Below the pieces are notes generated by a model that saw only the letters and a program-made list of their open reading frames with translations, searched no databases and was not told the origin of the DNA. DNA of 64,000 nt, from the NCBI GenBank assembly GCA_018061075.1, contig JAGOUW010000001.1:103105-167104 (forward strand), read 5' to 3'. The stretch is from Candidatus Levyibacteriota bacterium (GTDB taxonomy: Bacteria; Patescibacteriota; Microgenomatia; Levybacterales; UBA12049). This document shows positions 1-64,000 of the stretch, piece after piece; the first letter of the stretch is position 1; the number at the start of each line of letters is the position of its first letter. Position numbers and translations under genes: made by a program.

Positions 1-1
1 T

Positions 2-349
2 ATAACTAATGCTGCGCAGTATAATGGGGCAAATTTTAAACCACCAATTGGTCTTGAGGTTTACGAGCGGAATCAGATGGATAAGAATGTTTACGGATTT
101 TTAGTTCAAATTCCAGAAAAAGAAATAAAAACAATAGTTGTTAACTATGACATTCCTTATTCGCTACCATCAACTCAAAAGTCTGCAGTTTATTCTTTGA
201 AGGTCTATAAGCAGCCTGGACTTGATTCATATCCGTTAGATATTTTATTTGATCTCCCGGTTAACTTGACTGTCTTAGATTTTGAAAAAAGTTTTTCAAA
301 GGAGATAAAAAAAGACGAAGAATTTAGATTTATTTTCTCCCAAAGATAA
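2..349 (+). CDS. 3' end of a larger CDS entering from upstream (DUF4012-like C-terminus)
   Basis: The frame of ORF 77..349 stays open back to base 2 (ITNAAQYNGANFKPP...). The 'YSLKVYKQPG' pattern resembles DUF4012 C-termini; this is recalled from memory, not searched. Confidence 0.45.
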   Translation: MTNAAQYNGANFKPPIGLEVYERNQMDKNVYGFLVQIPEKEIKTIVVNYDIPYSLPSTQKSAVYSLKVYKQPGLDSYPLDILFDLPVNLTVLDFEKSFSKEIKKDEEFRFIFSQR

Positions 350-373
350 ACCCGCACAAAAAGCCTCAAAATT

Positions 374-382
374 TGATAAAAT
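374..382 (+). promoter_or_regulatory. extended -10 (TGaTAAAAT), 6 nt before ATG 389
   Basis: Read directly. Confidence 0.6.
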
Positions 383-388
383 GATGAC

Positions 389-1345
389 ATGGAATTATTG
401 TTTGTTATCATGACCATTCTGGGTCTCTGTGTCTTTGAGGTTATTACTTCAATTGACAACGCAGTTATCAATGCAGAAGTTCTATCCGGAATGAGTAAAA
501 AGGCAAGGCGTTGGTTTTTGACCTATGGATTTTTCTTTGCAGTTTTTGTGGTTAGAGGACTTCTCCCGTTTTTAATAATCTGGGCAGCAACTCCAAGTCT
601 AGGCCCGATAGAAGTGCTTGGTGTTTCGATTAGCGGAAGTGAAGCAGCGAAAGAAGCAATTGAGCACACAGCGCCTCTTCTTCTGCTAGGTGGAGGAGTA
701 TTTTTGATCTTCTTGTTTTTCAACTGGTTATTTCTTGAGCCTAAGAATTTTGGACTTAGAGGAGAGAAATTTTTTCAAGGTCAAGGAGCATGGTTTTTTG
801 CAATTGTCTCAGTGCTATTAGCAGTAATTGTATATCTTGCTTTAAAAGTAGATGACATGTTGGCATTTTCTGCCGTTATTGGTTCTACTGCATTTTTCAT
901 AATTCACGGTTTTAGGCAGTTTGCTGAACAGCAGGAAGCAAAATTACTAGATAAGAAGAATAAGATGAGTGATGTTTCAAAAATTGCCTATCTTGAAGTC
1001 TTAGATACTACCTTCTCAATCGACGGTGTTGTGGGTGCATTTGCATTCACTTTTTCAGTTCCATTCATTTTAATTGGAAACGGAATCGGAGCGTTGATAC
1101 TCAGAAAATTAACTATTTCAAACATAGATAGGATTAAGCAGTATAAGTTCCTAAAAAATGGAGCAATGTATTCCATATTTTTCCTAGGAGCAATAATGTC
1201 TCTTCATGCATTTCATATTGAAGTGCCTCCATATGTTTCACCAATAATTACTTTTGGAACAGTTGGCTATTTCTTCTGGAAATCTAAAACAGACTTAAAG
1301 AAAATGGGAACTGATATCTCCGCTGCGGTAAGCTCCAAAAAATAA
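389..1345 (+). CDS. DUF475/TerC-like integral membrane protein
   Basis: Polytopic membrane protein with 'ITSIDNAVINAEVL' and 'TFSIDGVVGAFAF' motifs. TGaTAAAAT sits 6 nt upstream of the ATG. Confidence 0.6.
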   Translation: MELLFVIMTILGLCVFEVITSIDNAVINAEVLSGMSKKARRWFLTYGFFFAVFVVRGLLPFLIIWAATPSLGPIEVLGVSISGSEAAKEAIEHTAPLLLLGGGVFLIFLFFNWLFLEPKNFGLRGEKFFQGQGAWFFAIVSVLLAVIVYLALKVDDMLAFSAVIGSTAFFIIHGFRQFAEQQEAKLLDKKNKMSDVSKIAYLEVLDTTFSIDGVVGAFAFTFSVPFILIGNGIGALILRKLTISNIDRIKQYKFLKNGAMYSIFFLGAIMSLHAFHIEVPPYVSPIITFGTVGYFFWKSKTDLKKMGTDISAAVSSKK

Positions 1346-1346
1346 C

Positions 1347-3455
1347 ATGGATAAGGTTTATGACCACAAGAAAATTGAGGAAAAAATCTATAAAAAATGG
1401 GAAGAGACAAAATCCTTCTCTCCTGAAGTAAACCCCAACGGAAAACCTTTTACGATTATTCTTCCTCCCCCTAATGCAAATGCCCCTCTTCATTTTGGAC
1501 ATGCTATGTATGTGGTTGAAGATATCCTAATTAGATATCATAGAATGCTTGGTGACGCATCTCTGTGGCTTCCAGGCGCAGATCACGCAGGGTTTGAAAC
1601 CCAGTTTGTTTTTGAAAAGCAGCTTCAGAAAGAGGACAAATCTAGATTTGATTTTGATAGAGAAACTCTTTATAAAATGATTTGGGACTTTGTCCACTCA
1701 AATAGGGGAACCATGGAATCTCAGCTCAGGGCTTTAGGTTTTTCGCTAGACTGGTCAAGAATGAAATTTACCCTAGATCCAAAAATTGTTGAGATAGTGT
1801 ATGGAACATTTAAAAAACTTTATGATGATGATTTAGTTTATAGAGATTTAAAGCTTGTTAACTACTGCACAAAGGATGGCACCTCTTTTTCAGATCTTGA
1901 GGTAAAACATGTTGAGCAAATTGACCCCCTTTATTACATGAAGTATGGACCTTTTGTTTTAGCAACCGTTAGGCCTGAAACAAAATTTGGAGATACAGCC
2001 GTTGCAGTGCACCCAAATGATAAAAGATACAAAGATTATATTGGTATGGAAATTGAATTTGATGGGCTTATTGGTAAAGTAAAATTAAAAGTAGTAGGGG
2101 ATGAGGCAGTTGATCCAGAATTTGGAACTGGAGTTGTGAAGGTAACTCCAGCACACGATTTTACAGATTTTGAAATTGGGAAAAGACATAGATTAGAAAG
2201 TAAGCAGGTTATTGGATTTGACGGAAGATTGACAAAGCTTGCAGGAAAATATGCAGGACTTAAGGTAAAAGAAGCAAGGGAAATTGTTGTTAAGGATTTA
2301 CAGCAAAAAGGTTTAATAGAAAAAATTGATGAAAAATATTCACATACAATTTCTACCTGCTATAAGTGCAATCGTGTTTTAGAGCCTCTTCCGATGGAAC
2401 AGTGGTTTATCAGAGTAAAGCCACTAGTAGCTCCAAGTATAAAAGCACTATCAGAAAAGAAAATTAAAATTGTCCCACAGAGACTAGAGAAAACTATGAC
2501 TCAATGGTTTGAGAATTTCCATGATTGGAATATATCTCGCCAGATTGTTTGGGGGATCAGAATTCCTGCCTGGAGGTGTGAAGGTTGTAATGAATGGATT
2601 GTCACAGAAGGAAAAACTCCCGAAAAATGTACGAAGTGTAGTTCGAAAGTTCTAATTCAAGATACAGACACATTTGATACATGGTTTTCTTCAGGTCAGT
2701 GGCCTTTCGCTACTTTGAAAGCAGGGAATAAAGGAGACTTTGAAAAATTTTATCCAACTGCGGTAATGGAAACCGCTTATGACATTTTACCTTGGTGGGT
2801 CTGCAGGATGATTATGTTTGGGATTTATGCGAATGGGGAAGTGCCATTTAAAACTGTTTATTACCACGGACTTATAAGAGACGGAAAAGGACAAAAGATG
2901 AGTAAGAGCAAGGGAAACGTAATTAATCCAATCGAGATGTTGGAAAAGTACTCAGCTGATGCAGTTAGACTTGCGCTTGTTTTCGGGGCTGCTGCTGGGA
3001 ACGATCAGTCGCTCGCAGAAGACAAAATACGAGGAATGAGAAACTTTACCAATAAATTATGGAATATGGGGAGATTTATAGAAATGAATAATAAGAATTT
3101 TGATTTAAGTTTAATTAGCATTAGTGAATTAGGAGAAATTGCAAAAAATGAAAATGACAAGAAGATGATAAGTGGGGTAGGGAAGTTAGTTGAAAAAGTT
3201 ACAAAACATGTAGAAAAGTATGAGCTTAATCTTGCAGCAGAATCTTTGTATGAGTTCATTTGGCATGAGTTTGCAGATGGGTACATAGAGGATGTAAAAA
3301 ATAGAATTGACGAAGATTCATTTAAAATTTTAAATTCATTGTTTTTAATCCAGCTAAAGCTTCTACATCCCTTTATGCCATTTATTACCGAAGAGATTTT
3401 CGGGAAATTTACGGGAAATAATCTGATAACAAGTAAATGGCCGACAGTTAAATAA
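1347..3455 (+). CDS. valS: valine--tRNA ligase (short form, 702 aa)
   Basis: Class I aaRS signatures 'PPPNANAPLHFGHA' and 'KMSKSKGN'. ValRS-type 'RPETKFGDTAVAVHPNDKRY' is also present. Confidence 0.75.
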   Translation: MDKVYDHKKIEEKIYKKWEETKSFSPEVNPNGKPFTIILPPPNANAPLHFGHAMYVVEDILIRYHRMLGDASLWLPGADHAGFETQFVFEKQLQKEDKSRFDFDRETLYKMIWDFVHSNRGTMESQLRALGFSLDWSRMKFTLDPKIVEIVYGTFKKLYDDDLVYRDLKLVNYCTKDGTSFSDLEVKHVEQIDPLYYMKYGPFVLATVRPETKFGDTAVAVHPNDKRYKDYIGMEIEFDGLIGKVKLKVVGDEAVDPEFGTGVVKVTPAHDFTDFEIGKRHRLESKQVIGFDGRLTKLAGKYAGLKVKEAREIVVKDLQQKGLIEKIDEKYSHTISTCYKCNRVLEPLPMEQWFIRVKPLVAPSIKALSEKKIKIVPQRLEKTMTQWFENFHDWNISRQIVWGIRIPAWRCEGCNEWIVTEGKTPEKCTKCSSKVLIQDTDTFDTWFSSGQWPFATLKAGNKGDFEKFYPTAVMETAYDILPWWVCRMIMFGIYANGEVPFKTVYYHGLIRDGKGQKMSKSKGNVINPIEMLEKYSADAVRLALVFGAAAGNDQSLAEDKIRGMRNFTNKLWNMGRFIEMNNKNFDLSLISISELGEIAKNENDKKMISGVGKLVEKVTKHVEKYELNLAAESLYEFIWHEFADGYIEDVKNRIDEDSFKILNSLFLIQLKLLHPFMPFITEEIFGKFTGNNLITSKWPTVK

Positions 3456-3481
3456 GGATATTTGATTCTCCTAATTAGTCT

Positions 3482-3883
3482 ATGAAGAAAAAGTTTTATA
3501 AGAAGCCGAAGCAAAAAGCAGAAAAATTACCGAGTAATTACCGAAATATTCCCGAAAAGTTAAATGCAGATAGGGTGGTGTTCTTTGTTGGCTTTTTAAG
3601 TGTTCTAATAGCAATTTCTTTAATTTCGATTGATATATATCTTAATTTCGAAAAACAAAAAGAATTAACTAATGAAAAATTTAGAGTTTTAAGGGAGGTC
3701 TCGTTTTGGGAGAATGAGATAAAAGTTAGGCCGGGGTTTAGAGATGGATATATGCAGCTTGCTCTTCTTAATTTTCAGTTGAAAAATTTTAATGAATCAA
3801 GGGAAAGCTTAGATAAAGCGCTAGTCTTAGATCCTAATTTTGAAAAGGGGAGAGAATTGGAAAGACTATTGGATTCCTTATAA
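3482..3883 (+). CDS. hypothetical membrane-anchored protein with TPR-like C-terminus
   Basis: One TM helix (VVFFVGFLSVLIAISLISI), then a helical repeat-like region. No family was recognised. Confidence 0.4.
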   Translation: MKKKFYKKPKQKAEKLPSNYRNIPEKLNADRVVFFVGFLSVLIAISLISIDIYLNFEKQKELTNEKFRVLREVSFWENEIKVRPGFRDGYMQLALLNFQLKNFNESRESLDKALVLDPNFEKGRELERLLDSL

Positions 3884-4591
3884 TTACTCCTGAGGTTTTT
3901 CTTCTGTGTTTGTAGCTTCACTTCCTTCGCCGGATCCTTCAGATTCTCCGCCTTCAGCTGGAGTTTCACCCTCTGCAGATTCAGTAGCGGCAGCTTCAGC
4001 TGCAGCAGCTTCTTCAGCGATTTGTTCCTGAGTCTCTTTGCTTACGAGTTCTCCAATTTTTACAACAACAAGGTTTGGATCTGAAAGAACCTCAACGCCT
4101 TCTGGCTTATGAACCATTTCAACTGTGATTTGATCGTCGATATTCTTAAGAGCTGTAATATTTAGTTCAAATTTCTCAGGAAGCTCTGTAGGCAATGCTT
4201 CAACTTCGATTTCATTTGTAATTTTCTCGAGTAATCCTATCTTTTCGGTCACCGCTATTGGTTCGCCAGTTAGTTCAATTGGAATCATAGCTTTAACTTT
4301 TTCTTTAAGATTTACCTTAAAAAAGTCAGCATGAAGAGGCATGTTTTTGTAGTCTTTGTGAAGATTGTGGATTAAAACTGGAATTGTGTCTTTTCCTACC
4401 TCTAAATCAACAACTCCTGTTTCTCCAGCCTCTTCAAATACTTTAAGAAAGTCTGTCATTGGGAGCTGGAGGGATTGAGATTTTATGTCTTTACCGTAAA
4501 CGTTAGCTGGCAAAATACCCTCGCGACGTAGCTTTTTAATTTTCTTTCCAGTGATCTTTCGTGGTTCTGCTGTTAACTTAAACCTTTTCAT
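3884..4591 (-). CDS. rplY: 50S ribosomal protein bL25 (Ctc form) with acidic low-complexity tail
   Basis: N-terminus 'MKRFKLTAEPRKITGKKIKKLRREGILPANVYGK' is typical of L25/Ctc. TGaTAAAAT sits 6 nt upstream of the ATG. Confidence 0.85.
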   Translation of the reverse strand: MKRFKLTAEPRKITGKKIKKLRREGILPANVYGKDIKSQSLQLPMTDFLKVFEEAGETGVVDLEVGKDTIPVLIHNLHKDYKNMPLHADFFKVNLKEKVKAMIPIELTGEPIAVTEKIGLLEKITNEIEVEALPTELPEKFELNITALKNIDDQITVEMVHKPEGVEVLSDPNLVVVKIGELVSKETQEQIAEEAAAAEAAATESAEGETPAEGGESEGSGEGSEATNTEEKPQE

Positions 4592-4597
4592 TATGGT

Positions 4598-4606
4598 ATT
4601 TTATCA
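4598..4606 (-). promoter_or_regulatory. extended -10 (TGaTAAAAT), 6 nt before rplY ATG 4591
   Basis: Read directly. Confidence 0.6.
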
Positions 4607-4659
4607 AAAAGAACACTGTAAACACAAGCTTAGCGTGATGTTATATAATGTTATGAAAT

Positions 4660-5151
4660 ATGAGGGTGTTAGGCATTGACCCGGGAATAGGGCGCTTAGG
4701 GTGGGGAATAGTTGATGTTAACGGAGGGAAACTAAAAGCTGAAGACTACGGATGCATAGAAACTGAGCCAAATTCAGATACCTCGTTAAGACTTCTTGAG
4801 ATTAGTAATGAGCTTTCAAAAATATTCAAAAGATATAAGCCTGACGTAATGGCAATTGAGGAATTATTTTTCGGAGCAAACAGTAAGACAGCGTTAGTTG
4901 TAGGGCAAGCTAGGGGAGTTGTTTTTTTGGTTTCTGCACAAAACAAAATTCCAGTTTTTGTTTATACCCCTCTCCAAGTGAAAATGGCTTTAACCGGATA
5001 TGGTAGGGCTGATAAAAACCAAATTTCTCAAATGGTAAAGATAGTTTTAAAACTTGAAAAAATTCCCAAATTAGACGATACTTCTGATGCTCTGGCAGTT
5101 GCTGTTTCGCATGCATTATCAAGTAAGATGAATTCTCAAACAAAATTATGA
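4660..5151 (+). CDS. ruvC: crossover junction endodeoxyribonuclease RuvC
   Basis: 'MRVLGIDPGIGRLGWGIVD' and 'AIEELFF' motifs. The TGA stop overlaps the ruvA ATG. Confidence 0.9.
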   Translation: MRVLGIDPGIGRLGWGIVDVNGGKLKAEDYGCIETEPNSDTSLRLLEISNELSKIFKRYKPDVMAIEELFFGANSKTALVVGQARGVVFLVSAQNKIPVFVYTPLQVKMALTGYGRADKNQISQMVKIVLKLEKIPKLDDTSDALAVAVSHALSSKMNSQTKL

Positions 5152-5717
5152 TCGGTTCAATTAGAGGAAAGGTTATTTTAAAAGACGGAAACTATTTATT
5201 GGTAGAAGCGGGTGGTGTAGGCTACAGGGTTTTAGTGTCTTCAAAGGTTTTATCAGAAAATAAAAATGAAGTCATGCTTTTTACTTATACCCATGTTAGG
5301 GAGGATGCATTAGATCTTTTTGGATTTTCTGAAATAGCAGATCTAAAATTGTTCGAACTTTTAATTAGTGTTTCAGGGGTGGGACCTAAGACCGGAATGT
5401 CTATTTTTTCGTTTGCAGACAGAAGCGGGGTGGTTGAGGCCGTTCTTAAGGGGGATGTAGAGTTTTTTACGCAGGTTCCTCGCTTGGGCAAGAAAAATGC
5501 TCAAAAGATTATAATTGAGCTGAGGAATAAGCTTGGAGATGATAGCATATTTGATCTTTCCGGGACTGATTCGCCTGAAAACAATGAAATAATCCTTGCC
5601 CTTAAAACTTTTGGTTTTTCTACTAAAGAAGCAGGGGACGCACTTAAAAATATAGATAAAGAAGCAAAAACTGCTGAGGAAAAAATTAAACTTTCATTAA
5701 AATACTTAGGAAAATAA
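5148..5717 (+). CDS. ruvA: Holliday junction branch migration complex subunit RuvA
   Basis: 'MIGSIRGKV...GGVGYRV' OB start and '[14 protein letters not shown]' HhH motif. Confidence 0.85.
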
Positions 5718-5718
5718 T

Positions 5719-6780
5719 ATGAATAAACCTAAAAAAGAAAAAGAAGAAAAAGTTCGTTCGGCTAGCTCAGGACAAGTAAGTCCTGAGGAGGAGGTTTTAT
5801 TTGTTTCACTTCGAGCAAAGGAATGGACTGAATTTTTTGGTCAAAGTAATTTAAAAAAATCTCTTCAAATTGCAATTTCAGCTGCTAAGAAAAGAAAAGA
5901 ACCAATAGAGCATGTTCTTTTATATGGACCTCCTGGGCTTGGGAAAACCACAATCTCTCATTTAATAGCACGAGAAATGAATGTAAATATTAAGGTAACC
6001 AGCGGACCTGCAATTGAACGAGCTGGAGACTTAGCTTCGATTTTAACAAACTTAGAAAAAGGGGACGTTTTATTTATAGATGAAATTCATAGGTTAAATA
6101 AATTAGTTGAAGAAACTCTTTATCCAGCAATGGAAGATTATGCATTAGATATAGTCATAGGGAAAGGACCTAGTGCGAGAACTCTAAGGTTAGATTTGCC
6201 TCAGTTTACGATAATTGGCGCTACCACTAGGATTGGGCTCCTATCGGCCCCGCTTAGGGATAGATTTGGAGTCGTGCATCGTCTTAACTTTTACACACCA
6301 GTTGAGCTTGAAGAAATTATTAGACGAGGTGCCGAAAAATTAAAAACTGAAGTGGATATAAACTCAATAAAAGAAATTTCAGTACGAGCAAGGGGCACTC
6401 CTAGAATTGCATTAAAGCTTTTAAAGCGAGTGAGAGACTATGCAGAAGTTCATGGGGATGGAAAGATAAATGAAGACATAACGCGCGAATCATTAAAGAT
6501 GCTTGAGGTGGATTCGTTAGGACTTGATAATAATGACGTTAGATATCTTAGAGCTTTAATCGAAAAGCATAGTGGGGGACCAGTTGGGGTTGAGACAATG
6601 GCCTCAACTATTTCAGAAGATATTTCAACAATTGAAGATGTGGTGGAGCCATATTTGATGCAGCTCGGATTTATAAAAAGATCACCTAGGGGGAGAATGG
6701 CGACCAAAATTGCATACGAGCATCTCGGTTTGCCATTTGAAGAACAAGGAAAGAGCAAGTCTCAACAAAAACTACTTTAA
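5719..6780 (+). CDS. ruvB: Holliday junction DNA helicase RuvB
   Basis: Walker A 'GPPGLGKTT', Walker B 'LFIDEIHRL' and '[15 protein letters not shown]'. Confidence 0.95.
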
Positions 6781-7667
6781 TTATTTACGCTTTCAAATAT
6801 TTTTTTTGAAATTTCGGCAATTGTATTTTTTGTTTCTTCTTCGTTTTCACCAATATCAGAAGTCATAATTCCTAAATAATAAACATTTTCTTCGGTTTGA
6901 ATAATTCCCACATCGTGAACAAATCCTTCTCCATCTCCAGATTTATGAGAAATCCTGGCACTATTTGGTAAATTGTTTGCAAGCCTGTCTTCAAAATCAG
7001 TATCCATCATAAATCCTAATAGTTCTTTCGTTTTTGCGGCACTTGTAATTTCTCCATCATAAATCTTTTGAAATAAAAGACCCATGTCGTAGGCTGTAGT
7101 TTTATTATTTACCATGTCGGTTTGGCTCATTCCCCAAGAATTTACTAATTCTTGAACTTTATCCTCGCCGACAGTAATTGATATAACATGAGCTGCGGTA
7201 TTGTCTGAATTTTTTAGAGCTAGTTTTGCAAGATTTTTCAGGGAATAGGTTTGTGGCATCTCCCGATATCTAATAGATCCAGTTCCATAATCTTGAACAT
7301 CATTTTCTTGAATCGTGACTCGATCATCAAGATCAATTTCTCCTTGACTATCCAGGTAATATAAAGCTGCAATTATAGGCAGTTTATTAACAGATGCTCC
7401 CGTTTCAATTTGATCTTGGGAAACCCCAAAGGATCTATCTGTTTTTAGATCTTTAAAATAATATGAGTAAAAGCCTTTCTTGTCTTTTGTGATTTCTGCT
7501 ATTTCTTTTTTTAGATCTGTTTCTTTAGTTTCTCTAGATAAATTTATTACAGGAAGAAACGTGAGGTGGCGGCCAAGCATGATGAAAAATACTGCGAAAA
7601 CTAAAATAGCCGCAATGCGTCTTTTATAGTATCCAGAGGATTGATTTGAGTTAAATTGATTTTCCAC
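6777..7667 (-). CDS. membrane-anchored class A beta-lactamase-like serine hydrolase
   Basis: N-terminal TM helix. S-x-x-K ('SVNKL'), 'SDNTAA' and 'HKSGDG' motifs. Confidence 0.6.
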
Positions 7668-7672
7668 TAGAG

Positions 7673-9199
7673 TTATATATTATCAGTTTTTGGTCTATAT
7701 TGAAGAGCTTCTGCGATGTGATTCGGTTTTATTTTTATTTCTTTTTCAAGGTCTGCTATGGTTCTGGAAACTTTAAGAATCTTATTATAAGACCTAGCTG
7801 AAAGATTTAATTTATTTACAGCCATTTTTAAAATTTCCAAAGAGTCTTCTGAGAGTTCACAATATTTTTTAATCAATTTGCTGTTCATTTCTGAATTTGA
7901 AATAATCTTGTCTTTTTTAAATCTTTTCGTTTGAATATCGCGGGCCATTTGTACTGTTTTCCTTATCTCCCTAGATGACGGCCCGGTGTCTACTTTTTGT
8001 TCTGTTAACTTTTCAACCTTAACTGCAGGAACGTCTAAATGGACATCGATTCGGTCAAGCATAGGGCCAGATATTTTTTTTTGATATCTTAAAATTTCAG
8101 ATGTAGAGCATTTACATTCATGAGTAGAATCTCCAAGATATCCACAGGGGCAAGGATTCTGGGCAGCTACCATCATAAATTTAGCTGGAAAAGTGATTCT
8201 TCCTGAAGCTCTAGATATGGTTACAAAACCGTCTTCCATTGGCTGACGCAATGCTTCTAAAACGTGTCTGGGAAATTCTGGAAATTCATCCAAAAATAAA
8301 ACGCCACGATGCGCTAGGGAAATTTCTCCAGGTTTTGGAATATTACTTCCGCCAATTAATCCAATATGAGAGGTTGTATGATGAGGGGAGCGAAAAGGGC
8401 GTTTTATAACCAAAGATTCTTTGTCTAATAAGCCTGAAATGCTATAAATTTTTGTAATTTCAATTGCCTCGTCAAATGTGGGCTTTGGTAAGATCGAAGG
8501 CATTGTTCTTGCAAGTAAAGTTTTTCCTGCGCCCGGTGGGCCTTTTAATAAAATGTTGTGTCCACCAGCTGCTGAGATTTCCATGGCCCGTTTTGCTTGC
8601 TCTTGCCCTTTAATATCTTTCATGTCGAATTCAAAATCATCTTCTGATATTTGATCTATTAAAGTTGGCTTTTGTTTTTTAATCAAAATAACTCCAGTTA
8701 AATGGTTTAATAATTCATGTAAGGAATTAAGAGGAATTACTTCAAGGCCTTTTATGATTGCTGCTTCTTTTGCGTTGTCAAAGGGAAGAAAAAGTGCAGA
8801 ATATTTTTTCTCTCTTGTAAGAATTGCCTTAGGAAGAGCTCCTGAAGTATGTCTTAATTTTCCTTCAAGAGAAAGCTCTCCCATGAAAAGAAAATTAGAG
8901 ACATCAGTCTTGATTTGCTCACTTGCAAGTAAAATTCCAAGTGCGATAGGGAGGTCATAAGTGGGACCTTCTTTCGGAAGATCTGCGGGAGCAAGATTAA
9001 CGGTAATTCTTTTCGCAGGAAATTCAGCGCCAGTATTTTTTATTGCTGAACGCACTCTTTCCTTTGCTTCCTCGACTGCTTTGTCAGGTAAACCAACTAT
9101 TGTAAAAGAGGGGAGACCCTGAGAAGCAATATCCACCTCGACTTCAACAGGAACTGCATTTAGGCCAATTAATGCTGCGGAGTTAACCTTAGCAAGCAT
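7673..9199 (-). CDS. YifB/ComM family Mg-chelatase-like ATPase
   Basis: 'GPPGAGKT' Walker A, 'LFLDEFPEF' and a conserved Cys-rich 'NPCPCGYLG' segment. Confidence 0.85.
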   Translation of the reverse strand: MLAKVNSAALIGLNAVPVEVEVDIASQGLPSFTIVGLPDKAVEEAKERVRSAIKNTGAEFPAKRITVNLAPADLPKEGPTYDLPIALGILLASEQIKTDVSNFLFMGELSLEGKLRHTSGALPKAILTREKKYSALFLPFDNAKEAAIIKGLEVIPLNSLHELLNHLTGVILIKKQKPTLIDQISEDDFEFDMKDIKGQEQAKRAMEISAAGGHNILLKGPPGAGKTLLARTMPSILPKPTFDEAIEITKIYSISGLLDKESLVIKRPFRSPHHTTSHIGLIGGSNIPKPGEISLAHRGVLFLDEFPEFPRHVLEALRQPMEDGFVTISRASGRITFPAKFMMVAAQNPCPCGYLGDSTHECKCSTSEILRYQKKISGPMLDRIDVHLDVPAVKVEKLTEQKVDTGPSSREIRKTVQMARDIQTKRFKKDKIISNSEMNSKLIKKYCELSEDSLEILKMAVNKLNLSARSYNKILKVSRTIADLEKEIKIKPNHIAEALQYRPKTDNI

Positions 9200-9216
9200 A
9201 TTAATATAATAGCACT

Positions 9217-10560
9217 TTATATGATGCCTATATAATTTTCTGGGGTGAGTTTTCTAAGTGCTTCTTTTTGTGATTGGTCAATCGGAAGTTTTTCAATCAT
9301 CGCTAGGAAATCCTCTTGCTTCAAATTTTGCCCTCGGGTTAGTTCTTTTAAGATTTCGTATCCATTTTTTACTTTTTCTTTTTTTAGATAAATTTGAACA
9401 GCTTCTGAAAGAATAGACCAATCACTATTTAAATCTTTTTTTATTTTTTCCTCATTTGCCTTTACGCGTTTCAGTCCTGATAAAGAATTTATATATGCTA
9501 ATAAACAATAGGCGAGTGTTAGTCCAAAATTTCTTGAGATTGTGCTATTTGATAAATCTCTTTGAAGTCTAGAAATTGGTAGCTTGTCTGTAAATCCGCC
9601 GATTAGACTATTTGCAATTATTAAATTCCCTTCTGAGTTCTCAAACATGATTGGATTTATTTTTTGAGGCATAGTGGAAGAGCCAACCTCTCCCTTTTTG
9701 TTTTCTTGAATGAGCCAGTGGTCACTGATATAGCGCCACATATCCTGATTAAAGTCCAAAAGAATCCCATTTATTCGCTGAAGCGTTTGAAAAATAAAAA
9801 TGATATCTTCGAAAGGTGCGATTTGATTAGTGGACTGATTTAATTCAAGGCCAAAGCTTCCTACAAAATCTTTTGAAAATTTTGGCCAGTTGATTTTAGG
9901 ATATGTAAAACTTAGTGCGTTATAATTTCCTACAGCTCCATTCAATTTCCCTGATAATTTCGAAGATTTCAAGATTTTAATTTCCTTATCAATTCTTTGA
10001 TAGAAAATTAGGAACTCTTTTCCGAGAGTGGTTGGCACTGCTGACTGTCCATGGGTACGAGCTAAAATCGGCAGGTCTTTATATTTTTTTGATTGATTTA
10101 GGATCTCATCATTTAGGTTTTTAAGGTTTTGCAAAATAACTTCATTTATTGCATCTTTTAGCAAAATCCTAATCGTTAAATTGTTAACATCTTCTGAGGT
10201 TAGACCGAAATGAATAAATTCTAAAACGTCTGAAAGTGAGCTTTTTGAAAGTTTTTCCTTAAGGTAATATTCGATAGCTTTTACATCATGTCTGGTAGTG
10301 TTCTCGATGTTTTTGACTCTTTCGGAATCTTCCAAATCAAAATCCTCAATTAATGCATTTAATGTTTTTTGTTCCGAAATATTTATTTTTCTAATAACAC
10401 CAATTTTTGAAAGTGCGATTAGGTATCTGATTTCAATTTCAGTTCTGTATTTTATGATTGCAAATTCTGATGAATACTGTGAAAGTTCTTCAATTTGGCT
10501 TCTGTATCTTCCGTCAATTGGGGAAACTGCGGTAAGAGGACTATACTTTAATTGTTTCAT
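9217..10560 (-). CDS. purB: adenylosuccinate lyase
   Basis: 'SPIDGRY' N-terminus and 'GSSTMPQKINP' signature loop. Confidence 0.85.
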   Translation of the reverse strand: MKQLKYSPLTAVSPIDGRYRSQIEELSQYSSEFAIIKYRTEIEIRYLIALSKIGVIRKINISEQKTLNALIEDFDLEDSERVKNIENTTRHDVKAIEYYLKEKLSKSSLSDVLEFIHFGLTSEDVNNLTIRILLKDAINEVILQNLKNLNDEILNQSKKYKDLPILARTHGQSAVPTTLGKEFLIFYQRIDKEIKILKSSKLSGKLNGAVGNYNALSFTYPKINWPKFSKDFVGSFGLELNQSTNQIAPFEDIIFIFQTLQRINGILLDFNQDMWRYISDHWLIQENKKGEVGSSTMPQKINPIMFENSEGNLIIANSLIGGFTDKLPISRLQRDLSNSTISRNFGLTLAYCLLAYINSLSGLKRVKANEEKIKKDLNSDWSILSEAVQIYLKKEKVKNGYEILKELTRGQNLKQEDFLAMIEKLPIDQSQKEALRKLTPENYIGII

Positions 10561-11812
10561 CGCGTTTTCCTCCAGTTGAGATAAGTTTAATTGGAGTTTT
10601 TGTTTCTTTTTCTATGAAATTTAAATACTCTTGTGCTTCTTTGGGGAGTTTTTTAAAAGTGGTAATTCCATTTGTTTTTGATTCCCAGCCTTTAAATGTT
10701 TTATATATAGGTTTTACTTTAGGAAGTTCTTCCGTGAGTACGTCTTCGTAATTAACTCTTTTTCCTCTTAGCTCGTAATGAGTCGCAACTTTTATCTCTG
10801 AGAAATTATCTAAGATATCAAGTTTTGTTATCGCAAATGCGGTGAATCCATTAATTCTGCTTGCAAATCTTAAAAGTTCTAAGTCTAACCAACCGCATCT
10901 TCTTGCGCGTCCAGTTGTTGCTCCAAATTCAGCGCCAATACTTCTTAACTTTTCTCCTGTTTTATTATTAAGTTCGGTAGGGAAGGGGCCTCCACCAACG
11001 CGAGTTGTATAAGCCTTTGAGACTCCTATAATATTTTTTAATTTTTGCGGTGCAACACCTGCATAGTGAGTAATACCGCCTGATAAAATATTTGATGCCG
11101 TTACGTAAGGATAAGTACCCCAATCATTATCAAGATAAACTCCCTGTGCTCCTTCGAAAACTATATTTTTATTTTTATCTATCTCATCATTTAATAGCCC
11201 AAAAGTTTCAAAAACGAATGGTGCTATTTTTTTTCTAAATACTGAGAAGTTTTTTTCGATTTCTTTCTGAGAAAGCGGTTTAGCTCCTAATGCTTTTAAG
11301 ATTTTATTTTTAACAAGAAGTTGAGTTTTAAGTTTTTCAGAAAATAATTCGGGAGCCATCAAATCTCCAAGTCTTATCCCGTTGTAGCTTGCTTTGTCTG
11401 CGTAGGTTGGACCAATTCCTCTGCCTGTAGTTCCTGTTTTTACTTTTCCTTTTGCCTCTTCATAAAGAGAATCAAGTATTTTGTGATAAGGCATTATTAA
11501 ATGACAGCGGGGTGAGATAAAAATTCTTCCTTTTATTTTTATTTTTGCTTTTTCAATATCTTCAATTTCTTTTATTAAAATCTCAAGATCTAGGATTACG
11601 CCATTCGTAATAAGATTTTTTGTTTTTGGATTGAAAATTCCTGATGGGACTAGATGAAGAGAGAATTTTCCAAGACTATTTATAATAGTATGTCCTGCGT
11701 TATTTCCACCGTGGAATCTTACGACGAGATCTGCTTTTTCTGCGAGGTAATCGATGATTTTTCCTTTTCCTTCATCTCCCCATTGGGCACCGATAATTAC
11801 AGTTGTTGCCAT
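10541..11812 (-). CDS. purA: adenylosuccinate synthase
   Basis: 'GAQWGDEGKGKIID' P-loop and 'GTTGRGIGPTY'. Confidence 0.95.
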   Translation of the reverse strand: MATTVIIGAQWGDEGKGKIIDYLAEKADLVVRFHGGNNAGHTIINSLGKFSLHLVPSGIFNPKTKNLITNGVILDLEILIKEIEDIEKAKIKIKGRIFISPRCHLIMPYHKILDSLYEEAKGKVKTGTTGRGIGPTYADKASYNGIRLGDLMAPELFSEKLKTQLLVKNKILKALGAKPLSQKEIEKNFSVFRKKIAPFVFETFGLLNDEIDKNKNIVFEGAQGVYLDNDWGTYPYVTASNILSGGITHYAGVAPQKLKNIIGVSKAYTTRVGGGPFPTELNNKTGEKLRSIGAEFGATTGRARRCGWLDLELLRFASRINGFTAFAITKLDILDNFSEIKVATHYELRGKRVNYEDVLTEELPKVKPIYKTFKGWESKTNGITTFKKLPKEAQEYLNFIEKETKTPIKLISTGGKRDETIKV

Positions 11813-11861
11813 GTAGACATCTGGATTTTAGTACAGATCTCTCGCACTTGCAAGGATCAAG

Positions 11862-11870
11862 TGGTACAAT
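11862..11870 (+). promoter_or_regulatory. extended -10 (TGgTACAAT), 9 nt before dnaG ATG
   Basis: Read directly. Confidence 0.5.
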
Positions 11871-11879
11871 TGAAATCCT

Positions 11880-13628
11880 ATGGATCAAGCCTCACAAGTG
11901 AAGGAAAAAATCGACATAGTTTCACTTATTTCTGAATACCTTCCCCTTAAAAAAATGGGGAGAAATTTTACGACAGTATGTCCATTTCACAGCGAAAATT
12001 CTTCATCATTTGTTGTTAGTCCTGAAAGACAAATTTGGCATTGTTTTGGATGTGGAAAAGGAGGCGACGCATTTTCGTTTTTAATGGATTATGAAAATTT
12101 GGAGTTTGTAGAATCTCTTAGAATTCTTGCAAAAAAAGCAGGTGTTACCTTAAATATTACTTCAAATTCATTTGCAACGTCTAGAAAGGAGGCAATATAT
12201 TCTTTAAATAAAATTGCAGCAGAATATTATCATTTCGTATTAACAAAGCATCCGGTAGGGGAGAAAGCTCTTTTGTATTTAATTAAAAATAGAAATATAA
12301 ATGAAAAATTAATTAAAACATTTCAAATTGGATTTGCTCCTAGTAGGGGAGAGGACCTTTCTAAATATTTGCTTGATAAAAAAAAGTTTAAAAAAATGGA
12401 TTTGGTAGAGGCAGGACTTGGAATTCAAAAAGGGGAGAGGGTAATTGATTTTTTCAGAGGAAGAATTATTTTCCCCTTAATTGACCACAGGGGAAATATC
12501 TCTGGTTTTTCAGGAAGAAATATAACAGAAGCAGACTTTGGACCAAAATATATAAACACCAGAGACACTCTGGTTTATCACAAGGGAAGTATGTTTTTTG
12601 GGCTTAATCTTGCAAAAGACTCGATTAAAAAAGAACAATCGACAATTGTGATGGAGGGGGAGTTTGACGTAATAACTGCATTTAAAGAGGGAATTACAAA
12701 TGCAGTTGCTCTTAAGGGGACTGCGTTAACAGAAAATCAAGCAATACTTCTGTCTAGATTCGCTCCAAAGGTTTCACTTTGTCTTGATCAGGATAATGCT
12801 GGAATTGAAGCAATGAAGAGAAGTATTCCTGTACTAGAAAAAAGAGGATTATCAATTACTGTAATAATACCCGATGAAAAGGATCCAGACGAGGCTCTTA
12901 AAAGTAATCCGGTTGGTTTTAAAAAAGCTATAAAAAATGATAGGGAAATTTATGATTTCTTACTCGATAAATTTGTTTTGGAAAATGATTCTGATTCTGC
13001 GATTGGTAAAAAGAAAATTGGAGATGAGATGCTCCCATTGATTTCAAATATTCAAAATGAAATTATTAAAGAGCACTATTTAAAAAAATTAAGCGAAGCA
13101 ATTAGTACTTCTTATGATTCTCTTTTAAGGCAAATCGAAAATAAAACAACAGAAAAAGAGGAAAAGATAGCTCCAAAAATACAAAAACAAAACAGACATG
13201 AGCTTCTTGAGGAATATCTTTTAGGTCTTGTTATCCAAGGCATAGAACCAAAACAAATGCTAATTAAGGTACAAGATATTTTAAATAAATATGAGTTTTT
13301 TATTCCTTCTGTTGGAAAAATATTTGCCGAAATTTTAACAGTAGTAAATGCTAAAGATTTTGATTTGAAATCTGCGTCTAAGAATTTATCCTCAGAGCTC
13401 CTGCCGGTGTTTGATAAATGTTTCTTGATGCCTCTTCCGAAATTTGAGGATAATATAAAATATGAAGAGGAGATTATTCGAGTATCAAAAGATTTAAAAT
13501 TAATTCAACTTAAAGAAAAAATAAAACAAATTAGCCGTGATTTAAAGGGAAAAGAAGAAAATGAAGAAGAGATTGAAAAAATTAAAGAAGAAATTGCTAG
13601 CATAACTTCTCAAATTGTTTCTTCTTAG
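11880..13628 (+). CDS. dnaG: DNA primase
   Basis: Zinc ribbon 'CPFHSENSSSF...WHCFGCGKGGD' and TOPRIM 'VMEGEFDVI'. Confidence 0.9.
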   Translation: MDQASQVKEKIDIVSLISEYLPLKKMGRNFTTVCPFHSENSSSFVVSPERQIWHCFGCGKGGDAFSFLMDYENLEFVESLRILAKKAGVTLNITSNSFATSRKEAIYSLNKIAAEYYHFVLTKHPVGEKALLYLIKNRNINEKLIKTFQIGFAPSRGEDLSKYLLDKKKFKKMDLVEAGLGIQKGERVIDFFRGRIIFPLIDHRGNISGFSGRNITEADFGPKYINTRDTLVYHKGSMFFGLNLAKDSIKKEQSTIVMEGEFDVITAFKEGITNAVALKGTALTENQAILLSRFAPKVSLCLDQDNAGIEAMKRSIPVLEKRGLSITVIIPDEKDPDEALKSNPVGFKKAIKNDREIYDFLLDKFVLENDSDSAIGKKKIGDEMLPLISNIQNEIIKEHYLKKLSEAISTSYDSLLRQIENKTTEKEEKIAPKIQKQNRHELLEEYLLGLVIQGIEPKQMLIKVQDILNKYEFFIPSVGKIFAEILTVVNAKDFDLKSASKNLSSELLPVFDKCFLMPLPKFEDNIKYEEEIIRVSKDLKLIQLKEKIKQISRDLKGKEENEEEIEKIKEEIASITSQIVSS

Positions 13629-13649
13629 GTTTAATTTGAGCTCAATTTG

Positions 13650-13658
13650 TGGTAGAAT
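13650..13658 (+). promoter_or_regulatory. extended -10 (TGgTAGAAT), 8 nt before rpoD ATG 13667
   Basis: Read directly. Confidence 0.6.
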
Positions 13659-13666
13659 ATAGTAGT

Positions 13667-14749
13667 ATGGCAAAAACCGCCCCAAACATCCTTGCTGATA
13701 TTGTTGATTCTGCAAAAAAACGCGGATATATAACGCAAGAAGAAATTCTTTCTATGTTTCCAAAACCGGAAGAACACATAGAGGACCTAGATACTCTTTA
13801 TGACAAATTACTAAAAGCTGATATTGATGTTTTTGAGTCAGTTGCGGAAGGCCAGGAGGGTGAAAAACCAATTGAAGATCTTGAAAAAGAGCTAGAGGCT
13901 TTAACTGTTTTAACAGAGGGAACAGTTAGTGATCCAGTCAGGATGTATTTAAAGGAAATTGGTAGAATTCCACTTTTAAATTTTGATCAGGAAATTGTTC
14001 TAGCTAAAAGAGTGGAGAAAGGGGACGAAGAAGCAAAAAAAATATTAGTTAATTCAAATCTTCGTCTTGTTGTTTCAATTGCAAAGAAATATGTTGGCCG
14101 CGGGCTTACGCTTCTTGATTTGATTCAAGAAGGAAATCAAGGTTTAATTCGCGCAGTAGAGAAGTATGACTGGAGAAGAGGGTTTAAGTTTTCAACATAT
14201 GCTACTTGGTGGATTCGTCAATCTATAACACGTGCGATCGCTGATCAGGCGCGCACTATTAGAATTCCTGTTCATATGGTAGAAAATATAAACAGATTCT
14301 TAAGAGCTTCTAGAAAATTAATGCAGGAATTAGGACGCGAACCAACCCCAGAAGAAGTTGCAAAAGTTCTAGATATTGACCCAGAGAAAGCACTTGAAAT
14401 TATAAAAATTTCCCAGGAGCCAGCAAGTCTTGAATCTCCAGTAAGTGATGAGGAGGATTCTCGTCTTGGAGATTTCATTCATGATTCAGCAGCACCAACT
14501 TTATTTGATTCAGCAAGTAGAGAGCTTTTAAAAGAACAGGTTGATCAAGTTTTAGGAACTTTATCAGACAGAGAAAGAAGAGTTCTTGAAGAAAGATTTG
14601 GACTTAAAGATGGTAGGCCAAAAACTCTTGAAGAAGTGGGAAAAATGTTTGCTGTAACTCGAGAAAGAATAAGACAAATTGAAGCTAAATCACTTAGAAA
14701 ATTAAGACATCCTTCCAGGGGAAATAAATTAAAAGACTACCTAGGTTAA
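13667..14749 (+). CDS. rpoD: RNA polymerase sigma factor RpoD (start revised from 13649)
   Basis: Region 2 '[34 protein letters not shown]' and region 4 '[19 protein letters not shown]'. The track's GTG (13649) lies inside TGgTAGAAT (13650..13658), and ATG 13667 is 8 nt after that -10. Confidence 0.9.
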
Positions 14750-14819
14750 CCTCAGCCAGCTTCAAATAAATTGATCTCTTTTGTTTAATGTTTTTATGCA
14801 CATATATTAATTGACCCGT

Positions 14820-14839
14820 GGGGTAGGGGAGGCGGCGGG
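14820..14839 (+). other. G-run tract GGGGTAGGGGAGGCGGCGGG, bracketed by ACCCG/CGGGT
   Basis: Read directly. It is the only such G-tract I saw in an AT-rich intergenic region. The flanking 5-bp complement is 14814..14818 / 14836..14840. Confidence 0.6.
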
Positions 14840-14886
14840 TTAGTGAATAAAAATCATAGTAATTCATGCAAAATACCTATGAAAAC

Positions 14887-15000
14887 ATGAAATTTCACGA
14901 GATATTTTCACAAATATATCACGTCGCACAATGATATACCGGAGAAGAGGTCATGGGATAAAATTTCGCGAAATTTCAATTAATTATGCGAAAATTTCAT
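14887..15000. repeat. cluster of AAATTTC-core palindromes / inverted repeats
   Basis: TGAAATTTCA (14888..14897) is a perfect 10-bp palindrome. AAATTTCGCGAAATTT (14961..14976) is a perfect 16-bp palindrome. A related GCGAAAATTTCAT lies at 14988..15000. Confidence 0.7.
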
Positions 15001-15053
15001 TAAATTAATACTTATACTTAAGTATTCCATCTTCCTTGGGGTTTAAGTGATTT

Positions 15054-15623
15054 TTATTCCTGAGGAGATTTTACTTGTTTTCCGAGGCCAAGAGTAGGTC
15101 GGGAAATTCCTTTTGCGGGCATTCCCTCAAACCCTCCTCTTTTAGGATTAACCCAGAATCTACTTGTATGAGTCGTACCATCTTTACCGGTATATGTATG
15201 GGCAATTTCTATGGAAACTCGTCTGTGATTTTTGGGCCTTTGAGCATCTCTAGGATCTTCTACTCGCTGAAGTACTAATCCAGAGGTTGGCTTATCGGCT
15301 CTTCCCAATCTTTCTCTTGTTGGATCCCACCTAGGACCATTCCATAACCAAGTATCAATACCAACTGTTAAATATCCAGGCTGCTCAGGAGATCTGATTG
15401 AGTCGACTCCGAATACTGGGGGCGTTGAACTCTGATTAGGAGCTGGTTCTGTAGGGGTAGTTGATTGGTGTATCCCAAACGAGGCTAATAATTCCTGTTC
15501 GACCTGAGCATCTGTTAATGTTGATGCGGCAGGTTTTCCTAAGGTATAGTGTGCGCCCTGATGCTCCCTAGGTGTTTTAGATGGTGGAAGATGTATTGTT
15601 CCTCTTTCTCGTGCTTTACTCAT
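15054..15623 (-). CDS. hypothetical protein (GC-rich orphan, 189 aa)
   Basis: Long ORF with markedly higher G+C than its neighbours (15421-15480 = 29/60). S/T/P-rich N-terminal half and Trp-rich 'DTWLWNGPRWDP'. No motif was recognised. Confidence 0.5.
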   Translation of the reverse strand: MSKARERGTIHLPPSKTPREHQGAHYTLGKPAASTLTDAQVEQELLASFGIHQSTTPTEPAPNQSSTPPVFGVDSIRSPEQPGYLTVGIDTWLWNGPRWDPTRERLGRADKPTSGLVLQRVEDPRDAQRPKNHRRVSIEIAHTYTGKDGTTHTSRFWVNPKRGGFEGMPAKGISRPTLGLGKQVKSPQE

Positions 15624-15674
15624 ATTAGTTGCTTGGGCTCCATCCGCAATCAGGGCAATTTTTTAAATTACCTT

Positions 15675-18077
15675 TTACGATTTCTTTTGTCTTTTCTCCA
15701 TCTGCTTCCCATTTGCAGTTTTTGCAGATGATTTTATAACAGACTTCGCAGTTTTCATTTTGCCTAGGATCCATGCATCAAGATTATACCACTTAATTAT
15801 TAATATTAAGATTGTTACGAGGATTGAAGTTAGGGAAATTATTTTTGCAAATTTGAATGAATCGGGAGCGTAGAAAATTTCAACTTGATTTTCTCCAGCT
15901 GGAATAGGCACTCCTCTAAAAGTATAATTTGCCCTGATGATTTCTATGTCATTTCCATTTATCTTTGCAAACCATCCTGGATAGAAATTATCTGAAATAA
16001 CTAGGATTGAATTATCATTTGAATTCAGATTTAATAAAATTTTGTTAGGAGAATATTCAATTATTTCTGCTTTTCCCAGACTACCCTCCCCTATTTTTAT
16101 TTTTGGATCATTTTCTAAAACTACAGATTTTTTTAAATCAAAATTTTCATCAAACATTTTATCTAATATTTCCTGTGAGTCTGCTTCTGTTACATACTCC
16201 CCTACTAGATAGGCTTTTGGTAGTGCTTCTAGGTTTTCAAAAATTTGAAAATCACTATCCTGATAAATTAATTTAAATTTATTTTTTGGGTAATTTTTAA
16301 ATTGAAAAGCCCAGGGTTTTCCAGTGTCAGATTTTTTTTGAAGAACATATTTGATTCCTAGGATATCAATTGTTTTTGGAAAATATTTTCCTTCTTCTGG
16401 GAGATATGCACCTAATCTGTCTGCTTCCTGAAATTCTCCGTTATATATTGACTTAGTAAATTCTCCATATCTTTTTATGTAAAGCGGATCATATCCTTCA
16501 GTTGTAGGAAGATTAAAATATGCACTTCCTTCCTCTCCGAAGGGAGTAAATATTCTGAAATTTTTATCTAGTTTTTTTAATTCTTTAATTATTGGGGTTT
16601 CTATATAAGCAAGTTCTTTTGATTCAAATGGCTGCCACTTGGTGGCAAATCTTAGCATGTCAAATGTAACTAAAATAAATATTATTACAAAACTAATTTT
16701 CAATAATTCTTTTTTTAATCCAATTAAAACAGAAGCTATTAATCCCAAAGATAATACAGTAGGAAGAATTAAGTTTCTCTTAGCAATTGAAATAAAGTCT
16801 GGGTTTATAAAATTTCCCAATATATAGATCCATAGAATTAAAATTAACCCAAGAGTTATCGCTACCCAAATAAAAATATTTTTTATTTTTTTATTGTCTA
16901 AATCTTTCTTAATTCTATCAAGTCCATATGCTGCAAGAATAGAAATTGAGAAGCTGAATAAGCAAAGAATTCTACTTAATGAAGAAGTTGATAAAACAGG
17001 AATCTTAAGGTTTATGAATGCATCGATTATGATGGTATCTAAGGATAAAGCTAGAGATAAAAGAGCCATTAATATAAAAAAGATAACCCTTTTTGATATT
17101 ATAAATATACTAAAAAGCGCAAGAAAAAAAGTAATGACCCCGGTAAACATATTCCATTCAATGTAATGGCCCAGGAGGTTATTTCTTGTTACAGGATTTC
17201 CATAGAAATCAGGAGAAATAATTGTTGGGAGATGAAAAAAAGGAATCGTATTTATTTTTTGAAACAATAAGCTTCTGGATGCGTTTTGATAAAGTTCAAT
17301 TGATGGGATTAGCTGAATTGACGAAGATAAAATTCCTAAAATAGCAAAAATAAATGAATTTATAAATGCATTAACATTTTTTGTCTCAATTAATTTAAAG
17401 AATAAAAATAAGACTATGAATATCGTGAAATATAAACTTGTCTGAAAATGTCCGCTAAAAAATGACAATGGAATTGAGATAAAAAGAATTAAAAGAAATA
17501 TGGGTTTTTTTAATTCAAAATATTTTTCAATCGAAAATAAGGCTAGTGGTAAAAATGAAATTGCCAGGGATAATGTGGACCAGCTCATCCATGTGGTTAT
17601 AAAGCCGGAAAACATAAAAGAGATTGATGCGACTAGGCTTGCTGTTCGACTTATCTTTAGGCTTCTTGCAAAAAGAAACATGAAAATTCCAGCCAGAAGT
17701 GGCTGAATTAATACGGATATTCCCCATGCATTGTTAAAATCTAAAACAAAAAAGAATAAATTTGTTATTGAGAATACCGCAGATTGATAATTCGCTAAGT
17801 GGAGTGTTCCTGAAAAGCTATATGGATTCCAAAGAGGAACAGCTAGATTTTTCCATGACTCAATTGTTAGATGGCGCCAAGGCATGATTTGAGAAACTAC
17901 GTCTGGCATAGCTGGATTTTTAATAGGTCCTAAATATCCTTCATTAGTATTCCAAAGAGAAAGCGCATTTAATTGATAGGAGGTGGGATATGGAATTTTA
18001 TTTTCTAAAAAAAATGGCTTAGAAAAAACAAGCCATACGAAAAAAATTACAAGTAAAGGAAAAACTTTCTTTAGCAT
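15675..18077 (-). CDS. YfhO-like polytopic membrane protein (putative glycosyltransferase)
   Basis: 800 aa with more than 12 predicted TM helices and a C-terminal extracytoplasmic domain. The overall layout matches the YfhO family. Confidence 0.5.
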   Translation of the reverse strand: MLKKVFPLLVIFFVWLVFSKPFFLENKIPYPTSYQLNALSLWNTNEGYLGPIKNPAMPDVVSQIMPWRHLTIESWKNLAVPLWNPYSFSGTLHLANYQSAVFSITNLFFFVLDFNNAWGISVLIQPLLAGIFMFLFARSLKISRTASLVASISFMFSGFITTWMSWSTLSLAISFLPLALFSIEKYFELKKPIFLLILFISIPLSFFSGHFQTSLYFTIFIVLFLFFKLIETKNVNAFINSFIFAILGILSSSIQLIPSIELYQNASRSLLFQKINTIPFFHLPTIISPDFYGNPVTRNNLLGHYIEWNMFTGVITFFLALFSIFIISKRVIFFILMALLSLALSLDTIIIDAFINLKIPVLSTSSLSRILCLFSFSISILAAYGLDRIKKDLDNKKIKNIFIWVAITLGLILILWIYILGNFINPDFISIAKRNLILPTVLSLGLIASVLIGLKKELLKISFVIIFILVTFDMLRFATKWQPFESKELAYIETPIIKELKKLDKNFRIFTPFGEEGSAYFNLPTTEGYDPLYIKRYGEFTKSIYNGEFQEADRLGAYLPEEGKYFPKTIDILGIKYVLQKKSDTGKPWAFQFKNYPKNKFKLIYQDSDFQIFENLEALPKAYLVGEYVTEADSQEILDKMFDENFDLKKSVVLENDPKIKIGEGSLGKAEIIEYSPNKILLNLNSNDNSILVISDNFYPGWFAKINGNDIEIIRANYTFRGVPIPAGENQVEIFYAPDSFKFAKIISLTSILVTILILIIKWYNLDAWILGKMKTAKSVIKSSAKTANGKQMEKRQKKS

Positions 18078-19735
18078 TATTTTTTAATTTTTAGTTTGAT
18101 TTGAGTTAATAGTATTAATGGAAGAACCAATAATCCTGATAATGAAATTAGCGAAACAAGATTTGCAAATTTTCTGAGTTTTGTATCTTCAAATCTTATT
18201 ATTATACTGTGAAGCCCCTCGTCTACGTAAAAAGTAATCAGTCCCCTATTCTTAGGGTCTTGAAACTCCACTTCAGTTACAAGATTTTCGTTATCATATA
18301 CTTTCCATCCCGGAAAATACAATGTGTTTTCTCTTATTCTTGTTCTTTTGTTTGCGTTAATTACATATTCATGGAAAGTGGAGTTTCTATCCACTTTTTT
18401 TATTTGTGCCTCTCCGTCAATTATTTCAATATCGTCTTTTGGCATCTCTTCCATAAATCTTATCGACCAAATTGGAGAAACTTCTCCAGTGTCAGTCGTT
18501 CCCTTAAATTCATTTTCAAAATAACTATCCGTGAAAGATTTATCATAAGCTTTAGCATGCCAGTAAGAAAAAGTTGGTATAATTGCAGTAAGAATTATTA
18601 ATATCATAATTTTATTTTTATTAAATTTTGATATAAAAATTGCGCCAATTATCGAAGTGCAGAATGTTACGATTGCAAGAAATCTCCATGGAAATTGGAT
18701 CTTAGGAAGAGTAGTTAAAATTTCCCAGATGAAATTTGATTCCTTAATCATTAAGAAAATACTTCCAATGAAAATGATTAATGTGCCAAGATAGAAAATC
18801 CTTTGTTTGTCATTTTTCTTAAATATTTTTTTGAAAAACACTAATGAGAGCAGTACTAAAATTAAATGAGCGATTCCTATTTGGACAGTAAATATTCCTG
18901 AACCTCCAAATATCCACGGTCCATAGAGAAGTGATATTGGGTCAACGAAATGTTTTGAATATTCACCAGCTGTTAAAATATCCCTTAAGGTATATTTTCC
19001 TTCCATAAACGCTGGAAACCAAAAAAAGAAACTTAAAAATGCGCCGTATCCAAGTGAAGAAAAAGTTATAAATAGCTTAAGTTTAGATTTACTTTCAAAA
19101 AATAAATAAAGAGAATAGAAAATAATAAATGGAATGAATAAAAGACTTATTGCGTTATGTGTTAAAACTAAAAGCATAAATGAGATTGCAGAAAAAATTG
19201 ACAGTAGATAGTAAGATTTTAACGATGAATCATTCTTAAGTTTATGTAGCCTTAATAAGGCATAACCAATAAGTGGTAAAAAAACGAAAGCCATGTGTTC
19301 GCCTAATGCTCCCCTAATATATAGATCTATAAATCTGTATGGAGCATAAAGATAAAGAACTGCTGCGACAATTCCTGCGTTTTTTCCTAAAAATTCCTTA
19401 ATCCATAGATACATAAAAATTCCACTGAGGGTATATGAAATTGCCAGTAATGTTTTTATGCTATCTGTGTAGCTCAATCCTAAAAAGTGAAGTACCGAGC
19501 CAAGATAAGATGGAAGTGGATAAACAAACATTAAAACTGGATTTCCAAATCCAAGATTTAAATTTCCTGCCCATCTTGGGATTAAAATTCCTTCAGAAAG
19601 ACTTTGATAAAAGCTTGCAAGTCTTCCGCCATGAAGCCATGCATCATGACTTACCAATAGTCCAGGAGTTAATAGATTTAAAAGTGGGATTAAGGACACT
19701 AGAAAAACAAACAAGAGGCCCTTTTCAAATCTCAT
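18077..19735 (-). CDS. GT-C-fold-like polytopic membrane protein (PTPS-related/PMT-like)
   Basis: 552 aa. The N-terminal 'SHDAWLHGGRLASFYQSLSEG...PRW' loop plus many TM helices resembles membrane proteins annotated as PTPS-related. Confidence 0.45.
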   Translation of the reverse strand: MRFEKGLLFVFLVSLIPLLNLLTPGLLVSHDAWLHGGRLASFYQSLSEGILIPRWAGNLNLGFGNPVLMFVYPLPSYLGSVLHFLGLSYTDSIKTLLAISYTLSGIFMYLWIKEFLGKNAGIVAAVLYLYAPYRFIDLYIRGALGEHMAFVFLPLIGYALLRLHKLKNDSSLKSYYLLSIFSAISFMLLVLTHNAISLLFIPFIIFYSLYLFFESKSKLKLFITFSSLGYGAFLSFFFWFPAFMEGKYTLRDILTAGEYSKHFVDPISLLYGPWIFGGSGIFTVQIGIAHLILVLLSLVFFKKIFKKNDKQRIFYLGTLIIFIGSIFLMIKESNFIWEILTTLPKIQFPWRFLAIVTFCTSIIGAIFISKFNKNKIMILIILTAIIPTFSYWHAKAYDKSFTDSYFENEFKGTTDTGEVSPIWSIRFMEEMPKDDIEIIDGEAQIKKVDRNSTFHEYVINANKRTRIRENTLYFPGWKVYDNENLVTEVEFQDPKNRGLITFYVDEGLHSIIIRFEDTKLRKFANLVSLISLSGLLVLPLILLTQIKLKIKK

Positions 19736-19739
19736 TTTA

Positions 19740-20168
19740 TTATTTTGCAGTAGAATATTTTTTAAATAGAAGCATGATCACGGTTATAGCAATAAAAGAA
19801 ACGAGAGAAAGAAATGGAATCGTAATAAAACCTAGCCATTCAATTTGTTTTGTGGTGCATGAAATTCCAATAGTGCATGGCTCTAGGCTTTCAGGAATAA
19901 TTTTATAATATAGAAGATTGTGATATGCGGCAATTACAAGTCCGATTATGCTTAAGGGTAATGCGAAATATGGAATATTTTTATCTTTTTTTATAATTCC
20001 AACAGCAAAGATAACGACTAAAGGATACATGAATATTCTTTGATACCAGCAGAGTAAACATGGGGGAAGTTTTAAAATCTCGCTGAAGTATAAGCTGCCA
20101 AGAGTTGAAGTTAGGGAAATGATTAATGCGAATTGTAGTAAATTTTTTTTCAAAAATGACATTTGCAT
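19740..20168 (-). CDS. disulfide bond formation protein (DsbB/BdbC family)
   Basis: Four TM helices, with 'PPCLLCWYQR' CxxC in the first loop and a second Cys pair 'CTIGISC'. Confidence 0.7.
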   Translation of the reverse strand: MQMSFLKKNLLQFALIISLTSTLGSLYFSEILKLPPCLLCWYQRIFMYPLVVIFAVGIIKKDKNIPYFALPLSIIGLVIAAYHNLLYYKIIPESLEPCTIGISCTTKQIEWLGFITIPFLSLVSFIAITVIMLLFKKYSTAK

Positions 20169-20213
20169 AACTGATTATACTCCTTTTTTTATTTATATAA
20201 AGTGGTTTTAAGC

Positions 20214-20399
20214 TTATTCTAAATAGTTGTAGTCTGAGGAATTAGTCGAGTAGTCCGTGTCATAATTTGATCTAAAATTTCCCGAGTTAATAATTCCTGA
20301 GAAATATAAAAGTCCATAAATTATGCTGCCAATTATTAGATAAAAAACGATCCATTGCCAAACGGGTCTTTTTCCATATGTTTTTCTAGGTTTGGCCAT
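20214..20399 (-). CDS. small single-pass membrane protein
   Basis: Dedicated TTGACA-17-CATAAT-6-ATG promoter. One TM helix (WIVFYLIIGSIIYGLLYF). Confidence 0.5.
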   Translation of the reverse strand: MAKPRKTYGKRPVWQWIVFYLIIGSIIYGLLYFSGIINSGNFRSNYDTDYSTNSSDYNYLE

Positions 20400-20405
20400 A
20401 TGGAA

Positions 20406-20434
20406 ATTATGATGTAATGGAATATTTTTGTCAA
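20406..20434 (-). promoter_or_regulatory. TTGACA-17-CATAAT, 6 nt before ATG 20399
   Basis: Read directly. Back-to-back with the VIT1 promoter. Confidence 0.65.
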
Positions 20435-20436
20435 TT

Positions 20437-20445
20437 TGATAGAAT
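20437..20445 (+). promoter_or_regulatory. extended -10 (TGaTAGAAT), 6 nt before ATG 20452
   Basis: Read directly. Confidence 0.6.
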
Positions 20446-20451
20446 GTAATT

Positions 20452-20952
20452 ATGGTTAAGCTTTCAGATATTCACGAGGATTATCTAAGAAGTATTATTT
20501 TTGGTTTTCAGGATTCTTTAGTATCTACTACTGGGGTAATAGCTGGAGTTGCAGCAGGAACACAGAACAAAGAGCTCGTTATTTTAGCTGGCTTGGTGAC
20601 TATAACTGTCGAGTCTTTATCTATGGGCGCAGGACAATATATGAGCGAAAAATCTGTGCATCAGATGGATAAGACCGGAAAGCATACAGATAGCTTAGTG
20701 GTTGGTGGTGGACTAATGGCACTTTCTTACTTTCTCGGAGGACTAGTTTCATTAACTCCAATCGTATTTTTAAGATTACCCTTATCTGCATCTATTAGTA
20801 TACTTGCTGCTATGGTTGGTCTTTTCGTATTGGGTTTATTTAAAGCGCATATTGTAAAAGTTAATCCTTTAAGAAGTGCAATAGAAATTCTAATTCTTGG
20901 TGGCGCTGCGACATTAATGGGGCTTTTGGTTGGGAAGTTTTTTAAAATCTAA
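20452..20952 (+). CDS. VIT1/CCC1 family iron/manganese transporter
   Basis: 'SIIFGFQDSLVSTTGVIAGVAAG' and 'SMGAGQYMS' motifs. TGaTAGAAT sits 6 nt upstream of the ATG. Confidence 0.75.
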   Translation: MVKLSDIHEDYLRSIIFGFQDSLVSTTGVIAGVAAGTQNKELVILAGLVTITVESLSMGAGQYMSEKSVHQMDKTGKHTDSLVVGGGLMALSYFLGGLVSLTPIVFLRLPLSASISILAAMVGLFVLGLFKAHIVKVNPLRSAIEILILGGAATLMGLLVGKFFKI

Positions 20953-21033
20953 TTAAAAAAGATAAATAAAACAACAGCTATTGAAATCCCAACTGATACA
21001 ACTGCAAATCCCAAAGAAAGATTTTTTATCCAA

Positions 21034-22038
21034 TTAAACTCGGCTTTTTTGTCCATTGATTATCTCAACAATTTCTTTTGAAAGTTTTTCTGGATCATGT
21101 CTTATTATCCCGCGTCTCAATGCATCGTTTTTATCTGCTTTTATTATTACGTCTTTAATTAAATTTTTTCTAATTATATTATAGTCAGAGTCTCCTAAAT
21201 CATCTTCTACTGGATTTTCCTCAAAATCTTCGTACCATTCAAGAGTAGCTTCTCTTGGCATTTTTGAGTTCATTAATATAAAATCTACAACACCTTTTCC
21301 TAAATATTTTTCAAGGTTTTCAATATGATTTTTTGCAGTGTAGTTAGTGGTTTGTCCATATTTAGTCATTAGATTCATTACAAATATTTTCTTTGCTTTA
21401 GAGTTTTTTATTACTTCTGAGACCCCGGTAACCAATAGGTTTGGAATAATGCTTGTATATAAGTCACCAGGACCGATTAAAATATAGTCAGCTTTTTCAA
21501 TAGCTTTTTTGGCATCTTCGTTTAGTTCTGCTTCTGGTTGTAGGTATGCTCTTACTATCCCTGATCTTTTTTGCATTTTTTCCAAAACATCGATATGAGT
21601 TTCACCAACTATTGATGTTCCGTCTTCTAGATCTACACAAAGATTTGTATTTTTTGTAAATGTAATAGGCACTACATTTCCTTTAATTCTCAATATTTTT
21701 CCAACTTCAGAAATCGCCTTTTTCATACTGCCTGTATTTTTTTCTAGAGTTGAAAGAAATATATTTCCAAAACTATGTCCTTTAAGTCCGCCTTCTTCAA
21801 ATCTATAATTAAACATGTCCCGCATTAATTTAGAAGATTCTGAAAGAGCGACCAAGCATTGTCTTATGTCTCCGGGCGGAAGAACGCCAAGTTCGTCTCG
21901 TAGTTTTCCACTAGATCCTCCGCTGTCCATCATGGTGACAATTGCGGTTAGCTTAAAATTATATTTTTTAAGACCCTCAAGAGCTACATAGCTCCCAGTG
22001 CCGCCTCCGATTGTTACAACTTTTGGTATTTTAGTCAT
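21034..22038 (-). CDS. YvcK/CofD-like (UPF0052) gluconeogenesis-factor family protein
   Basis: 'VVTIGGGTGSY' and 'DSGGSSGKLRDE...PPGDIRQC'. Confidence 0.85.
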   Translation of the reverse strand: MTKIPKVVTIGGGTGSYVALEGLKKYNFKLTAIVTMMDSGGSSGKLRDELGVLPPGDIRQCLVALSESSKLMRDMFNYRFEEGGLKGHSFGNIFLSTLEKNTGSMKKAISEVGKILRIKGNVVPITFTKNTNLCVDLEDGTSIVGETHIDVLEKMQKRSGIVRAYLQPEAELNEDAKKAIEKADYILIGPGDLYTSIIPNLLVTGVSEVIKNSKAKKIFVMNLMTKYGQTTNYTAKNHIENLEKYLGKGVVDFILMNSKMPREATLEWYEDFEENPVEDDLGDSDYNIIRKNLIKDVIIKADKNDALRRGIIRHDPEKLSKEIVEIINGQKSRV

Positions 22039-22654
22039 ATATTAAGCTTTTTAATTCCAGTAGATCTTTAATTTTAATTATATCTGAATTTTCAAATTCA
22101 TTTTTTCTATCAATTAAAATTAAATTTGCTTCAGTATTTATTTTTCTAATTGATTCTAAAACTTCAGGCTCGTTATCTATAAAGTAAGTATTTAAATCTT
22201 GATATATTTCCAGTACTTCATTAATTTTGTCAATTTTATTTTTAAAGATATGAATGTCATCGGTTTCGATTAAGTCTGAAAGGAAAGAAATCTTTTGTTT
22301 TTGAAAGCTCTCCTCGCCTTTAGAGAAAATCCCGATATCTCCAATTCTTCCCAAATCTTTAATGACTGAAGCGTCTTTATACACGTTTTTATTAAATAAA
22401 TCAATATTCCAGAAGATTTTTTCTAAGGAAGTACGGCTTATATCCGGAAAAGTTTCAATAACTTTATCTAGAAAATTTGTGGGATTGAAATAGCCAATTT
22501 CAGTTTTTGTTTCTGAATAAATATTCCTAATTTTATTCAAATCATTTTCTTTTAGTTTAAAATTTGTCGTTAGTTCGTTATAAAAATCATCAAGAAAAGA
22601 CTTAGGATCAAATATGGTTTCGTCTATATCAAAGAGGAGAATTTTACCTTTCAT
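22031..22654 (-). CDS. HAD-superfamily hydrolase
   Basis: The motif I 'LLFDIDETIFD' (DxDxT) is the only motif recognised. Confidence 0.5.
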   Translation of the reverse strand: MKGKILLFDIDETIFDPKSFLDDFYNELTTNFKLKENDLNKIRNIYSETKTEIGYFNPTNFLDKVIETFPDISRTSLEKIFWNIDLFNKNVYKDASVIKDLGRIGDIGIFSKGEESFQKQKISFLSDLIETDDIHIFKNKIDKINEVLEIYQDLNTYFIDNEPEVLESIRKINTEANLILIDRKNEFENSDIIKIKDLLELKSLIYD

Positions 22655-23256
22655 TTAATAGTTTCTTCATTTAAATGAACTCCAAATACATTTGTTAGGG
22701 GAAATACTTTGGAATTTTTAGCAAGTATAGTTCCAGGATTTAAAACAGAATTAACTCCAATCCTTGAAGAATCACCTATTATGGCTCCAAACTTGGCAAG
22801 TCCAGTTTCAATTTCATCTCCCTCGTTTTTAATTTTTATATTTGCTCCATCTAGTCTAAAGTTTGCGGTAATCGCACCTGCTGAAAAGTTTACATTAGTG
22901 CCAATTATGCTATCACCAACATAATTAAAATGTGCGATATGAGTATCATTGAGAACAACTGAATTTTTTAACTCGACGCTGTGACCTATGTGCACATTAT
23001 CACCCAGGATGACATTTTCTCTTATATAAGCACCATGTGCGATAAAACAATTTTTCCCAATTATCGCAGGACCTTTAATAAGTGCTCCCTCTTCAACAAC
23101 TGTTCCCTCTCCCAAGGTAACGCTCTGTTGGGAATTGTTTTTAATAAAATTTGAAATTTTAGAAAGAACTTCCCAGACATTTTCCACTTCGAAAATTGAT
23201 TTATGTTCGAAGCTTGAAAGATCAAAAAATACACTTGAATCGAATGTGTTTTTCAT
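22651..23256 (-). CDS. left-handed beta-helix (hexapeptide repeat) transferase, GlmU C-terminal-like
   Basis: Repeated [LIV]-G-x4 hexapeptides across the C-terminal 130 aa. TGtTATAAT sits 6 nt upstream of the ATG. Confidence 0.6.
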   Translation of the reverse strand: MKNTFDSSVFFDLSSFEHKSIFEVENVWEVLSKISNFIKNNSQQSVTLGEGTVVEEGALIKGPAIIGKNCFIAHGAYIRENVILGDNVHIGHSVELKNSVVLNDTHIAHFNYVGDSIIGTNVNFSAGAITANFRLDGANIKIKNEGDEIETGLAKFGAIIGDSSRIGVNSVLNPGTILAKNSKVFPLTNVFGVHLNEETIK

Positions 23257-23262
23257 GGCTAA

Positions 23263-23271
23263 ATTATAACA
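23263..23271 (-). promoter_or_regulatory. extended -10 (TGtTATAAT), 6 nt before ATG 23256
   Basis: Read directly. Confidence 0.6.
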
Positions 23272-23281
23272 TAAAAAAGGG

Positions 23282-23290
23282 TGTTATAAT
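23282..23290 (+). promoter_or_regulatory. extended -10 (TGtTATAAT), 6 nt before msrA ATG 23297
   Basis: Read directly. Confidence 0.6.
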
Positions 23291-23296
23291 GGCATT

Positions 23297-23842
23297 ATGG
23301 AAAAAGCTACATTTGGCGGAGGCTGTTTTTGGTGTACAGAAGCGATATTCCAGAGATTAATTGGCGTTAAGTCTGCCGTGCCTGGTTATTCAGGTGGAGA
23401 TCTTCCAAACCCAACGTATGAAGAGGTTTCTGAGGGAGAGACTGGGCATGCAGAAGCGGTTCAAATTGAGTTTGATCCAGAGCTCATCCCATTTAAAAAA
23501 CTGCTTGAAGTCTTTTTTTATACACATGACCCAACAACTCCAAATCAGCAAGGAAATGATATGGGTCCGCAATATCGTTCAAGCGTTTTTTATCATGACG
23601 AAAAACAGAAAAAAGATACAGAGGATTTTATAAAAGAATTAGAAATCGCTAAAACATTTCCAAGGCCAATAGTAACTACAGTTGAACCTTTTAAAAATTT
23701 TTATGAAGCAGATGATTATCATAAAAATTATTATGAAAGAAATAAAGGCGCTATGTATTGTAGTTATGTAATCGGTCCAAAGATCCATAAGTTACTAGAA
23801 AAATACGGAAAAGATATTAAAGATGAATATATAAATAAATAA
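23297..23842 (+). CDS. msrA: peptide-methionine (S)-S-oxide reductase
   Basis: 'ATFGGGCFWCTEAIF' active site and 'GHAEAVQIEFDP'. TGtTATAAT sits 6 nt upstream of the ATG. Confidence 0.9.
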   Translation: MEKATFGGGCFWCTEAIFQRLIGVKSAVPGYSGGDLPNPTYEEVSEGETGHAEAVQIEFDPELIPFKKLLEVFFYTHDPTTPNQQGNDMGPQYRSSVFYHDEKQKKDTEDFIKELEIAKTFPRPIVTTVEPFKNFYEADDYHKNYYERNKGAMYCSYVIGPKIHKLLEKYGKDIKDEYINK

Positions 23843-24742
23843 TCATCTTTTGGTTCTTTCTAATAATCCTAATGAAACCCGAGCTATAGTTCTTGCTCTT
23901 AGAATGGGCATGGTATGAATGGGGGGTTTTTCTCCAGCTAGAAACCTAACATATGGACTGTTCTGAAAGATCGTTCTTTTAAGTGCTTCTTCTCTTTCGT
24001 ATTGATTAAGTCTTCTAAAACCGGGTATAAACCTTTCTGGTTCTGATACCAAATCTTCAGCACCATTGATTACAACTATTGGAATATTTATTTCTTTTAA
24101 TCTCGGATTTCTTCTAGAAATTTCTCTCACCTGATAGGCTAGTCTTCTTGGATAGTTAAATTTTGTTCTTTTAAGTTCGAGTACTTGTCCCGCTATGATG
24201 CCTTGACCACTCTGGCCTAGGGGTCTCATGAAGGTTCGATTCACCCTTTTTTTGCTTTGAATTCCGTGTCTAGCGAAGGCTAGCATTGGGTCGACTTGTT
24301 CACTTTCATACAATCCGGCAGCACCCAGTAGGGCAAGTCCTTCAGGTTTGATTTTTGATTTTTGCAGAATAACTGCCAAATTAGCTGCCTTAATTCCTCC
24401 TTCAGAATAGCCTACTATAGTAGTGCTTTCAGTTTTTGCACGTTCTAAAAATTGAGCGACGGCAGCGGATTCTGTAAGAAGTGAGTTGTCGAAGATTTCA
24501 TGTGGCTTTGTATCGATAATAATTACTTTTCTTTTGCCTTCTTCTGCAAAAGCATGACCAAGCATTTGAGCAGATCTTGAATTTGCATTATTTCCCCATC
24601 CTGGAAAAATAACAATTGGATCATAAGTAAGTGGGCCAATAAGATCTGGCTGTATAGTTCTTGAATTAACCCTAATTATCCTACCATTCACAGCGAAATC
24701 ACTAGAAGTATCTGTTGGAATTAGACTAGTCTCAGTTCTCAT
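23843..24742 (-). CDS. alpha/beta-hydrolase-like protein (GC-rich)
   Basis: Nucleophile elbow 'VGYSEGG' after 'IVIFPGWG'. Higher G+C (24241-24300 = 27/60). TATAAT sits 6 nt upstream of the ATG. Confidence 0.5.
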   Translation of the reverse strand: MRTETSLIPTDTSSDFAVNGRIIRVNSRTIQPDLIGPLTYDPIVIFPGWGNNANSRSAQMLGHAFAEEGKRKVIIIDTKPHEIFDNSLLTESAAVAQFLERAKTESTTIVGYSEGGIKAANLAVILQKSKIKPEGLALLGAAGLYESEQVDPMLAFARHGIQSKKRVNRTFMRPLGQSGQGIIAGQVLELKRTKFNYPRRLAYQVREISRRNPRLKEINIPIVVINGAEDLVSEPERFIPGFRRLNQYEREEALKRTIFQNSPYVRFLAGEKPPIHTMPILRARTIARVSLGLLERTKR

Positions 24743-24781
24743 TGCGGGATTATAAACACCTTAGCTTCAGAAAACAATATA

Positions 24782-24802
24782 TGATAAAATATGCGTAGGA
24801 GG
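24782..24802 (+). promoter_or_regulatory. extended -10 (TGaTAAAAT) followed by AGGAGG Shine-Dalgarno for the 27-aa ORF
   Basis: Read directly. The SD lies 5 nt before ATG 24808. Confidence 0.55.
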
Positions 24803-24807
24803 AAATT

Positions 24808-24891
24808 ATGGCAAAGTCTAAAAGAAAAACACTTGGTAAAGGTCCATTTGCAAAAAGAAAAAAAGGAATAAGACGCGGAACTGGAAGATAA
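24808..24891 (+). CDS. unannotated 27-aa highly basic peptide (MAKSKRKTLGKGPFAKRKKGIRRGTGR)
   Basis: Below the ORF-track cutoff. AGGAGG (24797..24802) lies 5 nt before the ATG, and TGaTAAAAT (24782..24790) is upstream. The ORF fills the gap between two convergent genes exactly. Confidence 0.5.
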   Translation: MAKSKRKTLGKGPFAKRKKGIRRGTGR

Positions 24892-26607
24892 TTATCCGAA
24901 AGTAAAAGCGAAAACTTCTACCCCCTCATCTTGGAATTCTAGTCTAAGAGTGTGATTTTCTATTTCATCTAAGTTTACTAAGTCATAAAGCCGATCAGAA
25001 TTTACGGTGATCACTCCGTTATTAATATCAATTCCCGATTGGTTTTCTGAAATAAGTTTTCCGTCTATATAAACTTTTATTTCTTTAGGAGTTTCATTAT
25101 TTGATCTCATCACCAGGAAAACTTTACTCGCATTAAAATTATATTCAAGGATAGAGTTTGGTGTGCTTGTGGAATGCTCATCTGACACTATCCATCTTCC
25201 TCCAAGTGCGAATTTATTTCTTGGAATATTTTTTTCTAAAATAAATGAACGCTCACCGTTTGAGGCTTTTCCATTTGGATGCAGATAATCCATGCGTTCG
25301 GATCCAAGATATGTTTCGTGAGATAGCTCTGAATATTTTATTTCCTGTTCTTTATTATTAATTTGATTTGAAACATCATTTCCCGAGTCCCTTAAGAGCT
25401 CCTGAATTACTTTTTCTGTGGTGTCGTATTCCCCTTCGCCAAAATGGAAATATCTAATTTCTCCATCCTTGTCAATTAAATATTTTGCGGGCCAATATCT
25501 ATTTGAGTAGGCGCTCCATGTAGAAAAATTATTGTCTTGAACGACCGGATAAGTTATCTCGTAATCAGAAATTGCTTTATTTAAATTATTTACATTTTTT
25601 TCAAATTCAAATTCCGGAGAGTGGACGCCAATTATTACAAGTCCTTTATCCCTATATTTCTCATTCCAATCTTTTAAATAAGGAAGGGTCCGAATACAAT
25701 TTATGCAAGTATATGTCCAAAAATCTACTAGAACAACTTTTCCGCGAAGACTTGAGATTTGAAGAGGCTCTGAATTAATCCATTCTCCTCCGGGAATTAT
25801 TTCAGGAGCAGGGCCATAATTTCCAAGAGTTGTAGATTGACCGCTTGAATCTTTAGACTCACCCTTGAATATGTTATTTAATTGATCTTTTACCGCAGAG
25901 TTTTCTTCAATTTTAGTTAAACCTGTTCCGTAAGAAGGAAATTTATCTAAAATAAAAACTTGAAATTTTCTGTCTATATTAAAAAAGATTCCTATGGCAG
26001 TAAGAATCATGAGAACGCCGAAAACTTTTTGAATTTTAGCGGTGTTAGGTAAAAGCCATGGAATTTTTTGAAGAAGACCTCGTCCACCAATCATAATCGC
26101 AAGCATAGGAATTGCTGTTCCTAGGGCGTATGAAAGAGTTATAAAAAATGCTGCAAAATTAACAGAACTAGTGGCAGCCAAAGTTATAACTGAAGCAATA
26201 ATTGGCCCTACGCATGGAGTCCACACAAGGCCAAGGCTTAAGCCAATAAATACGCCGCCATGAAAACCTTCATGATTCCCTTTGACCGCAAATCTACCGG
26301 AAAGACGTGAGAATAATCTTTCCATGAAAACTTGAAACTGCGGAAGAATAAGGCTTATTCCAAAAATTAGAATAATAATTATTGAAAGACTTCTTAATGC
26401 GTCGGCTGAAATTCCAGTAGCTTTTACTAATGCAGAAAGGAAAAGAGTGAACAGCGTAAAGCTTAATACAAATCCTACGACGATACCTAAAGGTTTTCTT
26501 TTAGAGCCAAAGCTTCCCGACAAAACAATTGGAAGAATTGGCAGAATACACGGAGAAAGAATAGTTATTATTCCAGCTAGGAATGCAAATGCAATTAAAA
26601 TTAACAT
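24892..26607 (-). CDS. DipZ-like fusion: CcdA/DsbD membrane thiol-disulfide transporter + thioredoxin-like domain + C-terminal domain
   Basis: N-terminal 'SPCILPILP' and 'WTPCVGP' CcdA motifs. TlpA-like 'FWTYTCINCIRTLP' CxxC. Confidence 0.75.
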   Translation of the reverse strand: MLILIAFAFLAGIITILSPCILPILPIVLSGSFGSKRKPLGIVVGFVLSFTLFTLFLSALVKATGISADALRSLSIIIILIFGISLILPQFQVFMERLFSRLSGRFAVKGNHEGFHGGVFIGLSLGLVWTPCVGPIIASVITLAATSSVNFAAFFITLSYALGTAIPMLAIMIGGRGLLQKIPWLLPNTAKIQKVFGVLMILTAIGIFFNIDRKFQVFILDKFPSYGTGLTKIEENSAVKDQLNNIFKGESKDSSGQSTTLGNYGPAPEIIPGGEWINSEPLQISSLRGKVVLVDFWTYTCINCIRTLPYLKDWNEKYRDKGLVIIGVHSPEFEFEKNVNNLNKAISDYEITYPVVQDNNFSTWSAYSNRYWPAKYLIDKDGEIRYFHFGEGEYDTTEKVIQELLRDSGNDVSNQINNKEQEIKYSELSHETYLGSERMDYLHPNGKASNGERSFILEKNIPRNKFALGGRWIVSDEHSTSTPNSILEYNFNASKVFLVMRSNNETPKEIKVYIDGKLISENQSGIDINNGVITVNSDRLYDLVNLDEIENHTLRLEFQDEGVEVFAFTFG

Positions 26608-26608
26608 A

Positions 26609-27073
26609 CTATTTGATATTGGTTAGTAGCACTTCAGTTTGTCCGCCGTTCCATTTTGTTATTTCATTTCCGTTTAAATCGATTTGAACAAAAGTGTGTT
26701 GATAGGTAACATTATATTTTTTAGCTAATTCTTTTTCATCGGTATCAGTATCAGGGTCGTTATAATTCACTCTAATTAATGTCAGGTCGCTAGAAAAGTT
26801 ATTTTGGTTTTCCTTGAAGTTCGCATCTGCGGGTCTACAAGTCGGACACCATGATGCATAAAAAAACAGAACTCGTCGTTTATCCCTAGAACTTTCTAGG
26901 CTTTCTTTTGAATACTCAAAATATTTCTCTGAATTGATAGCTGTTGAAGATTCACTGGTAACTTGAATAGAGTTGGTATTAGAAACATCTTTATTTGATG
27001 AGACTATGTAAAAACCAATTATTATTGCGAGGGCAATTGTTAATAGTGAGACTATTATTATCATTTTTTTCAT
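26609..27073 (-). CDS. membrane-anchored thioredoxin-like protein
   Basis: Signal-anchor helix followed by 'FFYASWCPTCRP'. Confidence 0.7.
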   Translation of the reverse strand: MKKMIIIVSLLTIALAIIIGFYIVSSNKDVSNTNSIQVTSESSTAINSEKYFEYSKESLESSRDKRRVLFFYASWCPTCRPADANFKENQNNFSSDLTLIRVNYNDPDTDTDEKELAKKYNVTYQHTFVQIDLNGNEITKWNGGQTEVLLTNIK

Positions 27074-27174
27074 AATTACTAATAGTTTAACGCATTTACA
27101 TGATAAGTTCTATTAATAGGAATAAATAACAATTAAAAATTAAATATGCTATTATGATTTTGCCTGCCGAATAG

Positions 27175-27618
27175 ATGGCAAAAAAAAGAAAACAAATCAA
27201 AAGAATAAATAATTTTCTTTTCTCAAAAGCTCTTCTTCCTGTTTTAATTACATTTTTCTTAAGACTTCTTGTGTTAGTATCTCTTGTTGGGTTTTTTGGT
27301 GGAATTGTTAAAACACTTTTAGGACTGCAATTATTATTTGATCATAGTGTTGAAGAGGCTTTAAGAGAGCTTCTTTTAAATGTAATTACTCTCCTAGCAG
27401 TAGTAGAAGTTATAAGAACAGTGATGAGCTATTTAAGTGAAGGAAGAGTAAAGGTGACTTTTATAGTAGATACTGTATTAATAGTTATGCTTAATGAAAT
27501 AATTTCTCTCTGGTTTAGGGGCCCAACTCTAACGAGTGTCACTGTTTTGGTCATTATGATAGCAACTTTAATTTTTGTAAGACTTTTGGCAATCCGCTTT
27601 TCTCCAGATGGAGACTAA
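27175..27618 (+). CDS. PsiE-like small polytopic membrane protein
   Basis: Four TM helices. 'LLAVVEVIRTV' resembles the PsiE family; the call is weak. Confidence 0.4.
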   Translation: MAKKRKQIKRINNFLFSKALLPVLITFFLRLLVLVSLVGFFGGIVKTLLGLQLLFDHSVEEALRELLLNVITLLAVVEVIRTVMSYLSEGRVKVTFIVDTVLIVMLNEIISLWFRGPTLTSVTVLVIMIATLIFVRLLAIRFSPDGD

Positions 27619-27667
27619 ATTCTAATATAAGAGCAAGTTAGATCCACTTGTTTAGAAAATTGATCTG

Positions 27668-27676
27668 TGTTTAAAT
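27668..27676 (+). promoter_or_regulatory. extended -10 (TGtTTAAAT), 7 nt before GTG 27684
   Basis: Read directly. Confidence 0.5.
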
Positions 27677-27683
27677 TTGTAGA

Positions 27684-28634
27684 GTGAAAAACAGGATACA
27701 TTACGGGCTACTTTATCTAGGATTATTATTAATTCTTATTCCAATATCAGTTTACATGCTGGCATCCTCTCAGGAGGAGAAACCTCAAGATAAAAAAGTT
27801 CTTTCTGTTAGTGATTCAATAAAGCCTACATTAACCCCAGAGAATACAAAAGAAAGTAAGCTTAAGAATATAACAGATCAATACATAAGTTCTAATGAGG
27901 GTAATTATTCAGTCGTTGTTAAGAACTTAAAAACGGGCGAGGAGTATAGATATAATCCTAATAAAAAATATGACAGCGCGAGTCTTTATAAGCTTTGGGT
28001 GATGGCTGTTGCATATCAAGATATCAAAGACGGAAAGCTTAAGGAAGATGATGTTTTAAGCGCTCCGTTAATTAATCTTAATGATACTCTTTCAACCGCT
28101 ACTCCTACGCCAACGCCTCCTGATTTTACTCCAGCCCCAGTAACTGGAGAACCAGAAAAGATAAGTATGACCGTAGGGGAAGCATTAGAGAAGATGATAA
28201 CTATTTCAGATAATTATGCTGCTGTTTTACTGTCTTCAAAGGTAGGGAGTAAAAAAATAGCAAATTTTATTAAAGATTTTGGGTTTACGAATTCCAATTA
28301 CAAGCAACCACCTCAAACTTCGGCTGGCGATATCAGTTTATTTTTTGAAACTTTATATAGAGGCGAAATTATTGACTTAGAATATTCAGAAATGATGGCA
28401 GGTTTATTAAAAAGACAAACATTAAATGACAGAATTCCTAAGTATCTAGACGGAGTAGAAGTTGCACATAAAACTGGCGAGCTTTTCGCTTCCAAGCACG
28501 ACGGCGGAATTGTTTATTCACAAAAAGGCGACTATATAATAGTAGTATTGTCGGAAACGAAAGATTATAAAAAGGCTGCAGAAAATATAGCTAAATATTC
28601 AGAAGCAGTTTTCAAATATTTTGAAGAATCTTAA
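27684..28634 (+). CDS. membrane-anchored class A beta-lactamase-like serine hydrolase (paralog of 6777..7667)
   Basis: 'SASLYKL' (SxxK), 'ISDNYAA' (SDN) and 'HKTGE' (KTG). GTG start sits 7 nt after TGtTTAAAT. Confidence 0.6.
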   Translation: MKNRIHYGLLYLGLLLILIPISVYMLASSQEEKPQDKKVLSVSDSIKPTLTPENTKESKLKNITDQYISSNEGNYSVVVKNLKTGEEYRYNPNKKYDSASLYKLWVMAVAYQDIKDGKLKEDDVLSAPLINLNDTLSTATPTPTPPDFTPAPVTGEPEKISMTVGEALEKMITISDNYAAVLLSSKVGSKKIANFIKDFGFTNSNYKQPPQTSAGDISLFFETLYRGEIIDLEYSEMMAGLLKRQTLNDRIPKYLDGVEVAHKTGELFASKHDGGIVYSQKGDYIIVVLSETKDYKKAAENIAKYSEAVFKYFEES

Positions 28635-29209
28635 TTTAAATCTCTGAATTCAATTTTTGTAATAAGTGAATTTTTTCTTTGTAGCGGTGAATTTCTTATT
28701 TGTTTCCTGTAATGCTCCTGAACAATTATTTTCGAATAATCACTTACTTTCTGAATAAACTCAATTCCATTAAGGTGGTCATATTCATGCTGAATGACAC
28801 GAGCTAAAATTCCATCCGACTTTAATCTAAATTTTTTTCCGTTTTCGTCAGTTGCTTCAACTTCAATTTCTCGAGGTCTTAAAACTGGTCCAAAATCAGA
28901 AACACTTCCGCACCCTTCATATATTAAATTTTGATCTTTTGATTTAAATGTAATTTTAGGATTTATAAAAATCCTGAGCTTATCTGTTTTTCCAATTTTT
29001 CGGGCTTTTGTTGATCTCGGATGAGTTACGAAGATCATAGAATTTTCTCCAATCTGAGGAGCTGCAATTCCAATTAAATCAACTTTATACATCGTTGATA
29101 CCAAATCCCTTATTAGTTTTTTAACTTCCGGTGTATCAAGTTTATTAAGTAGTTTGTTATCTGCCTTTAAGCGAGGATCTCCTGCCCTTATTACATTTCT
29201 AACTGCCAT
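28631..29209 (-). CDS. def: peptide deformylase
   Basis: 'GIAAPQIG', 'EGCGSV' and 'HEYDHLNG' metal-binding motifs. Confidence 0.85.
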   Translation of the reverse strand: MAVRNVIRAGDPRLKADNKLLNKLDTPEVKKLIRDLVSTMYKVDLIGIAAPQIGENSMIFVTHPRSTKARKIGKTDKLRIFINPKITFKSKDQNLIYEGCGSVSDFGPVLRPREIEVEATDENGKKFRLKSDGILARVIQHEYDHLNGIEFIQKVSDYSKIIVQEHYRKQIRNSPLQRKNSLITKIEFRDLN

Positions 29210-29287
29210 ACTAAATATAATTATATCACGATTTCAATAAACTCCTTGACTTAGCAGTCTATTTTCGTATATAAGAAATATATATTT

Positions 29288-30898
29288 ATGGCAGGAAAAA
29301 TTAAAAAGTCTCCAAAGTCTGTCAAATTGCCAAGTAAAAAAACTTCTGAAAAATATGCATTAATAAGCGTTTTTGATAAAACAGGAATTGTAGAATTTGC
29401 AAAATCTTTAGTCAATTTAAACTATAAAATTATATCAACAGGAGGAACTGCAAAAGCATTACTAGATGAAGGGATAAAAATAATCCCAATCCAAGAAATA
29501 ACTGGAAATCCAGAGAGTTTTGATGGGCGGATGAAGACTATTAGTTTTCAAATAGAAAGTGGAATTTTATATGATAGGAAAAATCCAAAACACATTAAAG
29601 AAGCGAAAAAATTAAAAATAAAATCGATCGATATTGTTGTATGTAATTTATATCCATTTGAGAAAACTGTTTCAGATCCGAAAGTAACTCTTAAAGATGC
29701 AATAGAAAATATAGATGTGGGAGGGCCTACTATGATTAGGGCCGCAGCAAAAAATAATAAAAATGTTTTAGTAATTACAGATCCAATGGATTATCAAAAC
29801 ATTTCAGAATTGTTAAGCCAGAATAAGATTGATGAAAAAGTAAGATTAAATCTTTCCGCAAAAGCATTTAGGCATTTATCTTTTTATGATTCCCAGATAG
29901 CGAACTATCTTGAGTTTGGAAAAGGAAATTTTATTAATGAAATTGCAATTCCTGGCAGGAAGGTGATTGATCTTCGGTATGGAGATAATCCTCATCAGAA
30001 AGCTGCAGTATATATTGAGCCAAATACTAATTCTCCGCTTTCAAAACTTGAAAAAATTACAGGAAGAGATTTATCTGCAACAAATTTTACAGATATCTCT
30101 TCAGGTCTTGAATCAGTCAGAATTTTTAAAGAACCGGCTGCAGTAGTTATTAAGCATAATAGTCCATCGGGAATTGCCCTGGCGAATTCCGCCTCAGAGG
30201 CATTAAAAAGAGCGGTAGCTGCTGATCCGGAATCTGCATTTGGAGGAGTGATAGTACTTAATGAGCCAATTGATTTAAAGACTGCAAAAACATTTGCTGA
30301 TTTTAAAGAAGAGAACGGAGTACTAATTGATATTATTGCTGCGCCAAGTGTTAAAGCTGACGCTGTTGAGTTCATAAAACAGATTAGGAAAAGTACTGGA
30401 GTTTATGTATTTGGAAAAATTCCTAAAAAAAGATCAAACAATAAACACCTTAGATTTTTTGACGGAGGATTTGTAATGCAAGATTTTGATGATAATTTAA
30501 GTTTTAAAGATTGGAAAGTAGTTACTAAATCAAAACCAACCTCTTCTCAAATGAAGCAAATGAAAATCGCATGGAGCTTTATAGGAAGAATTAGATCGAA
30601 TACGATTTTAGTGATAGATAAAAATTTACCGATGACAAGGGGAATTGGATCTGGTCAAACATCCCGAGTGAGAGCAACGAAAATTGCACTTGAGCAGGCT
30701 GGAAAAAATGTTAATGGTGGAATTTTGGCGAGCGATAGTTTTTTTCCATTTGATGATAGCGTTAAGCTTGCTGTAAAAGCAGGAATTTCAGCAATAGTTC
30801 AGCAGGGAGGTTCTGTGAATGACCAAGCTTCAATTAATGAAGCAAATAAAGCAGGTATCCCAATGGTTTTTACAGGACAGCGAAAGTTCTGGCACTAA
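29288..30898 (+). CDS. purH: bifunctional AICAR transformylase / IMP cyclohydrolase
   Basis: MGS-like N-terminus 'ALISVFDKTG...STGGTAK' and 'VVCNLYPF'. C-terminal 'GSGQTSRV' and 'ASDSFFPF'. Confidence 0.9.
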   Translation: MAGKIKKSPKSVKLPSKKTSEKYALISVFDKTGIVEFAKSLVNLNYKIISTGGTAKALLDEGIKIIPIQEITGNPESFDGRMKTISFQIESGILYDRKNPKHIKEAKKLKIKSIDIVVCNLYPFEKTVSDPKVTLKDAIENIDVGGPTMIRAAAKNNKNVLVITDPMDYQNISELLSQNKIDEKVRLNLSAKAFRHLSFYDSQIANYLEFGKGNFINEIAIPGRKVIDLRYGDNPHQKAAVYIEPNTNSPLSKLEKITGRDLSATNFTDISSGLESVRIFKEPAAVVIKHNSPSGIALANSASEALKRAVAADPESAFGGVIVLNEPIDLKTAKTFADFKEENGVLIDIIAAPSVKADAVEFIKQIRKSTGVYVFGKIPKKRSNNKHLRFFDGGFVMQDFDDNLSFKDWKVVTKSKPTSSQMKQMKIAWSFIGRIRSNTILVIDKNLPMTRGIGSGQTSRVRATKIALEQAGKNVNGGILASDSFFPFDDSVKLAVKAGISAIVQQGGSVNDQASINEANKAGIPMVFTGQRKFWH

Positions 30899-31863
30899 TT
30901 CCTCAAGTACGTATCTATATACTCAAGATGTTCCTCGTAAGTAACTGAACAGTGTATCTCTCTGTTTTTATCATGAAGGTAAAAAATACAATCAGTATCC
31001 TGCGGATTTAATACTGCTTCAATTGCCGCAAGACTTGGATTTGAAATTGGATAAGGCGGAAGACCTGAATATTTATATGTGTTATATGGTGAATTAGTTT
31101 CTCTGATATCAGAACCAGTTACGACTGACCACCACTTTCCATCACGTTTTCCAATTGCGTACTGAATAGTAGCGTCTATATCAAGCTTTTGATTGTTATT
31201 TAATCTATTCCACATGACCCCAGCGATTAAAGGCATATCGTGTTCTCCTCCTGCTTCTCTTTGAATTAAAGATGCGATCTTAATTGCTGTAGTCCAGCGA
31301 ATATTTTTCTCTGCAAGGTCATCGTAGTAATCAGAAAATTTATCATTAAAATTATTTATCATCCGCGCTGCAATTAATTGACCATTTTCTTTAACAGGAA
31401 TTAGATACGTATCGGGAAAATAAACTCCCTCGGTGTATTCTTCTTTTTGGGTAGTGTATTCCGTATTCCATTTTTTTAATTCTTCGTCATCCCAATTTAA
31501 TGTTTCTTTTAGTCTTTCTCCAATTTGTTCTTTTCGCATTCCAGGAAGAACAGTTACCCATTTTAAATCTGGTCCTTGGGAAAGTGCATCAGCTACTTCA
31601 AATGCATCCATATTTTTAGAAAGATAATATCCTCCTGATTCGATTTTTTTATTTCCTGTTAAGGTCATAGCAATTTCAAATGCGGTCATAGATTTTACGA
31701 AGCCTGCTTCTTCAAGTTTTAAACCAGCGACTGCTTTTTTTTCAGAATCTAGAGTAATGATTTCTGTTTTGGGGCTTTTCCCAGGTGCTGCAAAAGGATT
31801 TAGAAAAACAAATCCTGCGATTAAAAAAACAAATACAAAAATAAGAATTAAAACCATTTTCAT
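30895..31863 (-). CDS. mltG: endolytic murein transglycosylase MltG (YceG-like)
   Basis: N-terminal anchor, 'EGVYFPDTY' and 'ASLIQREAG'. Confidence 0.85.
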   Translation of the reverse strand: MKMVLILIFVFVFLIAGFVFLNPFAAPGKSPKTEIITLDSEKKAVAGLKLEEAGFVKSMTAFEIAMTLTGNKKIESGGYYLSKNMDAFEVADALSQGPDLKWVTVLPGMRKEQIGERLKETLNWDDEELKKWNTEYTTQKEEYTEGVYFPDTYLIPVKENGQLIAARMINNFNDKFSDYYDDLAEKNIRWTTAIKIASLIQREAGGEHDMPLIAGVMWNRLNNNQKLDIDATIQYAIGKRDGKWWSVVTGSDIRETNSPYNTYKYSGLPPYPISNPSLAAIEAVLNPQDTDCIFYLHDKNREIHCSVTYEEHLEYIDTYLRN

Positions 31864-31893
31864 GGAGACCTATTATACCAGTTATTTTCTTAG

Positions 31894-33054
31894 CTAAGAA
31901 ATAAAATAACCTCTTGAGAAAAAGAAGGTAAGAATTGAAAGGAGAGTAATTGAAATTAAAAAATAAGCAAGTTTAAATTTTGCGCCAATAATTCCTATTA
32001 AAATATAAATTATAAAAGCTACAAGAATATATCTAGGCAATGCACTAAAGGTTCCAGATGATGCGGGGATTAATACTGCTAAAAAAGAAAAAAGAACATA
32101 AGAAAAACGAACCCTTTTTTTAAGTGCATAAATTACAACAAGGGAAATAAGAATAAAACTTCCAATCTCAAGAAGAGCTATCCACCATTCAAATTGCGCC
32201 GAGGAAGTGGTAAATAATATTTTTATATATCTATAGACTGTTTGGCCAAAGAATATGAAGCTATCAACGGATCTATTATTTAGAAAATTTCCTTGGGCTT
32301 TTATAAAGTATAAAAAACTACCTTCCTGAATCTGGTTATATAAAGAATATAAAATTAAACCAGTTGGGGTTGCCCAAATTCCACTTTTTATAAAATTCTT
32401 GATTGACCAGTCACGGCTTTTATAAAATTCGTAAATCAATACTGGGAAAATACAGATTCCTACAAGTCTTGTTAGTGTTAACAAGGATCCAAAAAAACTT
32501 GCCAGAAGCCATTGTTTTTTTCTGGCAAAATAAAATGAGGTAAAAAGAAGTAACAAGAAAAGACTTTCACTGTAAATAGATCCAAAGAAAAAGGAGGTCG
32601 GAAAAAATAATAAAGCTAGGATTGAAGTTTTAACTTGTTTGTCTGAATAGTCTAGTGAAAGGAGTTTATAAAAAATTAAAAGTGAAAGAAAAAAGGCTAA
32701 ATTTGATATTAGGAATCCACTAATTAAATATGCACTGTCAAAGTTTTCTGTAGCCCCAAAAATATTTGAGACTGGTTTAATTAATGTTGGATAAAGTGGG
32801 AAGAAGCCATAGTTATTCGTATAGCCATTTGATGCAATCGTTATGTAGTGGAGTCCGTCAAAATTTGCCCATGGAGAAAGATAAAGTTTATCAGCAATAT
32901 TTTTATCAATAGAATTTCTTGCATCAGTTATGCTGGTATATTCGTAGCCAGGTCTATATTCAAGTTTTTTTTCTGCAACAAAAACAGGAATAAAAAGAAA
33001 AAGACGCCAGATTATAAAAGATAAAGCCAGGAATGCAAATGTTTTCCTTTGCAT
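31894..33054 (-). CDS. PIG-V-like mannosyltransferase family membrane protein (start revised from 33291)
   Basis: 'SPWANFDGLHYITIASNGY...FFPLYPTLI' pattern. TGtTATACT (33069..33061) sits 6 nt upstream of ATG 33054. Confidence 0.55.
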   Translation of the reverse strand: MQRKTFAFLALSFIIWRLFLFIPVFVAEKKLEYRPGYEYTSITDARNSIDKNIADKLYLSPWANFDGLHYITIASNGYTNNYGFFPLYPTLIKPVSNIFGATENFDSAYLISGFLISNLAFFLSLLIFYKLLSLDYSDKQVKTSILALLFFPTSFFFGSIYSESLFLLLLFTSFYFARKKQWLLASFFGSLLTLTRLVGICIFPVLIYEFYKSRDWSIKNFIKSGIWATPTGLILYSLYNQIQEGSFLYFIKAQGNFLNNRSVDSFIFFGQTVYRYIKILFTTSSAQFEWWIALLEIGSFILISLVVIYALKKRVRFSYVLFSFLAVLIPASSGTFSALPRYILVAFIIYILIGIIGAKFKLAYFLISITLLSILTFFFSRGYFIS

Positions 33055-33060
33055 GAATTT

Positions 33061-33069
33061 AGTATAACA
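33061..33069 (-). promoter_or_regulatory. extended -10 (TGtTATACT), 6 nt before ATG 33054
   Basis: Read directly. The 18-nt promoter-to-ATG string matches 45666..45683 at 17 of 18 positions. Confidence 0.6.
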
Positions 33070-33088
33070 AAGCTTAGTTAAATTGCTA

Positions 33089-33097
33089 TGGTATAAT
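33089..33097 (+). promoter_or_regulatory. extended -10 (TGgTATAAT), 6 nt before GTG 33104
   Basis: Read directly. Confidence 0.55.
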
Positions 33098-33103
33098 TCG
33101 CAA

Positions 33104-33391
33104 GTGCGACCAAAAGAAACTCTGTTGGGAAATTCGGATATCTTTTTTAAGCCTGTTTCTGGAAAAAGAATTACAGGGCCAAAAGCATGGGCCCTAAACA
33201 CTGCTCTTCGTTTCGGAGCATTAGTGATGTGTCCGGGAGATGATATTGCTATGATTGCAGCATCTTCCTCGAATGCTATTGATCCGCACACTTTTTCCCC
33301 CGCCGCAATACTATACGAGAGTCCTAAATTAACTAAGCCAAAATTTGTTTATCCGAAAAGAAGAAATATGGCTCCTGATATTTCATTATGA
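33104..33391 (+). CDS. possible 95-aa orphan protein (leaderless GTG start); alternatively a structured 5' leader of truB
   Basis: TGgTATAAT (33089..33097) lies 6 nt before GTG 33104. The frame is open to a TGA that overlaps the truB ATG (ATGA). The segment is GC-rich, and the opposite strand is also open. Confidence 0.35.
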   Translation: MRPKETLLGNSDIFFKPVSGKRITGPKAWALNTALRFGALVMCPGDDIAMIAASSSNAIDPHTFSPAAILYESPKLTKPKFVYPKRRNMAPDISL

Positions 33392-34152
33392 AAAAAATAA
33401 ATCCGGTCTGGAAGCCGGTTGGCTGGACTCCCTTAAGAGCTGTTTTAGAATTTAAAAAATCAAAACCAGAGTTTGAAAATATCATAGTTTCTTATGCAGG
33501 GCGTCTTGACCCGATGGCTGAAGGAATATTAATTCTTTTAGTTGGTAATGAGAATAAAAAAAGACATAAATATGAAGATTTAGAAAAAACGTATGAATCA
33601 GAAATTATTTTAGGAATCTCTACTGATTCTTATGATGGTTTAGGAATTACTGAAAGAATTGTTCAGAAGGAGATTGCGAAAAAAGAAATCGAAAAAGAAT
33701 TAGAAACATTTCTAGGAAAACAAAAACAAAAATACCCACCATACTCATCAAAAGCAGTAAAAGGAAAATCTCTATACTGGTGGGCTAGAAATGAAAAACT
33801 TGATGAAATAAAAATTCCAGCAAGAAGTATTGAGATTTACTCTATTAAGCTTTTGGATTATGAAATTATCAGCGCATCAGATTTAGTCAAAAATATTATT
33901 GAAAAAGTAAAACTAATTGAAGGAGATTTTAGGCAAAAGGAAATTATATATAATTGGAAAAATTTTGAAAAAGAAAATAGAGATAGTCAGTTTATAAAAA
34001 TAAAAATAAATTTGTCTAGTTCATCGGGCACTTATGTTAGAAGAATTGCATCTGATTTGGGAGAAAGATTAGGATCTATGGCATTTGCATTTTCTATTAC
34101 AAGAATAGGAGTTGGAAAATTTAAAAAAGAAGATTGTATTAATTATTTTTGA
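33388..34152 (+). CDS. truB: tRNA pseudouridine(55) synthase
   Basis: 'GRLDPMAEGILILLVG' catalytic Asp motif. 'YSSKAVKGKSLYWWAR'. Confidence 0.85.
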   Translation: MKKINPVWKPVGWTPLRAVLEFKKSKPEFENIIVSYAGRLDPMAEGILILLVGNENKKRHKYEDLEKTYESEIILGISTDSYDGLGITERIVQKEIAKKEIEKELETFLGKQKQKYPPYSSKAVKGKSLYWWARNEKLDEIKIPARSIEIYSIKLLDYEIISASDLVKNIIEKVKLIEGDFRQKEIIYNWKNFEKENRDSQFIKIKINLSSSSGTYVRRIASDLGERLGSMAFAFSITRIGVGKFKKEDCINYF

Positions 34153-35435
34153 TACGCTTTTCCGAGAAGTTTATAAGATTTAGATTTCATTGCTAATATT
34201 GTAATTATAAGCCCAATTAATCCAGAAATAATAAATACCAGTGCTATTCCTCGTCCTGTTCCTGTTCCAAACCAACTTCCTATTAAATCAACCCCGCGCC
34301 CAGTGGTCATAAAAGGAATAAATAATAATTGAGCGATGGGGCCTATCATAAAAGCTGTAAGAGGAGATCCGGCTTGTTCTATGCTTTGAGCAAATCCAAA
34401 AACTCTTCCCTGTCTTTCATCGGGAACCACCTTTTGAATAATCGTTTGCTCAGTGGCTTCTATAAAAGGAAATAGAATCATCCAGAGTAATCCTCCAATA
34501 GTAAGAAGAACTATAGATGGTTGAATTGTGAAAAATATACACCCGATCCAGATAATTATATTTGCACGGAATAATGTTTTTAGTGGGTTTTTCCCAAGAC
34601 CTAATTTAGCTATTAATAATCCTCCAGCGATAAATCCGAAGCTTAAAAATCCCCAAAGTGTTCCCCATGTCTGAACGTTTACTAATGAAAGTCCATAGGC
34701 ATCCATTAAAGCCATAAAAACACCACCCAAAAGATTATTAAAAGTTGTAAAAAGAATTAAAGGTAAAAGGCCAGGGATATTTCTAATAACTTTGAAAGTG
34801 CCCTTGATATCTATTTTTTTAGGTTTCATTTCTCCGACATGAGCTATGGTTTTTTCAGGAATTTTTATTAACATTAAGAGTCCAATTGCAGTAATTGTTA
34901 GAATTACAGCAATTGCCATAACTGCAGTCATTCCACCAAATGCTAAGGTGAATCCGCTCCCAACTGAAGTGATTGCAAATGAAATTCCCATCACGGTTCC
35001 AAATAGTCCATTCGCTTTATCTCTTATTTTTTCAGGAACAAGAACTGTAACAAGAGTTGGAATTGCGATTCCATAAATATTTCCAGACACGACACCTGCC
35101 ATAAGTGTTAATGCAAATATCCAAAGAATCGGGCTTCCTACATTCGTAAAAAGATTTTCTGGAGTGAGTGAGGAAATTAAAAAACCTATAGAGAAAAGTA
35201 TTAAAGTTGCGAAGCTTGAAAGAAGCATCACGAGTTTTTTCTTGTAATGATCGACAAGGGAACCAAACCAAAAAGCTGAAATTGCTGTTGCTACTAAATA
35301 AATTCCTCCCACGAATCCAGTAGAAATTACAGATTTTGTCTCAAGATATGCGAAAAAAGTTAGCGCAAACCAAACGAAGTTGTTTGTGGCGGTTACAATT
35401 AATGCTACCACAAGAAGTTTATAGAATGTTTTCAC
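34143..35435 (-). CDS. MFS transporter
   Basis: 12 TM helices. GTG start sits 6 nt after TATAAT (35447..35442). Confidence 0.7.
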   Translation of the reverse strand: MKTFYKLLVVALIVTATNNFVWFALTFFAYLETKSVISTGFVGGIYLVATAISAFWFGSLVDHYKKKLVMLLSSFATLILFSIGFLISSLTPENLFTNVGSPILWIFALTLMAGVVSGNIYGIAIPTLVTVLVPEKIRDKANGLFGTVMGISFAITSVGSGFTLAFGGMTAVMAIAVILTITAIGLLMLIKIPEKTIAHVGEMKPKKIDIKGTFKVIRNIPGLLPLILFTTFNNLLGGVFMALMDAYGLSLVNVQTWGTLWGFLSFGFIAGGLLIAKLGLGKNPLKTLFRANIIIWIGCIFFTIQPSIVLLTIGGLLWMILFPFIEATEQTIIQKVVPDERQGRVFGFAQSIEQAGSPLTAFMIGPIAQLLFIPFMTTGRGVDLIGSWFGTGTGRGIALVFIISGLIGLIITILAMKSKSYKLLGKAYQK

Positions 35436-35538
35436 TGATTAATTATATAAAATTTATTATGATTTCGCAGTGATATTAGGTGTATTCCAGTAACTCTAAC
35501 TCGGGTTCTTTAAAGTTCATTTCGATACTATTATAACG

Positions 35539-36453
35539 TTATTTTATTATTTCTCTGGCTGTTAGTGCTTGAAGAGAGGGATCTATTTTATTAATCATTT
35601 TTTTTAGTATATCTCCTGGACCAACATCTATAAAATGTCCTACGCCATCTGAAGACAATCTTCTAATAGTATCTAGCCAAAGAACTCTTCCAGTTGGCTG
35701 ATCAATTAGCTCTCGGCTTACCTGACTTGAATTAGCGGCATAATCTGCAGTTAAATTCATAACTAAGGGAATGCTCAGGTCGCTAATGGGCTCATCTGCC
35801 ATCACGCGTTCCATCTCTTCAGTAACAGGTTTCATGAGAGAGGAGTGGGAGGCGACTGTGACTTTTAATTTTATCGATTTACCTTTTCTTTCTGCTGCAA
35901 GCGTATTTGCGAAAGTTACAGAATCATTTCTCCCAGAAATAACTATTTGATTCTGGGTATTAATGTTTGCGATTTCTGCTCCTGATTTTTCGCAAATTCT
36001 TTCAACTTCTGAAAGACTTAGTCCAAAGACTGCTGACATTCCGCCAGGATTTATTTTTCCAGCCCCCTCCATCATAAGACCTCTTGCCCGGACTAATCTA
36101 AGTGCTTGCTCAAAGCTTATTGCCTCTGCTGCTACTAATGCGGAGTATTCGCCTAAGCTATGACCCGCCACTACATCTGCCTGCATCCCTCTTTCTCTTA
36201 AAATTCTTAGAGCTGCAATGCTTGCGGTTAGAATTACTGGTTCCGTGAGACCTGGTTGAGCAAGTTTTTGTTCTGCTCCAGTTAAACTTGCCTTTTTAAT
36301 ACGCATCCTTAAAGTATCATCTGCTTCTTCATAAGTTCTTGAAGCAGATCTTGCTACATCTGGATTTTCATGAAAAAGAAGTTCTGCGCCCATTCCTGTT
36401 TTTTGGACTCCTTGACCCGGAAAAACGAAAGCTTGTAGTGACTCTTTTGGCAT
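35539..36453 (-). CDS. fabD: [acyl-carrier-protein] S-malonyltransferase
   Basis: 'FVFPGQGVQ', 'GHSLGEYSALVAA' and 'VASHSSLM'. GC-rich (36121-36180 = 32/60). TGcTATAAT sits 8 nt upstream of the ATG. Confidence 0.85.
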   Translation of the reverse strand: MPKESLQAFVFPGQGVQKTGMGAELLFHENPDVARSASRTYEEADDTLRMRIKKASLTGAEQKLAQPGLTEPVILTASIAALRILRERGMQADVVAGHSLGEYSALVAAEAISFEQALRLVRARGLMMEGAGKINPGGMSAVFGLSLSEVERICEKSGAEIANINTQNQIVISGRNDSVTFANTLAAERKGKSIKLKVTVASHSSLMKPVTEEMERVMADEPISDLSIPLVMNLTADYAANSSQVSRELIDQPTGRVLWLDTIRRLSSDGVGHFIDVGPGDILKKMINKIDPSLQALTAREIIK

Positions 36454-36461
36454 AAGCCGCC

Positions 36462-36470
36462 ATTATAGCA
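36462..36470 (-). promoter_or_regulatory. extended -10 (TGcTATAAT), 8 nt before fabD ATG 36453
   Basis: Read directly. It fits in a 21-bp intergenic gap. Confidence 0.6.
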
Positions 36471-36474
36471 GAAC

Positions 36475-38127
36475 TTATTTAAAAATTAGCTTTTGAGAGG
36501 TTAAATCTATTTCTATGGTTTCACTTTTGTTAGTTTGTATTATAACTTTACCTGGACTTTCTGAATATGTGAATTCTGAATCGTTTTCAAAAGAGTTTTT
36601 ATTTTCATCGGTTAATTTTTTATACTTATTTTCATCAATAAGATAGGTTAGCTCATTTTTCTTTAGGTCGTATAAGAAAATATTTGGTTGTTTCGTTGTA
36701 TACCCCATTCCTCCGAATCCTGCTTTTGCCTGAACGATAATATAATTTTCATCAGCCGTTACATATAGGTTGTCAAATCTATAATCCGTTGGAATTGTTT
36801 CTTCGCTATATATTTCTGGAAACGAATTATCTTCCAAAGTATATATTTTATCTCCAATAATATAACGTTTTCCATTTACTACATTAGATGCATCATTATA
36901 TATAGCAGATAAATTTAATTGGATAACTTTATTTGTTTTTGAATTTATATATTCAAACTTTGAAGAATCAGAGTCTCCGTTATAAGGAATATATGAATCG
37001 GGAAAATATTTATCTCTGTAGTCAGAAATTTTTATATCGTCTGAAATATTCTCAACAACTATGCTCCAATCTTTTTTAGATTCGTTGTATTTAATAATTG
37101 ATTTATTTACGTCATCAAATCCTGAGCGTGTAGTTAGATACATATTGTCTTTTGATATCGCAGTTGTATATACATCAAAATCATCAGAAGCTCCAACAAT
37201 TTTTATAAGCGATTGATTATCGAAATTTTTTTTATTAATGAAATCCGGATCGAAAACTACAACTCCCATTGGGCAATTCCCGCTCGCTTGGGGTATGGCC
37301 CATGCATATTTATCGTTGCTCCACACATTCATCCATGAGCATGCAGGAGGAAATCCGAGATCTTCTTCAGTGTGATATGCGGCTTTATCAGAAGCTACGT
37401 CAATGGTGAAGACTCCATTTAGTACTCCTGCCCAGATAGTATTTCCCAATGATGTAATTCTTATATTTGTAAGATCAGGGTAGTCGCTTTGTACATTTGT
37501 ATAATCTGGATTATCAAATGACTTGTATTCTGAATATCTTTTTACTGCGTTTCCTGTTTTTAAATCTATTTTATAAATACTTTTACCCAAAGATTTATGA
37601 GTTTTTTCTTCGGAATAGTTTCCATTGCATGCTGCATATATGAAATTGCCAATGATAGTAAAGGAATGATTGCAGTCAAATATTCGAGTGTCTTGAGTCC
37701 TAATAATTTTATTAGCTACTGGATCATATTCAACTATTCTTAATCTACTTCCAATAATTAAATTATTATTATATTCACCAACAAATCTTATGTCTTCTAC
37801 TCGAGGAAGATCTGAGACTGTTATGGTTTTGAAGTAAGGTACATATGGGATTAAAACTTTTTCAATCAGAACATCCTCTGATTTCATTACGTTATTTAAA
37901 TTTTCAACAGAAAGCTTTGTGTCTGTGGCTGTATTTTGGTTAACTTTTTTAGTTTCTGAAAAATGTTTTACTGCAAATATTAAAACTGGGCTAACTAGGA
38001 GAAAAATAATTAATAATAAAAACTTTTTATTTTTAAAACTGAACTTTTTTGATTGAGACTCTAGGTCGTCTGAGTGGCTAATCAGGGTTTCGTCTTGTAC
38101 TTGCAAGTTAGAGTCTTTGGGATTCAT
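36475..38127 (-). CDS. hypothetical N-terminally anchored extracytoplasmic protein (beta-rich, propeller-like)
   Basis: One TM helix (LLLIIFLLVSPVLIFAV) followed by about 480 aa rich in N/Y/D/I. No motif was recognised. Confidence 0.45.
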   Translation of the reverse strand: MNPKDSNLQVQDETLISHSDDLESQSKKFSFKNKKFLLLIIFLLVSPVLIFAVKHFSETKKVNQNTATDTKLSVENLNNVMKSEDVLIEKVLIPYVPYFKTITVSDLPRVEDIRFVGEYNNNLIIGSRLRIVEYDPVANKIIRTQDTRIFDCNHSFTIIGNFIYAACNGNYSEEKTHKSLGKSIYKIDLKTGNAVKRYSEYKSFDNPDYTNVQSDYPDLTNIRITSLGNTIWAGVLNGVFTIDVASDKAAYHTEEDLGFPPACSWMNVWSNDKYAWAIPQASGNCPMGVVVFDPDFINKKNFDNQSLIKIVGASDDFDVYTTAISKDNMYLTTRSGFDDVNKSIIKYNESKKDWSIVVENISDDIKISDYRDKYFPDSYIPYNGDSDSSKFEYINSKTNKVIQLNLSAIYNDASNVVNGKRYIIGDKIYTLEDNSFPEIYSEETIPTDYRFDNLYVTADENYIIVQAKAGFGGMGYTTKQPNIFLYDLKKNELTYLIDENKYKKLTDENKNSFENDSEFTYSESPGKVIIQTNKSETIEIDLTSQKLIFK

Positions 38128-38182
38128 GAATCAAGCATTTCAGATTTATAAATCTATGTCAAACTTGATGACGTTTTGGTGA

Positions 38183-38458
38183 TTAGATTTTTTGTCCGTC
38201 TACCCAAGGTCTTGAGCTTAATGTCCTTGCATCAAAAACATCTCCGCGTTGTAGTGGCGGGCGAGGAAAATATACTGGAATTAGGGGAGCCATCATAAAA
38301 TATGATCGAACTCTAGTGTCCATTAGATTTTTTCCTGTATCAACTATATATCTTTGAGATGATGGATCAGGATTTCTTAAGACAGCTGCTACTGTTCCTT
38401 CAACTTTTTTCCCAAGTATAAAATCCGACATTCTCCGGCCAAGTTCACCTTTTTGCAT
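38183..38458 (-). CDS. hypothetical protein (GC-rich orphan, 91 aa)
   Basis: TGaTATAAT (38473..38465) sits 6 nt upstream of the ATG. Composition differs from the neighbours. Confidence 0.5.
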   Translation of the reverse strand: MQKGELGRRMSDFILGKKVEGTVAAVLRNPDPSSQRYIVDTGKNLMDTRVRSYFMMAPLIPVYFPRPPLQRGDVFDARTLSSRPWVDGQKI

Positions 38459-38464
38459 TCGGAG

Positions 38465-38473
38465 ATTATATCA
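38465..38473 (-). promoter_or_regulatory. extended -10 (TGaTATAAT), 6 nt before ATG 38458
   Basis: Read directly. Confidence 0.6.
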
Positions 38474-38479
38474 CAGTGA

Positions 38480-39064
38480 CTAAGAGGTAAATCTTTTTCC
38501 AATCTTAGACCAGATAATTAAAGCGAGAAATGCGTTAATAATAAGTAGATAAATTGGAAAACTGTAAGTTGCGAAATTCCAATTATCGATAGTTAATAAA
38601 GTTATTATGGTTCCGATTGTAGTAAGGGCAAAGGCAATGTAGCTTTCTGTTTCAGGTTCTTTAATTGATTTAACAACTGTTGGAATTCCGGCTATAGCAT
38701 CTGCGATAATACTAAATAATATTGCTAGCACTCCGACTCCTGTAGCTAGCCAAAATATAACACCAAGTATTGAGAATAATCCACAAATAATATCAAACTT
38801 AGTTATTTTCCAGAATGCTTTTCTGTTTAGAAATGAAGTAAAGAATATTAGAAAAGGAATGAAGCCGACCATAAAGGTTAATAAAGATTGAATTCCCACG
38901 CCTTCTTTTATTTGAGCAAAAAAAGCTATCATGGGAATTGCTCCCCATAAGAACCAAGTAACTTTATTTGGTTTTACCTTTCCTTTCAGGGTTAAATATA
39001 AGTAGATTGCTCCGCCAATAGAACTTAGGATAATAGAAACATAAACAAAATTTTCATTTAACAT
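38480..39064 (-). CDS. hypothetical polytopic membrane protein
   Basis: Six predicted TM helices. No family was recognised. Confidence 0.45.
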   Translation of the reverse strand: MLNENFVYVSIILSSIGGAIYLYLTLKGKVKPNKVTWFLWGAIPMIAFFAQIKEGVGIQSLLTFMVGFIPFLIFFTSFLNRKAFWKITKFDIICGLFSILGVIFWLATGVGVLAILFSIIADAIAGIPTVVKSIKEPETESYIAFALTTIGTIITLLTIDNWNFATYSFPIYLLIINAFLALIIWSKIGKRFTS

Positions 39065-39089
39065 ACTAGGAAATTATAGCAGAAGAAGG

Positions 39090-39470
39090 TTATTTAGGGG
39101 ATTTCATAACTGAAATTATGTTTCCTGCGGGATCTTTAAACCATGCGATTTCCTGTCCCCATTCTCTGGAAATTCCTTTTTCATCAGTTTTAAATTCTTT
39201 ATATTGTTCAAAAGTTATGCCTTTGGAAATTAGATCGTCGACAGTTTTCTCGACGTTATCTACTGGAAAATTTAGAACTGTAAAGGTAGCGGGTTTATGA
39301 TTGTCTTTTGGATAGATCATGATTTCTCCGCCACTAGGAAATTTAATATTTAAAATTTCCATGTCGTCATATAACTTAATTTCTAATCCGAGAGTTTTTC
39401 CATAAAACTCTTTGGCTTTATTTAAATCATCAACGGAAAAACTTGAAAATGCGTGTGAATTTTTAAGCAT
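39090..39470 (-). CDS. VOC/glyoxalase-family protein
   Basis: '[13 protein letters not shown]' beta-alpha-beta-beta-beta start and '[11 protein letters not shown]' end. Confidence 0.65.
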
Positions 39471-39488
39471 ATTTTAATTATATCAAAG

Positions 39489-40019
39489 TTAAACAGCGCG
39501 GTCTGCTTCTTCTGGGCTGATGGGGCGAGCCATGTGGATAAGGCTTGCTATTCCCCAAGCGATTAATGCATAAATTACTGCAGCAAAAATAGTAGACCAT
39601 TCAATTACAGAATTTCCTGAGGTGGTAGGTTTTATTATACCCGCAAAAGGAAGAACTAGTAAATCTGAAATTGAATATATAAGATTTACAAAACCTGAAA
39701 ATGGGTTTGCTCCAATTGCCTTAAGAGTAACTCTAAGACCAATAATTACCTCAATAACAGCTAGAATATACCAGATAACTTGCCAGGATCTAAAAATATT
39801 TTTCTTTGTGTTGTAAGCCGTTTGTGGATGCGTAGCTTCAACTAACGGTTCATGAATTGTTTTAGTTTGTCTTACGGTAGATGTGTCAGGGGAATTAATT
39901 ACTTCCTCTTTCGCATCCACCACCTGAGTATGGATGTCAGGATTAACAACAGTCTTAGTATTTCGTATGATCGTCGGATCCGTTTCATCTTCTTCAATAA
40001 CCGTTCGCTTAATAGCCAT
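39489..40019 (-). CDS. YggT-like membrane protein with N-terminal extension
   Basis: C-terminal 'GLRVTLKAIGANPFSGFVNLIYSISDLLVLPFAG' resembles the YggT repeat. Confidence 0.45.
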   Translation of the reverse strand: MAIKRTVIEEDETDPTIIRNTKTVVNPDIHTQVVDAKEEVINSPDTSTVRQTKTIHEPLVEATHPQTAYNTKKNIFRSWQVIWYILAVIEVIIGLRVTLKAIGANPFSGFVNLIYSISDLLVLPFAGIIKPTTSGNSVIEWSTIFAAVIYALIAWGIASLIHMARPISPEEADRAV

Positions 40020-40039
40020 AATTATACCTAAGCATAGTC

Positions 40040-40063
40040 TTAATTGCTTCGGAAAGCAATTAA
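40040..40063. repeat. perfect 10-bp stem / 4-nt loop hairpin (TTAATTGCTT-CGGA-AAGCAATTAA)
   Basis: Read directly. No adjoining U/T tract on either strand. Confidence 0.7.
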
Positions 40064-40095
40064 AGCAATGTATGAATTGGGAAAGAGGCTGAGTG

Positions 40096-40467
40096 TTACT
40101 TAAGACTTTCTTCTACTCGGAATTTTACTACTTTTTTAATTAAGTCAAATGGAATTTCTTCATCATATGAAAACTGAAGGGTTCCTTTACCTGTTTTATA
40201 TTTTAATAATTCTTTTTCAAATTGATTAATTCCAGAAGGTGCAGGGAAAAAACCGATGTGATTTTTAAAAGCTGCGAAATGAACTAAATTTCCATTCAGA
40301 TAAAAAGTAGGCATTCCGTAGGATATTTTTTCTGTGGCATTTGGCGCTTCTTCTTTTATAGTTTTTCTTATTTTTTCAAGAATTACTTGAGTTTCTTTAG
40401 GAAATGTAGAAATATATTCATCAATCGACTTATAAGCTTTCATTTTTTGTAAATAAATTTTTCCCAA
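40096..40467 (-). CDS. DUF1801 (YdhG-like) domain protein
   Basis: 'ISYGMPTFYLNGNLVHFAAFKNHIGFFP'. Confidence 0.7.
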   Translation of the reverse strand: MGKIYLQKMKAYKSIDEYISTFPKETQVILEKIRKTIKEEAPNATEKISYGMPTFYLNGNLVHFAAFKNHIGFFPAPSGINQFEKELLKYKTGKGTLQFSYDEEIPFDLIKKVVKFRVEESLK

Positions 40468-40706
40468 ATTTTTTTAAAGTATGAAAGGCTTAATGTGGAG
40501 AGAAGAAAACCAATTGCAGGAACTATAGCATTAATCCAGGGATCAATTTTAACTATAAATTTTAGATAAATAGCGATTGATAAATATGTGAATAGAATTA
40601 TTAGGAGTTTTCTAAAATAGCTTGTTTCCCATGCTTTATCTTTCTCCACAATATTTTTGCGTTGTTCAATTTTGGAAACTCTTTCTTCAAGATTTAATTC
40701 GCTCAT
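40440..40706 (-). CDS. hypothetical two-TM membrane protein
   Basis: ORF with two hydrophobic helices. It overlaps the downstream gene by 28 nt. Confidence 0.4.
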   Translation of the reverse strand: MSELNLEERVSKIEQRKNIVEKDKAWETSYFRKLLIILFTYLSIAIYLKFIVKIDPWINAIVPAIGFLLSTLSLSYFKKIWEKFIYKK

Positions 40707-40722
40707 AGATTAATTATTTGAG

Positions 40723-41346
40723 TTATTGAATTTTCTTTAAAAAATATTTTACTTGCTCATCAGGGATTCCAACTTCACTCAATCTTTTTATAATTTCTCT
40801 TTCGCTAACTTTATTTTTCTTCCACTTGCTAGTTGAAGCTTCTATGAATTCTCTAATTTCATGTGGAAAAACTACCCAAGCAGTTGTTTCAAATGCATAG
40901 TAATCAGGAGTAATGCAAGAATGAGGTTTATAGCAAAGAGAAGCAATTTTTATATTTTCTGCTCCCATCACTTTTAAATATTCAGAAGCTTTCCTAACTG
41001 TTTCTCCGGTATCAATTACTTCATCGAAGAGTAAAATTTTTTGTCCATGAATAGAATCTGTTAAGGGTTGAATTAATTGTGGCTCCATAGATTCATTAAT
41101 TCCTTGATAAGATTTAAATCTCACTGAAGAAATTTCATCAATTCCTAGGTAATCCATTAGAGTTCTCGCCCACGTCCATCCACCTTTTGCTAATGCTACC
41201 ACTCGATCAAATTTTTCTCCTGATTCTAAAATTTCTTCAGCTAACTTAAAAGTATATTCTCCCATTTGCTCCCACGTAGGAGAAACATAAGATATTCCAT
41301 CATATTCATTTTCCCTAGGTTTTACATGAGAATTTTTAGGTTTCAT
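40723..41346 (-). CDS. purine phosphoribosyltransferase family protein
   Basis: PRPP-binding motif 'ILLFDEVIDTGETV'. Confidence 0.7.
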   Translation of the reverse strand: MKPKNSHVKPRENEYDGISYVSPTWEQMGEYTFKLAEEILESGEKFDRVVALAKGGWTWARTLMDYLGIDEISSVRFKSYQGINESMEPQLIQPLTDSIHGQKILLFDEVIDTGETVRKASEYLKVMGAENIKIASLCYKPHSCITPDYYAFETTAWVVFPHEIREFIEASTSKWKKNKVSEREIIKRLSEVGIPDEQVKYFLKKIQ

Positions 41347-41383
41347 GTGGCAATTATATCAGAGATTAAAGTGTGATACAGTT

Positions 41384-41968
41384 ATGCCTATGTTTTTAAT
41401 TTCTAGTGATTATTTAGAGGTAAGAAAAGTTAAAGGAAAAGGCAGCGGAATTTTCGCTCTTAAAAATATTTCCAAGGGTTTAGTTATCGGAGATTATCTT
41501 GGGAAAGTATTGTATCCCGAAGAAGCATTAATCGACGAAGAGAATTTTTATCTAATGTATTATCACGACCGAGCAGTAATATCTCCAGATTTAAAAAAAG
41601 TTGGACCACATCTAATTAATCATTCATGTGTTCCAAATTCTTTTCTTTATGTTTATAAAGGTCATACTTTAGTTTTTGCTCTCAGAAAAATTCTAAAAGG
41701 TGAAGAGTTAACTATACCATACCTACTTCCACCTATTGACGAATATTGTAATCCTTGTCTTCATGTTTGTAGCTGCGGAAGTTTGAATTGTAAAAAAACT
41801 ATGCATATGTCAAGAGAAAAATATAATTATTGGCGAAAAATTACAGACAGGCAATCCAAGGAAACAAAAAAAGAAAGAATCAGGTATGGAAAAAATCTTG
41901 CGATTCTAACTAGCTATCCGAAATTTATTCTCGAGGAGTATATAAATGAAATTAAAGAAATATTATAA
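41384..41968 (+). CDS. SET-domain protein (putative lysine methyltransferase); start revised from 41345
   Basis: 'GSGIFALKNI', 'NHSCVPNS', 'GEELTIPY' and the Cys cluster 'CNPCLHVCSCGSLNC'. The track start would overlap the divergent gene's start. Confidence 0.75.
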   Translation: MPMFLISSDYLEVRKVKGKGSGIFALKNISKGLVIGDYLGKVLYPEEALIDEENFYLMYYHDRAVISPDLKKVGPHLINHSCVPNSFLYVYKGHTLVFALRKILKGEELTIPYLLPPIDEYCNPCLHVCSCGSLNCKKTMHMSREKYNYWRKITDRQSKETKKERIRYGKNLAILTSYPKFILEEYINEIKEIL

Positions 41969-42193
41969 TTCGTATCCCCCAGATGGAGGATCATCTGATT
42001 CGGTTACTGCAATATATATTTCATCAATGTCAATTTGTTCACCATCATCAAATTGAAATTCTTTATGATCCTCGTTATATTCCACCAAGTGTTTTCTTAT
42101 TCCGTGATATAGAGCTTTTGATGCTTCGTGTTTGCTGTTATGGAAAGTATAAAATATCCGCGTACAATACGAGCAAGAATGTGAGTAATACAT
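41963..42193 (-). CDS. small zinc-finger-like protein with acidic tail (76 aa)
   Basis: TGaTATAAT (42208..42200) sits 6 nt upstream of the ATG. 'CSYCTRIFYTFHNSKH' follows a C-x2-C-x7-H-x3-H pattern. Confidence 0.55.
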   Translation of the reverse strand: MYYSHSCSYCTRIFYTFHNSKHEASKALYHGIRKHLVEYNEDHKEFQFDDGEQIDIDEIYIAVTESDDPPSGGYEL

Positions 42194-42199
42194 TTTGTG

Positions 42200-42208
42200 A
42201 TTATATCA
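42200..42208 (-). promoter_or_regulatory. extended -10 (TGaTATAAT), 6 nt before ATG 42193
   Basis: Read directly. Confidence 0.6.
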
Positions 42209-42212
42209 CCAA

Positions 42213-42668
42213 TTATTTATTTAAAAGAACGATTGATAGATTAAGAATAGAGGCAAAGCTTACCCAGAAAAGATATGGATATAAAATGTAGGAAGCAGTT
42301 TTATTAACTTTTTTAAAAGATTTTATAGTTTGAAAAATACTGATCCAGAGAAGAATTATAATTATAAAAGCAAATAGCGGATTTTTTAATCCAAAAAATA
42401 TAATTGACCAAACAGTGTTAAGAGAAAGTTGAATCCAGAACCATTTTAAATCGGTTTTTTTCTTACCCCAAACTAAAAATAATGACACTCCCATCAAAAA
42501 ATATAGAGTTGTCCACACTGGTCCAAATACAAATGATGGAGGATTGAAAAATGGTTTTTCTAAAGTTAAGTACCAGGTGTTAACGGAATTAAAAGTAAAG
42601 ATGGATCCGATTAGTCCTGCAGCCTGACATAAAAAAATAAATCCAACAAGTCTTAATAAATCTTTCAC
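42213..42668 (-). CDS. tspO: TspO/MBR family tryptophan-rich sensory protein
   Basis: 'FFNPPSFVFGPVWTTLYFLMG' and 'YPYLFWVSFASILN'. Promoter layout is TTGACA-17-GATTAT-6-GTG. Confidence 0.85.
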   Translation of the reverse strand: MKDLLRLVGFIFLCQAAGLIGSIFTFNSVNTWYLTLEKPFFNPPSFVFGPVWTTLYFLMGVSLFLVWGKKKTDLKWFWIQLSLNTVWSIIFFGLKNPLFAFIIIILLWISIFQTIKSFKKVNKTASYILYPYLFWVSFASILNLSIVLLNK

Positions 42669-42674
42669 TATATT

Positions 42675-42703
42675 ATAATCTCAGGTTGAGGATTTGATGT
42701 CAA
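42675..42703 (-). promoter_or_regulatory. TTGACA-17-GATTAT, 6 nt before tspO GTG 42668
   Basis: Read directly. Confidence 0.55.
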
Positions 42704-43021
42704 TTTGAGGACTTATTATTCTCCAGCTTCGTTTATTATTTCTTCTTTTTGACGCTGAGCCTCTTCATCTATATGATCGATTTGTGTTTTTGGGTCATTC
42801 ATAAATTTACTACTTATGTATTACTATTGTCCTTTATGTGTATGTCTTTAAAATTCTTGATAAATTATTAAAAAATTTGCATAACGATCCAAATAAGAAC
42901 TAATATTCCAACGGGTATTCCTAGAATCTATCCCATTAAATATTTCATATGCTTGATATGCTAGAGATTTTTTATGTGAGAAAAATTAAGAATATGTAAT
43001 AGGAGTGTAAAACTATCAGGA

Positions 43022-43783
43022 TTACATAACGCTATTCACAGATGAGTTGTTAATCTTATTTATTAAAAGTGGATTTTTATGATGATAAATTTCGGTAACT
43101 ATACTGACCAGATAATTTCCTAATATTTCTGTATTATCAATAATTTCATCTGGATCTTTATTTATTAGGTGATTTGCCCATGCATCTGATCTCCATTTTT
43201 CAATAACCATATGAAATTCATTAATTATAAAATCTTTAAAAATTAGACTTCCAAAACCTAGTAAATCATGTTTTTTAATCAGTATTTTCATTACATCTGG
43301 TATTACTTCCATGAGAATGTCATTTACTAAAAAATAATCTTTTTCATTTGAATATTTTAATTTAGAAATCGAAGAATATAAGTCAGCATTGATATGGGCA
43401 TTTATCCCAAGTAAAATTTGTAAAAATGGAATTCCATTCGGATCAGAGGTATATTTAAAATAAGACTGCCACGGCTTGGTTAAATCACCTTTTTCTATAA
43501 ATTTTAGAACCGGGCCGAAATATAAAGAGGCAAAATATATATCAAGTTTTTCGACTGATTTAAAATCTTTGAAATAAGATTTTTTTAAATTATATTTTTC
43601 TGCGACGGCAATAGTAACTAAAAGATAAGTTTCGAGAAACGGAGCAAGGGATGATTTTTCTTTATTATCCTTAAAATATTGTAATAAAACTTCCATCCTT
43701 CCGATAATTGTATATATCGTTTCTTCTTTGGGATTGTTTAATACTAATAGTTTTTTTAAATCAAATTTATCTTTTGTAGGCAT
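43022..43783 (-). CDS. hypothetical protein (DUF5995-like)
   Basis: 'LLGINAHINADL' resembles DUF5995. This is recalled from memory and weak. Confidence 0.35.
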   Translation of the reverse strand: MPTKDKFDLKKLLVLNNPKEETIYTIIGRMEVLLQYFKDNKEKSSLAPFLETYLLVTIAVAEKYNLKKSYFKDFKSVEKLDIYFASLYFGPVLKFIEKGDLTKPWQSYFKYTSDPNGIPFLQILLGINAHINADLYSSISKLKYSNEKDYFLVNDILMEVIPDVMKILIKKHDLLGFGSLIFKDFIINEFHMVIEKWRSDAWANHLINKDPDEIIDNTEILGNYLVSIVTEIYHHKNPLLINKINNSSVNSVM

Positions 43784-43804
43784 TAACTTAATTGTAGCAG
43801 ATGA

Positions 43805-44578
43805 TTACTTGGTATTTTTTTGAGGAAGAGGGAAAAAAATACTAGTTTTCTTTTTGTATTCTTCAAAATCTGCTCTTCCTTTATATTTATTTTCAAGAAG
43901 AGGAATTCCAGAGACAAATAATATTAGAATAGAAATTGTGATAGGGCCTACTATTCCAAAGACTCCATTAGATGCAGTTAAGGCTATTAACCAGACGCCC
44001 CACCATTGTGTTACTTCTCCGAAGTAATTTGGATGTCTTGAATATTTCCAAAGCCCTTCGGTCATAAGCTTTCCCTTGTTCTCAGGATTTCTTATAAATA
44101 GTGAAAGCTGCTTATCTGATATTAATTCAAATAAAAAACCAATTATCCAAATGCATAATCCAATTAAAAGAATAAGACTTATTGATTGAGTGGGATTTTG
44201 ATTTGCAATTAATATAGGGACTGAAACCAGGAATAGGAAAAATCCCTGTAGAATAAAAATTTGTAAATACGATCTAACTAGAAATAAATTTCCCCAACTT
44301 TTTCTCCACACTTGATAACGTCCGTCCTCCTCTTTTCCTTTATGACGAGCGTGAATATGTAGAAAAAGGCGCAGTCCCCAAATACTTACTAGTGTGTTTA
44401 TTAAAACATTCTGAAGCTCTATATTTCCTGAAATAAATAATGCACCCCATGCTAACAAAATAAATCCTAGTCCCCATGCTTCATCTGCGACATCATTTCT
44501 TTTTTTAACTAATGAAACAACAAACCACAAATTCATGTATATAAAAAGAATTGAAGCAAGGATTATGAAATAATTCAT
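43805..44578 (-). CDS. DUF1295 / steroid 5-alpha-reductase-like membrane protein
   Basis: 'GLWKYSRHPNYFGEVTQWWG'. Confidence 0.75.
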   Translation of the reverse strand: MNYFIILASILFIYMNLWFVVSLVKKRNDVADEAWGLGFILLAWGALFISGNIELQNVLINTLVSIWGLRLFLHIHARHKGKEEDGRYQVWRKSWGNLFLVRSYLQIFILQGFFLFLVSVPILIANQNPTQSISLILLIGLCIWIIGFLFELISDKQLSLFIRNPENKGKLMTEGLWKYSRHPNYFGEVTQWWGVWLIALTASNGVFGIVGPITISILILFVSGIPLLENKYKGRADFEEYKKKTSIFFPLPQKNTK

Positions 44579-44973
44579 AGACCCAGTTTAGAAGCGATCA
44601 GATAGGTAATTGCGGATACAGAGGCTGCGAGGATTGTTCCCCACATCATGTCTACGATAGTTAGTGAGAAGGGCCAGTTTTTAAGTGTTGCAAGATTAGT
44701 TAAATCGTAAGTAGCATATGCGAAAAATCCAAATAATCCTCCCATGATTACAGCATGCATTAAAGACTTTTTCTCAATTGCAGGAGAGATTACAAAAATT
44801 ATTAGTCCTACTATAAATAAAGCATAAAAAATTAGAGCAGCCGGCCAATTTATATTGGATTTCATAAGGCTTCCTAATTGTTCTAGGTAAAATTTCCTTG
44901 CGATTAGTGCTAACCAAATAAAATCAATTGCAAAGAATACGGGTAGTGCTATAGCGTAAAGCTTTATGAACAT
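44575..44973 (-). CDS. DUF2177 membrane protein
   Basis: 'LPVFFAIDFIWLALIARKFY' start and four TM helices. Confidence 0.6.
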   Translation of the reverse strand: MFIKLYAIALPVFFAIDFIWLALIARKFYLEQLGSLMKSNINWPAALIFYALFIVGLIIFVISPAIEKKSLMHAVIMGGLFGFFAYATYDLTNLATLKNWPFSLTIVDMMWGTILAASVSAITYLIASKLGL

Positions 44974-44976
44974 AGT

Positions 44977-45366
44977 TTAATTATATTTGAAATACATCCA
45001 GCTAGTCCAGTTGCCTTTCTCACTCCACTTAATAGCTTTTCTTATTTCATATTGGCTAATAACTTTATCTAGTGGTTCCCGGTCGGGCATGTCTTCCTTA
45101 TAAATGCTATTCAAAAATGGGAGTGATTTTTTATCAGCTAATTGACCTAGTGTCCAAATGGCATCATTCTTTTCTTTTATAGTAGAATTGTTAGATTGAA
45201 AAGTTTTAATTAGTGATTCTCGGCAATTTGTTTTATATTCTAAAATCGCATTATTACAAACTTTTCTAACTTCGAGAAATAAAATTAGATAAATTGAAAA
45301 AATAATTAATAAAAATAGTAGAAGAATTGAGGTGAATGAAAAAATAAGAAATTTTTTAATTTTCAT
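44977..45366 (-). CDS. hypothetical anchored protein (HEAT-like repeat)
   Basis: One TM helix. 'AIWTLGQLADKKSLPFL' is HEAT/PBS-lyase-like. Confidence 0.4.
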   Translation of the reverse strand: MKIKKFLIFSFTSILLLFLLIIFSIYLILFLEVRKVCNNAILEYKTNCRESLIKTFQSNNSTIKEKNDAIWTLGQLADKKSLPFLNSIYKEDMPDREPLDKVISQYEIRKAIKWSEKGNWTSWMYFKYN

Positions 45367-45371
45367 TAAAT

Positions 45372-45668
45372 CTATATTTTTTTCTCAATTATTTTATAAA
45401 AAGTAAGTGCGAAGTAGCTGAGAATTAGTACAAATAAAAATTCCTCTATTGGCATAAAACCTATCTTAGGGCCTAATAGAAATTCTTTACTAAAAGTCCA
45501 ATGTCCGCGTGCGATTGCAATCTGATCCCAAATGGTTGCAAGGAAAACATTAATGGAATTAAAAATTATAAAATGCTTTGGAGATTTATAAATTTTAATT
45601 TTAAAATAAAAATGAAGTAAAACTGTTACCAAAAAAACTAAGATTAAGATTATTAAATATTCCGGCAT
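45372..45668 (-). CDS. lycopene cyclase domain-containing small membrane protein
   Basis: 98 aa with three TM helices and 'MPIEEFLFVLIL' (PxEE motif). TGcTATACT sits 6 nt upstream of the ATG. Confidence 0.55.
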   Translation of the reverse strand: MPEYLIILILVFLVTVLLHFYFKIKIYKSPKHFIIFNSINVFLATIWDQIAIARGHWTFSKEFLLGPKIGFMPIEEFLFVLILSYFALTFYKIIEKKI

Positions 45669-45674
45669 GAATTT

Positions 45675-45683
45675 AGTATAGCA
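45675..45683 (-). promoter_or_regulatory. extended -10 (TGcTATACT), 6 nt before ATG 45668
   Basis: Read directly. Confidence 0.6.
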
Positions 45684-45728
45684 AATTAATATATTTAGTT
45701 AGTATTGCTATAATAGCCAAACTTATTT

Positions 45729-46205
45729 ATGAAATATTTTGCATATGGATCAAATATGGATGTCGGACAAATGGAGGAAAGAGGAGTAGTTTTTAGCTCT
45801 GTGAGTCCAGCAATTCTTAATGATTATGCGCTAGTTTTTAATAAACAGTCTAGAAAATATCCTGCTATTGGTTTTGCAAATATCGTTCCCAAAGATGGCT
45901 CAATTGTAGAAGGAGCGCTCTACGAATTACAAGATAAAGACCTTCTTAAGCTTGATCGATTTGAAGGTTATCCAGTTCATTATCTTAGGGATCAAGTGAA
46001 AGTTTTATCAGGTGATCAGATGGTTCGAGCGCATGTGTATGTCGGAAGTCCTGGAATGTTAAGAGAGGGTTTAGTTCCAAGCAGGCAATATTTGGATCAT
46101 CTACTAGTAGGTAGGGCTTTTATGTCCGATGGATATTTACTTAGTCTTCAGCAGGTTCCAGTATTAGATTTGCAAGAAGGTACAATTCGAAGAAAAGAAC
46201 GATAG
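45729..46205 (+). CDS. gamma-glutamylcyclotransferase (AIG2/GGACT-like), GC-rich
   Basis: 'YFAYGSNM' and 'LDRFEGYP' motifs. Confidence 0.75.
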   Translation: MKYFAYGSNMDVGQMEERGVVFSSVSPAILNDYALVFNKQSRKYPAIGFANIVPKDGSIVEGALYELQDKDLLKLDRFEGYPVHYLRDQVKVLSGDQMVRAHVYVGSPGMLREGLVPSRQYLDHLLVGRAFMSDGYLLSLQQVPVLDLQEGTIRRKER

Positions 46206-46227
46206 CATGAATAACGATAAGAATATA

Positions 46228-46256
46228 TTGACAAACGATATAGCTTAGATTAATAT
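46228..46256 (+). promoter_or_regulatory. TTGACA-17-TAATAT, 6 nt before ATG 46263
   Basis: Read directly. Confidence 0.65.
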
Positions 46257-46262
46257 TGGCGT

Positions 46263-46739
46263 ATGAAAAGAAGTTCCACGTTGTTTCTTAGATTTGCCAT
46301 ATGTCTTCTTGGATTGAGCGCAGTTATAGGTATGATTTGGTTTCCTCAAGCTGAAGGAAGAGCTACTAATCTAAACCTAATTAATATTTATGCAGATCCG
46401 TTTATTATCTACACATATATTGCGTCCACGCCATTTTTTATTGGTTTATATCAAGCATTTAAATTATTAAATTTAATTGATGCTGATAAAGCTTTTTCCC
46501 AATCAGCTGTTAATACGCTTAGAAATATGAAGTATGCTTCGCTTGTCCTTATCGGTTTTATTTTATTAGCAATTCTTTTTATTCGTTTCTTCGTTAACGG
46601 CGATGATCCAGCAGGTCCCACAATGCTTGGAATTATTGCATCGTTTGCAGTTGCTGTAATTGCTACCGCTGCTACTGTTTTTCAAAAACTTTTCCAGAAT
46701 GCAGTAAATATTAAATCTGAAAACGATTTAACAGTATAA
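46263..46739 (+). CDS. DUF2975-like membrane protein
   Basis: Four TM helices. It lies upstream of a YozG-type HTH, the usual pairing. Promoter layout is TTGACA-17-TAATAT-6-ATG. Confidence 0.55.
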   Translation: MKRSSTLFLRFAICLLGLSAVIGMIWFPQAEGRATNLNLINIYADPFIIYTYIASTPFFIGLYQAFKLLNLIDADKAFSQSAVNTLRNMKYASLVLIGFILLAILFIRFFVNGDDPAGPTMLGIIASFAVAVIATAATVFQKLFQNAVNIKSENDLTV

Positions 46740-46752
46740 AGTAAGACAGGAA

Positions 46753-47022
46753 ATGAAAAAAGTTATTTACGTCATTATTTGTATTTGTATTATTATTACG
46801 CTCTTTTTTGGTGTGTTAGTTATACATGGATCAAGAGTTGTTAATAGAGTTGGCGATAATATGTATGCCAATTTTGTTAATAATTGTGAGCCTGGGTCAG
46901 TGAGAATAAGAAGATCTTTTTTGGGTGTATCTGTTGAAGGTTGGGATTGTGATGGACCAGAAAGTGGTGGCCAAGGATTTAGTACAACTTTATTTGCACA
47001 TTACTTTTGGTTAAATAGGTAA
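46753..47022 (+). CDS. hypothetical small anchored protein
   Basis: ORF with one N-terminal TM helix. No motif was recognised. Confidence 0.35.
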   Translation: MKKVIYVIICICIIITLFFGVLVIHGSRVVNRVGDNMYANFVNNCEPGSVRIRRSFLGVSVEGWDCDGPESGGQGFSTTLFAHYFWLNR

Positions 47023-47027
47023 AAATT

Positions 47028-47237
47028 ATGGCAATAATAATTAATATTGACGTTATGCTGGCAAGGCGTAAAATGAGCGTTACAGAACTTACGGAAAAAG
47101 TAGGAATTACTATGGCTAATCTTTCAATTCTAAAAAATGGGAAGGCAAAAGCTATACGGTTTTCAACCCTAGAAGCAATCTGCAAAGCGCTCGACTGTCA
47201 GCCCGGAGACATTTTGGAGTATGAAAATAAAAAATAA
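47028..47237 (+). CDS. YozG-like Cro/C1-type HTH transcriptional regulator
   Basis: 'IDVMLARRKMSVTELTEKVGITMANLSILKNGKAKAIRFSTLEAICKALDCQPGDILEY'. Confidence 0.8.
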   Translation: MAIIINIDVMLARRKMSVTELTEKVGITMANLSILKNGKAKAIRFSTLEAICKALDCQPGDILEYENKK

Positions 47238-47343
47238 AAAAACCATCATCGTAATAGCAGCTCTGATAATCTTATTTCTTTTGGTAGGTTACGTGCATTT
47301 AGCAGTAGGAATTGTAGATACTTGGCCACTTGCTGGAAGTTAA
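47221..47343 (+). CDS. possible 40-aa single-TM peptide
   Basis: MKIKNKKTIIVIAALIILFLLVGYVHLAVGIVDTWPLAGS. It overlaps the HTH gene's 3' end by 17 nt. No clear start signals. Confidence 0.25.
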   Translation: MKIKNKKTIIVIAALIILFLLVGYVHLAVGIVDTWPLAGS

Positions 47344-47361
47344 AACTGCTATAATTTCTCC

Positions 47362-47739
47362 ATGATTAAGCAAAAAGTTTTTATTCCCGCATCTCCAAAT
47401 GAAGTTTACGATGCATTGATGGATCAGAAGAAGCACTTTGAATTTACTGGAGCTAAAGCAAGAATAGAAAATAAAAAAGGCGGTAAATTTTCCGTTTGGG
47501 ATGGATATGCTACAGGGGAAAATTTAATCTTAGAACCTGACAAGCAAATAGTGCAATCCTGGCGAGCAAGTGACTGGCCAGTTGGAAAAATTTCAAAAGT
47601 TACTTATCATTTATCCCCAAAAAACAATGGATGTGAAATTGAATTTGAACATATAGATGTGCCAAGAGACTTTGAAGAAGATATTAAGAATGGTTGGGAA
47701 GAATATTATTGGGAACCTCTAAAAGCATATTTTAGCTAA
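47362..47739 (+). CDS. SRPBCC/AHSA1-family protein
   Basis: 'IPASPNEVYDALMD...GGKFSVWDGYATGENL...IVQSWR'. Confidence 0.65.
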   Translation: MIKQKVFIPASPNEVYDALMDQKKHFEFTGAKARIENKKGGKFSVWDGYATGENLILEPDKQIVQSWRASDWPVGKISKVTYHLSPKNNGCEIEFEHIDVPRDFEEDIKNGWEEYYWEPLKAYFS

Positions 47740-47860
47740 CTTAAGCAATTTGATTCTTTTATTTAAGGTGAATAATTCAGATTTAAGATTAAAAATTGGT
47801 GCTACTAATTATGGGTATTGAGTTTGGATAAAACAGACAGAATTTAATTTTGTTGTAGGG

Positions 47861-48361
47861 TTATTCGCCGGCTTTTCGGATTGCTTCTAGATCAAGTTTT
47901 TTCATTGGCATAAATACAGCAGTTACTGCCTCCGTTTTTTCAGGGTCTCTCATCATTTCATCCAAGATTCTAGGAACTACTTGCCATGTTACACCAAATT
48001 TATCTGTACACCATCCGCATTGCTCGGCTTCTGGAACTGCTGAAAGGGCCTCCCAGAAGTAGTCAATTTCTTCTTGTGTTTCACATTCTATAATGTAGGA
48101 CGTAGCACCATTAAGCTTAAACTGTTCAACTGGGCCTCCGTTAAGAAACATGAAGCTTATTCCGTCAATTTCGCATTCAGCTGTCATTACAGATCCTTCA
48201 GGTATTCCCGAAACTTCCTCGCTTGCTTTTGGGGCTTTTGTGATGTCTCCAATTTTTGCAGAATGTTCTCCAGGTGCTGAATTAAAAGTATCTATATAGT
48301 AATTTGCTGCCTCTTCTCCGTCATTTTTGGCAAACCAGATGCATGTAATTAGTTTACTCAT
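47861..48361 (-). CDS. PhnB-like VOC protein (3-demethylubiquinone-9 3-methyltransferase-domain family)
   Basis: 'ITCIWFAKNDGEEAANYYIDTF' and 'CGWCTDKFGVTWQV'. TGtTAGAAT sits 7 nt upstream of the ATG. Confidence 0.7.
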   Translation of the reverse strand: MSKLITCIWFAKNDGEEAANYYIDTFNSAPGEHSAKIGDITKAPKASEEVSGIPEGSVMTAECEIDGISFMFLNGGPVEQFKLNGATSYIIECETQEEIDYFWEALSAVPEAEQCGWCTDKFGVTWQVVPRILDEMMRDPEKTEAVTAVFMPMKKLDLEAIRKAGE

Positions 48362-48368
48362 TTAATTT

Positions 48369-48377
48369 ATTCTAACA
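48369..48377 (-). promoter_or_regulatory. extended -10 (TGtTAGAAT), 7 nt before ATG 48361
   Basis: Read directly. Confidence 0.6.
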
Positions 48378-48500
48378 TATCGTAATGCTCATTTTGTATT
48401 AGTTTGGCAAAAACTTTGTAAGTCTATTACAGGTTTGTTTTTTACTTAACGTTCAAATACTTTGAACGCATTTCATTGTGTAGGTTTAATTTAAATTAAT

Positions 48501-48932
48501 TCAGGAAGCTGGTTGAGAAATATGCTGGGTCTTTATCGCGTTTAATATGCTTCTTACTACTGGTTTTGGACTGGGTGTTATGCCTTGATCAATGTAATAA
48601 AGTGCATCTGTCTTACTCGCTTCTGCTTCTTCAAGTTTAGTTATAGATCCACTAATCTGCTGTACGGCACTCAAATAGCCTGGTAATTCGTTCTCTCTTA
48701 GTCTAATTCTTTCACGAATCGATCGAATATCATCTTCAATTGTTGCTTCATCTTTAGAGAATTCAACCAGCCCTAACTTGGCTTGTCTATCATATAAATC
48801 TACTTGATCACAAAAAGCTTTTGATTTGGTAGAGCCCATGGGATTGCCCTCCAGCCATTTGTTTATTTCGGTTGTAATATCAGCGCCAGAATTTTCAGGA
48901 GAAGAATGACCAGTATCAAGTGGTTCTGTCAT
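48501..48932 (-). CDS. hypothetical protein (GC-rich orphan). The start is either Met1, 1 nt after the tRNA-Asn discriminator base, or Met32 (48839) behind a GGAGG
   Basis: 143-codon ORF. GGAGG (48852..48848) lies 8 nt before the in-frame ATG 48839. No motif was recognised. Confidence 0.5.
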   Translation of the reverse strand: MTEPLDTGHSSPENSGADITTEINKWLEGNPMGSTKSKAFCDQVDLYDRQAKLGLVEFSKDEATIEDDIRSIRERIRLRENELPGYLSAVQQISGSITKLEEAEASKTDALYYIDQGITPSPKPVVRSILNAIKTQHISQPAS

Positions 48933-48933
48933 G

Positions 48934-49005
48934 CTCCGTGACTAGGACTCGAACCTAGAACCTTTTCGTTAACAGCGAATTGCTCTACCATTGAGCTATC
49001 ACGGA
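48934..49005 (-). tRNA. tRNA-Asn (anticodon GUU), no encoded CCA
   Basis: Manual cloverleaf: acceptor TCCGTGA/TCACGGA, D arm GCTC-AATGGTA-GAGC, anticodon loop CTGTTAA, T arm CTAGG-TTCGAGT-CCTAG, discriminator G. Length 72 nt. Confidence 0.9.
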
Positions 49006-49028
49006 ATGAACTCTATATGAGTTCAAAC

Positions 49029-49057
49029 ATTTTACCATCCACGAGGCTGGGATTCAA
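49029..49057 (-). promoter_or_regulatory. TTGAAT-17-TAAAAT promoter, 23 nt upstream of the tRNA-Asn 5' end
   Basis: Read directly. Confidence 0.65.
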
Positions 49058-49112
49058 GAACTTAAAGATAGGTTATTGATTTAAATTAATTTCGATCTAT
49101 ACTAATAAATTA

Positions 49113-50681
49113 GTGACCACAGAGATACCGACAGGACGGCCTGATGGAATACCCGGACAAAACGGGCATGCTTTTTTCTCCACTGAAAAACCTTTAGCAG
49201 CACCCCAAACAATTGGCAGTCATTTTACAGAACAAGCGTTAAGAGAAGCTGAAGAATTTGTTGTCACCCCAGAGCTCTTAGCAGGACGTCCTCGAGTAGG
49301 AGGATTTACGACTGATGGAATTTTGACCAGGGATAGAGATGACGCTTATGATGTGGAACCGGATGGATCAGGGCTTTTACTCCATGTTTCCTTAGCGGAT
49401 ACATCAATAGCAGTCCCGCCTGGTGGAGAGTTAGATAGGGTGGTTGCAGAAAAATCATTTAGTAGATATTTTGGGGAACATGGAAATGACCCTATGCTTC
49501 CGAGAGTTCTATCTGAGGATAGACTAAGCCTAAACGAAGGAGAGCTTAGGCCTGCAGTTACGCTTACTATTCCCTTAGGGAGAAAGCTCGATCTGGGGGA
49601 ACCTGTAATTCGTAGAACTGCATTCACAAGTAGACATGCGATGACATATCCAGAAGCAGACGAGGTGCTGAAAGGAGCAAGGCATCCTGAAAGAGAAAGA
49701 ATCTTAATTGCATTTGCGCTAGCAAATAGACTCGCTCAAGCAAGAGGAGGAGTTTATGATTTCCAGAATATGAGAGAGGTGTCAGAGGAAGGAAGAGTTA
49801 GATTTATGAATTGGGGAGAAGCATATTCATCAATGATGATAATTAGAGAGCTTATGATTAAAGCCAATATGACGATTGCAGACTTTGCAGCAAGAAATGA
49901 TGTCCCAATACTTTTTAGATCGCATGATGCAATGGATGTTCCCGCTTATTATTCGAGTTCATTTAATGGCCACGCAGGATTAGGGTTTGATAAAGATAGG
50001 CCTTATGCCCATACGACTTCAGGAAATAGAAGAAGAGCGGATATGATAACAGGAAGTCAGGTTATGGATTTTGTAGAAGGAAGACCTCTTGGATACTCGA
50101 AGGAAGAAATTGATCAGATAGCGGCGCAAATAAATGCTTCACCGCGTGATTTTATGAATGGTGAGCAAAAAAGAGCATATACGAAGGCAGTTATGGATTC
50201 TAAAGTTAGAGCGGCGCTTAATAATGGGGGAAATTTTGACGGATTAGTTCCAAGAAGAGTAGTAAAAGTAGCGCTGAATGAAGGAAGAGCGGGAGACATT
50301 CGCAGTTGGATTTTTGAAGGATTAGAAAGAGGAGCAATTCGACCGAGAGATATTATACCGGTTTTATTTTCCTCAACTAATGAAAAAAGTGCGCTTGGAA
50401 TAATAGATGAATTATTAGTTGAACATCCGACTTTGTGTCGTGAGCTTTTGGAAATTTTTTGCAGAGAAAAACAATTACCACCTCCATATTTTCAAAGAGA
50501 AGGCGTTGCATATAGAGATGATGGATTGCATGTTTCAGTGGTCTCACTTTCTTTAGAAGAAGAAACTGTTTTTTCAGATCCCGCGTATGGAGAAGGAAGA
50601 GCTGTTTCTAGATCAGTTGCTGCAGTAAGTTTAATTTCAAAACTAAGAAGAAATCCGAATTTCCAGCGGTACTTAGAATAA
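49113..50681 (+). CDS. RNB-domain (RNase II/R-like) exoribonuclease lacking CSD/S1 domains, with dsRBD-like C-terminus
   Basis: Motif I 'LTRDRDDAYDV' and 'YFGEHGNDPMLPRVLSEDRLSLNEGELRPAVTL'. C-terminal 'LLEIFCREKQLPPPYF...YGEGRAVSRSVAAVSLISKL'. GTG start sits 9 nt after TATACT. Confidence 0.65.
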   Translation: MTTEIPTGRPDGIPGQNGHAFFSTEKPLAAPQTIGSHFTEQALREAEEFVVTPELLAGRPRVGGFTTDGILTRDRDDAYDVEPDGSGLLLHVSLADTSIAVPPGGELDRVVAEKSFSRYFGEHGNDPMLPRVLSEDRLSLNEGELRPAVTLTIPLGRKLDLGEPVIRRTAFTSRHAMTYPEADEVLKGARHPERERILIAFALANRLAQARGGVYDFQNMREVSEEGRVRFMNWGEAYSSMMIIRELMIKANMTIADFAARNDVPILFRSHDAMDVPAYYSSSFNGHAGLGFDKDRPYAHTTSGNRRRADMITGSQVMDFVEGRPLGYSKEEIDQIAAQINASPRDFMNGEQKRAYTKAVMDSKVRAALNNGGNFDGLVPRRVVKVALNEGRAGDIRSWIFEGLERGAIRPRDIIPVLFSSTNEKSALGIIDELLVEHPTLCRELLEIFCREKQLPPPYFQREGVAYRDDGLHVSVVSLSLEEETVFSDPAYGEGRAVSRSVAAVSLISKLRRNPNFQRYLE

Positions 50682-50688
50682 AAAAGTC

Positions 50689-50717
50689 TTGACAATTCGG
50701 GCTAAACGAGCGAATAT
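50689..50717 (+). promoter_or_regulatory. TTGACA-17-GAATAT, 6 nt before ATG 50724
   Basis: Read directly. Confidence 0.6.
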
Positions 50718-50723
50718 TAATTT

Positions 50724-51272
50724 ATGCCAAGTCCTGATACGGCTCCCCAAGTTGAGCATCCCGCTCTTTCTCCAAAAAGAGAGAATATGACTCGTGAAGA
50801 CAGGATAAAGCATAATATTGCACGGCAATTTGCGCTGGGTCCACTTGGAGACCCAACTGTTACTGGGTTGAAGTTAAGGCGCGATCCGTATAGCAATGAA
50901 ATAGGTAATAATATTCCTATGAGTGCGAGTATAGCTGAGTCTACTGATCCTTATAAAACATGGGATACTCAAGTTCTGGATCCACGTGGGGTATTTGCAA
51001 GTCCACAAGAGTTTGCTCTACTGGTTAGGCAATATCGATTAGAATTGACCCAAGATCCCGTAGCTGCAAGAAGAATTGCTATGGAAGAGGAAGAAATAGT
51101 TCTTGGACAGCAAAGGCAAGAAGAAATTTGGACTATGGAAATTGCCGCTCGTGATCGAAAGCTTGCTGATGAACGCAATCGAACACTTGCAGCGCTAGAT
51201 GCCAGAGATGAATCTAGGCCACCTCAGGATGTTTTTGTAGCGGAAGGTTTTGACGATCAGAGAGCTGCTTAA
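50724..51272 (+). CDS. hypothetical protein (GC-rich orphan, charged coiled-coil-like C-terminus)
   Basis: Own TTGACA-17-GAATAT-6-ATG promoter. 182 aa. No motif was recognised. Confidence 0.55.
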   Translation: MPSPDTAPQVEHPALSPKRENMTREDRIKHNIARQFALGPLGDPTVTGLKLRRDPYSNEIGNNIPMSASIAESTDPYKTWDTQVLDPRGVFASPQEFALLVRQYRLELTQDPVAARRIAMEEEEIVLGQQRQEEIWTMEIAARDRKLADERNRTLAALDARDESRPPQDVFVAEGFDDQRAA

Positions 51273-51276
51273 TTCC

Positions 51277-51305
51277 TTGACATTTTTTAATGAGTTTTCT
51301 ATTAT
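51277..51305 (+). promoter_or_regulatory. TTGACA-17-TATTAT, 8 nt before sodN ATG 51314
   Basis: Read directly. Confidence 0.65.
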
Positions 51306-51313
51306 CATTCCAC

Positions 51314-51793
51314 ATGAAGCTTAGTTTTATATTTGATTTACTCCCTCAGAATGTTGCATTTGCACACTGTGATATTCCATGCGGAATCTATGATCCACAT
51401 CAGGCGCAGGTCGCCGTACATACTATTATAAGAATGACTGAGCTTTTAGGTCTTATAAAAAGAGACGACGAATTAAAAGCAGAGCATGATGTAAGTAGGG
51501 TTACTCATGTAAAAGAAGAGCATTCAAATATTTTAGAGCATGAGCTTGGAACTTTAGAAAAAGATTATTTTAAGGAAGAGCATTATTCTGAATATAAAGA
51601 ATTAAAAAGTTTATTTGAAATAGCTTCTAGGTTGGGAGCAAAAACAAGACAGGGAATAGATATGGAATCAGGAAAAGATCTTTTAGAAACTGTAATGCAA
51701 ATATCAGAAGTATTCTTTAAATCAAAAGGACTTGAGTCACATAGAGTCAAAGCACCATATCCTACTGACCTAGAAATTGTGGTACAAAGTTAA
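51314..51793 (+). CDS. sodN: nickel superoxide dismutase precursor (start revised from 51290)
   Basis: Ni-hook 'HCDIPCGIYDP' follows a 17-aa leader (MKLSFIFDLLPQNVAFA). TTGACA-17-TATTAT lies 8 nt before ATG 51314. The track's ATG lies inside the promoter spacer. Confidence 0.9.
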   Translation: MKLSFIFDLLPQNVAFAHCDIPCGIYDPHQAQVAVHTIIRMTELLGLIKRDDELKAEHDVSRVTHVKEEHSNILEHELGTLEKDYFKEEHYSEYKELKSLFEIASRLGAKTRQGIDMESGKDLLETVMQISEVFFKSKGLESHRVKAPYPTDLEIVVQS

Positions 51794-52077
51794 TGCTTCT
51801 TTCCCGCTTTAAAATATCAGGACACTCAATGACCCCCACATATTCGGAAGGTGACAATGTCTTAGTAAGTTCACTGCCTTTAATTTTTACAAAACCCAAG
51901 AAGAGAGACGTGGTAGTTTTTGAAAAATTCAACAGATTTTATATTAAAAGAATTGATAAGATGGAAAAAGGAAAATACTTTTTGGTTGGCGACAATAAGA
52001 AAGACAGTTTTGATAGTCGCCGGTTTGGATCCGTTAAAAGGGAGCAGATAAAAGCCAAGGTAATCCTCAAAATTTAA
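51793..52077 (+). CDS. sodX: NiSOD maturation protease (S26 signal-peptidase-like)
   Basis: 'SGHSMTPTY' (Ser nucleophile), 'YIKRI' (Lys) and 'VGDNKKDSFDSRRFG'. It lies immediately after sodN. Confidence 0.8.
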   Translation: MLLSRFKISGHSMTPTYSEGDNVLVSSLPLIFTKPKKRDVVVFEKFNRFYIKRIDKMEKGKYFLVGDNKKDSFDSRRFGSVKREQIKAKVILKI

Positions 52078-52593
52078 GTGATTATAAATTTAATATTTTT
52101 AGTATTAATAATTTTATCTCTAATTCTTCTCTCCTGGATTTGGCCCCCTGATTCTCCTTGGGCACCAAACTGGAGAACAAAAAAGCGTACTGCAAGAGCT
52201 GCTTTTAAGCTGGCAAAAGTTTCAAAAAAAGATATAGTTTATGAGCTTGGAAGCGGAGAGGCAACAGCGCTTATGGTAGCCGCTAAGGATTTTGGTGCAA
52301 AAGGAGTAGGGATTGAAATAGAGCCTTTTAGGTTTTTACTTTCTAAATTTACCATTCTTAGACTGAGATTATCAAAAAGAATAAAGCTTATCAGGGGGAA
52401 TTTTTATGAAGAAAATTTAAGTGACGCAACTGTTCTTTACGTATATTTAGTTCCCAAGACTTTGAATAGGTTAATTCCGAAATTTAAAAAAGAATTAAAA
52501 AAAGGAACTAGAATAGTTTCTTATAAATATGAAATGAATTTACCACTTAAAAAAATTGACAAAGAAAATGAGCTGAGGCTTTATGTTATCTAA
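52078..52593 (+). CDS. class I SAM-dependent methyltransferase with N-terminal TM helix
   Basis: Motif I 'VYELGSGEATAL' plus 'GVGIEIEP'. GTG start abuts the sodX stop. Confidence 0.55.
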   Translation: MIINLIFLVLIILSLILLSWIWPPDSPWAPNWRTKKRTARAAFKLAKVSKKDIVYELGSGEATALMVAAKDFGAKGVGIEIEPFRFLLSKFTILRLRLSKRIKLIRGNFYEENLSDATVLYVYLVPKTLNRLIPKFKKELKKGTRIVSYKYEMNLPLKKIDKENELRLYVI

Positions 52594-53614
52594 GTTTTTT
52601 AGTTTTTAAATAAGCCCATCTTACTTTATCTGCTACAGTTAAGAGTCTGTAATTCAACGGATTAATTACTAAGTCATAGCTTCCCACAAATTCAGTTAGT
52701 ACTGCTCCAAATCCTTCTTTAAATCTATGAAATCCATAATAAGGATTATCGGGTTTTGGATCTGGGACATTTGCAGCTCCCCACATATCAAATTTAGTTA
52801 ACCCAAGACTTTTACCAAATTTAACCCCTTCCCACATGGTTAAGGGAGAAGCCATCACTTCACGATTTTCGTCCGATGATGCGCCATATGGATAGTAAAG
52901 CGTATCTTTAAAAGTAAATAGCACAAATGTTACTAGGGTTTTATTTTTATATTCACCGCGAAGCAAATGCGCCTGTAATTTATTTGGATTAAAATCTTCA
53001 TTATTTTTATTTCCTAAAGTTTCCCACATTAATTTGTGATATTTCTCATCATGTGCATAGAATTTTTGTCTTTTTGTAGTTTCTTTTGTGAGTTTTAGAT
53101 AATGCTTGAAAGACTCATCGCTATTATCAATTCTTACGCTTACTCCGTGTCTTTGGGAAAGCCTTATGTTATACCTTGTTTTAGAATGCATATTCTTAAG
53201 AAGTTCTTCCTCGGAAAGAGTTAGGTCCAGAATAAAAGAATATTTTGTAAAAAGCGGATGGAAAGAAGATCTTAGATTCTTGCTGACTCCTGCTTTTTGG
53301 TCAGCATATATATTTGGTTCCAGCTGAATAAAGCTTAAATTGTTTTCATTTCCTGTTTTTTGAAGTTCTAGTATCTCGTCTTCTGATGGGAGTTTTCCCT
53401 TAGGAAAGTAGCCAATGAGATATGGAAAATTTGGAGTTTTATGAACTGATATTTGATATGGATTAGTTACCTTATTTCCAGCTATAACACCTCTTCTTAT
53501 TATTCCAACACCTGTTTTTTTTCTAAACTCTCCCCACTCAAAAGATTGAAGCGGATGATGCGCGTCGATATTAAATGAATCTGCTAGATTTTCCCCGATG
53601 TCTGAGAAGGTCAT
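52586..53614 (-). CDS. FemAB-family peptidoglycan bridge-formation (aminoacyl)transferase
   Basis: 'LQSFEWGEFRKKTG' start. Length and 'YYPYGASS' are typical of FemAB-like proteins. Confidence 0.6.
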   Translation of the reverse strand: MTFSDIGENLADSFNIDAHHPLQSFEWGEFRKKTGVGIIRRGVIAGNKVTNPYQISVHKTPNFPYLIGYFPKGKLPSEDEILELQKTGNENNLSFIQLEPNIYADQKAGVSKNLRSSFHPLFTKYSFILDLTLSEEELLKNMHSKTRYNIRLSQRHGVSVRIDNSDESFKHYLKLTKETTKRQKFYAHDEKYHKLMWETLGNKNNEDFNPNKLQAHLLRGEYKNKTLVTFVLFTFKDTLYYPYGASSDENREVMASPLTMWEGVKFGKSLGLTKFDMWGAANVPDPKPDNPYYGFHRFKEGFGAVLTEFVGSYDLVINPLNYRLLTVADKVRWAYLKTKKLR

Positions 53615-55425
53615 AGATATTCAGGAACTTCCTCGTTTTCAAAAGAAGCGTTCATAATAATTGTATCTTTTGGAATGTCTAAAATAAAGCGAGATAAAGT
53701 GTTTGAAGATCTTTGTCCGTAAATAAGGCGATTTTTAGAGTAGGTCATAAATAGTCTTTCCTTGGCTCTAGTTATTCCGACATAGCAAAGTCTTCGTTCT
53801 TCCTCAAGCTCTCCTTTTTCCATAAGAGATCGGGAGTGAGGAAAAATCCCTTCTTCCATTCCAATCATAAAAACATGAGGGAATTCTAATCCTTTAGCTG
53901 AGTGGAGAGTCATAAGAGTTACTGCGCTTTTTTTATCTTTTTTTGCGAGCTCTGAAAGTTGCTCTTGCTCTACGAGTGAAACGTTTTCAAGAAATGTTGA
54001 AAGATCCGAAAATTCAATTGCTACTGAGCGAAGCTCTTTTATATTTTCAAGTCTTCCAATATCTTGTTCATCTTTAGGATCATAAAGTGAAAGGTAGTCT
54101 ACTGCTTCTATTACTTTATCCATAATCTCAATTGTTTGCATATTTTCTTTATCTAGATTTTCTGTAAATTCCATGAATTTTTTAAGTCTGGTTTTACCTA
54201 TTTTTTCTAATCTTCTAAATGAAACATTATCTTTTTCATTATCGATTACTCGAAGATATGCCAAAATATCTTTTATTTCTTTTCTCTCATAAAATCTAGT
54301 TCCGCCAACTAATGAATATGGAACTCCGTGATGAAGGAAAACCTCTTCGACCACACGGGACTGAGCATTAGTTCTATAGAGAACGGCAACTTCCGATGGG
54401 TTAATCCCTAGACTAATGATTTGGGAAATAATATATTCCGCTTCATTATGTTCGTTCGTTGCTTCATATAAAATTATTTTTTCGCCACCTTTATTTTCTG
54501 TCCAAAGTTTTAAAACAGGGTGTGATGTGTTTTTAGAAATTACTCCGTATGCACTGTCTAAAATTGTTTGAGTAGATCTGTAGTTTTGTGACAGATGGAA
54601 AGTTTTTACATTTGCGAAGTCTTTATTAAATGTAATTAAGTTTTGAAAATTTGCACCCCTGAAGCTATAAATGCTTTGGGAAAAATCTCCAACTACACAA
54701 ATATTTTTCCATTTCCTTGAAAGCATTTTAGTTAACATGTACTGCGCTTGATTTGTGTCCTGATACTCATCAACTAAAATGTATTGGAATTTATCCTGAT
54801 ACTTTTTTAATACTTCTGGATTTTTGTTAAAAAGTTCAATTGTTTTTAAAATTAAATCATCAAAGTCTAAGGCATTATTCTCCTTAAGAATTATTTGATA
54901 AAAAGGATATATCTTTGCAACATTTTCTTGAAAATATCCCCTGGCCAAGTTTAAATATTCAAGTTGATTTATTAATTGATTTTTTGCTTGAGAGATTGTG
55001 GACTGAACTGAATATGGTTTAAAATCTTTTGTGGAGATATTTGCGCGCTTCATGGCTTCTTTAATTGCGTCCACGCTGTCAGATGAATCATAGATCGTAA
55101 ACTTTTCTGAAAACCCAATATATTTTCCTTCAATTCTTAAAATTCTTGCGCAAAGAGAATGAAAAGTTCCAATTAGAGGTTTGTCCGGACTGTCAGATAA
55201 TTTTTGGATTCTTTCTTTCATCTCGGTAGCAGCTTTATTTGTAAAAGTTACCATTAGGATATTTTGAGGACTAATTTTTTTTCCTTGAATAAGATATATG
55301 ACTTTGTAGGTTAAGACTCTTGTTTTTCCGCTTCCGGCCCCTGCAAGAATTATCATTGGGCCTTCGCTATTTAGGACTGCTTTTTTTTGTTCTTCATTTA
55401 GATCCTTGAGAATAAGATTGTCCAT
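53611..55425 (-). CDS. UvrD/PcrA-family ATP-dependent DNA helicase (short, 604 aa)
   Basis: 'ILAGAGSGKTRVLT', 'ILVDEYQDTN', 'NYRST' and 'LMTLHSAKGLEF'. Confidence 0.9.
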   Translation of the reverse strand: MDNLILKDLNEEQKKAVLNSEGPMIILAGAGSGKTRVLTYKVIYLIQGKKISPQNILMVTFTNKAATEMKERIQKLSDSPDKPLIGTFHSLCARILRIEGKYIGFSEKFTIYDSSDSVDAIKEAMKRANISTKDFKPYSVQSTISQAKNQLINQLEYLNLARGYFQENVAKIYPFYQIILKENNALDFDDLILKTIELFNKNPEVLKKYQDKFQYILVDEYQDTNQAQYMLTKMLSRKWKNICVVGDFSQSIYSFRGANFQNLITFNKDFANVKTFHLSQNYRSTQTILDSAYGVISKNTSHPVLKLWTENKGGEKIILYEATNEHNEAEYIISQIISLGINPSEVAVLYRTNAQSRVVEEVFLHHGVPYSLVGGTRFYERKEIKDILAYLRVIDNEKDNVSFRRLEKIGKTRLKKFMEFTENLDKENMQTIEIMDKVIEAVDYLSLYDPKDEQDIGRLENIKELRSVAIEFSDLSTFLENVSLVEQEQLSELAKKDKKSAVTLMTLHSAKGLEFPHVFMIGMEEGIFPHSRSLMEKGELEEERRLCYVGITRAKERLFMTYSKNRLIYGQRSSNTLSRFILDIPKDTIIMNASFENEEVPEYL

Positions 55426-55457
55426 ACTTTATAATGAGTCTTGGCCCATTGTATCAC

Positions 55458-56120
55458 ATGAAAAACAAACTCTTAGCTTTAAACTGGAAGTCAAATAAGA
55501 CCAAAATTGAGGCTAAAGATTGGTTAGTTGAGACATCTGGAGTAGAAATCCCAGAAGGAATTCAGGTAGTAGTTTTTCCTCCATTTACTCTTCTTGATGT
55601 AATGAACGGTTACGTTAGAGTTAACAGTCTTCCTTTAAAGATTGGGGCGCAAGATGTGTCCCCGTTTGATAAAGGTGCATATACCGGGGAAGTATCGGCA
55701 GAGCAAATTAAGGAGTTTTCAGAATACGTACTAATTGGACATTCTGAGCGAAGAAATAACCTTAAAGAAGACGTTGAAATAATTTCTAAAAAAGTTGGCC
55801 AAGCTTTGTCTCAAGGGCTAAAAGTGGTAGTTTGTTTTTCAAATCTAGATGAGCTTTCAGGGCTCAAAACAGAAGGATTAATAATTGCATATGAGCCGGT
55901 TGAAGCAATTGGGACAGGAAATCCGACAGATCCTGCTGTGGTTGAAGAGATGGCGAAAAAAATTAAAAATATGGGATTTAAAGATGTTCTGTATGGGGGA
56001 AGTGTAAATTCTAAGAATATTAAAACATTCTTAGATCTTCCATCAATTGACGGAGCGCTAGTTGGTGGAGAAAGTCTTGATCCGAAATCTTTTGAGAGTT
56101 TAATTAAAAATGCTATTTAA
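55458..56120 (+). CDS. tpiA: triose-phosphate isomerase (start probably 55458 rather than 55434)
   Basis: 'LLALNWKSNKT', 'IGHSERR', 'AYEPVEAIGTG'. The track's ATG overlaps a TATAAT box. Confidence 0.85.
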   Translation: MKNKLLALNWKSNKTKIEAKDWLVETSGVEIPEGIQVVVFPPFTLLDVMNGYVRVNSLPLKIGAQDVSPFDKGAYTGEVSAEQIKEFSEYVLIGHSERRNNLKEDVEIISKKVGQALSQGLKVVVCFSNLDELSGLKTEGLIIAYEPVEAIGTGNPTDPAVVEEMAKKIKNMGFKDVLYGGSVNSKNIKTFLDLPSIDGALVGGESLDPKSFESLIKNAI

Positions 56121-57198
56121 AAAACTTTTTATTTTTCTGTTTTTCGTAGTTGTCCTGGGATTAGAAGTAATTATTAAAGGCGGAAATTTATCTCCTCTTA
56201 TTTTTCAAATAATTTTTAATAAGAATATAGATCTTAAAAAAACTGACCAGCACACAATTAACATTTTACTTTTAGGAATTGGCGGAGGAAAACATGAAGG
56301 ACCAAATCTTTCAGATACGCTTATTTTTGCAAGTCTAAATATTAAAGATTCAAAAGTGACCTTAGTTTCTTTGCCTCGAGATGTTTGGTCATTTGATGTT
56401 GATGGAAAAATTAATACAGCCTATGCTAAGGGTGAGCTAAAGAAAGAGGGTGGTGGATTAGTTCTAGCAAAAAGTGTTGCAAGTAAAATTACTGGACAAA
56501 ATATAGATTATGGAGTTGTAATAGATTTTTCTGGATTTGTAAAAGCAGTAGACCTAGTGGGAGGACTTGATATCGATGTTGAGAGAACTTTTGATGATTA
56601 TGAATACCCGATTACAGGACGCGAAGATGATCCATGTGACAATAAAGAAGAGGATTTGGATAAATTAGCTTCAGTTTCTTCTCAGCTGGAAGTGTTTCCA
56701 TGCCGTTATGAGCATTTGCATTTTGATAAAGGAATGAATCATATGGATGGAGAAACTGCGCTAAAGTTTGTTAGGTCCCGCCATGCAAAAGGAGAAGAAG
56801 GGACTGACTTTGCGCGGTCACAGAGACAGGAAAAGGTTATAAAAGCATTTATGGATAAAATATTTTCACTCCAAATTATTTTTAATCCAACAAAAATTTT
56901 TGGACTATATAATGCAGTCGAACAAAGTGTAGATACAGATATTCAAGAAAATGAGTTAGATGATTTTATAAAACTTGCACAAAAATTTCAGAAGGCAAAA
57001 ATACAGAGTGTTGTGATTGATTATGGGGATCAGGAGAATGACAGAGGTGGACTTTTAACCCATCCGCCAATTAGTGAAAAATATAATTTTGAATGGACTT
57101 TAGTTCCAAGAATTGGCGAAACTGATTATTCTGAGATTCATGAATTTATAAGGTGTAGATTAACCCAGGAGGAGTGTATCGTTTCTCAAATTCCTTAA
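56110..57198 (+). CDS. LytR-CpsA-Psr (LCP) family protein
   Basis: N-terminal anchor, 'INILLLGIGGG...SDTLIFASL' and 'ALKFVRSRH'. Confidence 0.8.
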   Translation: MLFKKLFIFLFFVVVLGLEVIIKGGNLSPLIFQIIFNKNIDLKKTDQHTINILLLGIGGGKHEGPNLSDTLIFASLNIKDSKVTLVSLPRDVWSFDVDGKINTAYAKGELKKEGGGLVLAKSVASKITGQNIDYGVVIDFSGFVKAVDLVGGLDIDVERTFDDYEYPITGREDDPCDNKEEDLDKLASVSSQLEVFPCRYEHLHFDKGMNHMDGETALKFVRSRHAKGEEGTDFARSQRQEKVIKAFMDKIFSLQIIFNPTKIFGLYNAVEQSVDTDIQENELDDFIKLAQKFQKAKIQSVVIDYGDQENDRGGLLTHPPISEKYNFEWTLVPRIGETDYSEIHEFIRCRLTQEECIVSQIP

Positions 57199-59324
57199 CG
57201 AATTTTATAGATTCTAGAAGTTCCTCTCGCGTAAATTAAAAAACCTAATTTAGAAAATTTCTCTTCAGATAATTTATATTTTTCTTTTTCCATTTCTCCA
57301 ATGTAGACATATGAAATGTCGTATTTATCAATTATTTTTTTTGTTAAATTCTCGTCAGGAGACTCGTATAGATTTTGAATATCTGAAAATCTTGCAGCTG
57401 GAACATCATAGGTTCCACGCCACAACCATTCATGAACCGTCCAGCCAAGAATTGTAGGTAAACCAGTGTTTGCGGAAATTCTCGCAAAATCAGTATAGGA
57501 GTCTCCTTGTGCTTCGAGGATCACGGGTTGTCCTTTTATGTTTTGGTTGATCCAGATTATTGCGTCATGATCCCCGGGTTTAAGAGTTTTAAGATAGTTT
57601 GTTCCGTTCAGCCCTTTATATGTTTTTAAATCTCCATATCCAGAAGGAACTGAGAAATATGGATAAATTGAAACAATAAAAATTAAGATAAATCCAATAG
57701 CCAGAAAGCCTATGACTGAAATTCTTGAAAATCGAGATTTAAAGTCTGTTTTAAAAGAAAAAATAACTCTAAGTAAGATATAAATACTCGAAAATGAAAG
57801 CATAATAAAGGCTTGATACGCGAGCTTAAACATAGTGTTCGCTCTGAAATGCCCGGTGTAAATATCTTTTAGATAAATTATTTCTGGAGCAATAAGAAGG
57901 AGAATTGAAAAAATGGAAATTATTCCTATAAAGAAATCTGCTGGATTTATTTTTTTATTTCTTATAAATGCAAAAAATCCAAAGAGCATGAAAACAAAGA
58001 ATCCATAAAGTATTACTAATTGCCATAACGGAGAATGCTGACATTGGCCTGTCTCAAAAACAAAAGGCCCAAGATTCTTAATATCGAGTAAAAGCTTTGG
58101 GGCACAGTTGATTCCTATCTCGGAAGCAAAAGGAGCAAAATTCATACTAAAAACAAAAGTGAATACGAAGAAGAGGGTTCCGATTATGGGTATGTATCTA
58201 ATTGATCTTAAGAAAGAATTTAAGAATCGGTTCAAAAAGCTTTTATTTTTATTATTAATAAATTCTAAAACAAAAAGTATGTTAATAAATAAACCAATAT
58301 AGATAAGCCCATCCCATGCATTTGTCATGTATGCAATTGAGATAAAGAATGACGTGAGGACTAATAGCGGAATTTTTATTTTATTTTGTAAGAACATCAG
58401 GAATGCAAAGGCGATTAACGTAATAACTATTGGAATATCTAAAACATGACCGTGCAAATCAGCTACAACAAACGAGTATGAGGGGAATTCGTGAATAGTG
58501 TGATAGATAAATCTTGTAGCATTGGGGTACCAGTATGCATTTGGAAATGTAAAAATGGAAAATGGTAAGTCCCAAAAAGGAACAGGTGATTCTCCTTCGT
58601 AATTTTTAAAAAGTGAATATATCGTTTGTAGGTTTCCAGAAAGGGAAACGATGTAGGCAAAAACAAAACCCAAAATGAATGTCTTCTTGAGTGACATTTT
58701 TTTAATTTGTTGGATTAAATTAATTCCAATTGAAAAAGAGAGGCTGAATGTGAATGCGAAAATTGTAGCGATCATTAAATTGAAAGTGATATATGCTGGC
58801 ACATGAGAAATTTTTGTTACGACTGCTGTAAATAAATGTCCAAAGTAATAATAATTTATCGAAAGAGGAGTAAGCCACATGTCACGAGGCGGGAAATATT
58901 CTGATCTTAGAATAGAATTTATAAAACCATAATCCATGAACTTCTCAAGATCATGGATGTCAGGTTGATGCGCCCTTACAAATGACCAAATGATAAGCGC
59001 AAATAGAAAGATTATTTCTTCAAATAAAAATATTTTTAAATACTTCTTTAAATTAAAGCTTTCTTTTCTAAGAAAAAATAAAGAAATAGAAGCACAGAAG
59101 AACCAAATAATGAAGATATTTAATGTAGTAAATTTTAATAACTGGAATGAACCGAGGACATAAATTATATAAGATATAAAGACCATCCCAAAAACTTTGG
59201 AGAAAATATATCCCTTATCTATAAAAGAGCTAAATATTTTAGAAGTAAGTGGTAAAAAGGTAATCCCTAAAAAGAAAAAAACTATCCACCATTTAGAAAT
59301 GTATAAGAGATCGAGTATTGGCAT
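57195..59324 (-). CDS. DUF2298 (Chlor_Arch_YYY) polytopic membrane protein
   Basis: 'INYYYFGHLF' signature. 709 aa with many TM helices. Confidence 0.75.
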   Translation of the reverse strand: MPILDLLYISKWWIVFFFLGITFLPLTSKIFSSFIDKGYIFSKVFGMVFISYIIYVLGSFQLLKFTTLNIFIIWFFCASISLFFLRKESFNLKKYLKIFLFEEIIFLFALIIWSFVRAHQPDIHDLEKFMDYGFINSILRSEYFPPRDMWLTPLSINYYYFGHLFTAVVTKISHVPAYITFNLMIATIFAFTFSLSFSIGINLIQQIKKMSLKKTFILGFVFAYIVSLSGNLQTIYSLFKNYEGESPVPFWDLPFSIFTFPNAYWYPNATRFIYHTIHEFPSYSFVVADLHGHVLDIPIVITLIAFAFLMFLQNKIKIPLLVLTSFFISIAYMTNAWDGLIYIGLFINILFVLEFINNKNKSFLNRFLNSFLRSIRYIPIIGTLFFVFTFVFSMNFAPFASEIGINCAPKLLLDIKNLGPFVFETGQCQHSPLWQLVILYGFFVFMLFGFFAFIRNKKINPADFFIGIISIFSILLLIAPEIIYLKDIYTGHFRANTMFKLAYQAFIMLSFSSIYILLRVIFSFKTDFKSRFSRISVIGFLAIGFILIFIVSIYPYFSVPSGYGDLKTYKGLNGTNYLKTLKPGDHDAIIWINQNIKGQPVILEAQGDSYTDFARISANTGLPTILGWTVHEWLWRGTYDVPAARFSDIQNLYESPDENLTKKIIDKYDISYVYIGEMEKEKYKLSEEKFSKLGFLIYARGTSRIYKIR

Positions 59325-59325
59325 T

Positions 59326-60702
59326 TTACCTAATTTGAACGCAATATAAGGCAGGATTTAGTTTAAGTTCATTTAACATTTTAACTTCATTATTTGGATC
59401 AGGTAATATCCATCTACAGTACCCGCTTACTAATTCATTACCGTTTGCATTTCTTATCATTTCTGATCTTTTTTTTGCTATTAAAAGATATTGAATATTA
59501 TATGTTATGCCGTCATTTCCTGCCATATGATCATTTAGTGCATAAATATTATTATTGAAAATGCTTATGTTTCCCCATATTTTTTTAGCAACTGGATCAG
59601 CTGAGTTAAAAAGAGAAATTAAAATTATTACAAATACTAAAGCTCCAATTATTTTTATAGCAATATCATTCTTTAGGGCAGTTATGCTTTTTGAGAGTCC
59701 GATTATTAAGAATGGAATTACAGGTAAAGCATATCTAGGGATGGTATATGTTTGAAGCGAGAGGACTGTTAAGAAGTAAGAAATAACAAATAAAATAATT
59801 ACAAGTAAGGCTTTTATGTTATCTGAGTTTTTATGAAATTTTATTTTTTTAAAATTAAAAATATATAAAAAGATTGCAGAAATAATAATTAAAATATATA
59901 ACCAGTTAAAATTAAGAAATATTACCTGTTTCCAATGCCACTCGGAATAAGGATTTATAAATTGAAGAGTAATTAGGTTATTTATAATCGTAAAGATTGC
60001 GCCTTTATTTTCTGTCTCTGTAAAAATCCATTCACTCCATGAATTTTTACCGTATGAATTTAAGATAAGTTTCCAAACATAATAAACGCCTAGGGGTGCT
60101 AATAGCGCTATGTAGTTTATGCTTTTTTTGAAATTAAATTTTCTTGCTTTTATTGAAAACAATATTTCTACGAATAAAACAATAAGAGGTAAAAGAAGAG
60201 CTGTTTCTTTGGTAATAACCGCAAGGGATGAAACCAGGCCATAAAAAATAAATTGTTTTCTTCTATAGAAAAGAAGGGATGTAATGATGAGTGAGGTCAG
60301 GATTGCATCTCTCATTGAAAATATAGAATTAGAAATGAAAAGCGGATATATGGAAAAGAAAAGAGCAGCTAGGTTTGCGGATAGCTTACCAAATAGATCT
60401 TTTGTTAAAAAATAAATTGAAATAATTCCAATTAATCCAAAAATAATTCCCAACACTGAGTAGTTGATTGGAGAAATTCCAAAAATAAAATAAAAGGGCG
60501 TTGTTAGCAGGAGCTTTAAGGGAGGATGTACCGTGTTCCAGTTGGAAAAATATTGACTTAACCCTCCCTGATTGAAATCGAGTGTTTGCACGAAGTCAAT
60601 ATTCCCATCCATATAAGGAAGTATGTTTATGAACGGAATAGTTAGGGAAAGAAACAGAATGACGGCTATTATTAGGAATATATAGTTTTTTATTTTATCC
60701 AT
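59326..60702 (-). CDS. GT-C fold glycosyltransferase (family 39/ArnT-like)
   Basis: Polytopic. The first-loop 'YMDGNIDF...HPPL' layout is typical of ArnT/PMT-like enzymes. Confidence 0.55.
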   Translation of the reverse strand: MDKIKNYIFLIIAVILFLSLTIPFINILPYMDGNIDFVQTLDFNQGGLSQYFSNWNTVHPPLKLLLTTPFYFIFGISPINYSVLGIIFGLIGIISIYFLTKDLFGKLSANLAALFFSIYPLFISNSIFSMRDAILTSLIITSLLFYRRKQFIFYGLVSSLAVITKETALLLPLIVLFVEILFSIKARKFNFKKSINYIALLAPLGVYYVWKLILNSYGKNSWSEWIFTETENKGAIFTIINNLITLQFINPYSEWHWKQVIFLNFNWLYILIIISAIFLYIFNFKKIKFHKNSDNIKALLVIILFVISYFLTVLSLQTYTIPRYALPVIPFLIIGLSKSITALKNDIAIKIIGALVFVIILISLFNSADPVAKKIWGNISIFNNNIYALNDHMAGNDGITYNIQYLLIAKKRSEMIRNANGNELVSGYCRWILPDPNNEVKMLNELKLNPALYCVQIR

Positions 60703-61958
60703 TTTAAGTTTTTAATCGTTCCAATTTTAGGAAGTGGAATTTCCTTAATAAATATTATCACTGAAAGAATGACAACAGGCAATAATTGAAAAAATGAAGT
60801 GATTTGCCAGCCGTTAATAGTTGGGTTTGGTCCATATACGGGATCCATGATAAATTCAAAATTTAAAAGTCTTAATAGAAAGAATACAGTTGGAATGCAT
60901 GTTGTTAAGATTAGAATTTTTACAAGCCTTGTTTGAAAATTTGGGAGAGTTAAAAGGCAAATTGGTAAAACAGCTCCTAAAATGCTGAAGTGATACTGGA
61001 ATAAATGATCATAGAAAAATAAAAAGTAAGCTGATAAAAGGAAAATTAGAGTTAAGACATGAGTTTTCTTGTTAAAAGCCATTAAGTAAATAGATATTAG
61101 AGTAATGTACTTAAGATATTTAATAAAATCTGGAGATACATTAAAGGTATATCTTAAAAACGCTTCTAAAGACATAAAATCTATAGACTTTCCTTCTTTG
61201 GGATTTAACAGATGATAGGCTAAGTTGTCTGTAAAATAGTTACCGATATTTAAAACATTAAATGTAGTTGTTGAAGCTAAAAAAATACTTATTCCTAGTA
61301 TTGCCGGAATGTAATACTTTTTAATTATTAAAACCGGGAAAAACAATAAGCTTATTGGTTTAGCTATTAGAGTAAGGAAAAATAAAATTCCCCGTTCAAG
61401 TTCCTCTTTCTTTTTAACTAAGCTAATAAGTAAAAGTAGAAGGGAGATGTTAAAGATAAATTGATATTGAGATATTCGAATTTCGCTGTATTGAGAAAAA
61501 TTTGCTAAAAAGATAAAAATTGCGAGATTAATAAACTTATTATCGGAAAAGTTTTTATATAAGTAATAAACGATTGGGATAGTAATTAGTATTTTTACTA
61601 TCATCCAATAATAGAATGAGAGATTCGGATCAAAAATTATTATCATGCTCCCAATAATTAGTGCGGTAATCGGGTGATAGTCATTTGGATTGCTTAGAGT
61701 ATTAGATGAATAAGGCTTTATGCTTTCTGGTAAATTTGCGCCACTAAGTTCACCGCCATTTATAAATGAATAAACTCCGTTTGGGATTCCATAGAAATCA
61801 ATTCCCTGACAGCAGTAGTGAAGTGAGCTTCCAAAAAAGAAAAAATCAAGCCAATTTGTCTTAAGCGCAGAGATGTTAAATAGAAAGTAAATTAAAAAGC
61901 CTAAAATTACCAGCTTACTTCCTAAAATATAAAGCAGGAATTTTTTTAAATCCTTCAT
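60690..61958 (-). CDS. polytopic membrane protein (GT-C-like, family not recognised)
   Basis: 422 aa with more than 10 TM helices, in an operon with GT-C genes. Confidence 0.4.
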   Translation of the reverse strand: MKDLKKFLLYILGSKLVILGFLIYFLFNISALKTNWLDFFFFGSSLHYCCQGIDFYGIPNGVYSFINGGELSGANLPESIKPYSSNTLSNPNDYHPITALIIGSMIIIFDPNLSFYYWMIVKILITIPIVYYLYKNFSDNKFINLAIFIFLANFSQYSEIRISQYQFIFNISLLLLLISLVKKKEELERGILFFLTLIAKPISLLFFPVLIIKKYYIPAILGISIFLASTTTFNVLNIGNYFTDNLAYHLLNPKEGKSIDFMSLEAFLRYTFNVSPDFIKYLKYITLISIYLMAFNKKTHVLTLIFLLSAYFLFFYDHLFQYHFSILGAVLPICLLTLPNFQTRLVKILILTTCIPTVFFLLRLLNFEFIMDPVYGPNPTINGWQITSFFQLLPVVILSVIIFIKEIPLPKIGTIKNLKWIK

Positions 61959-63596
61959 TTATAATCCGCAATTATTATTAACACTATAAATAGAATAATT
62001 AGTATTTATATTTTCGTATGACTTAGTGAATTCTTCTTCAAATAGATTTGAAATTGGTGGGATATTAGGGTCTGGAGGATCTTGTATTTTTACTTCAACG
62101 TAATCGATTTTATTTTCCAGGAGTAAGCTGCATGCCTCAGATTTATTAGTGGATCCCAATATGGATTTAATAACGCCACCTCTTTTATAAGTGTCATATC
62201 CTTGGGACCAAGCGAAATATGGCCATCCTAGAAATATTTTTCTGCCAGCAAGAGATGCGGGGTTATAGAGGTATGTGGTGTTTAGAAAAATGGAATCTTT
62301 TTCTGTATTTTCCATAATCCACTTACTATCGCTATTTGCCATGTAGTCATCGATTTCATATTTTCTGTCATTAAGAATTGGAAATAAGTCTATGATTCCT
62401 CCAAAAATTATTAGGAATATTAATAACGGAGCTAAAAATGAATATAGCCTTTTTTTAAAAATCTTAGTTATCGCAAATGCTGAAAACATATTTCCTAAAA
62501 TTAAAAAGAAATTAAAGAATTTATGGTTTGCTGCAATTTCTGGCGAAAACTGAAGCGTATTTCCTATGATAAAAAGCATGAAAAATGCCAATAATATCTT
62601 CTTTTGAAATTTATCTGCGAAAATAAATCCAAGCGGAATCAAGACAATGCTTATTCCTAGGTTATAGATCCAAAACTCAGCAAAGGTTCTTAGGGTTAAG
62701 TCCCCAGAGCTTAAATATCCAAAACTGAAGTGAGGAGAAAATCCTGGTGAAGAATTTAAATATAGATACTGAGGTAGGGAAAATATAGCGGCAAAAATAA
62801 GCAGAATAAAAATATTTTTCCTAAGTCCTTTTAGTTGAATTAAAAGTGCTCCGAAAATTATTATGGTCATTAAAAATACTGCTGTGTGAAGATAAAAGCT
62901 AAGTCCCAAAATAATTCCAAGAATTGGATATATCCATTTTTTTGATTTATCTTTTTTGAAAATAGGCTTTATTGCAAGATAAATTATTAGAAGTGATAAG
63001 CCAAAGGAAACTGCTAAATGTCTTTGATTTGTATAGATATTTAAATTCCAGAATGCCGAAATAATTCCATCTCCATATGGCGCAAAAGAAAGAAAATCAA
63101 CGTTTTTTATTATTTGATTAATTGAGTCAATTGAAGGCGGATATTTTATGAAAAAGTAAATGTATGAAAGAGAGGAGTTAAAAAGAAAAAATATAATACT
63201 TAAAATTCCTATAATTTTTGATTTAAAAATTTCTTTCGCAAAATAATAGATCATGAATATTAATAAAACAAAACCTAAGAAAGAAGGAATGTTTAGAGCA
63301 AGACTAATATTAAGGCCCACTTTTTCTAAAAGACCTACTAGGTAATAGAAAATAAAATGATATTTTATTGGCTCACCAGGAAATAGGGGAAATTGCGGAG
63401 GAAAATTAAAGCCAAGTGAGAAAGATCTAATTAAAGGAATATGACTTGCGAAATCGCTCCAGGCTTTGGAGGCTATAAAAATTTTATCGTTTTTTTCATA
63501 GAATGTAGAAAAAAATAATAAATATCCAAAGGCTGAGCCTATTACGAGAGTTATAATTTCCGCGGTGTATTTGTTAATAAGATTTATTAATCTCAT
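61959..63596 (-). CDS. polytopic membrane protein (GT-C-like, family not recognised)
   Basis: 545 aa with more than 10 TM helices plus a C-terminal soluble domain. Confidence 0.4.
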   Translation of the reverse strand: MRLINLINKYTAEIITLVIGSAFGYLLFFSTFYEKNDKIFIASKAWSDFASHIPLIRSFSLGFNFPPQFPLFPGEPIKYHFIFYYLVGLLEKVGLNISLALNIPSFLGFVLLIFMIYYFAKEIFKSKIIGILSIIFFLFNSSLSYIYFFIKYPPSIDSINQIIKNVDFLSFAPYGDGIISAFWNLNIYTNQRHLAVSFGLSLLIIYLAIKPIFKKDKSKKWIYPILGIILGLSFYLHTAVFLMTIIIFGALLIQLKGLRKNIFILLIFAAIFSLPQYLYLNSSPGFSPHFSFGYLSSGDLTLRTFAEFWIYNLGISIVLIPLGFIFADKFQKKILLAFFMLFIIGNTLQFSPEIAANHKFFNFFLILGNMFSAFAITKIFKKRLYSFLAPLLIFLIIFGGIIDLFPILNDRKYEIDDYMANSDSKWIMENTEKDSIFLNTTYLYNPASLAGRKIFLGWPYFAWSQGYDTYKRGGVIKSILGSTNKSEACSLLLENKIDYVEVKIQDPPDPNIPPISNLFEEEFTKSYENINTNYSIYSVNNNCGL

Positions 63597-64000
63597 TATT
63601 TGCTTATTTGGTCAGCTACTTTTTTTCCGAGTTCAACTGCGTAATTTGTTCCTCTGTCCCAAGGATAGACCTGCTGGATATTTGCTAAATAAACATTATC
63701 TAAAGGCGTTTCGATTGGAGGAATCATTTTAGAATAATTAACTGGAATTATGGGTTGAGCAAAAGGAGCTTTGAATGCTTCGAAATCTATTAAGCTTTTT
63801 TTGTAATCTGGATTTAATTTTCTTAAAAAGGGGTCATATTTTTTTAATATATCTTGTTTGTCCATCGAAAAATATGGATGATCAGCTGGTAGATAATTTC
63901 CTAAATAAAGTAAGTTTTCGTTATTATAATTTTTTTTATCCATAAAATTTGTATGCTCAACGATCGCTAGGATTGGGGCATTTTTATCGCATACGCTAAG
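63596..64000 (-). CDS. 3' part of an FAD-dependent oxidoreductase-like gene (5' end beyond the window)
   Basis: The frame stays open upstream of the track's Met (63943) to base 64000. 'YPWDRGTNYAVELGKKVA' resembles the C-terminus of amine-oxidase/phytoene-desaturase-type flavoproteins. Confidence 0.45.
   Translation of the reverse strand, partial: LSVCDKNAPILAIVEHTNFMDKKNYNNENLLYLGNYLPADHPYFSMDKQDILKKYDPFLRKLNPDYKKSLIDFEAFKAPFAQPIIPVNYSKMIPPIETPLDNVYLANIQQVYPWDRGTNYAVELGKKVADQISK

Follow-up and report, generated by a model that had tools for sequence, protein, structure and literature searches.

The window analysed here is a 64,000-nt stretch of the genome of a Candidatus Levybacteria bacterium (CPR/Patescibacteria, uncultured) with a GC content of 33.6%. 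About two thirds of its independently transcribed genes have a -10 box 6-8 nt 5' of the start codon and no ribosome-binding site, and their mRNAs therefore most likely begin at the start codon itself.

Promoter-start sites in the window

The sites are given below with coordinates, strand, promoter elements, spacer between -10 box and start codon, and gene; L081 is a related locus (~85% protein identity).

374..391 (+): TGaTAAAAT, 6 nt, ATG of TerC/DUF475 gene (389-1345); valS coupled downstream
4589..4606 (-): TGaTAAAAT, 6 nt, ATG of ribosomal protein bL25 (3884-4591); divergent from ruvC
9197..9214 (-): TGcTATTAT, 6 nt, ATG of Mg-chelatase/ComM-like gene (7673-9199); promoter fills 17-nt gap; not listed earlier
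11862..11882 (+): TGgTACAAT, 9 nt, ATG of dnaG (11880-13628); probably 2-3 nt leader
13650..13669 (+): TGgTAGAAT, 8 nt, ATG of rpoD (13667-14749)
20397..20434 (-): TTGACA, 17 nt, CATAAT, 6 nt, ATG of 61-aa ORF (20214-20399)
20437..20454 (+): TGaTAGAAT, 6 nt, ATG of VIT1-family gene (20452-20952); back to back with the preceding promoter (20397..20434)
23254..23271 (-): TGtTATAAT, 6 nt, ATG of hexapeptide transferase operon (22651-23256)
23282..23299 (+): TGtTATAAT, 6 nt, ATG of msrA (23297-23842); only 40 nt between start codons with divergent 23256(-)
24740..24754 (-): TATAAT, 6 nt, ATG (23843-24742)
27672..27686 (+): TAAATT, 6 nt (or TGtTTAAAT, 7 nt), GTG of beta-lactamase-family gene (27684-28634); conserved in L081
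29207..29228 (-): TGaTATAAT, 10 nt, ATG of peptide deformylase (28631-29209); spacer 7 nt in L081
31861..31880 (-): TGgTATAAT, 8 nt, ATG of YceG/MltG gene (30895-31863); 25 nt identical in L081
33052..33069 (-): TGtTATACT, 6 nt, ATG of PIG-V-type mannosyltransferase; true start 33054, not 33291
33089..33106 (+): TGgTATAAT, 6 nt, GTG of lineage-specific 95-aa ORF (33104-33391); ATGA overlap with truB (33388)
35433..35447 (-): TATAAT, 6 nt, GTG of MFS transporter (34143-35435); L081: TACAAT, 8 nt, TTG
36451..36470 (-): TGcTATAAT, 8 nt, ATG of fabD-like acyltransferase (35539-36453); 21-nt gap to upstream gene
38125..38162 (-): TTGACA, 17 nt, AATGCT, 6 nt, ATG (36475-38127); not listed earlier
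38456..38473 (-): TGaTATAAT, 6 nt, ATG (38183-38458); 21-nt gap
39062..39081 (-): TGcTATAAT, 8 nt, ATG (38480-39064); 25-nt gap; not listed earlier
39468..39485 (-): TGaTATAAT, 6 nt, ATG of glyoxalase-family gene (39090-39470); 18-nt gap, so that TGn abuts the stop codon of the upstream gene
41344..41361 (-): TGaTATAAT, 6 nt, ATG of phosphoribosyltransferase (40723-41346)
41374..41392 (+): TGaTACAGT, 7 nt, ATG of SET-domain gene; start 41390, not naive 41345
42191..42208 (-): TGaTATAAT, 6 nt, ATG of 76-aa ORF (41963-42193); annotated in GenBank
42666..42703 (-): TTGACA, 17 nt, GATTAT, 6 nt, GTG of TspO (42213-42668); box ambiguous because of an alternative TATAAT at spacer 3
43781..43799 (-): TGcTACAAT, 7 nt, ATG of DUF5995 (43022-43783); 21-nt gap
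45666..45683 (-): TGcTATACT, 6 nt, ATG of lycopene-cyclase-domain protein (45372-45668); 17/18 identical to 33052-33069
46228..46265 (+): TTGACA, 17 nt, TAATAT, 6 nt, ATG of DUF2975 (46263-46739); L081: TTGACA, 17 nt, TAGAAT, 7 nt, ATG
47347..47364 (+): TGcTATAAT, 6 nt, ATG of AHSA1-family gene (47362-47739); not listed earlier
48359..48377 (-): TGtTAGAAT, 7 nt, ATG (47861-48361)
50689..50726 (+): TTGACA, 17 nt, GAATAT, 6 nt, ATG (50724-51272)
51277..51316 (+): TTGACA, 17 nt, TATTAT, 8 nt, ATG of sodN (51314-51793)

The 21 start codons cited in the first-pass annotation all exist and open ORFs of 61-430 aa. A TANNNT box stands at the spacer given there in 17 of them, and the other four (27684, 20399, 42668 and 50724) depart from that description: the box of 27684 can be read as TAAATT (spacer 6) or as TGtTTAAAT (spacer 7), and those of 20399 (CATAAT), 42668 (GATTAT) and 50724 (GAATAT) are not TANNNT, each lying 17 nt after a perfect TTGACA and keeping A2 and T6. 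The earlier list was also incomplete. Further sites are 9199(-), 31863(-), 38127(-), 39064(-), 39470(-), 41346(-), 41390(+), 43783(-) and 47362(+), possibly 4660(+) (box ambiguous, spacer 8 or 10), and, with spacers of 9-10 nt, 11880(+), 29209(-) and 49113(+). Box assignment is ambiguous at 42668, 4660 and 39064. The string said to be shared at 17 of 18 positions by 33052-33069 and 45666-45683 is present, with a similarity only marginally beyond promoter consensus.

Three relocations of start codons proposed from the layout are supported. The upstream start of rpoD (13649 moved to 13667) is missing from its orthologues, and the naive GTG at 13649 shares bases with the TG of the box. For the PIG-V-like gene (33291 moved to 33054), the 120 homologues are 351-404 aa long, except for one of 269 aa, and none covers more than 85% of the long form. 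The evidence for sodN (51290 moved to 51314) is consistent but weaker: compared with the long form, its homologues lack 5-10 residues at the N-terminus. The naive ATG, at 51290, falls between -35 and -10, inside the promoter as had been claimed for both rpoD and sodN. The GenBank annotation already uses the promoter-proximal starts for these two genes. More generally, homologue lengths and GenBank starts agree with promoter-proximal start codons, and Pfam domains begin at residues 1-13 in many of the proteins, in agreement with the chosen starts.

Position-specific enrichment of the box

We took the longest-ORF starts of 73 genes, blind to the motif, and compared them by binomial test with the per-position rate at intergenic non-start ATG/GTG. 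At spacer 6, TANNNT was found in 18 of 73 genes (~2.8 expected, background 3.9%, p = 3e-10), at least 5/6 matches to TATAAT in 14 (background 1.0%, p = 3e-14) and TGnTANNNT in 11 (~0.24 expected, background 0.33%, p = 1e-15). In start-agnostic tests, ATG/GTG followed TGNTANNNT at spacer 6 in 16 cases, against 3.2 at other offsets (163 sites, p = 3e-7), and the window contains 19 TTGACA sites, 5 of which are followed by ATG/GTG at a distance of exactly 29 nt (p = 2e-4); the ATG of sodN lies 31 nt downstream of its TTGACA.

A by-product of AT-rich composition, combined with the choice of starts near TA-rich intergenic DNA, would agree with three observations: loose TANNNT occurs 3329 times on both strands, one site per 38 nt; with this loose motif, the start-agnostic test gave no peak in the window, the motif alone being uninformative at 33.6% GC; and a generic two-hexamer promoter scan of the window found 79 promoters against 83 expected. 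Since that scan was not enriched, the evidence rests on position, not on motif counts. Motif-blind starts nevertheless peak at spacer 6 against both intergenic and internal ATG controls (p ~1e-10 to 1e-15), the start-agnostic tests on TGNTANNNT and on TTGACA reach significance, and the layout is conserved across relatives. Chance and annotation bias, tested and rejected on these position-specific peaks, start-agnostic tests and conservation, are thus extremely improbable as the explanation; the layout itself is real (p 2e-4 to 1e-15 in the position-specific tests).

Promoter classes, coupled genes and ribosome-binding sites

A frequency matrix aligned only on the start codons of window genes yields T-15, G-14, T-12, A-11, A-8 and T-7, an extended -10 element, which bears out the predicted -10 enrichment relative to starts. 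G occupies -1 in only 1 of 47 genes, which yields the Y(-1)R(+1) pattern of transcription start. Two sigma-70 promoter classes can be distinguished, extended -10 (TGnTAtaAT, poor -35) and perfect TTGACA-17 nt-weak -10. Perfect-TTGACA sites have no TGn and TGn sites match -35 at no more than 3/6 positions; the two elements compensate for each other, as in sigma-70 promoters.

With curated starts, a promoter signature of any kind 6-8 nt from ATG/GTG was present in 31 of 48 free (not translationally coupled) genes versus 3 of 24 coupled genes (p = 4e-5), and TGnTANNNT at this distance in 20/47 versus 0/24 (p = 5e-5). The remaining third or so of the free genes have boxes 9-22 nt upstream (e.g. 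27175, 45729, 55425) or none. Same-strand gaps are bimodal (at most 5 nt or at least 13 nt) with a cluster at 16-30 nt, which is just enough room for TGn, -10 and spacer.

The reported lack of Shine-Dalgarno (SD) sites was confirmed: SD-like 4-mers are depleted, preceding 5.5% of starts versus 15% of internal ATG/GTG controls, and a convincing SD precedes only 2 of the 73 genes. RpoD of the window, 99% identical to RpoD of Levybacteria MAGs and most similar to B. subtilis SigA, keeps RIPVHMVE (region 3.0, with the His and Glu that read TG), WWIRQ in region 2.4 and RERIRQ in region 4.2, and so retains the residues reading TG, -10 and -35. GenBank likewise assigns proteins of the window to Candidatus Levybacteria.

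The TAtaAT-like motif might instead be an SD-independent translation signal on leadered mRNAs, comparable to the A/T-rich non-SD motif of Bacteroidota (GeneMarkS-2 group B), as the essentially SD-free genome and the A-rich sequence upstream of coupled genes would allow. We regard this as very unlikely. The group B motif precedes all genes, including operon-internal ones (PMC6028130), against the distribution of TGnTANNNT found here; the motif has every element of the extended -10 consensus, including TG one base further upstream; it alternates with a perfect TTGACA placed exactly 17 nt away; and a pyrimidine at -1, a purine at +1 and conserved reading residues of the sigma factor all speak for a promoter.

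Conservation in relatives

In L081, most orthologous starts retain both box and spacer while the DNA further upstream diverges, and indels leave the spacer at 6-8 nt. Among 79 rpoD orthologues, 50 carry TANNNT at a distance of 5-10 nt from the start, and 31 of these also have TG. Across 74 further Levybacteria loci, in which rpoD was masked, an ORF of at least 80 aa begins at spacer 6 after TATAAT 24 times versus a background of 0.85 (p = 1e-26); orthology and synteny of the genes mean that these counts are not independent of one another. The pattern is present in every identity bin down to 76%; in one Daviesbacteria locus it is weak.

These spacers also bear on whether the boxes, as real promoters, could direct initiation a few bases upstream, giving near-leaderless mRNAs with leaders of 1-5 nt, whose initiation might differ in mechanism from that of true 5'-AUG mRNAs. 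Spacers of 7-8 nt occur at 8 of 31 signature sites and of 9-10 nt at 5 more, and orthologous spacers drift between 6 and 10 nt; sites with spacers of 8-10 nt, including rpoD and sodN, may have leaders of 1-4 nt. As a general account this is unlikely, if less so than a translation signal: the spacer distribution has a sharp mode at 6 nt (23 of 36 sites; 24 against 5, 10 and 4 in related loci), which places +1 on the A/G of the start codon, and UTRs of at most 5 nt are classed as leaderless in TSS-mapping studies (PMC3898074).

Proposed mechanism and comparison with known systems

The leaderless reading of the first-pass annotation is supported, every sequence-level prediction that could be tested having held. 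Most transcription units in the window appear leaderless, where we infer the 5' ends from -10-to-TSS distance rules of E. coli and Mycobacterium (PMC3898074, PMC6028130). Default leaderless transcription and translation, with stop/start coupling inside operons, is the best reading and a probable one. The housekeeping sigma-70-type holoenzyme would bind either an extended -10 (TGnTAtaAT) without usable -35 or a TTGACA-17 nt-weak -10 promoter. With the last T of the hexamer at a distance of 6 nt (in fewer cases 7-8 nt) from the start codon, transcription would start on the A/G of ATG/GTG or 1-2 nt earlier. The 5'-terminal AUG/GUG would be decoded without SD pairing and, if other bacteria are a guide, by 70S or IF2-dependent leaderless initiation. 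Operon-internal genes would be translated by stop/start coupling (overlaps or gaps of at most 5 nt, A-rich upstream, no SD), and many same-strand neighbours would carry their own promoter instead, packed into a 16-30 nt gap.

The mechanism is already well known in other bacteria, and the layout is of a known kind, GeneMarkS-2 group C (PMC6028130), which comprises leaderless transcription in Actinobacteria (M. tuberculosis, Streptomyces, Corynebacterium) and Deinococcus-Thermus (PMC6028130, PMC3898074). Shared with group C are a Pribnow/TANNNT box that precedes the start codon by 6-8 nt in first-in-operon genes, the use of both ATG and GTG, closely juxtaposed divergent promoters and a signal useful for correcting start codons. 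The window differs in taxon (CPR/Patescibacteria, 34% GC), in its strong extended -10 consensus (TGnTATAAT, against bare TANNNT), in extent (~65% of free genes versus 25-50% of operons) and in lacking SD sites at operon-internal genes, where group C retains them. It also includes the housekeeping genes rpoD, bL25 and peptide deformylase; M. tuberculosis has no leaderless ribosomal protein gene.

As in extended -10 sigma-70/SigA promoters of E. coli and low-GC Gram-positives, the TG that stands one base ahead of TATAAT makes up for the lack of a -35; theirs normally precede a 5' UTR with SD, whereas here the start codon would occupy +1. Archaeal leaderless genes (group D; haloarchaea, Sulfolobus) resemble the window in that most transcription units are leaderless, as they would be here, and SD is rare even for internal genes, but they use a TATA box/BRE ~26 nt upstream, read by TBP and TFB, instead of a sigma-70 -10 box. 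SD-poor Bacteroidota and Cyanobacteria (group B) likewise make little or no use of SD and have A-rich sequence before internal start codons; their mRNAs are leadered with the motif before all genes, whereas the window motif is a promoter confined to genes that come first or stand independently. We found no paper reporting a leaderless layout for the Levybacteria group. What is new is the taxon (CPR), the extent, which takes in housekeeping genes, and the almost complete lack of SD.

Position of the -10 box relative to start codons

The first-pass annotation had cited 21 start codons, each preceded by a -10 box at a spacer (the distance between the -10 hexamer and the start codon) of 6-8 nt. 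All 21 starts are present, and TANNNT stands at the assigned spacer in 17 of them; the remaining four differ. The box at 27684 can be read as TAAATT with a spacer of 6 or as TGtTTAAAT with a spacer of 7, and the boxes at 20399 (CATAAT), 42668 (GATTAT) and 50724 (GAATAT) are not TANNNT, each lying exactly 17 nt past a perfect TTGACA.

The position of the box was tested on 73 genes whose longest-ORF starts were picked blind to the motif, with intergenic non-start ATG/GTG codons as the background.

Occurrence of -10 motifs at a spacer of 6 nt
Motif; genes; background per position; binomial p
TANNNT; 18/73; 3.9%; 3e-10
At least 5/6 match to TATAAT; 14/73; 1.0%; 3e-14
TGnTANNNT; 11/73; 0.33%; 1e-15

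The same peak appeared when the search started from the box rather than from the gene: 163 TGNTANNNT sites were followed by ATG/GTG at a spacer of 6 in 16 cases, while other offsets averaged 3.2 (p = 3e-7). ATG/GTG was found exactly 29 nt past TTGACA at 5 of the 19 such sites in the window, with that of sodN at 31 nt (p = 2e-4); these six sites carry nAnnnT at the -10 position, in the canonical -35/-10 arrangement. The loose TANNNT motif, too frequent at 3329 occurrences on both strands, gave no peak in the start-agnostic test. Scans of the window for generic -35/-10 promoters (79 promoter-like sites versus 83 expected) and for intrinsic terminators (8 versus 11.8 expected) returned no enrichment. 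The position-specific tests are decisive for the box-to-start layout.

Promoter architecture and the sigma factor

The first-pass annotation had staked its reading on -10 enrichment in a profile relative to predicted starts. Run on the window genes and aligned by the start codon only, this profile returned T-15, G-14, n, T-12, A-11, W, A, A-8, T-7, with T-15 in 26 of 47 genes and G-14 in 20 of 47. Position -1 is G in a single gene of the 47 and a pyrimidine in 33; together with the purine at +1, this is the Y(-1)R(+1) signature known from transcription start sites. The hexamer ends with a T at -7, counted from the first base (A or G) of the start codon, which is the canonical geometry between a -10 box and a transcription start site (TSS), so the predicted transcripts should start on the start codon itself.

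Sites with TGn (the extended -10 element just upstream of the hexamer) have TG at -15/-14 and a weak or absent -35, with at most 3/6 matches to TTGACA. Where a perfect TTGACA stands 17 nt from the box (six sites), TGn is missing and the -10 boxes are weaker. The two promoter classes are mutually compensating, like textbook sigma-70 promoters. The RpoD encoded in the window aligns over its full length with B. subtilis SigA (E = 5e-127) and, when aligned to SigA structures, keeps YATWWIRQ (region 2.4), RIPVHMVE and RERIRQ (region 4.2). YATWWIRQ is the segment reading the -10 box and RERIRQ that reading the -35, and the His and Glu of RIPVHMVE are the TG-contacting residues of sigma region 3.0 (E. 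coli H455 and E458).

An 18-nt string noted earlier as matching at 17 positions between two promoters (33052-33069 and 45666-45683) is indeed present, and its significance is marginal. A regulatory site or a duplication was considered for it and rejected. Promoter pairs average 10.9/18 with several at 15/18, and the flanks and coding regions are unrelated, so that we treat the match as marginal; a rough estimate over all pairs (~0.07) makes it at best that.

Independent and coupled genes

With curated starts, 72 genes have a known upstream neighbour, of which 24 are 'coupled' (same strand, gap of at most 12 nt) and 48 are 'free'. The promoter signature (a -10 box, extended or behind TTGACA, 6-8 nt before ATG/GTG) was found at 31/48 free genes versus 3/24 coupled genes (Fisher p = 4e-5), and the start codons at these 31 sites are ATG in 27 and GTG in 4. 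Within 6-10 nt it was found at 36/48 free genes, with a modal spacer of 6 (23 of the 36 sites). TGnTANNNT at 6-8 nt occurs in 20/47 free genes versus 0/24 coupled ones. The -10 box is thus sharply localised about 6-8 nt upstream of first-in-operon starts, and its extended form is missing from operon-internal genes.

The main rival explanation holds that the box is a non-SD translation motif on leadered mRNAs, as in group B of the GeneMarkS-2 classification. It does not survive four observations: free genes carry the signal and coupled ones mostly do not, TG and -35 elements accompany the box, the bases at -1/+1 follow Y(-1)R(+1), and RpoD keeps the residues concerned. A milder alternative concerns the sites with a spacer of 8-10 nt, whose mRNAs may have leaders of 1-4 nt. 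We read the box as a promoter element that would place the predicted mRNA 5' end at the start codon or 1-2 nt before it.

Gaps between same-strand genes are bimodal: 24 measure at most 5 nt, many of them ATGA or TAATG overlaps, ten measure 13-30 nt, and the range of 6-12 nt is empty. A cluster at 16-30 nt gives just enough room for TGn, the -10 box and the spacer, so many neighbouring genes seem to have a promoter of their own. Genes whose apparent own promoter abuts or overlaps the end of the upstream gene include those at 9199, 36453, 38458, 39064, 39470, 42193 and 43783. Divergent pairs with back-to-back promoters have 40-68 nt between the two start codons.

Divergent pairs with back-to-back promoters (positions of the two start codons)
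4591/4660
20399/20452
23256/23297
33054/33104
41346/41390
45668/45729

The uvrD-like gene (-) and tpiA (+) are also divergent, with 8 nt between their start codons (55425-55434), so the promoter of either must sit within the coding sequence of the other. An example is TGTGATACAAT, 22 nt upstream of the uvrD-like ATG and inside the tpiA coding sequence.

Start-codon placement and additional genes

In 18 longest-ORF cases there is no ATG, GTG or TTG further upstream in the ORF, and Pfam domains begin at residues 1-13 (bL25, RuvC, MsrA, MFS, FabD-like, TspO, DUF2177, GGACT, AHSA1 and others), which argues against downstream starts. Pfam domain positions, homologue lengths, orthologue starts and GenBank starts all agree.

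The three starts that the first-pass annotation had moved were borne out by homologues, less strongly for sodN than for the other two. For rpoD (13649 to 13667), the rpoD-bearing relative loci L004 and L005 and many other orthologues have no in-frame start upstream of the ATG, and the naive GTG at 13649 shares bases with the promoter's TG. For the PIG-V-type mannosyltransferase, 120 listed homologues are 351-404 aa long, bar one of 269 aa; none covers more than 85% of the 465-aa long form, in line with the 386-aa protein starting at 33054. For sodN, homologues typically lack 5-10 of the N-terminal residues of the long form, and the short form has a 17-residue propeptide ahead of HCDIPCGIY. GenBank already contains the short RpoD (360 aa), the short NiSOD (159 aa), the 95-, 76- and 61-aa ORFs and the GTG start of TspO, so these are relocations only relative to the raw ORF track.

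The signature could plausibly serve to find unannotated genes, as had been suggested. The three ORFs of 61, 76 and 95 aa that GenBank also calls are recovered by it, and it bears on the following features.

15625-15774 (-): 49-aa Cys-rich ORF, unannotated
41345-41968 (+): SET-domain gene, divergent from a phosphoribosyltransferase gene
33104-33391 (+): 95-aa ORF, 42-47% GC in a 30% GC context

The 49-aa ORF has a zinc-ribbon-like CxxC...CxxC...CxxC arrangement and is preceded by TGGTATAAT, 8 nt and ATG. It overlaps the 3' end of a yfhO-like gene by 100 nt, and its stop lies 1 nt before the ATG at 15623; its exact sequence was not found in the protein collection. At the SET-domain gene, TGATACAGT followed by 7 nt points to a start at 41390 rather than at the longest-ORF ATG (41345), and neither the 192-aa nor the 207-aa form was found in the protein collection.

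GC-richer genes had been said to share the layout, which is true for 50724 and sodN (both of the TTGACA class) and for the 95-aa ORF at 33104. The latter is open on both strands and has an ATGA overlap with truB; its protein was found only in this genome and in one close relative (79% identity). A non-coding RNA transcribed from the 33089 promoter was considered and rejected, with no Rfam hit and no fold stability (z = -0.36, -0.19). Compared with L081, the syntenic locus of a relative at ~85% protein identity, 35/58 substitutions are at codon position 3. The region is a lineage-specific 95-aa coding ORF, not an RNA.

At the tRNA-Asn(GTT) gene (48932-49005, -), the discriminator base G48934 is followed by one base (C48933) and then by the ATG (48932) of a 143-aa orphan ORF (48501-48932). 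With only one weak homologue, this ORF may not be a real gene. If the tRNA 3' end is processed, the resulting mRNA would have a leader of 1 nt, much as in mitochondrial tRNA punctuation, and the junction gives a hint that leaderless mRNAs might also arise through RNA processing.

Conservation in relatives

The window RpoD is 99% identical to proteins in MAGs of Candidatus Levybacteria/Levyibacteriota (Microgenomates group, CPR/Patescibacteria), and the GenBank proteins are named 'Candidatus Levybacteria bacterium' (locus tags KBD51_). Many of the closest genomes, L001-L005 among them, are deposited as 'uncultured Gammaproteobacteria bacterium', labels that are wrong given the RpoD identity and the clearly Levybacteria neighbouring records. 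The window has 33.6% GC and is tightly packed, with ~3 kb of intergenic DNA per 64 kb. Its Pfam annotation is that of ordinary housekeeping and envelope genes, among them valS, ruvCAB, purA/purB/purH, dnaG-rpoD, bL25, def, truB, msrA, sodN/sodX, uvrD, tpiA and many glycosyltransferases.

In L081, most orthologous starts retain the same start codon, spacer and -10 box while the sequence further upstream diverges, and indels leave the spacer at 6-8 nt (e.g. at 29209, 39470, 46263 and 41346). Among rpoD orthologues across Levybacteria, TANNNT lies 5-10 nt before the start in 50 of 79, with TG in 31 of these 50. We also searched 74 other Levybacteria loci (456 kb) with the rpoD start masked, requiring an ORF of at least 80 aa. 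With counts inflated by orthology among syntenic loci, TATAAT gave 24 hits at a spacer of 6 and 5, 10 and 4 at spacers of 7, 8 and 9 (background 0.85; p = 1e-26), and TGNTANNNT gave 37, 13, 17 and 20 at spacers of 6-9 (background 3.8). The enrichment is present in every RpoD-identity bin, down to 76-79%. One Daviesbacteria locus gave a weak signal, and two more distant Microgenomates loci were very small.

The upstream region of purH (29288) shows no clear box at 6-8 nt. Its 45 nt (29243-29290, +) are near-invariant relative to L081 (41/45 identical), unlike other upstream regions, which diverge past the -10 box; they may serve in regulation or form a short leader.

Shine-Dalgarno sites and probable coupled translation

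The stated absence of Shine-Dalgarno (SD) sites held up. SD-like 4-mers occur upstream of 5.5% of starts versus 15% of internal ATG/GTG controls, and predicted anti-SD duplexes of -5 kcal/mol or stronger at 8% versus 17%. A convincing SD was found in only 2 of 73 genes, purB (9217-10560) and dsbB (19740-20168); SD-type sites do not characterise the operon-internal or leadered genes. Upstream of coupled genes the sequence is A-rich and G-poor, and stop and start codons overlap or abut, which implies coupling by termination and reinitiation.

No 16S rRNA 3' end, which would carry the anti-SD, was present in the window or in the fetched relative loci. In a Levybacteria subset (L013, L018-L021, L024, L027, L028, L033 and L035; upstream region ~2930-3000), rpoD is not leaderless: between a TGnTAnnAT box and the ATG lie 45-50 nt of leader, which include a hairpin that looks conserved and, ahead of the ATG, GGA/GGAGG. 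This leader may have a regulatory role, and it is evidence that the phylum has not lost SD-like sites. Only for a Parcubacteria subgroup has the anti-SD motif been reported as less often detected (PMC9297842). Given this and the GGAGG-bearing rpoD leaders, SD pairing is probably still possible in this organism and rarely used.

Comparison with known leaderless systems

The layout in the window is that of GeneMarkS-2 group C, in which a Pribnow box lies 6-8 nt from first-in-operon starts; this group comprises 1028 of 4769 bacterial genomes, mainly Actinobacteria and Deinococcus-Thermus (PMC6028130). TSS mapping in M. tuberculosis verified such a layout, with TANNNT as the -10 motif and 26% of primary-TSS genes leaderless (PMC3898074). 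Compared with group C, the consensus in the window is a strong extended -10, the fraction is higher (~65% of free genes), and SD sites are absent even at operon-internal genes. In contrast to M. tuberculosis, which has no leaderless ribosomal protein gene, the window set includes the core genes rpoD, bL25, def, ruvC and dnaG.

The leaderless mechanism is well known, and public annotation already has the right starts. Judging from these Levybacteria sequences, a CPR lineage with default leaderless, SD-free initiation is plausible. A broader proposal we advance tentatively, holding it to be somewhat doubtful: in Levybacteria, and possibly in much of Microgenomates/CPR, nearly all transcription units would be leaderless by default, even those of housekeeping and ribosomal-protein genes, with SD pairing effectively abandoned. 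Almost all independent genes would have an extended -10 promoter in a 16-30 nt gap or in the end of the upstream gene, the rest would rely on stop/start re-initiation, and there would be no evident intrinsic terminators. If true, initiation in this bacterial lineage would resemble that of archaea or mitochondria, perhaps in connection with its reduced ribosome. Among the full texts searched, none connected leaderless genes to CPR, Patescibacteria, Saccharibacteria or Parcubacteria; a TSS data set reportedly exists for the saccharibacterium TM7x.

For annotation, the layout is a reliable rule for start placement and small-gene finding in Levybacteria MAGs, and it argues against SD-based start models for these genomes. 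For engineering, TGnTATAAT, 6 nt and ATG form a native promoter/start module for CPR expression constructs. For biology, a large uncultured radiation with reduced ribosomes would join the lineages relying on leaderless, SD-independent initiation, in this case even for core genes, and the finding bears on whether such initiation is ancestral or was repeatedly derived under genome streamlining.
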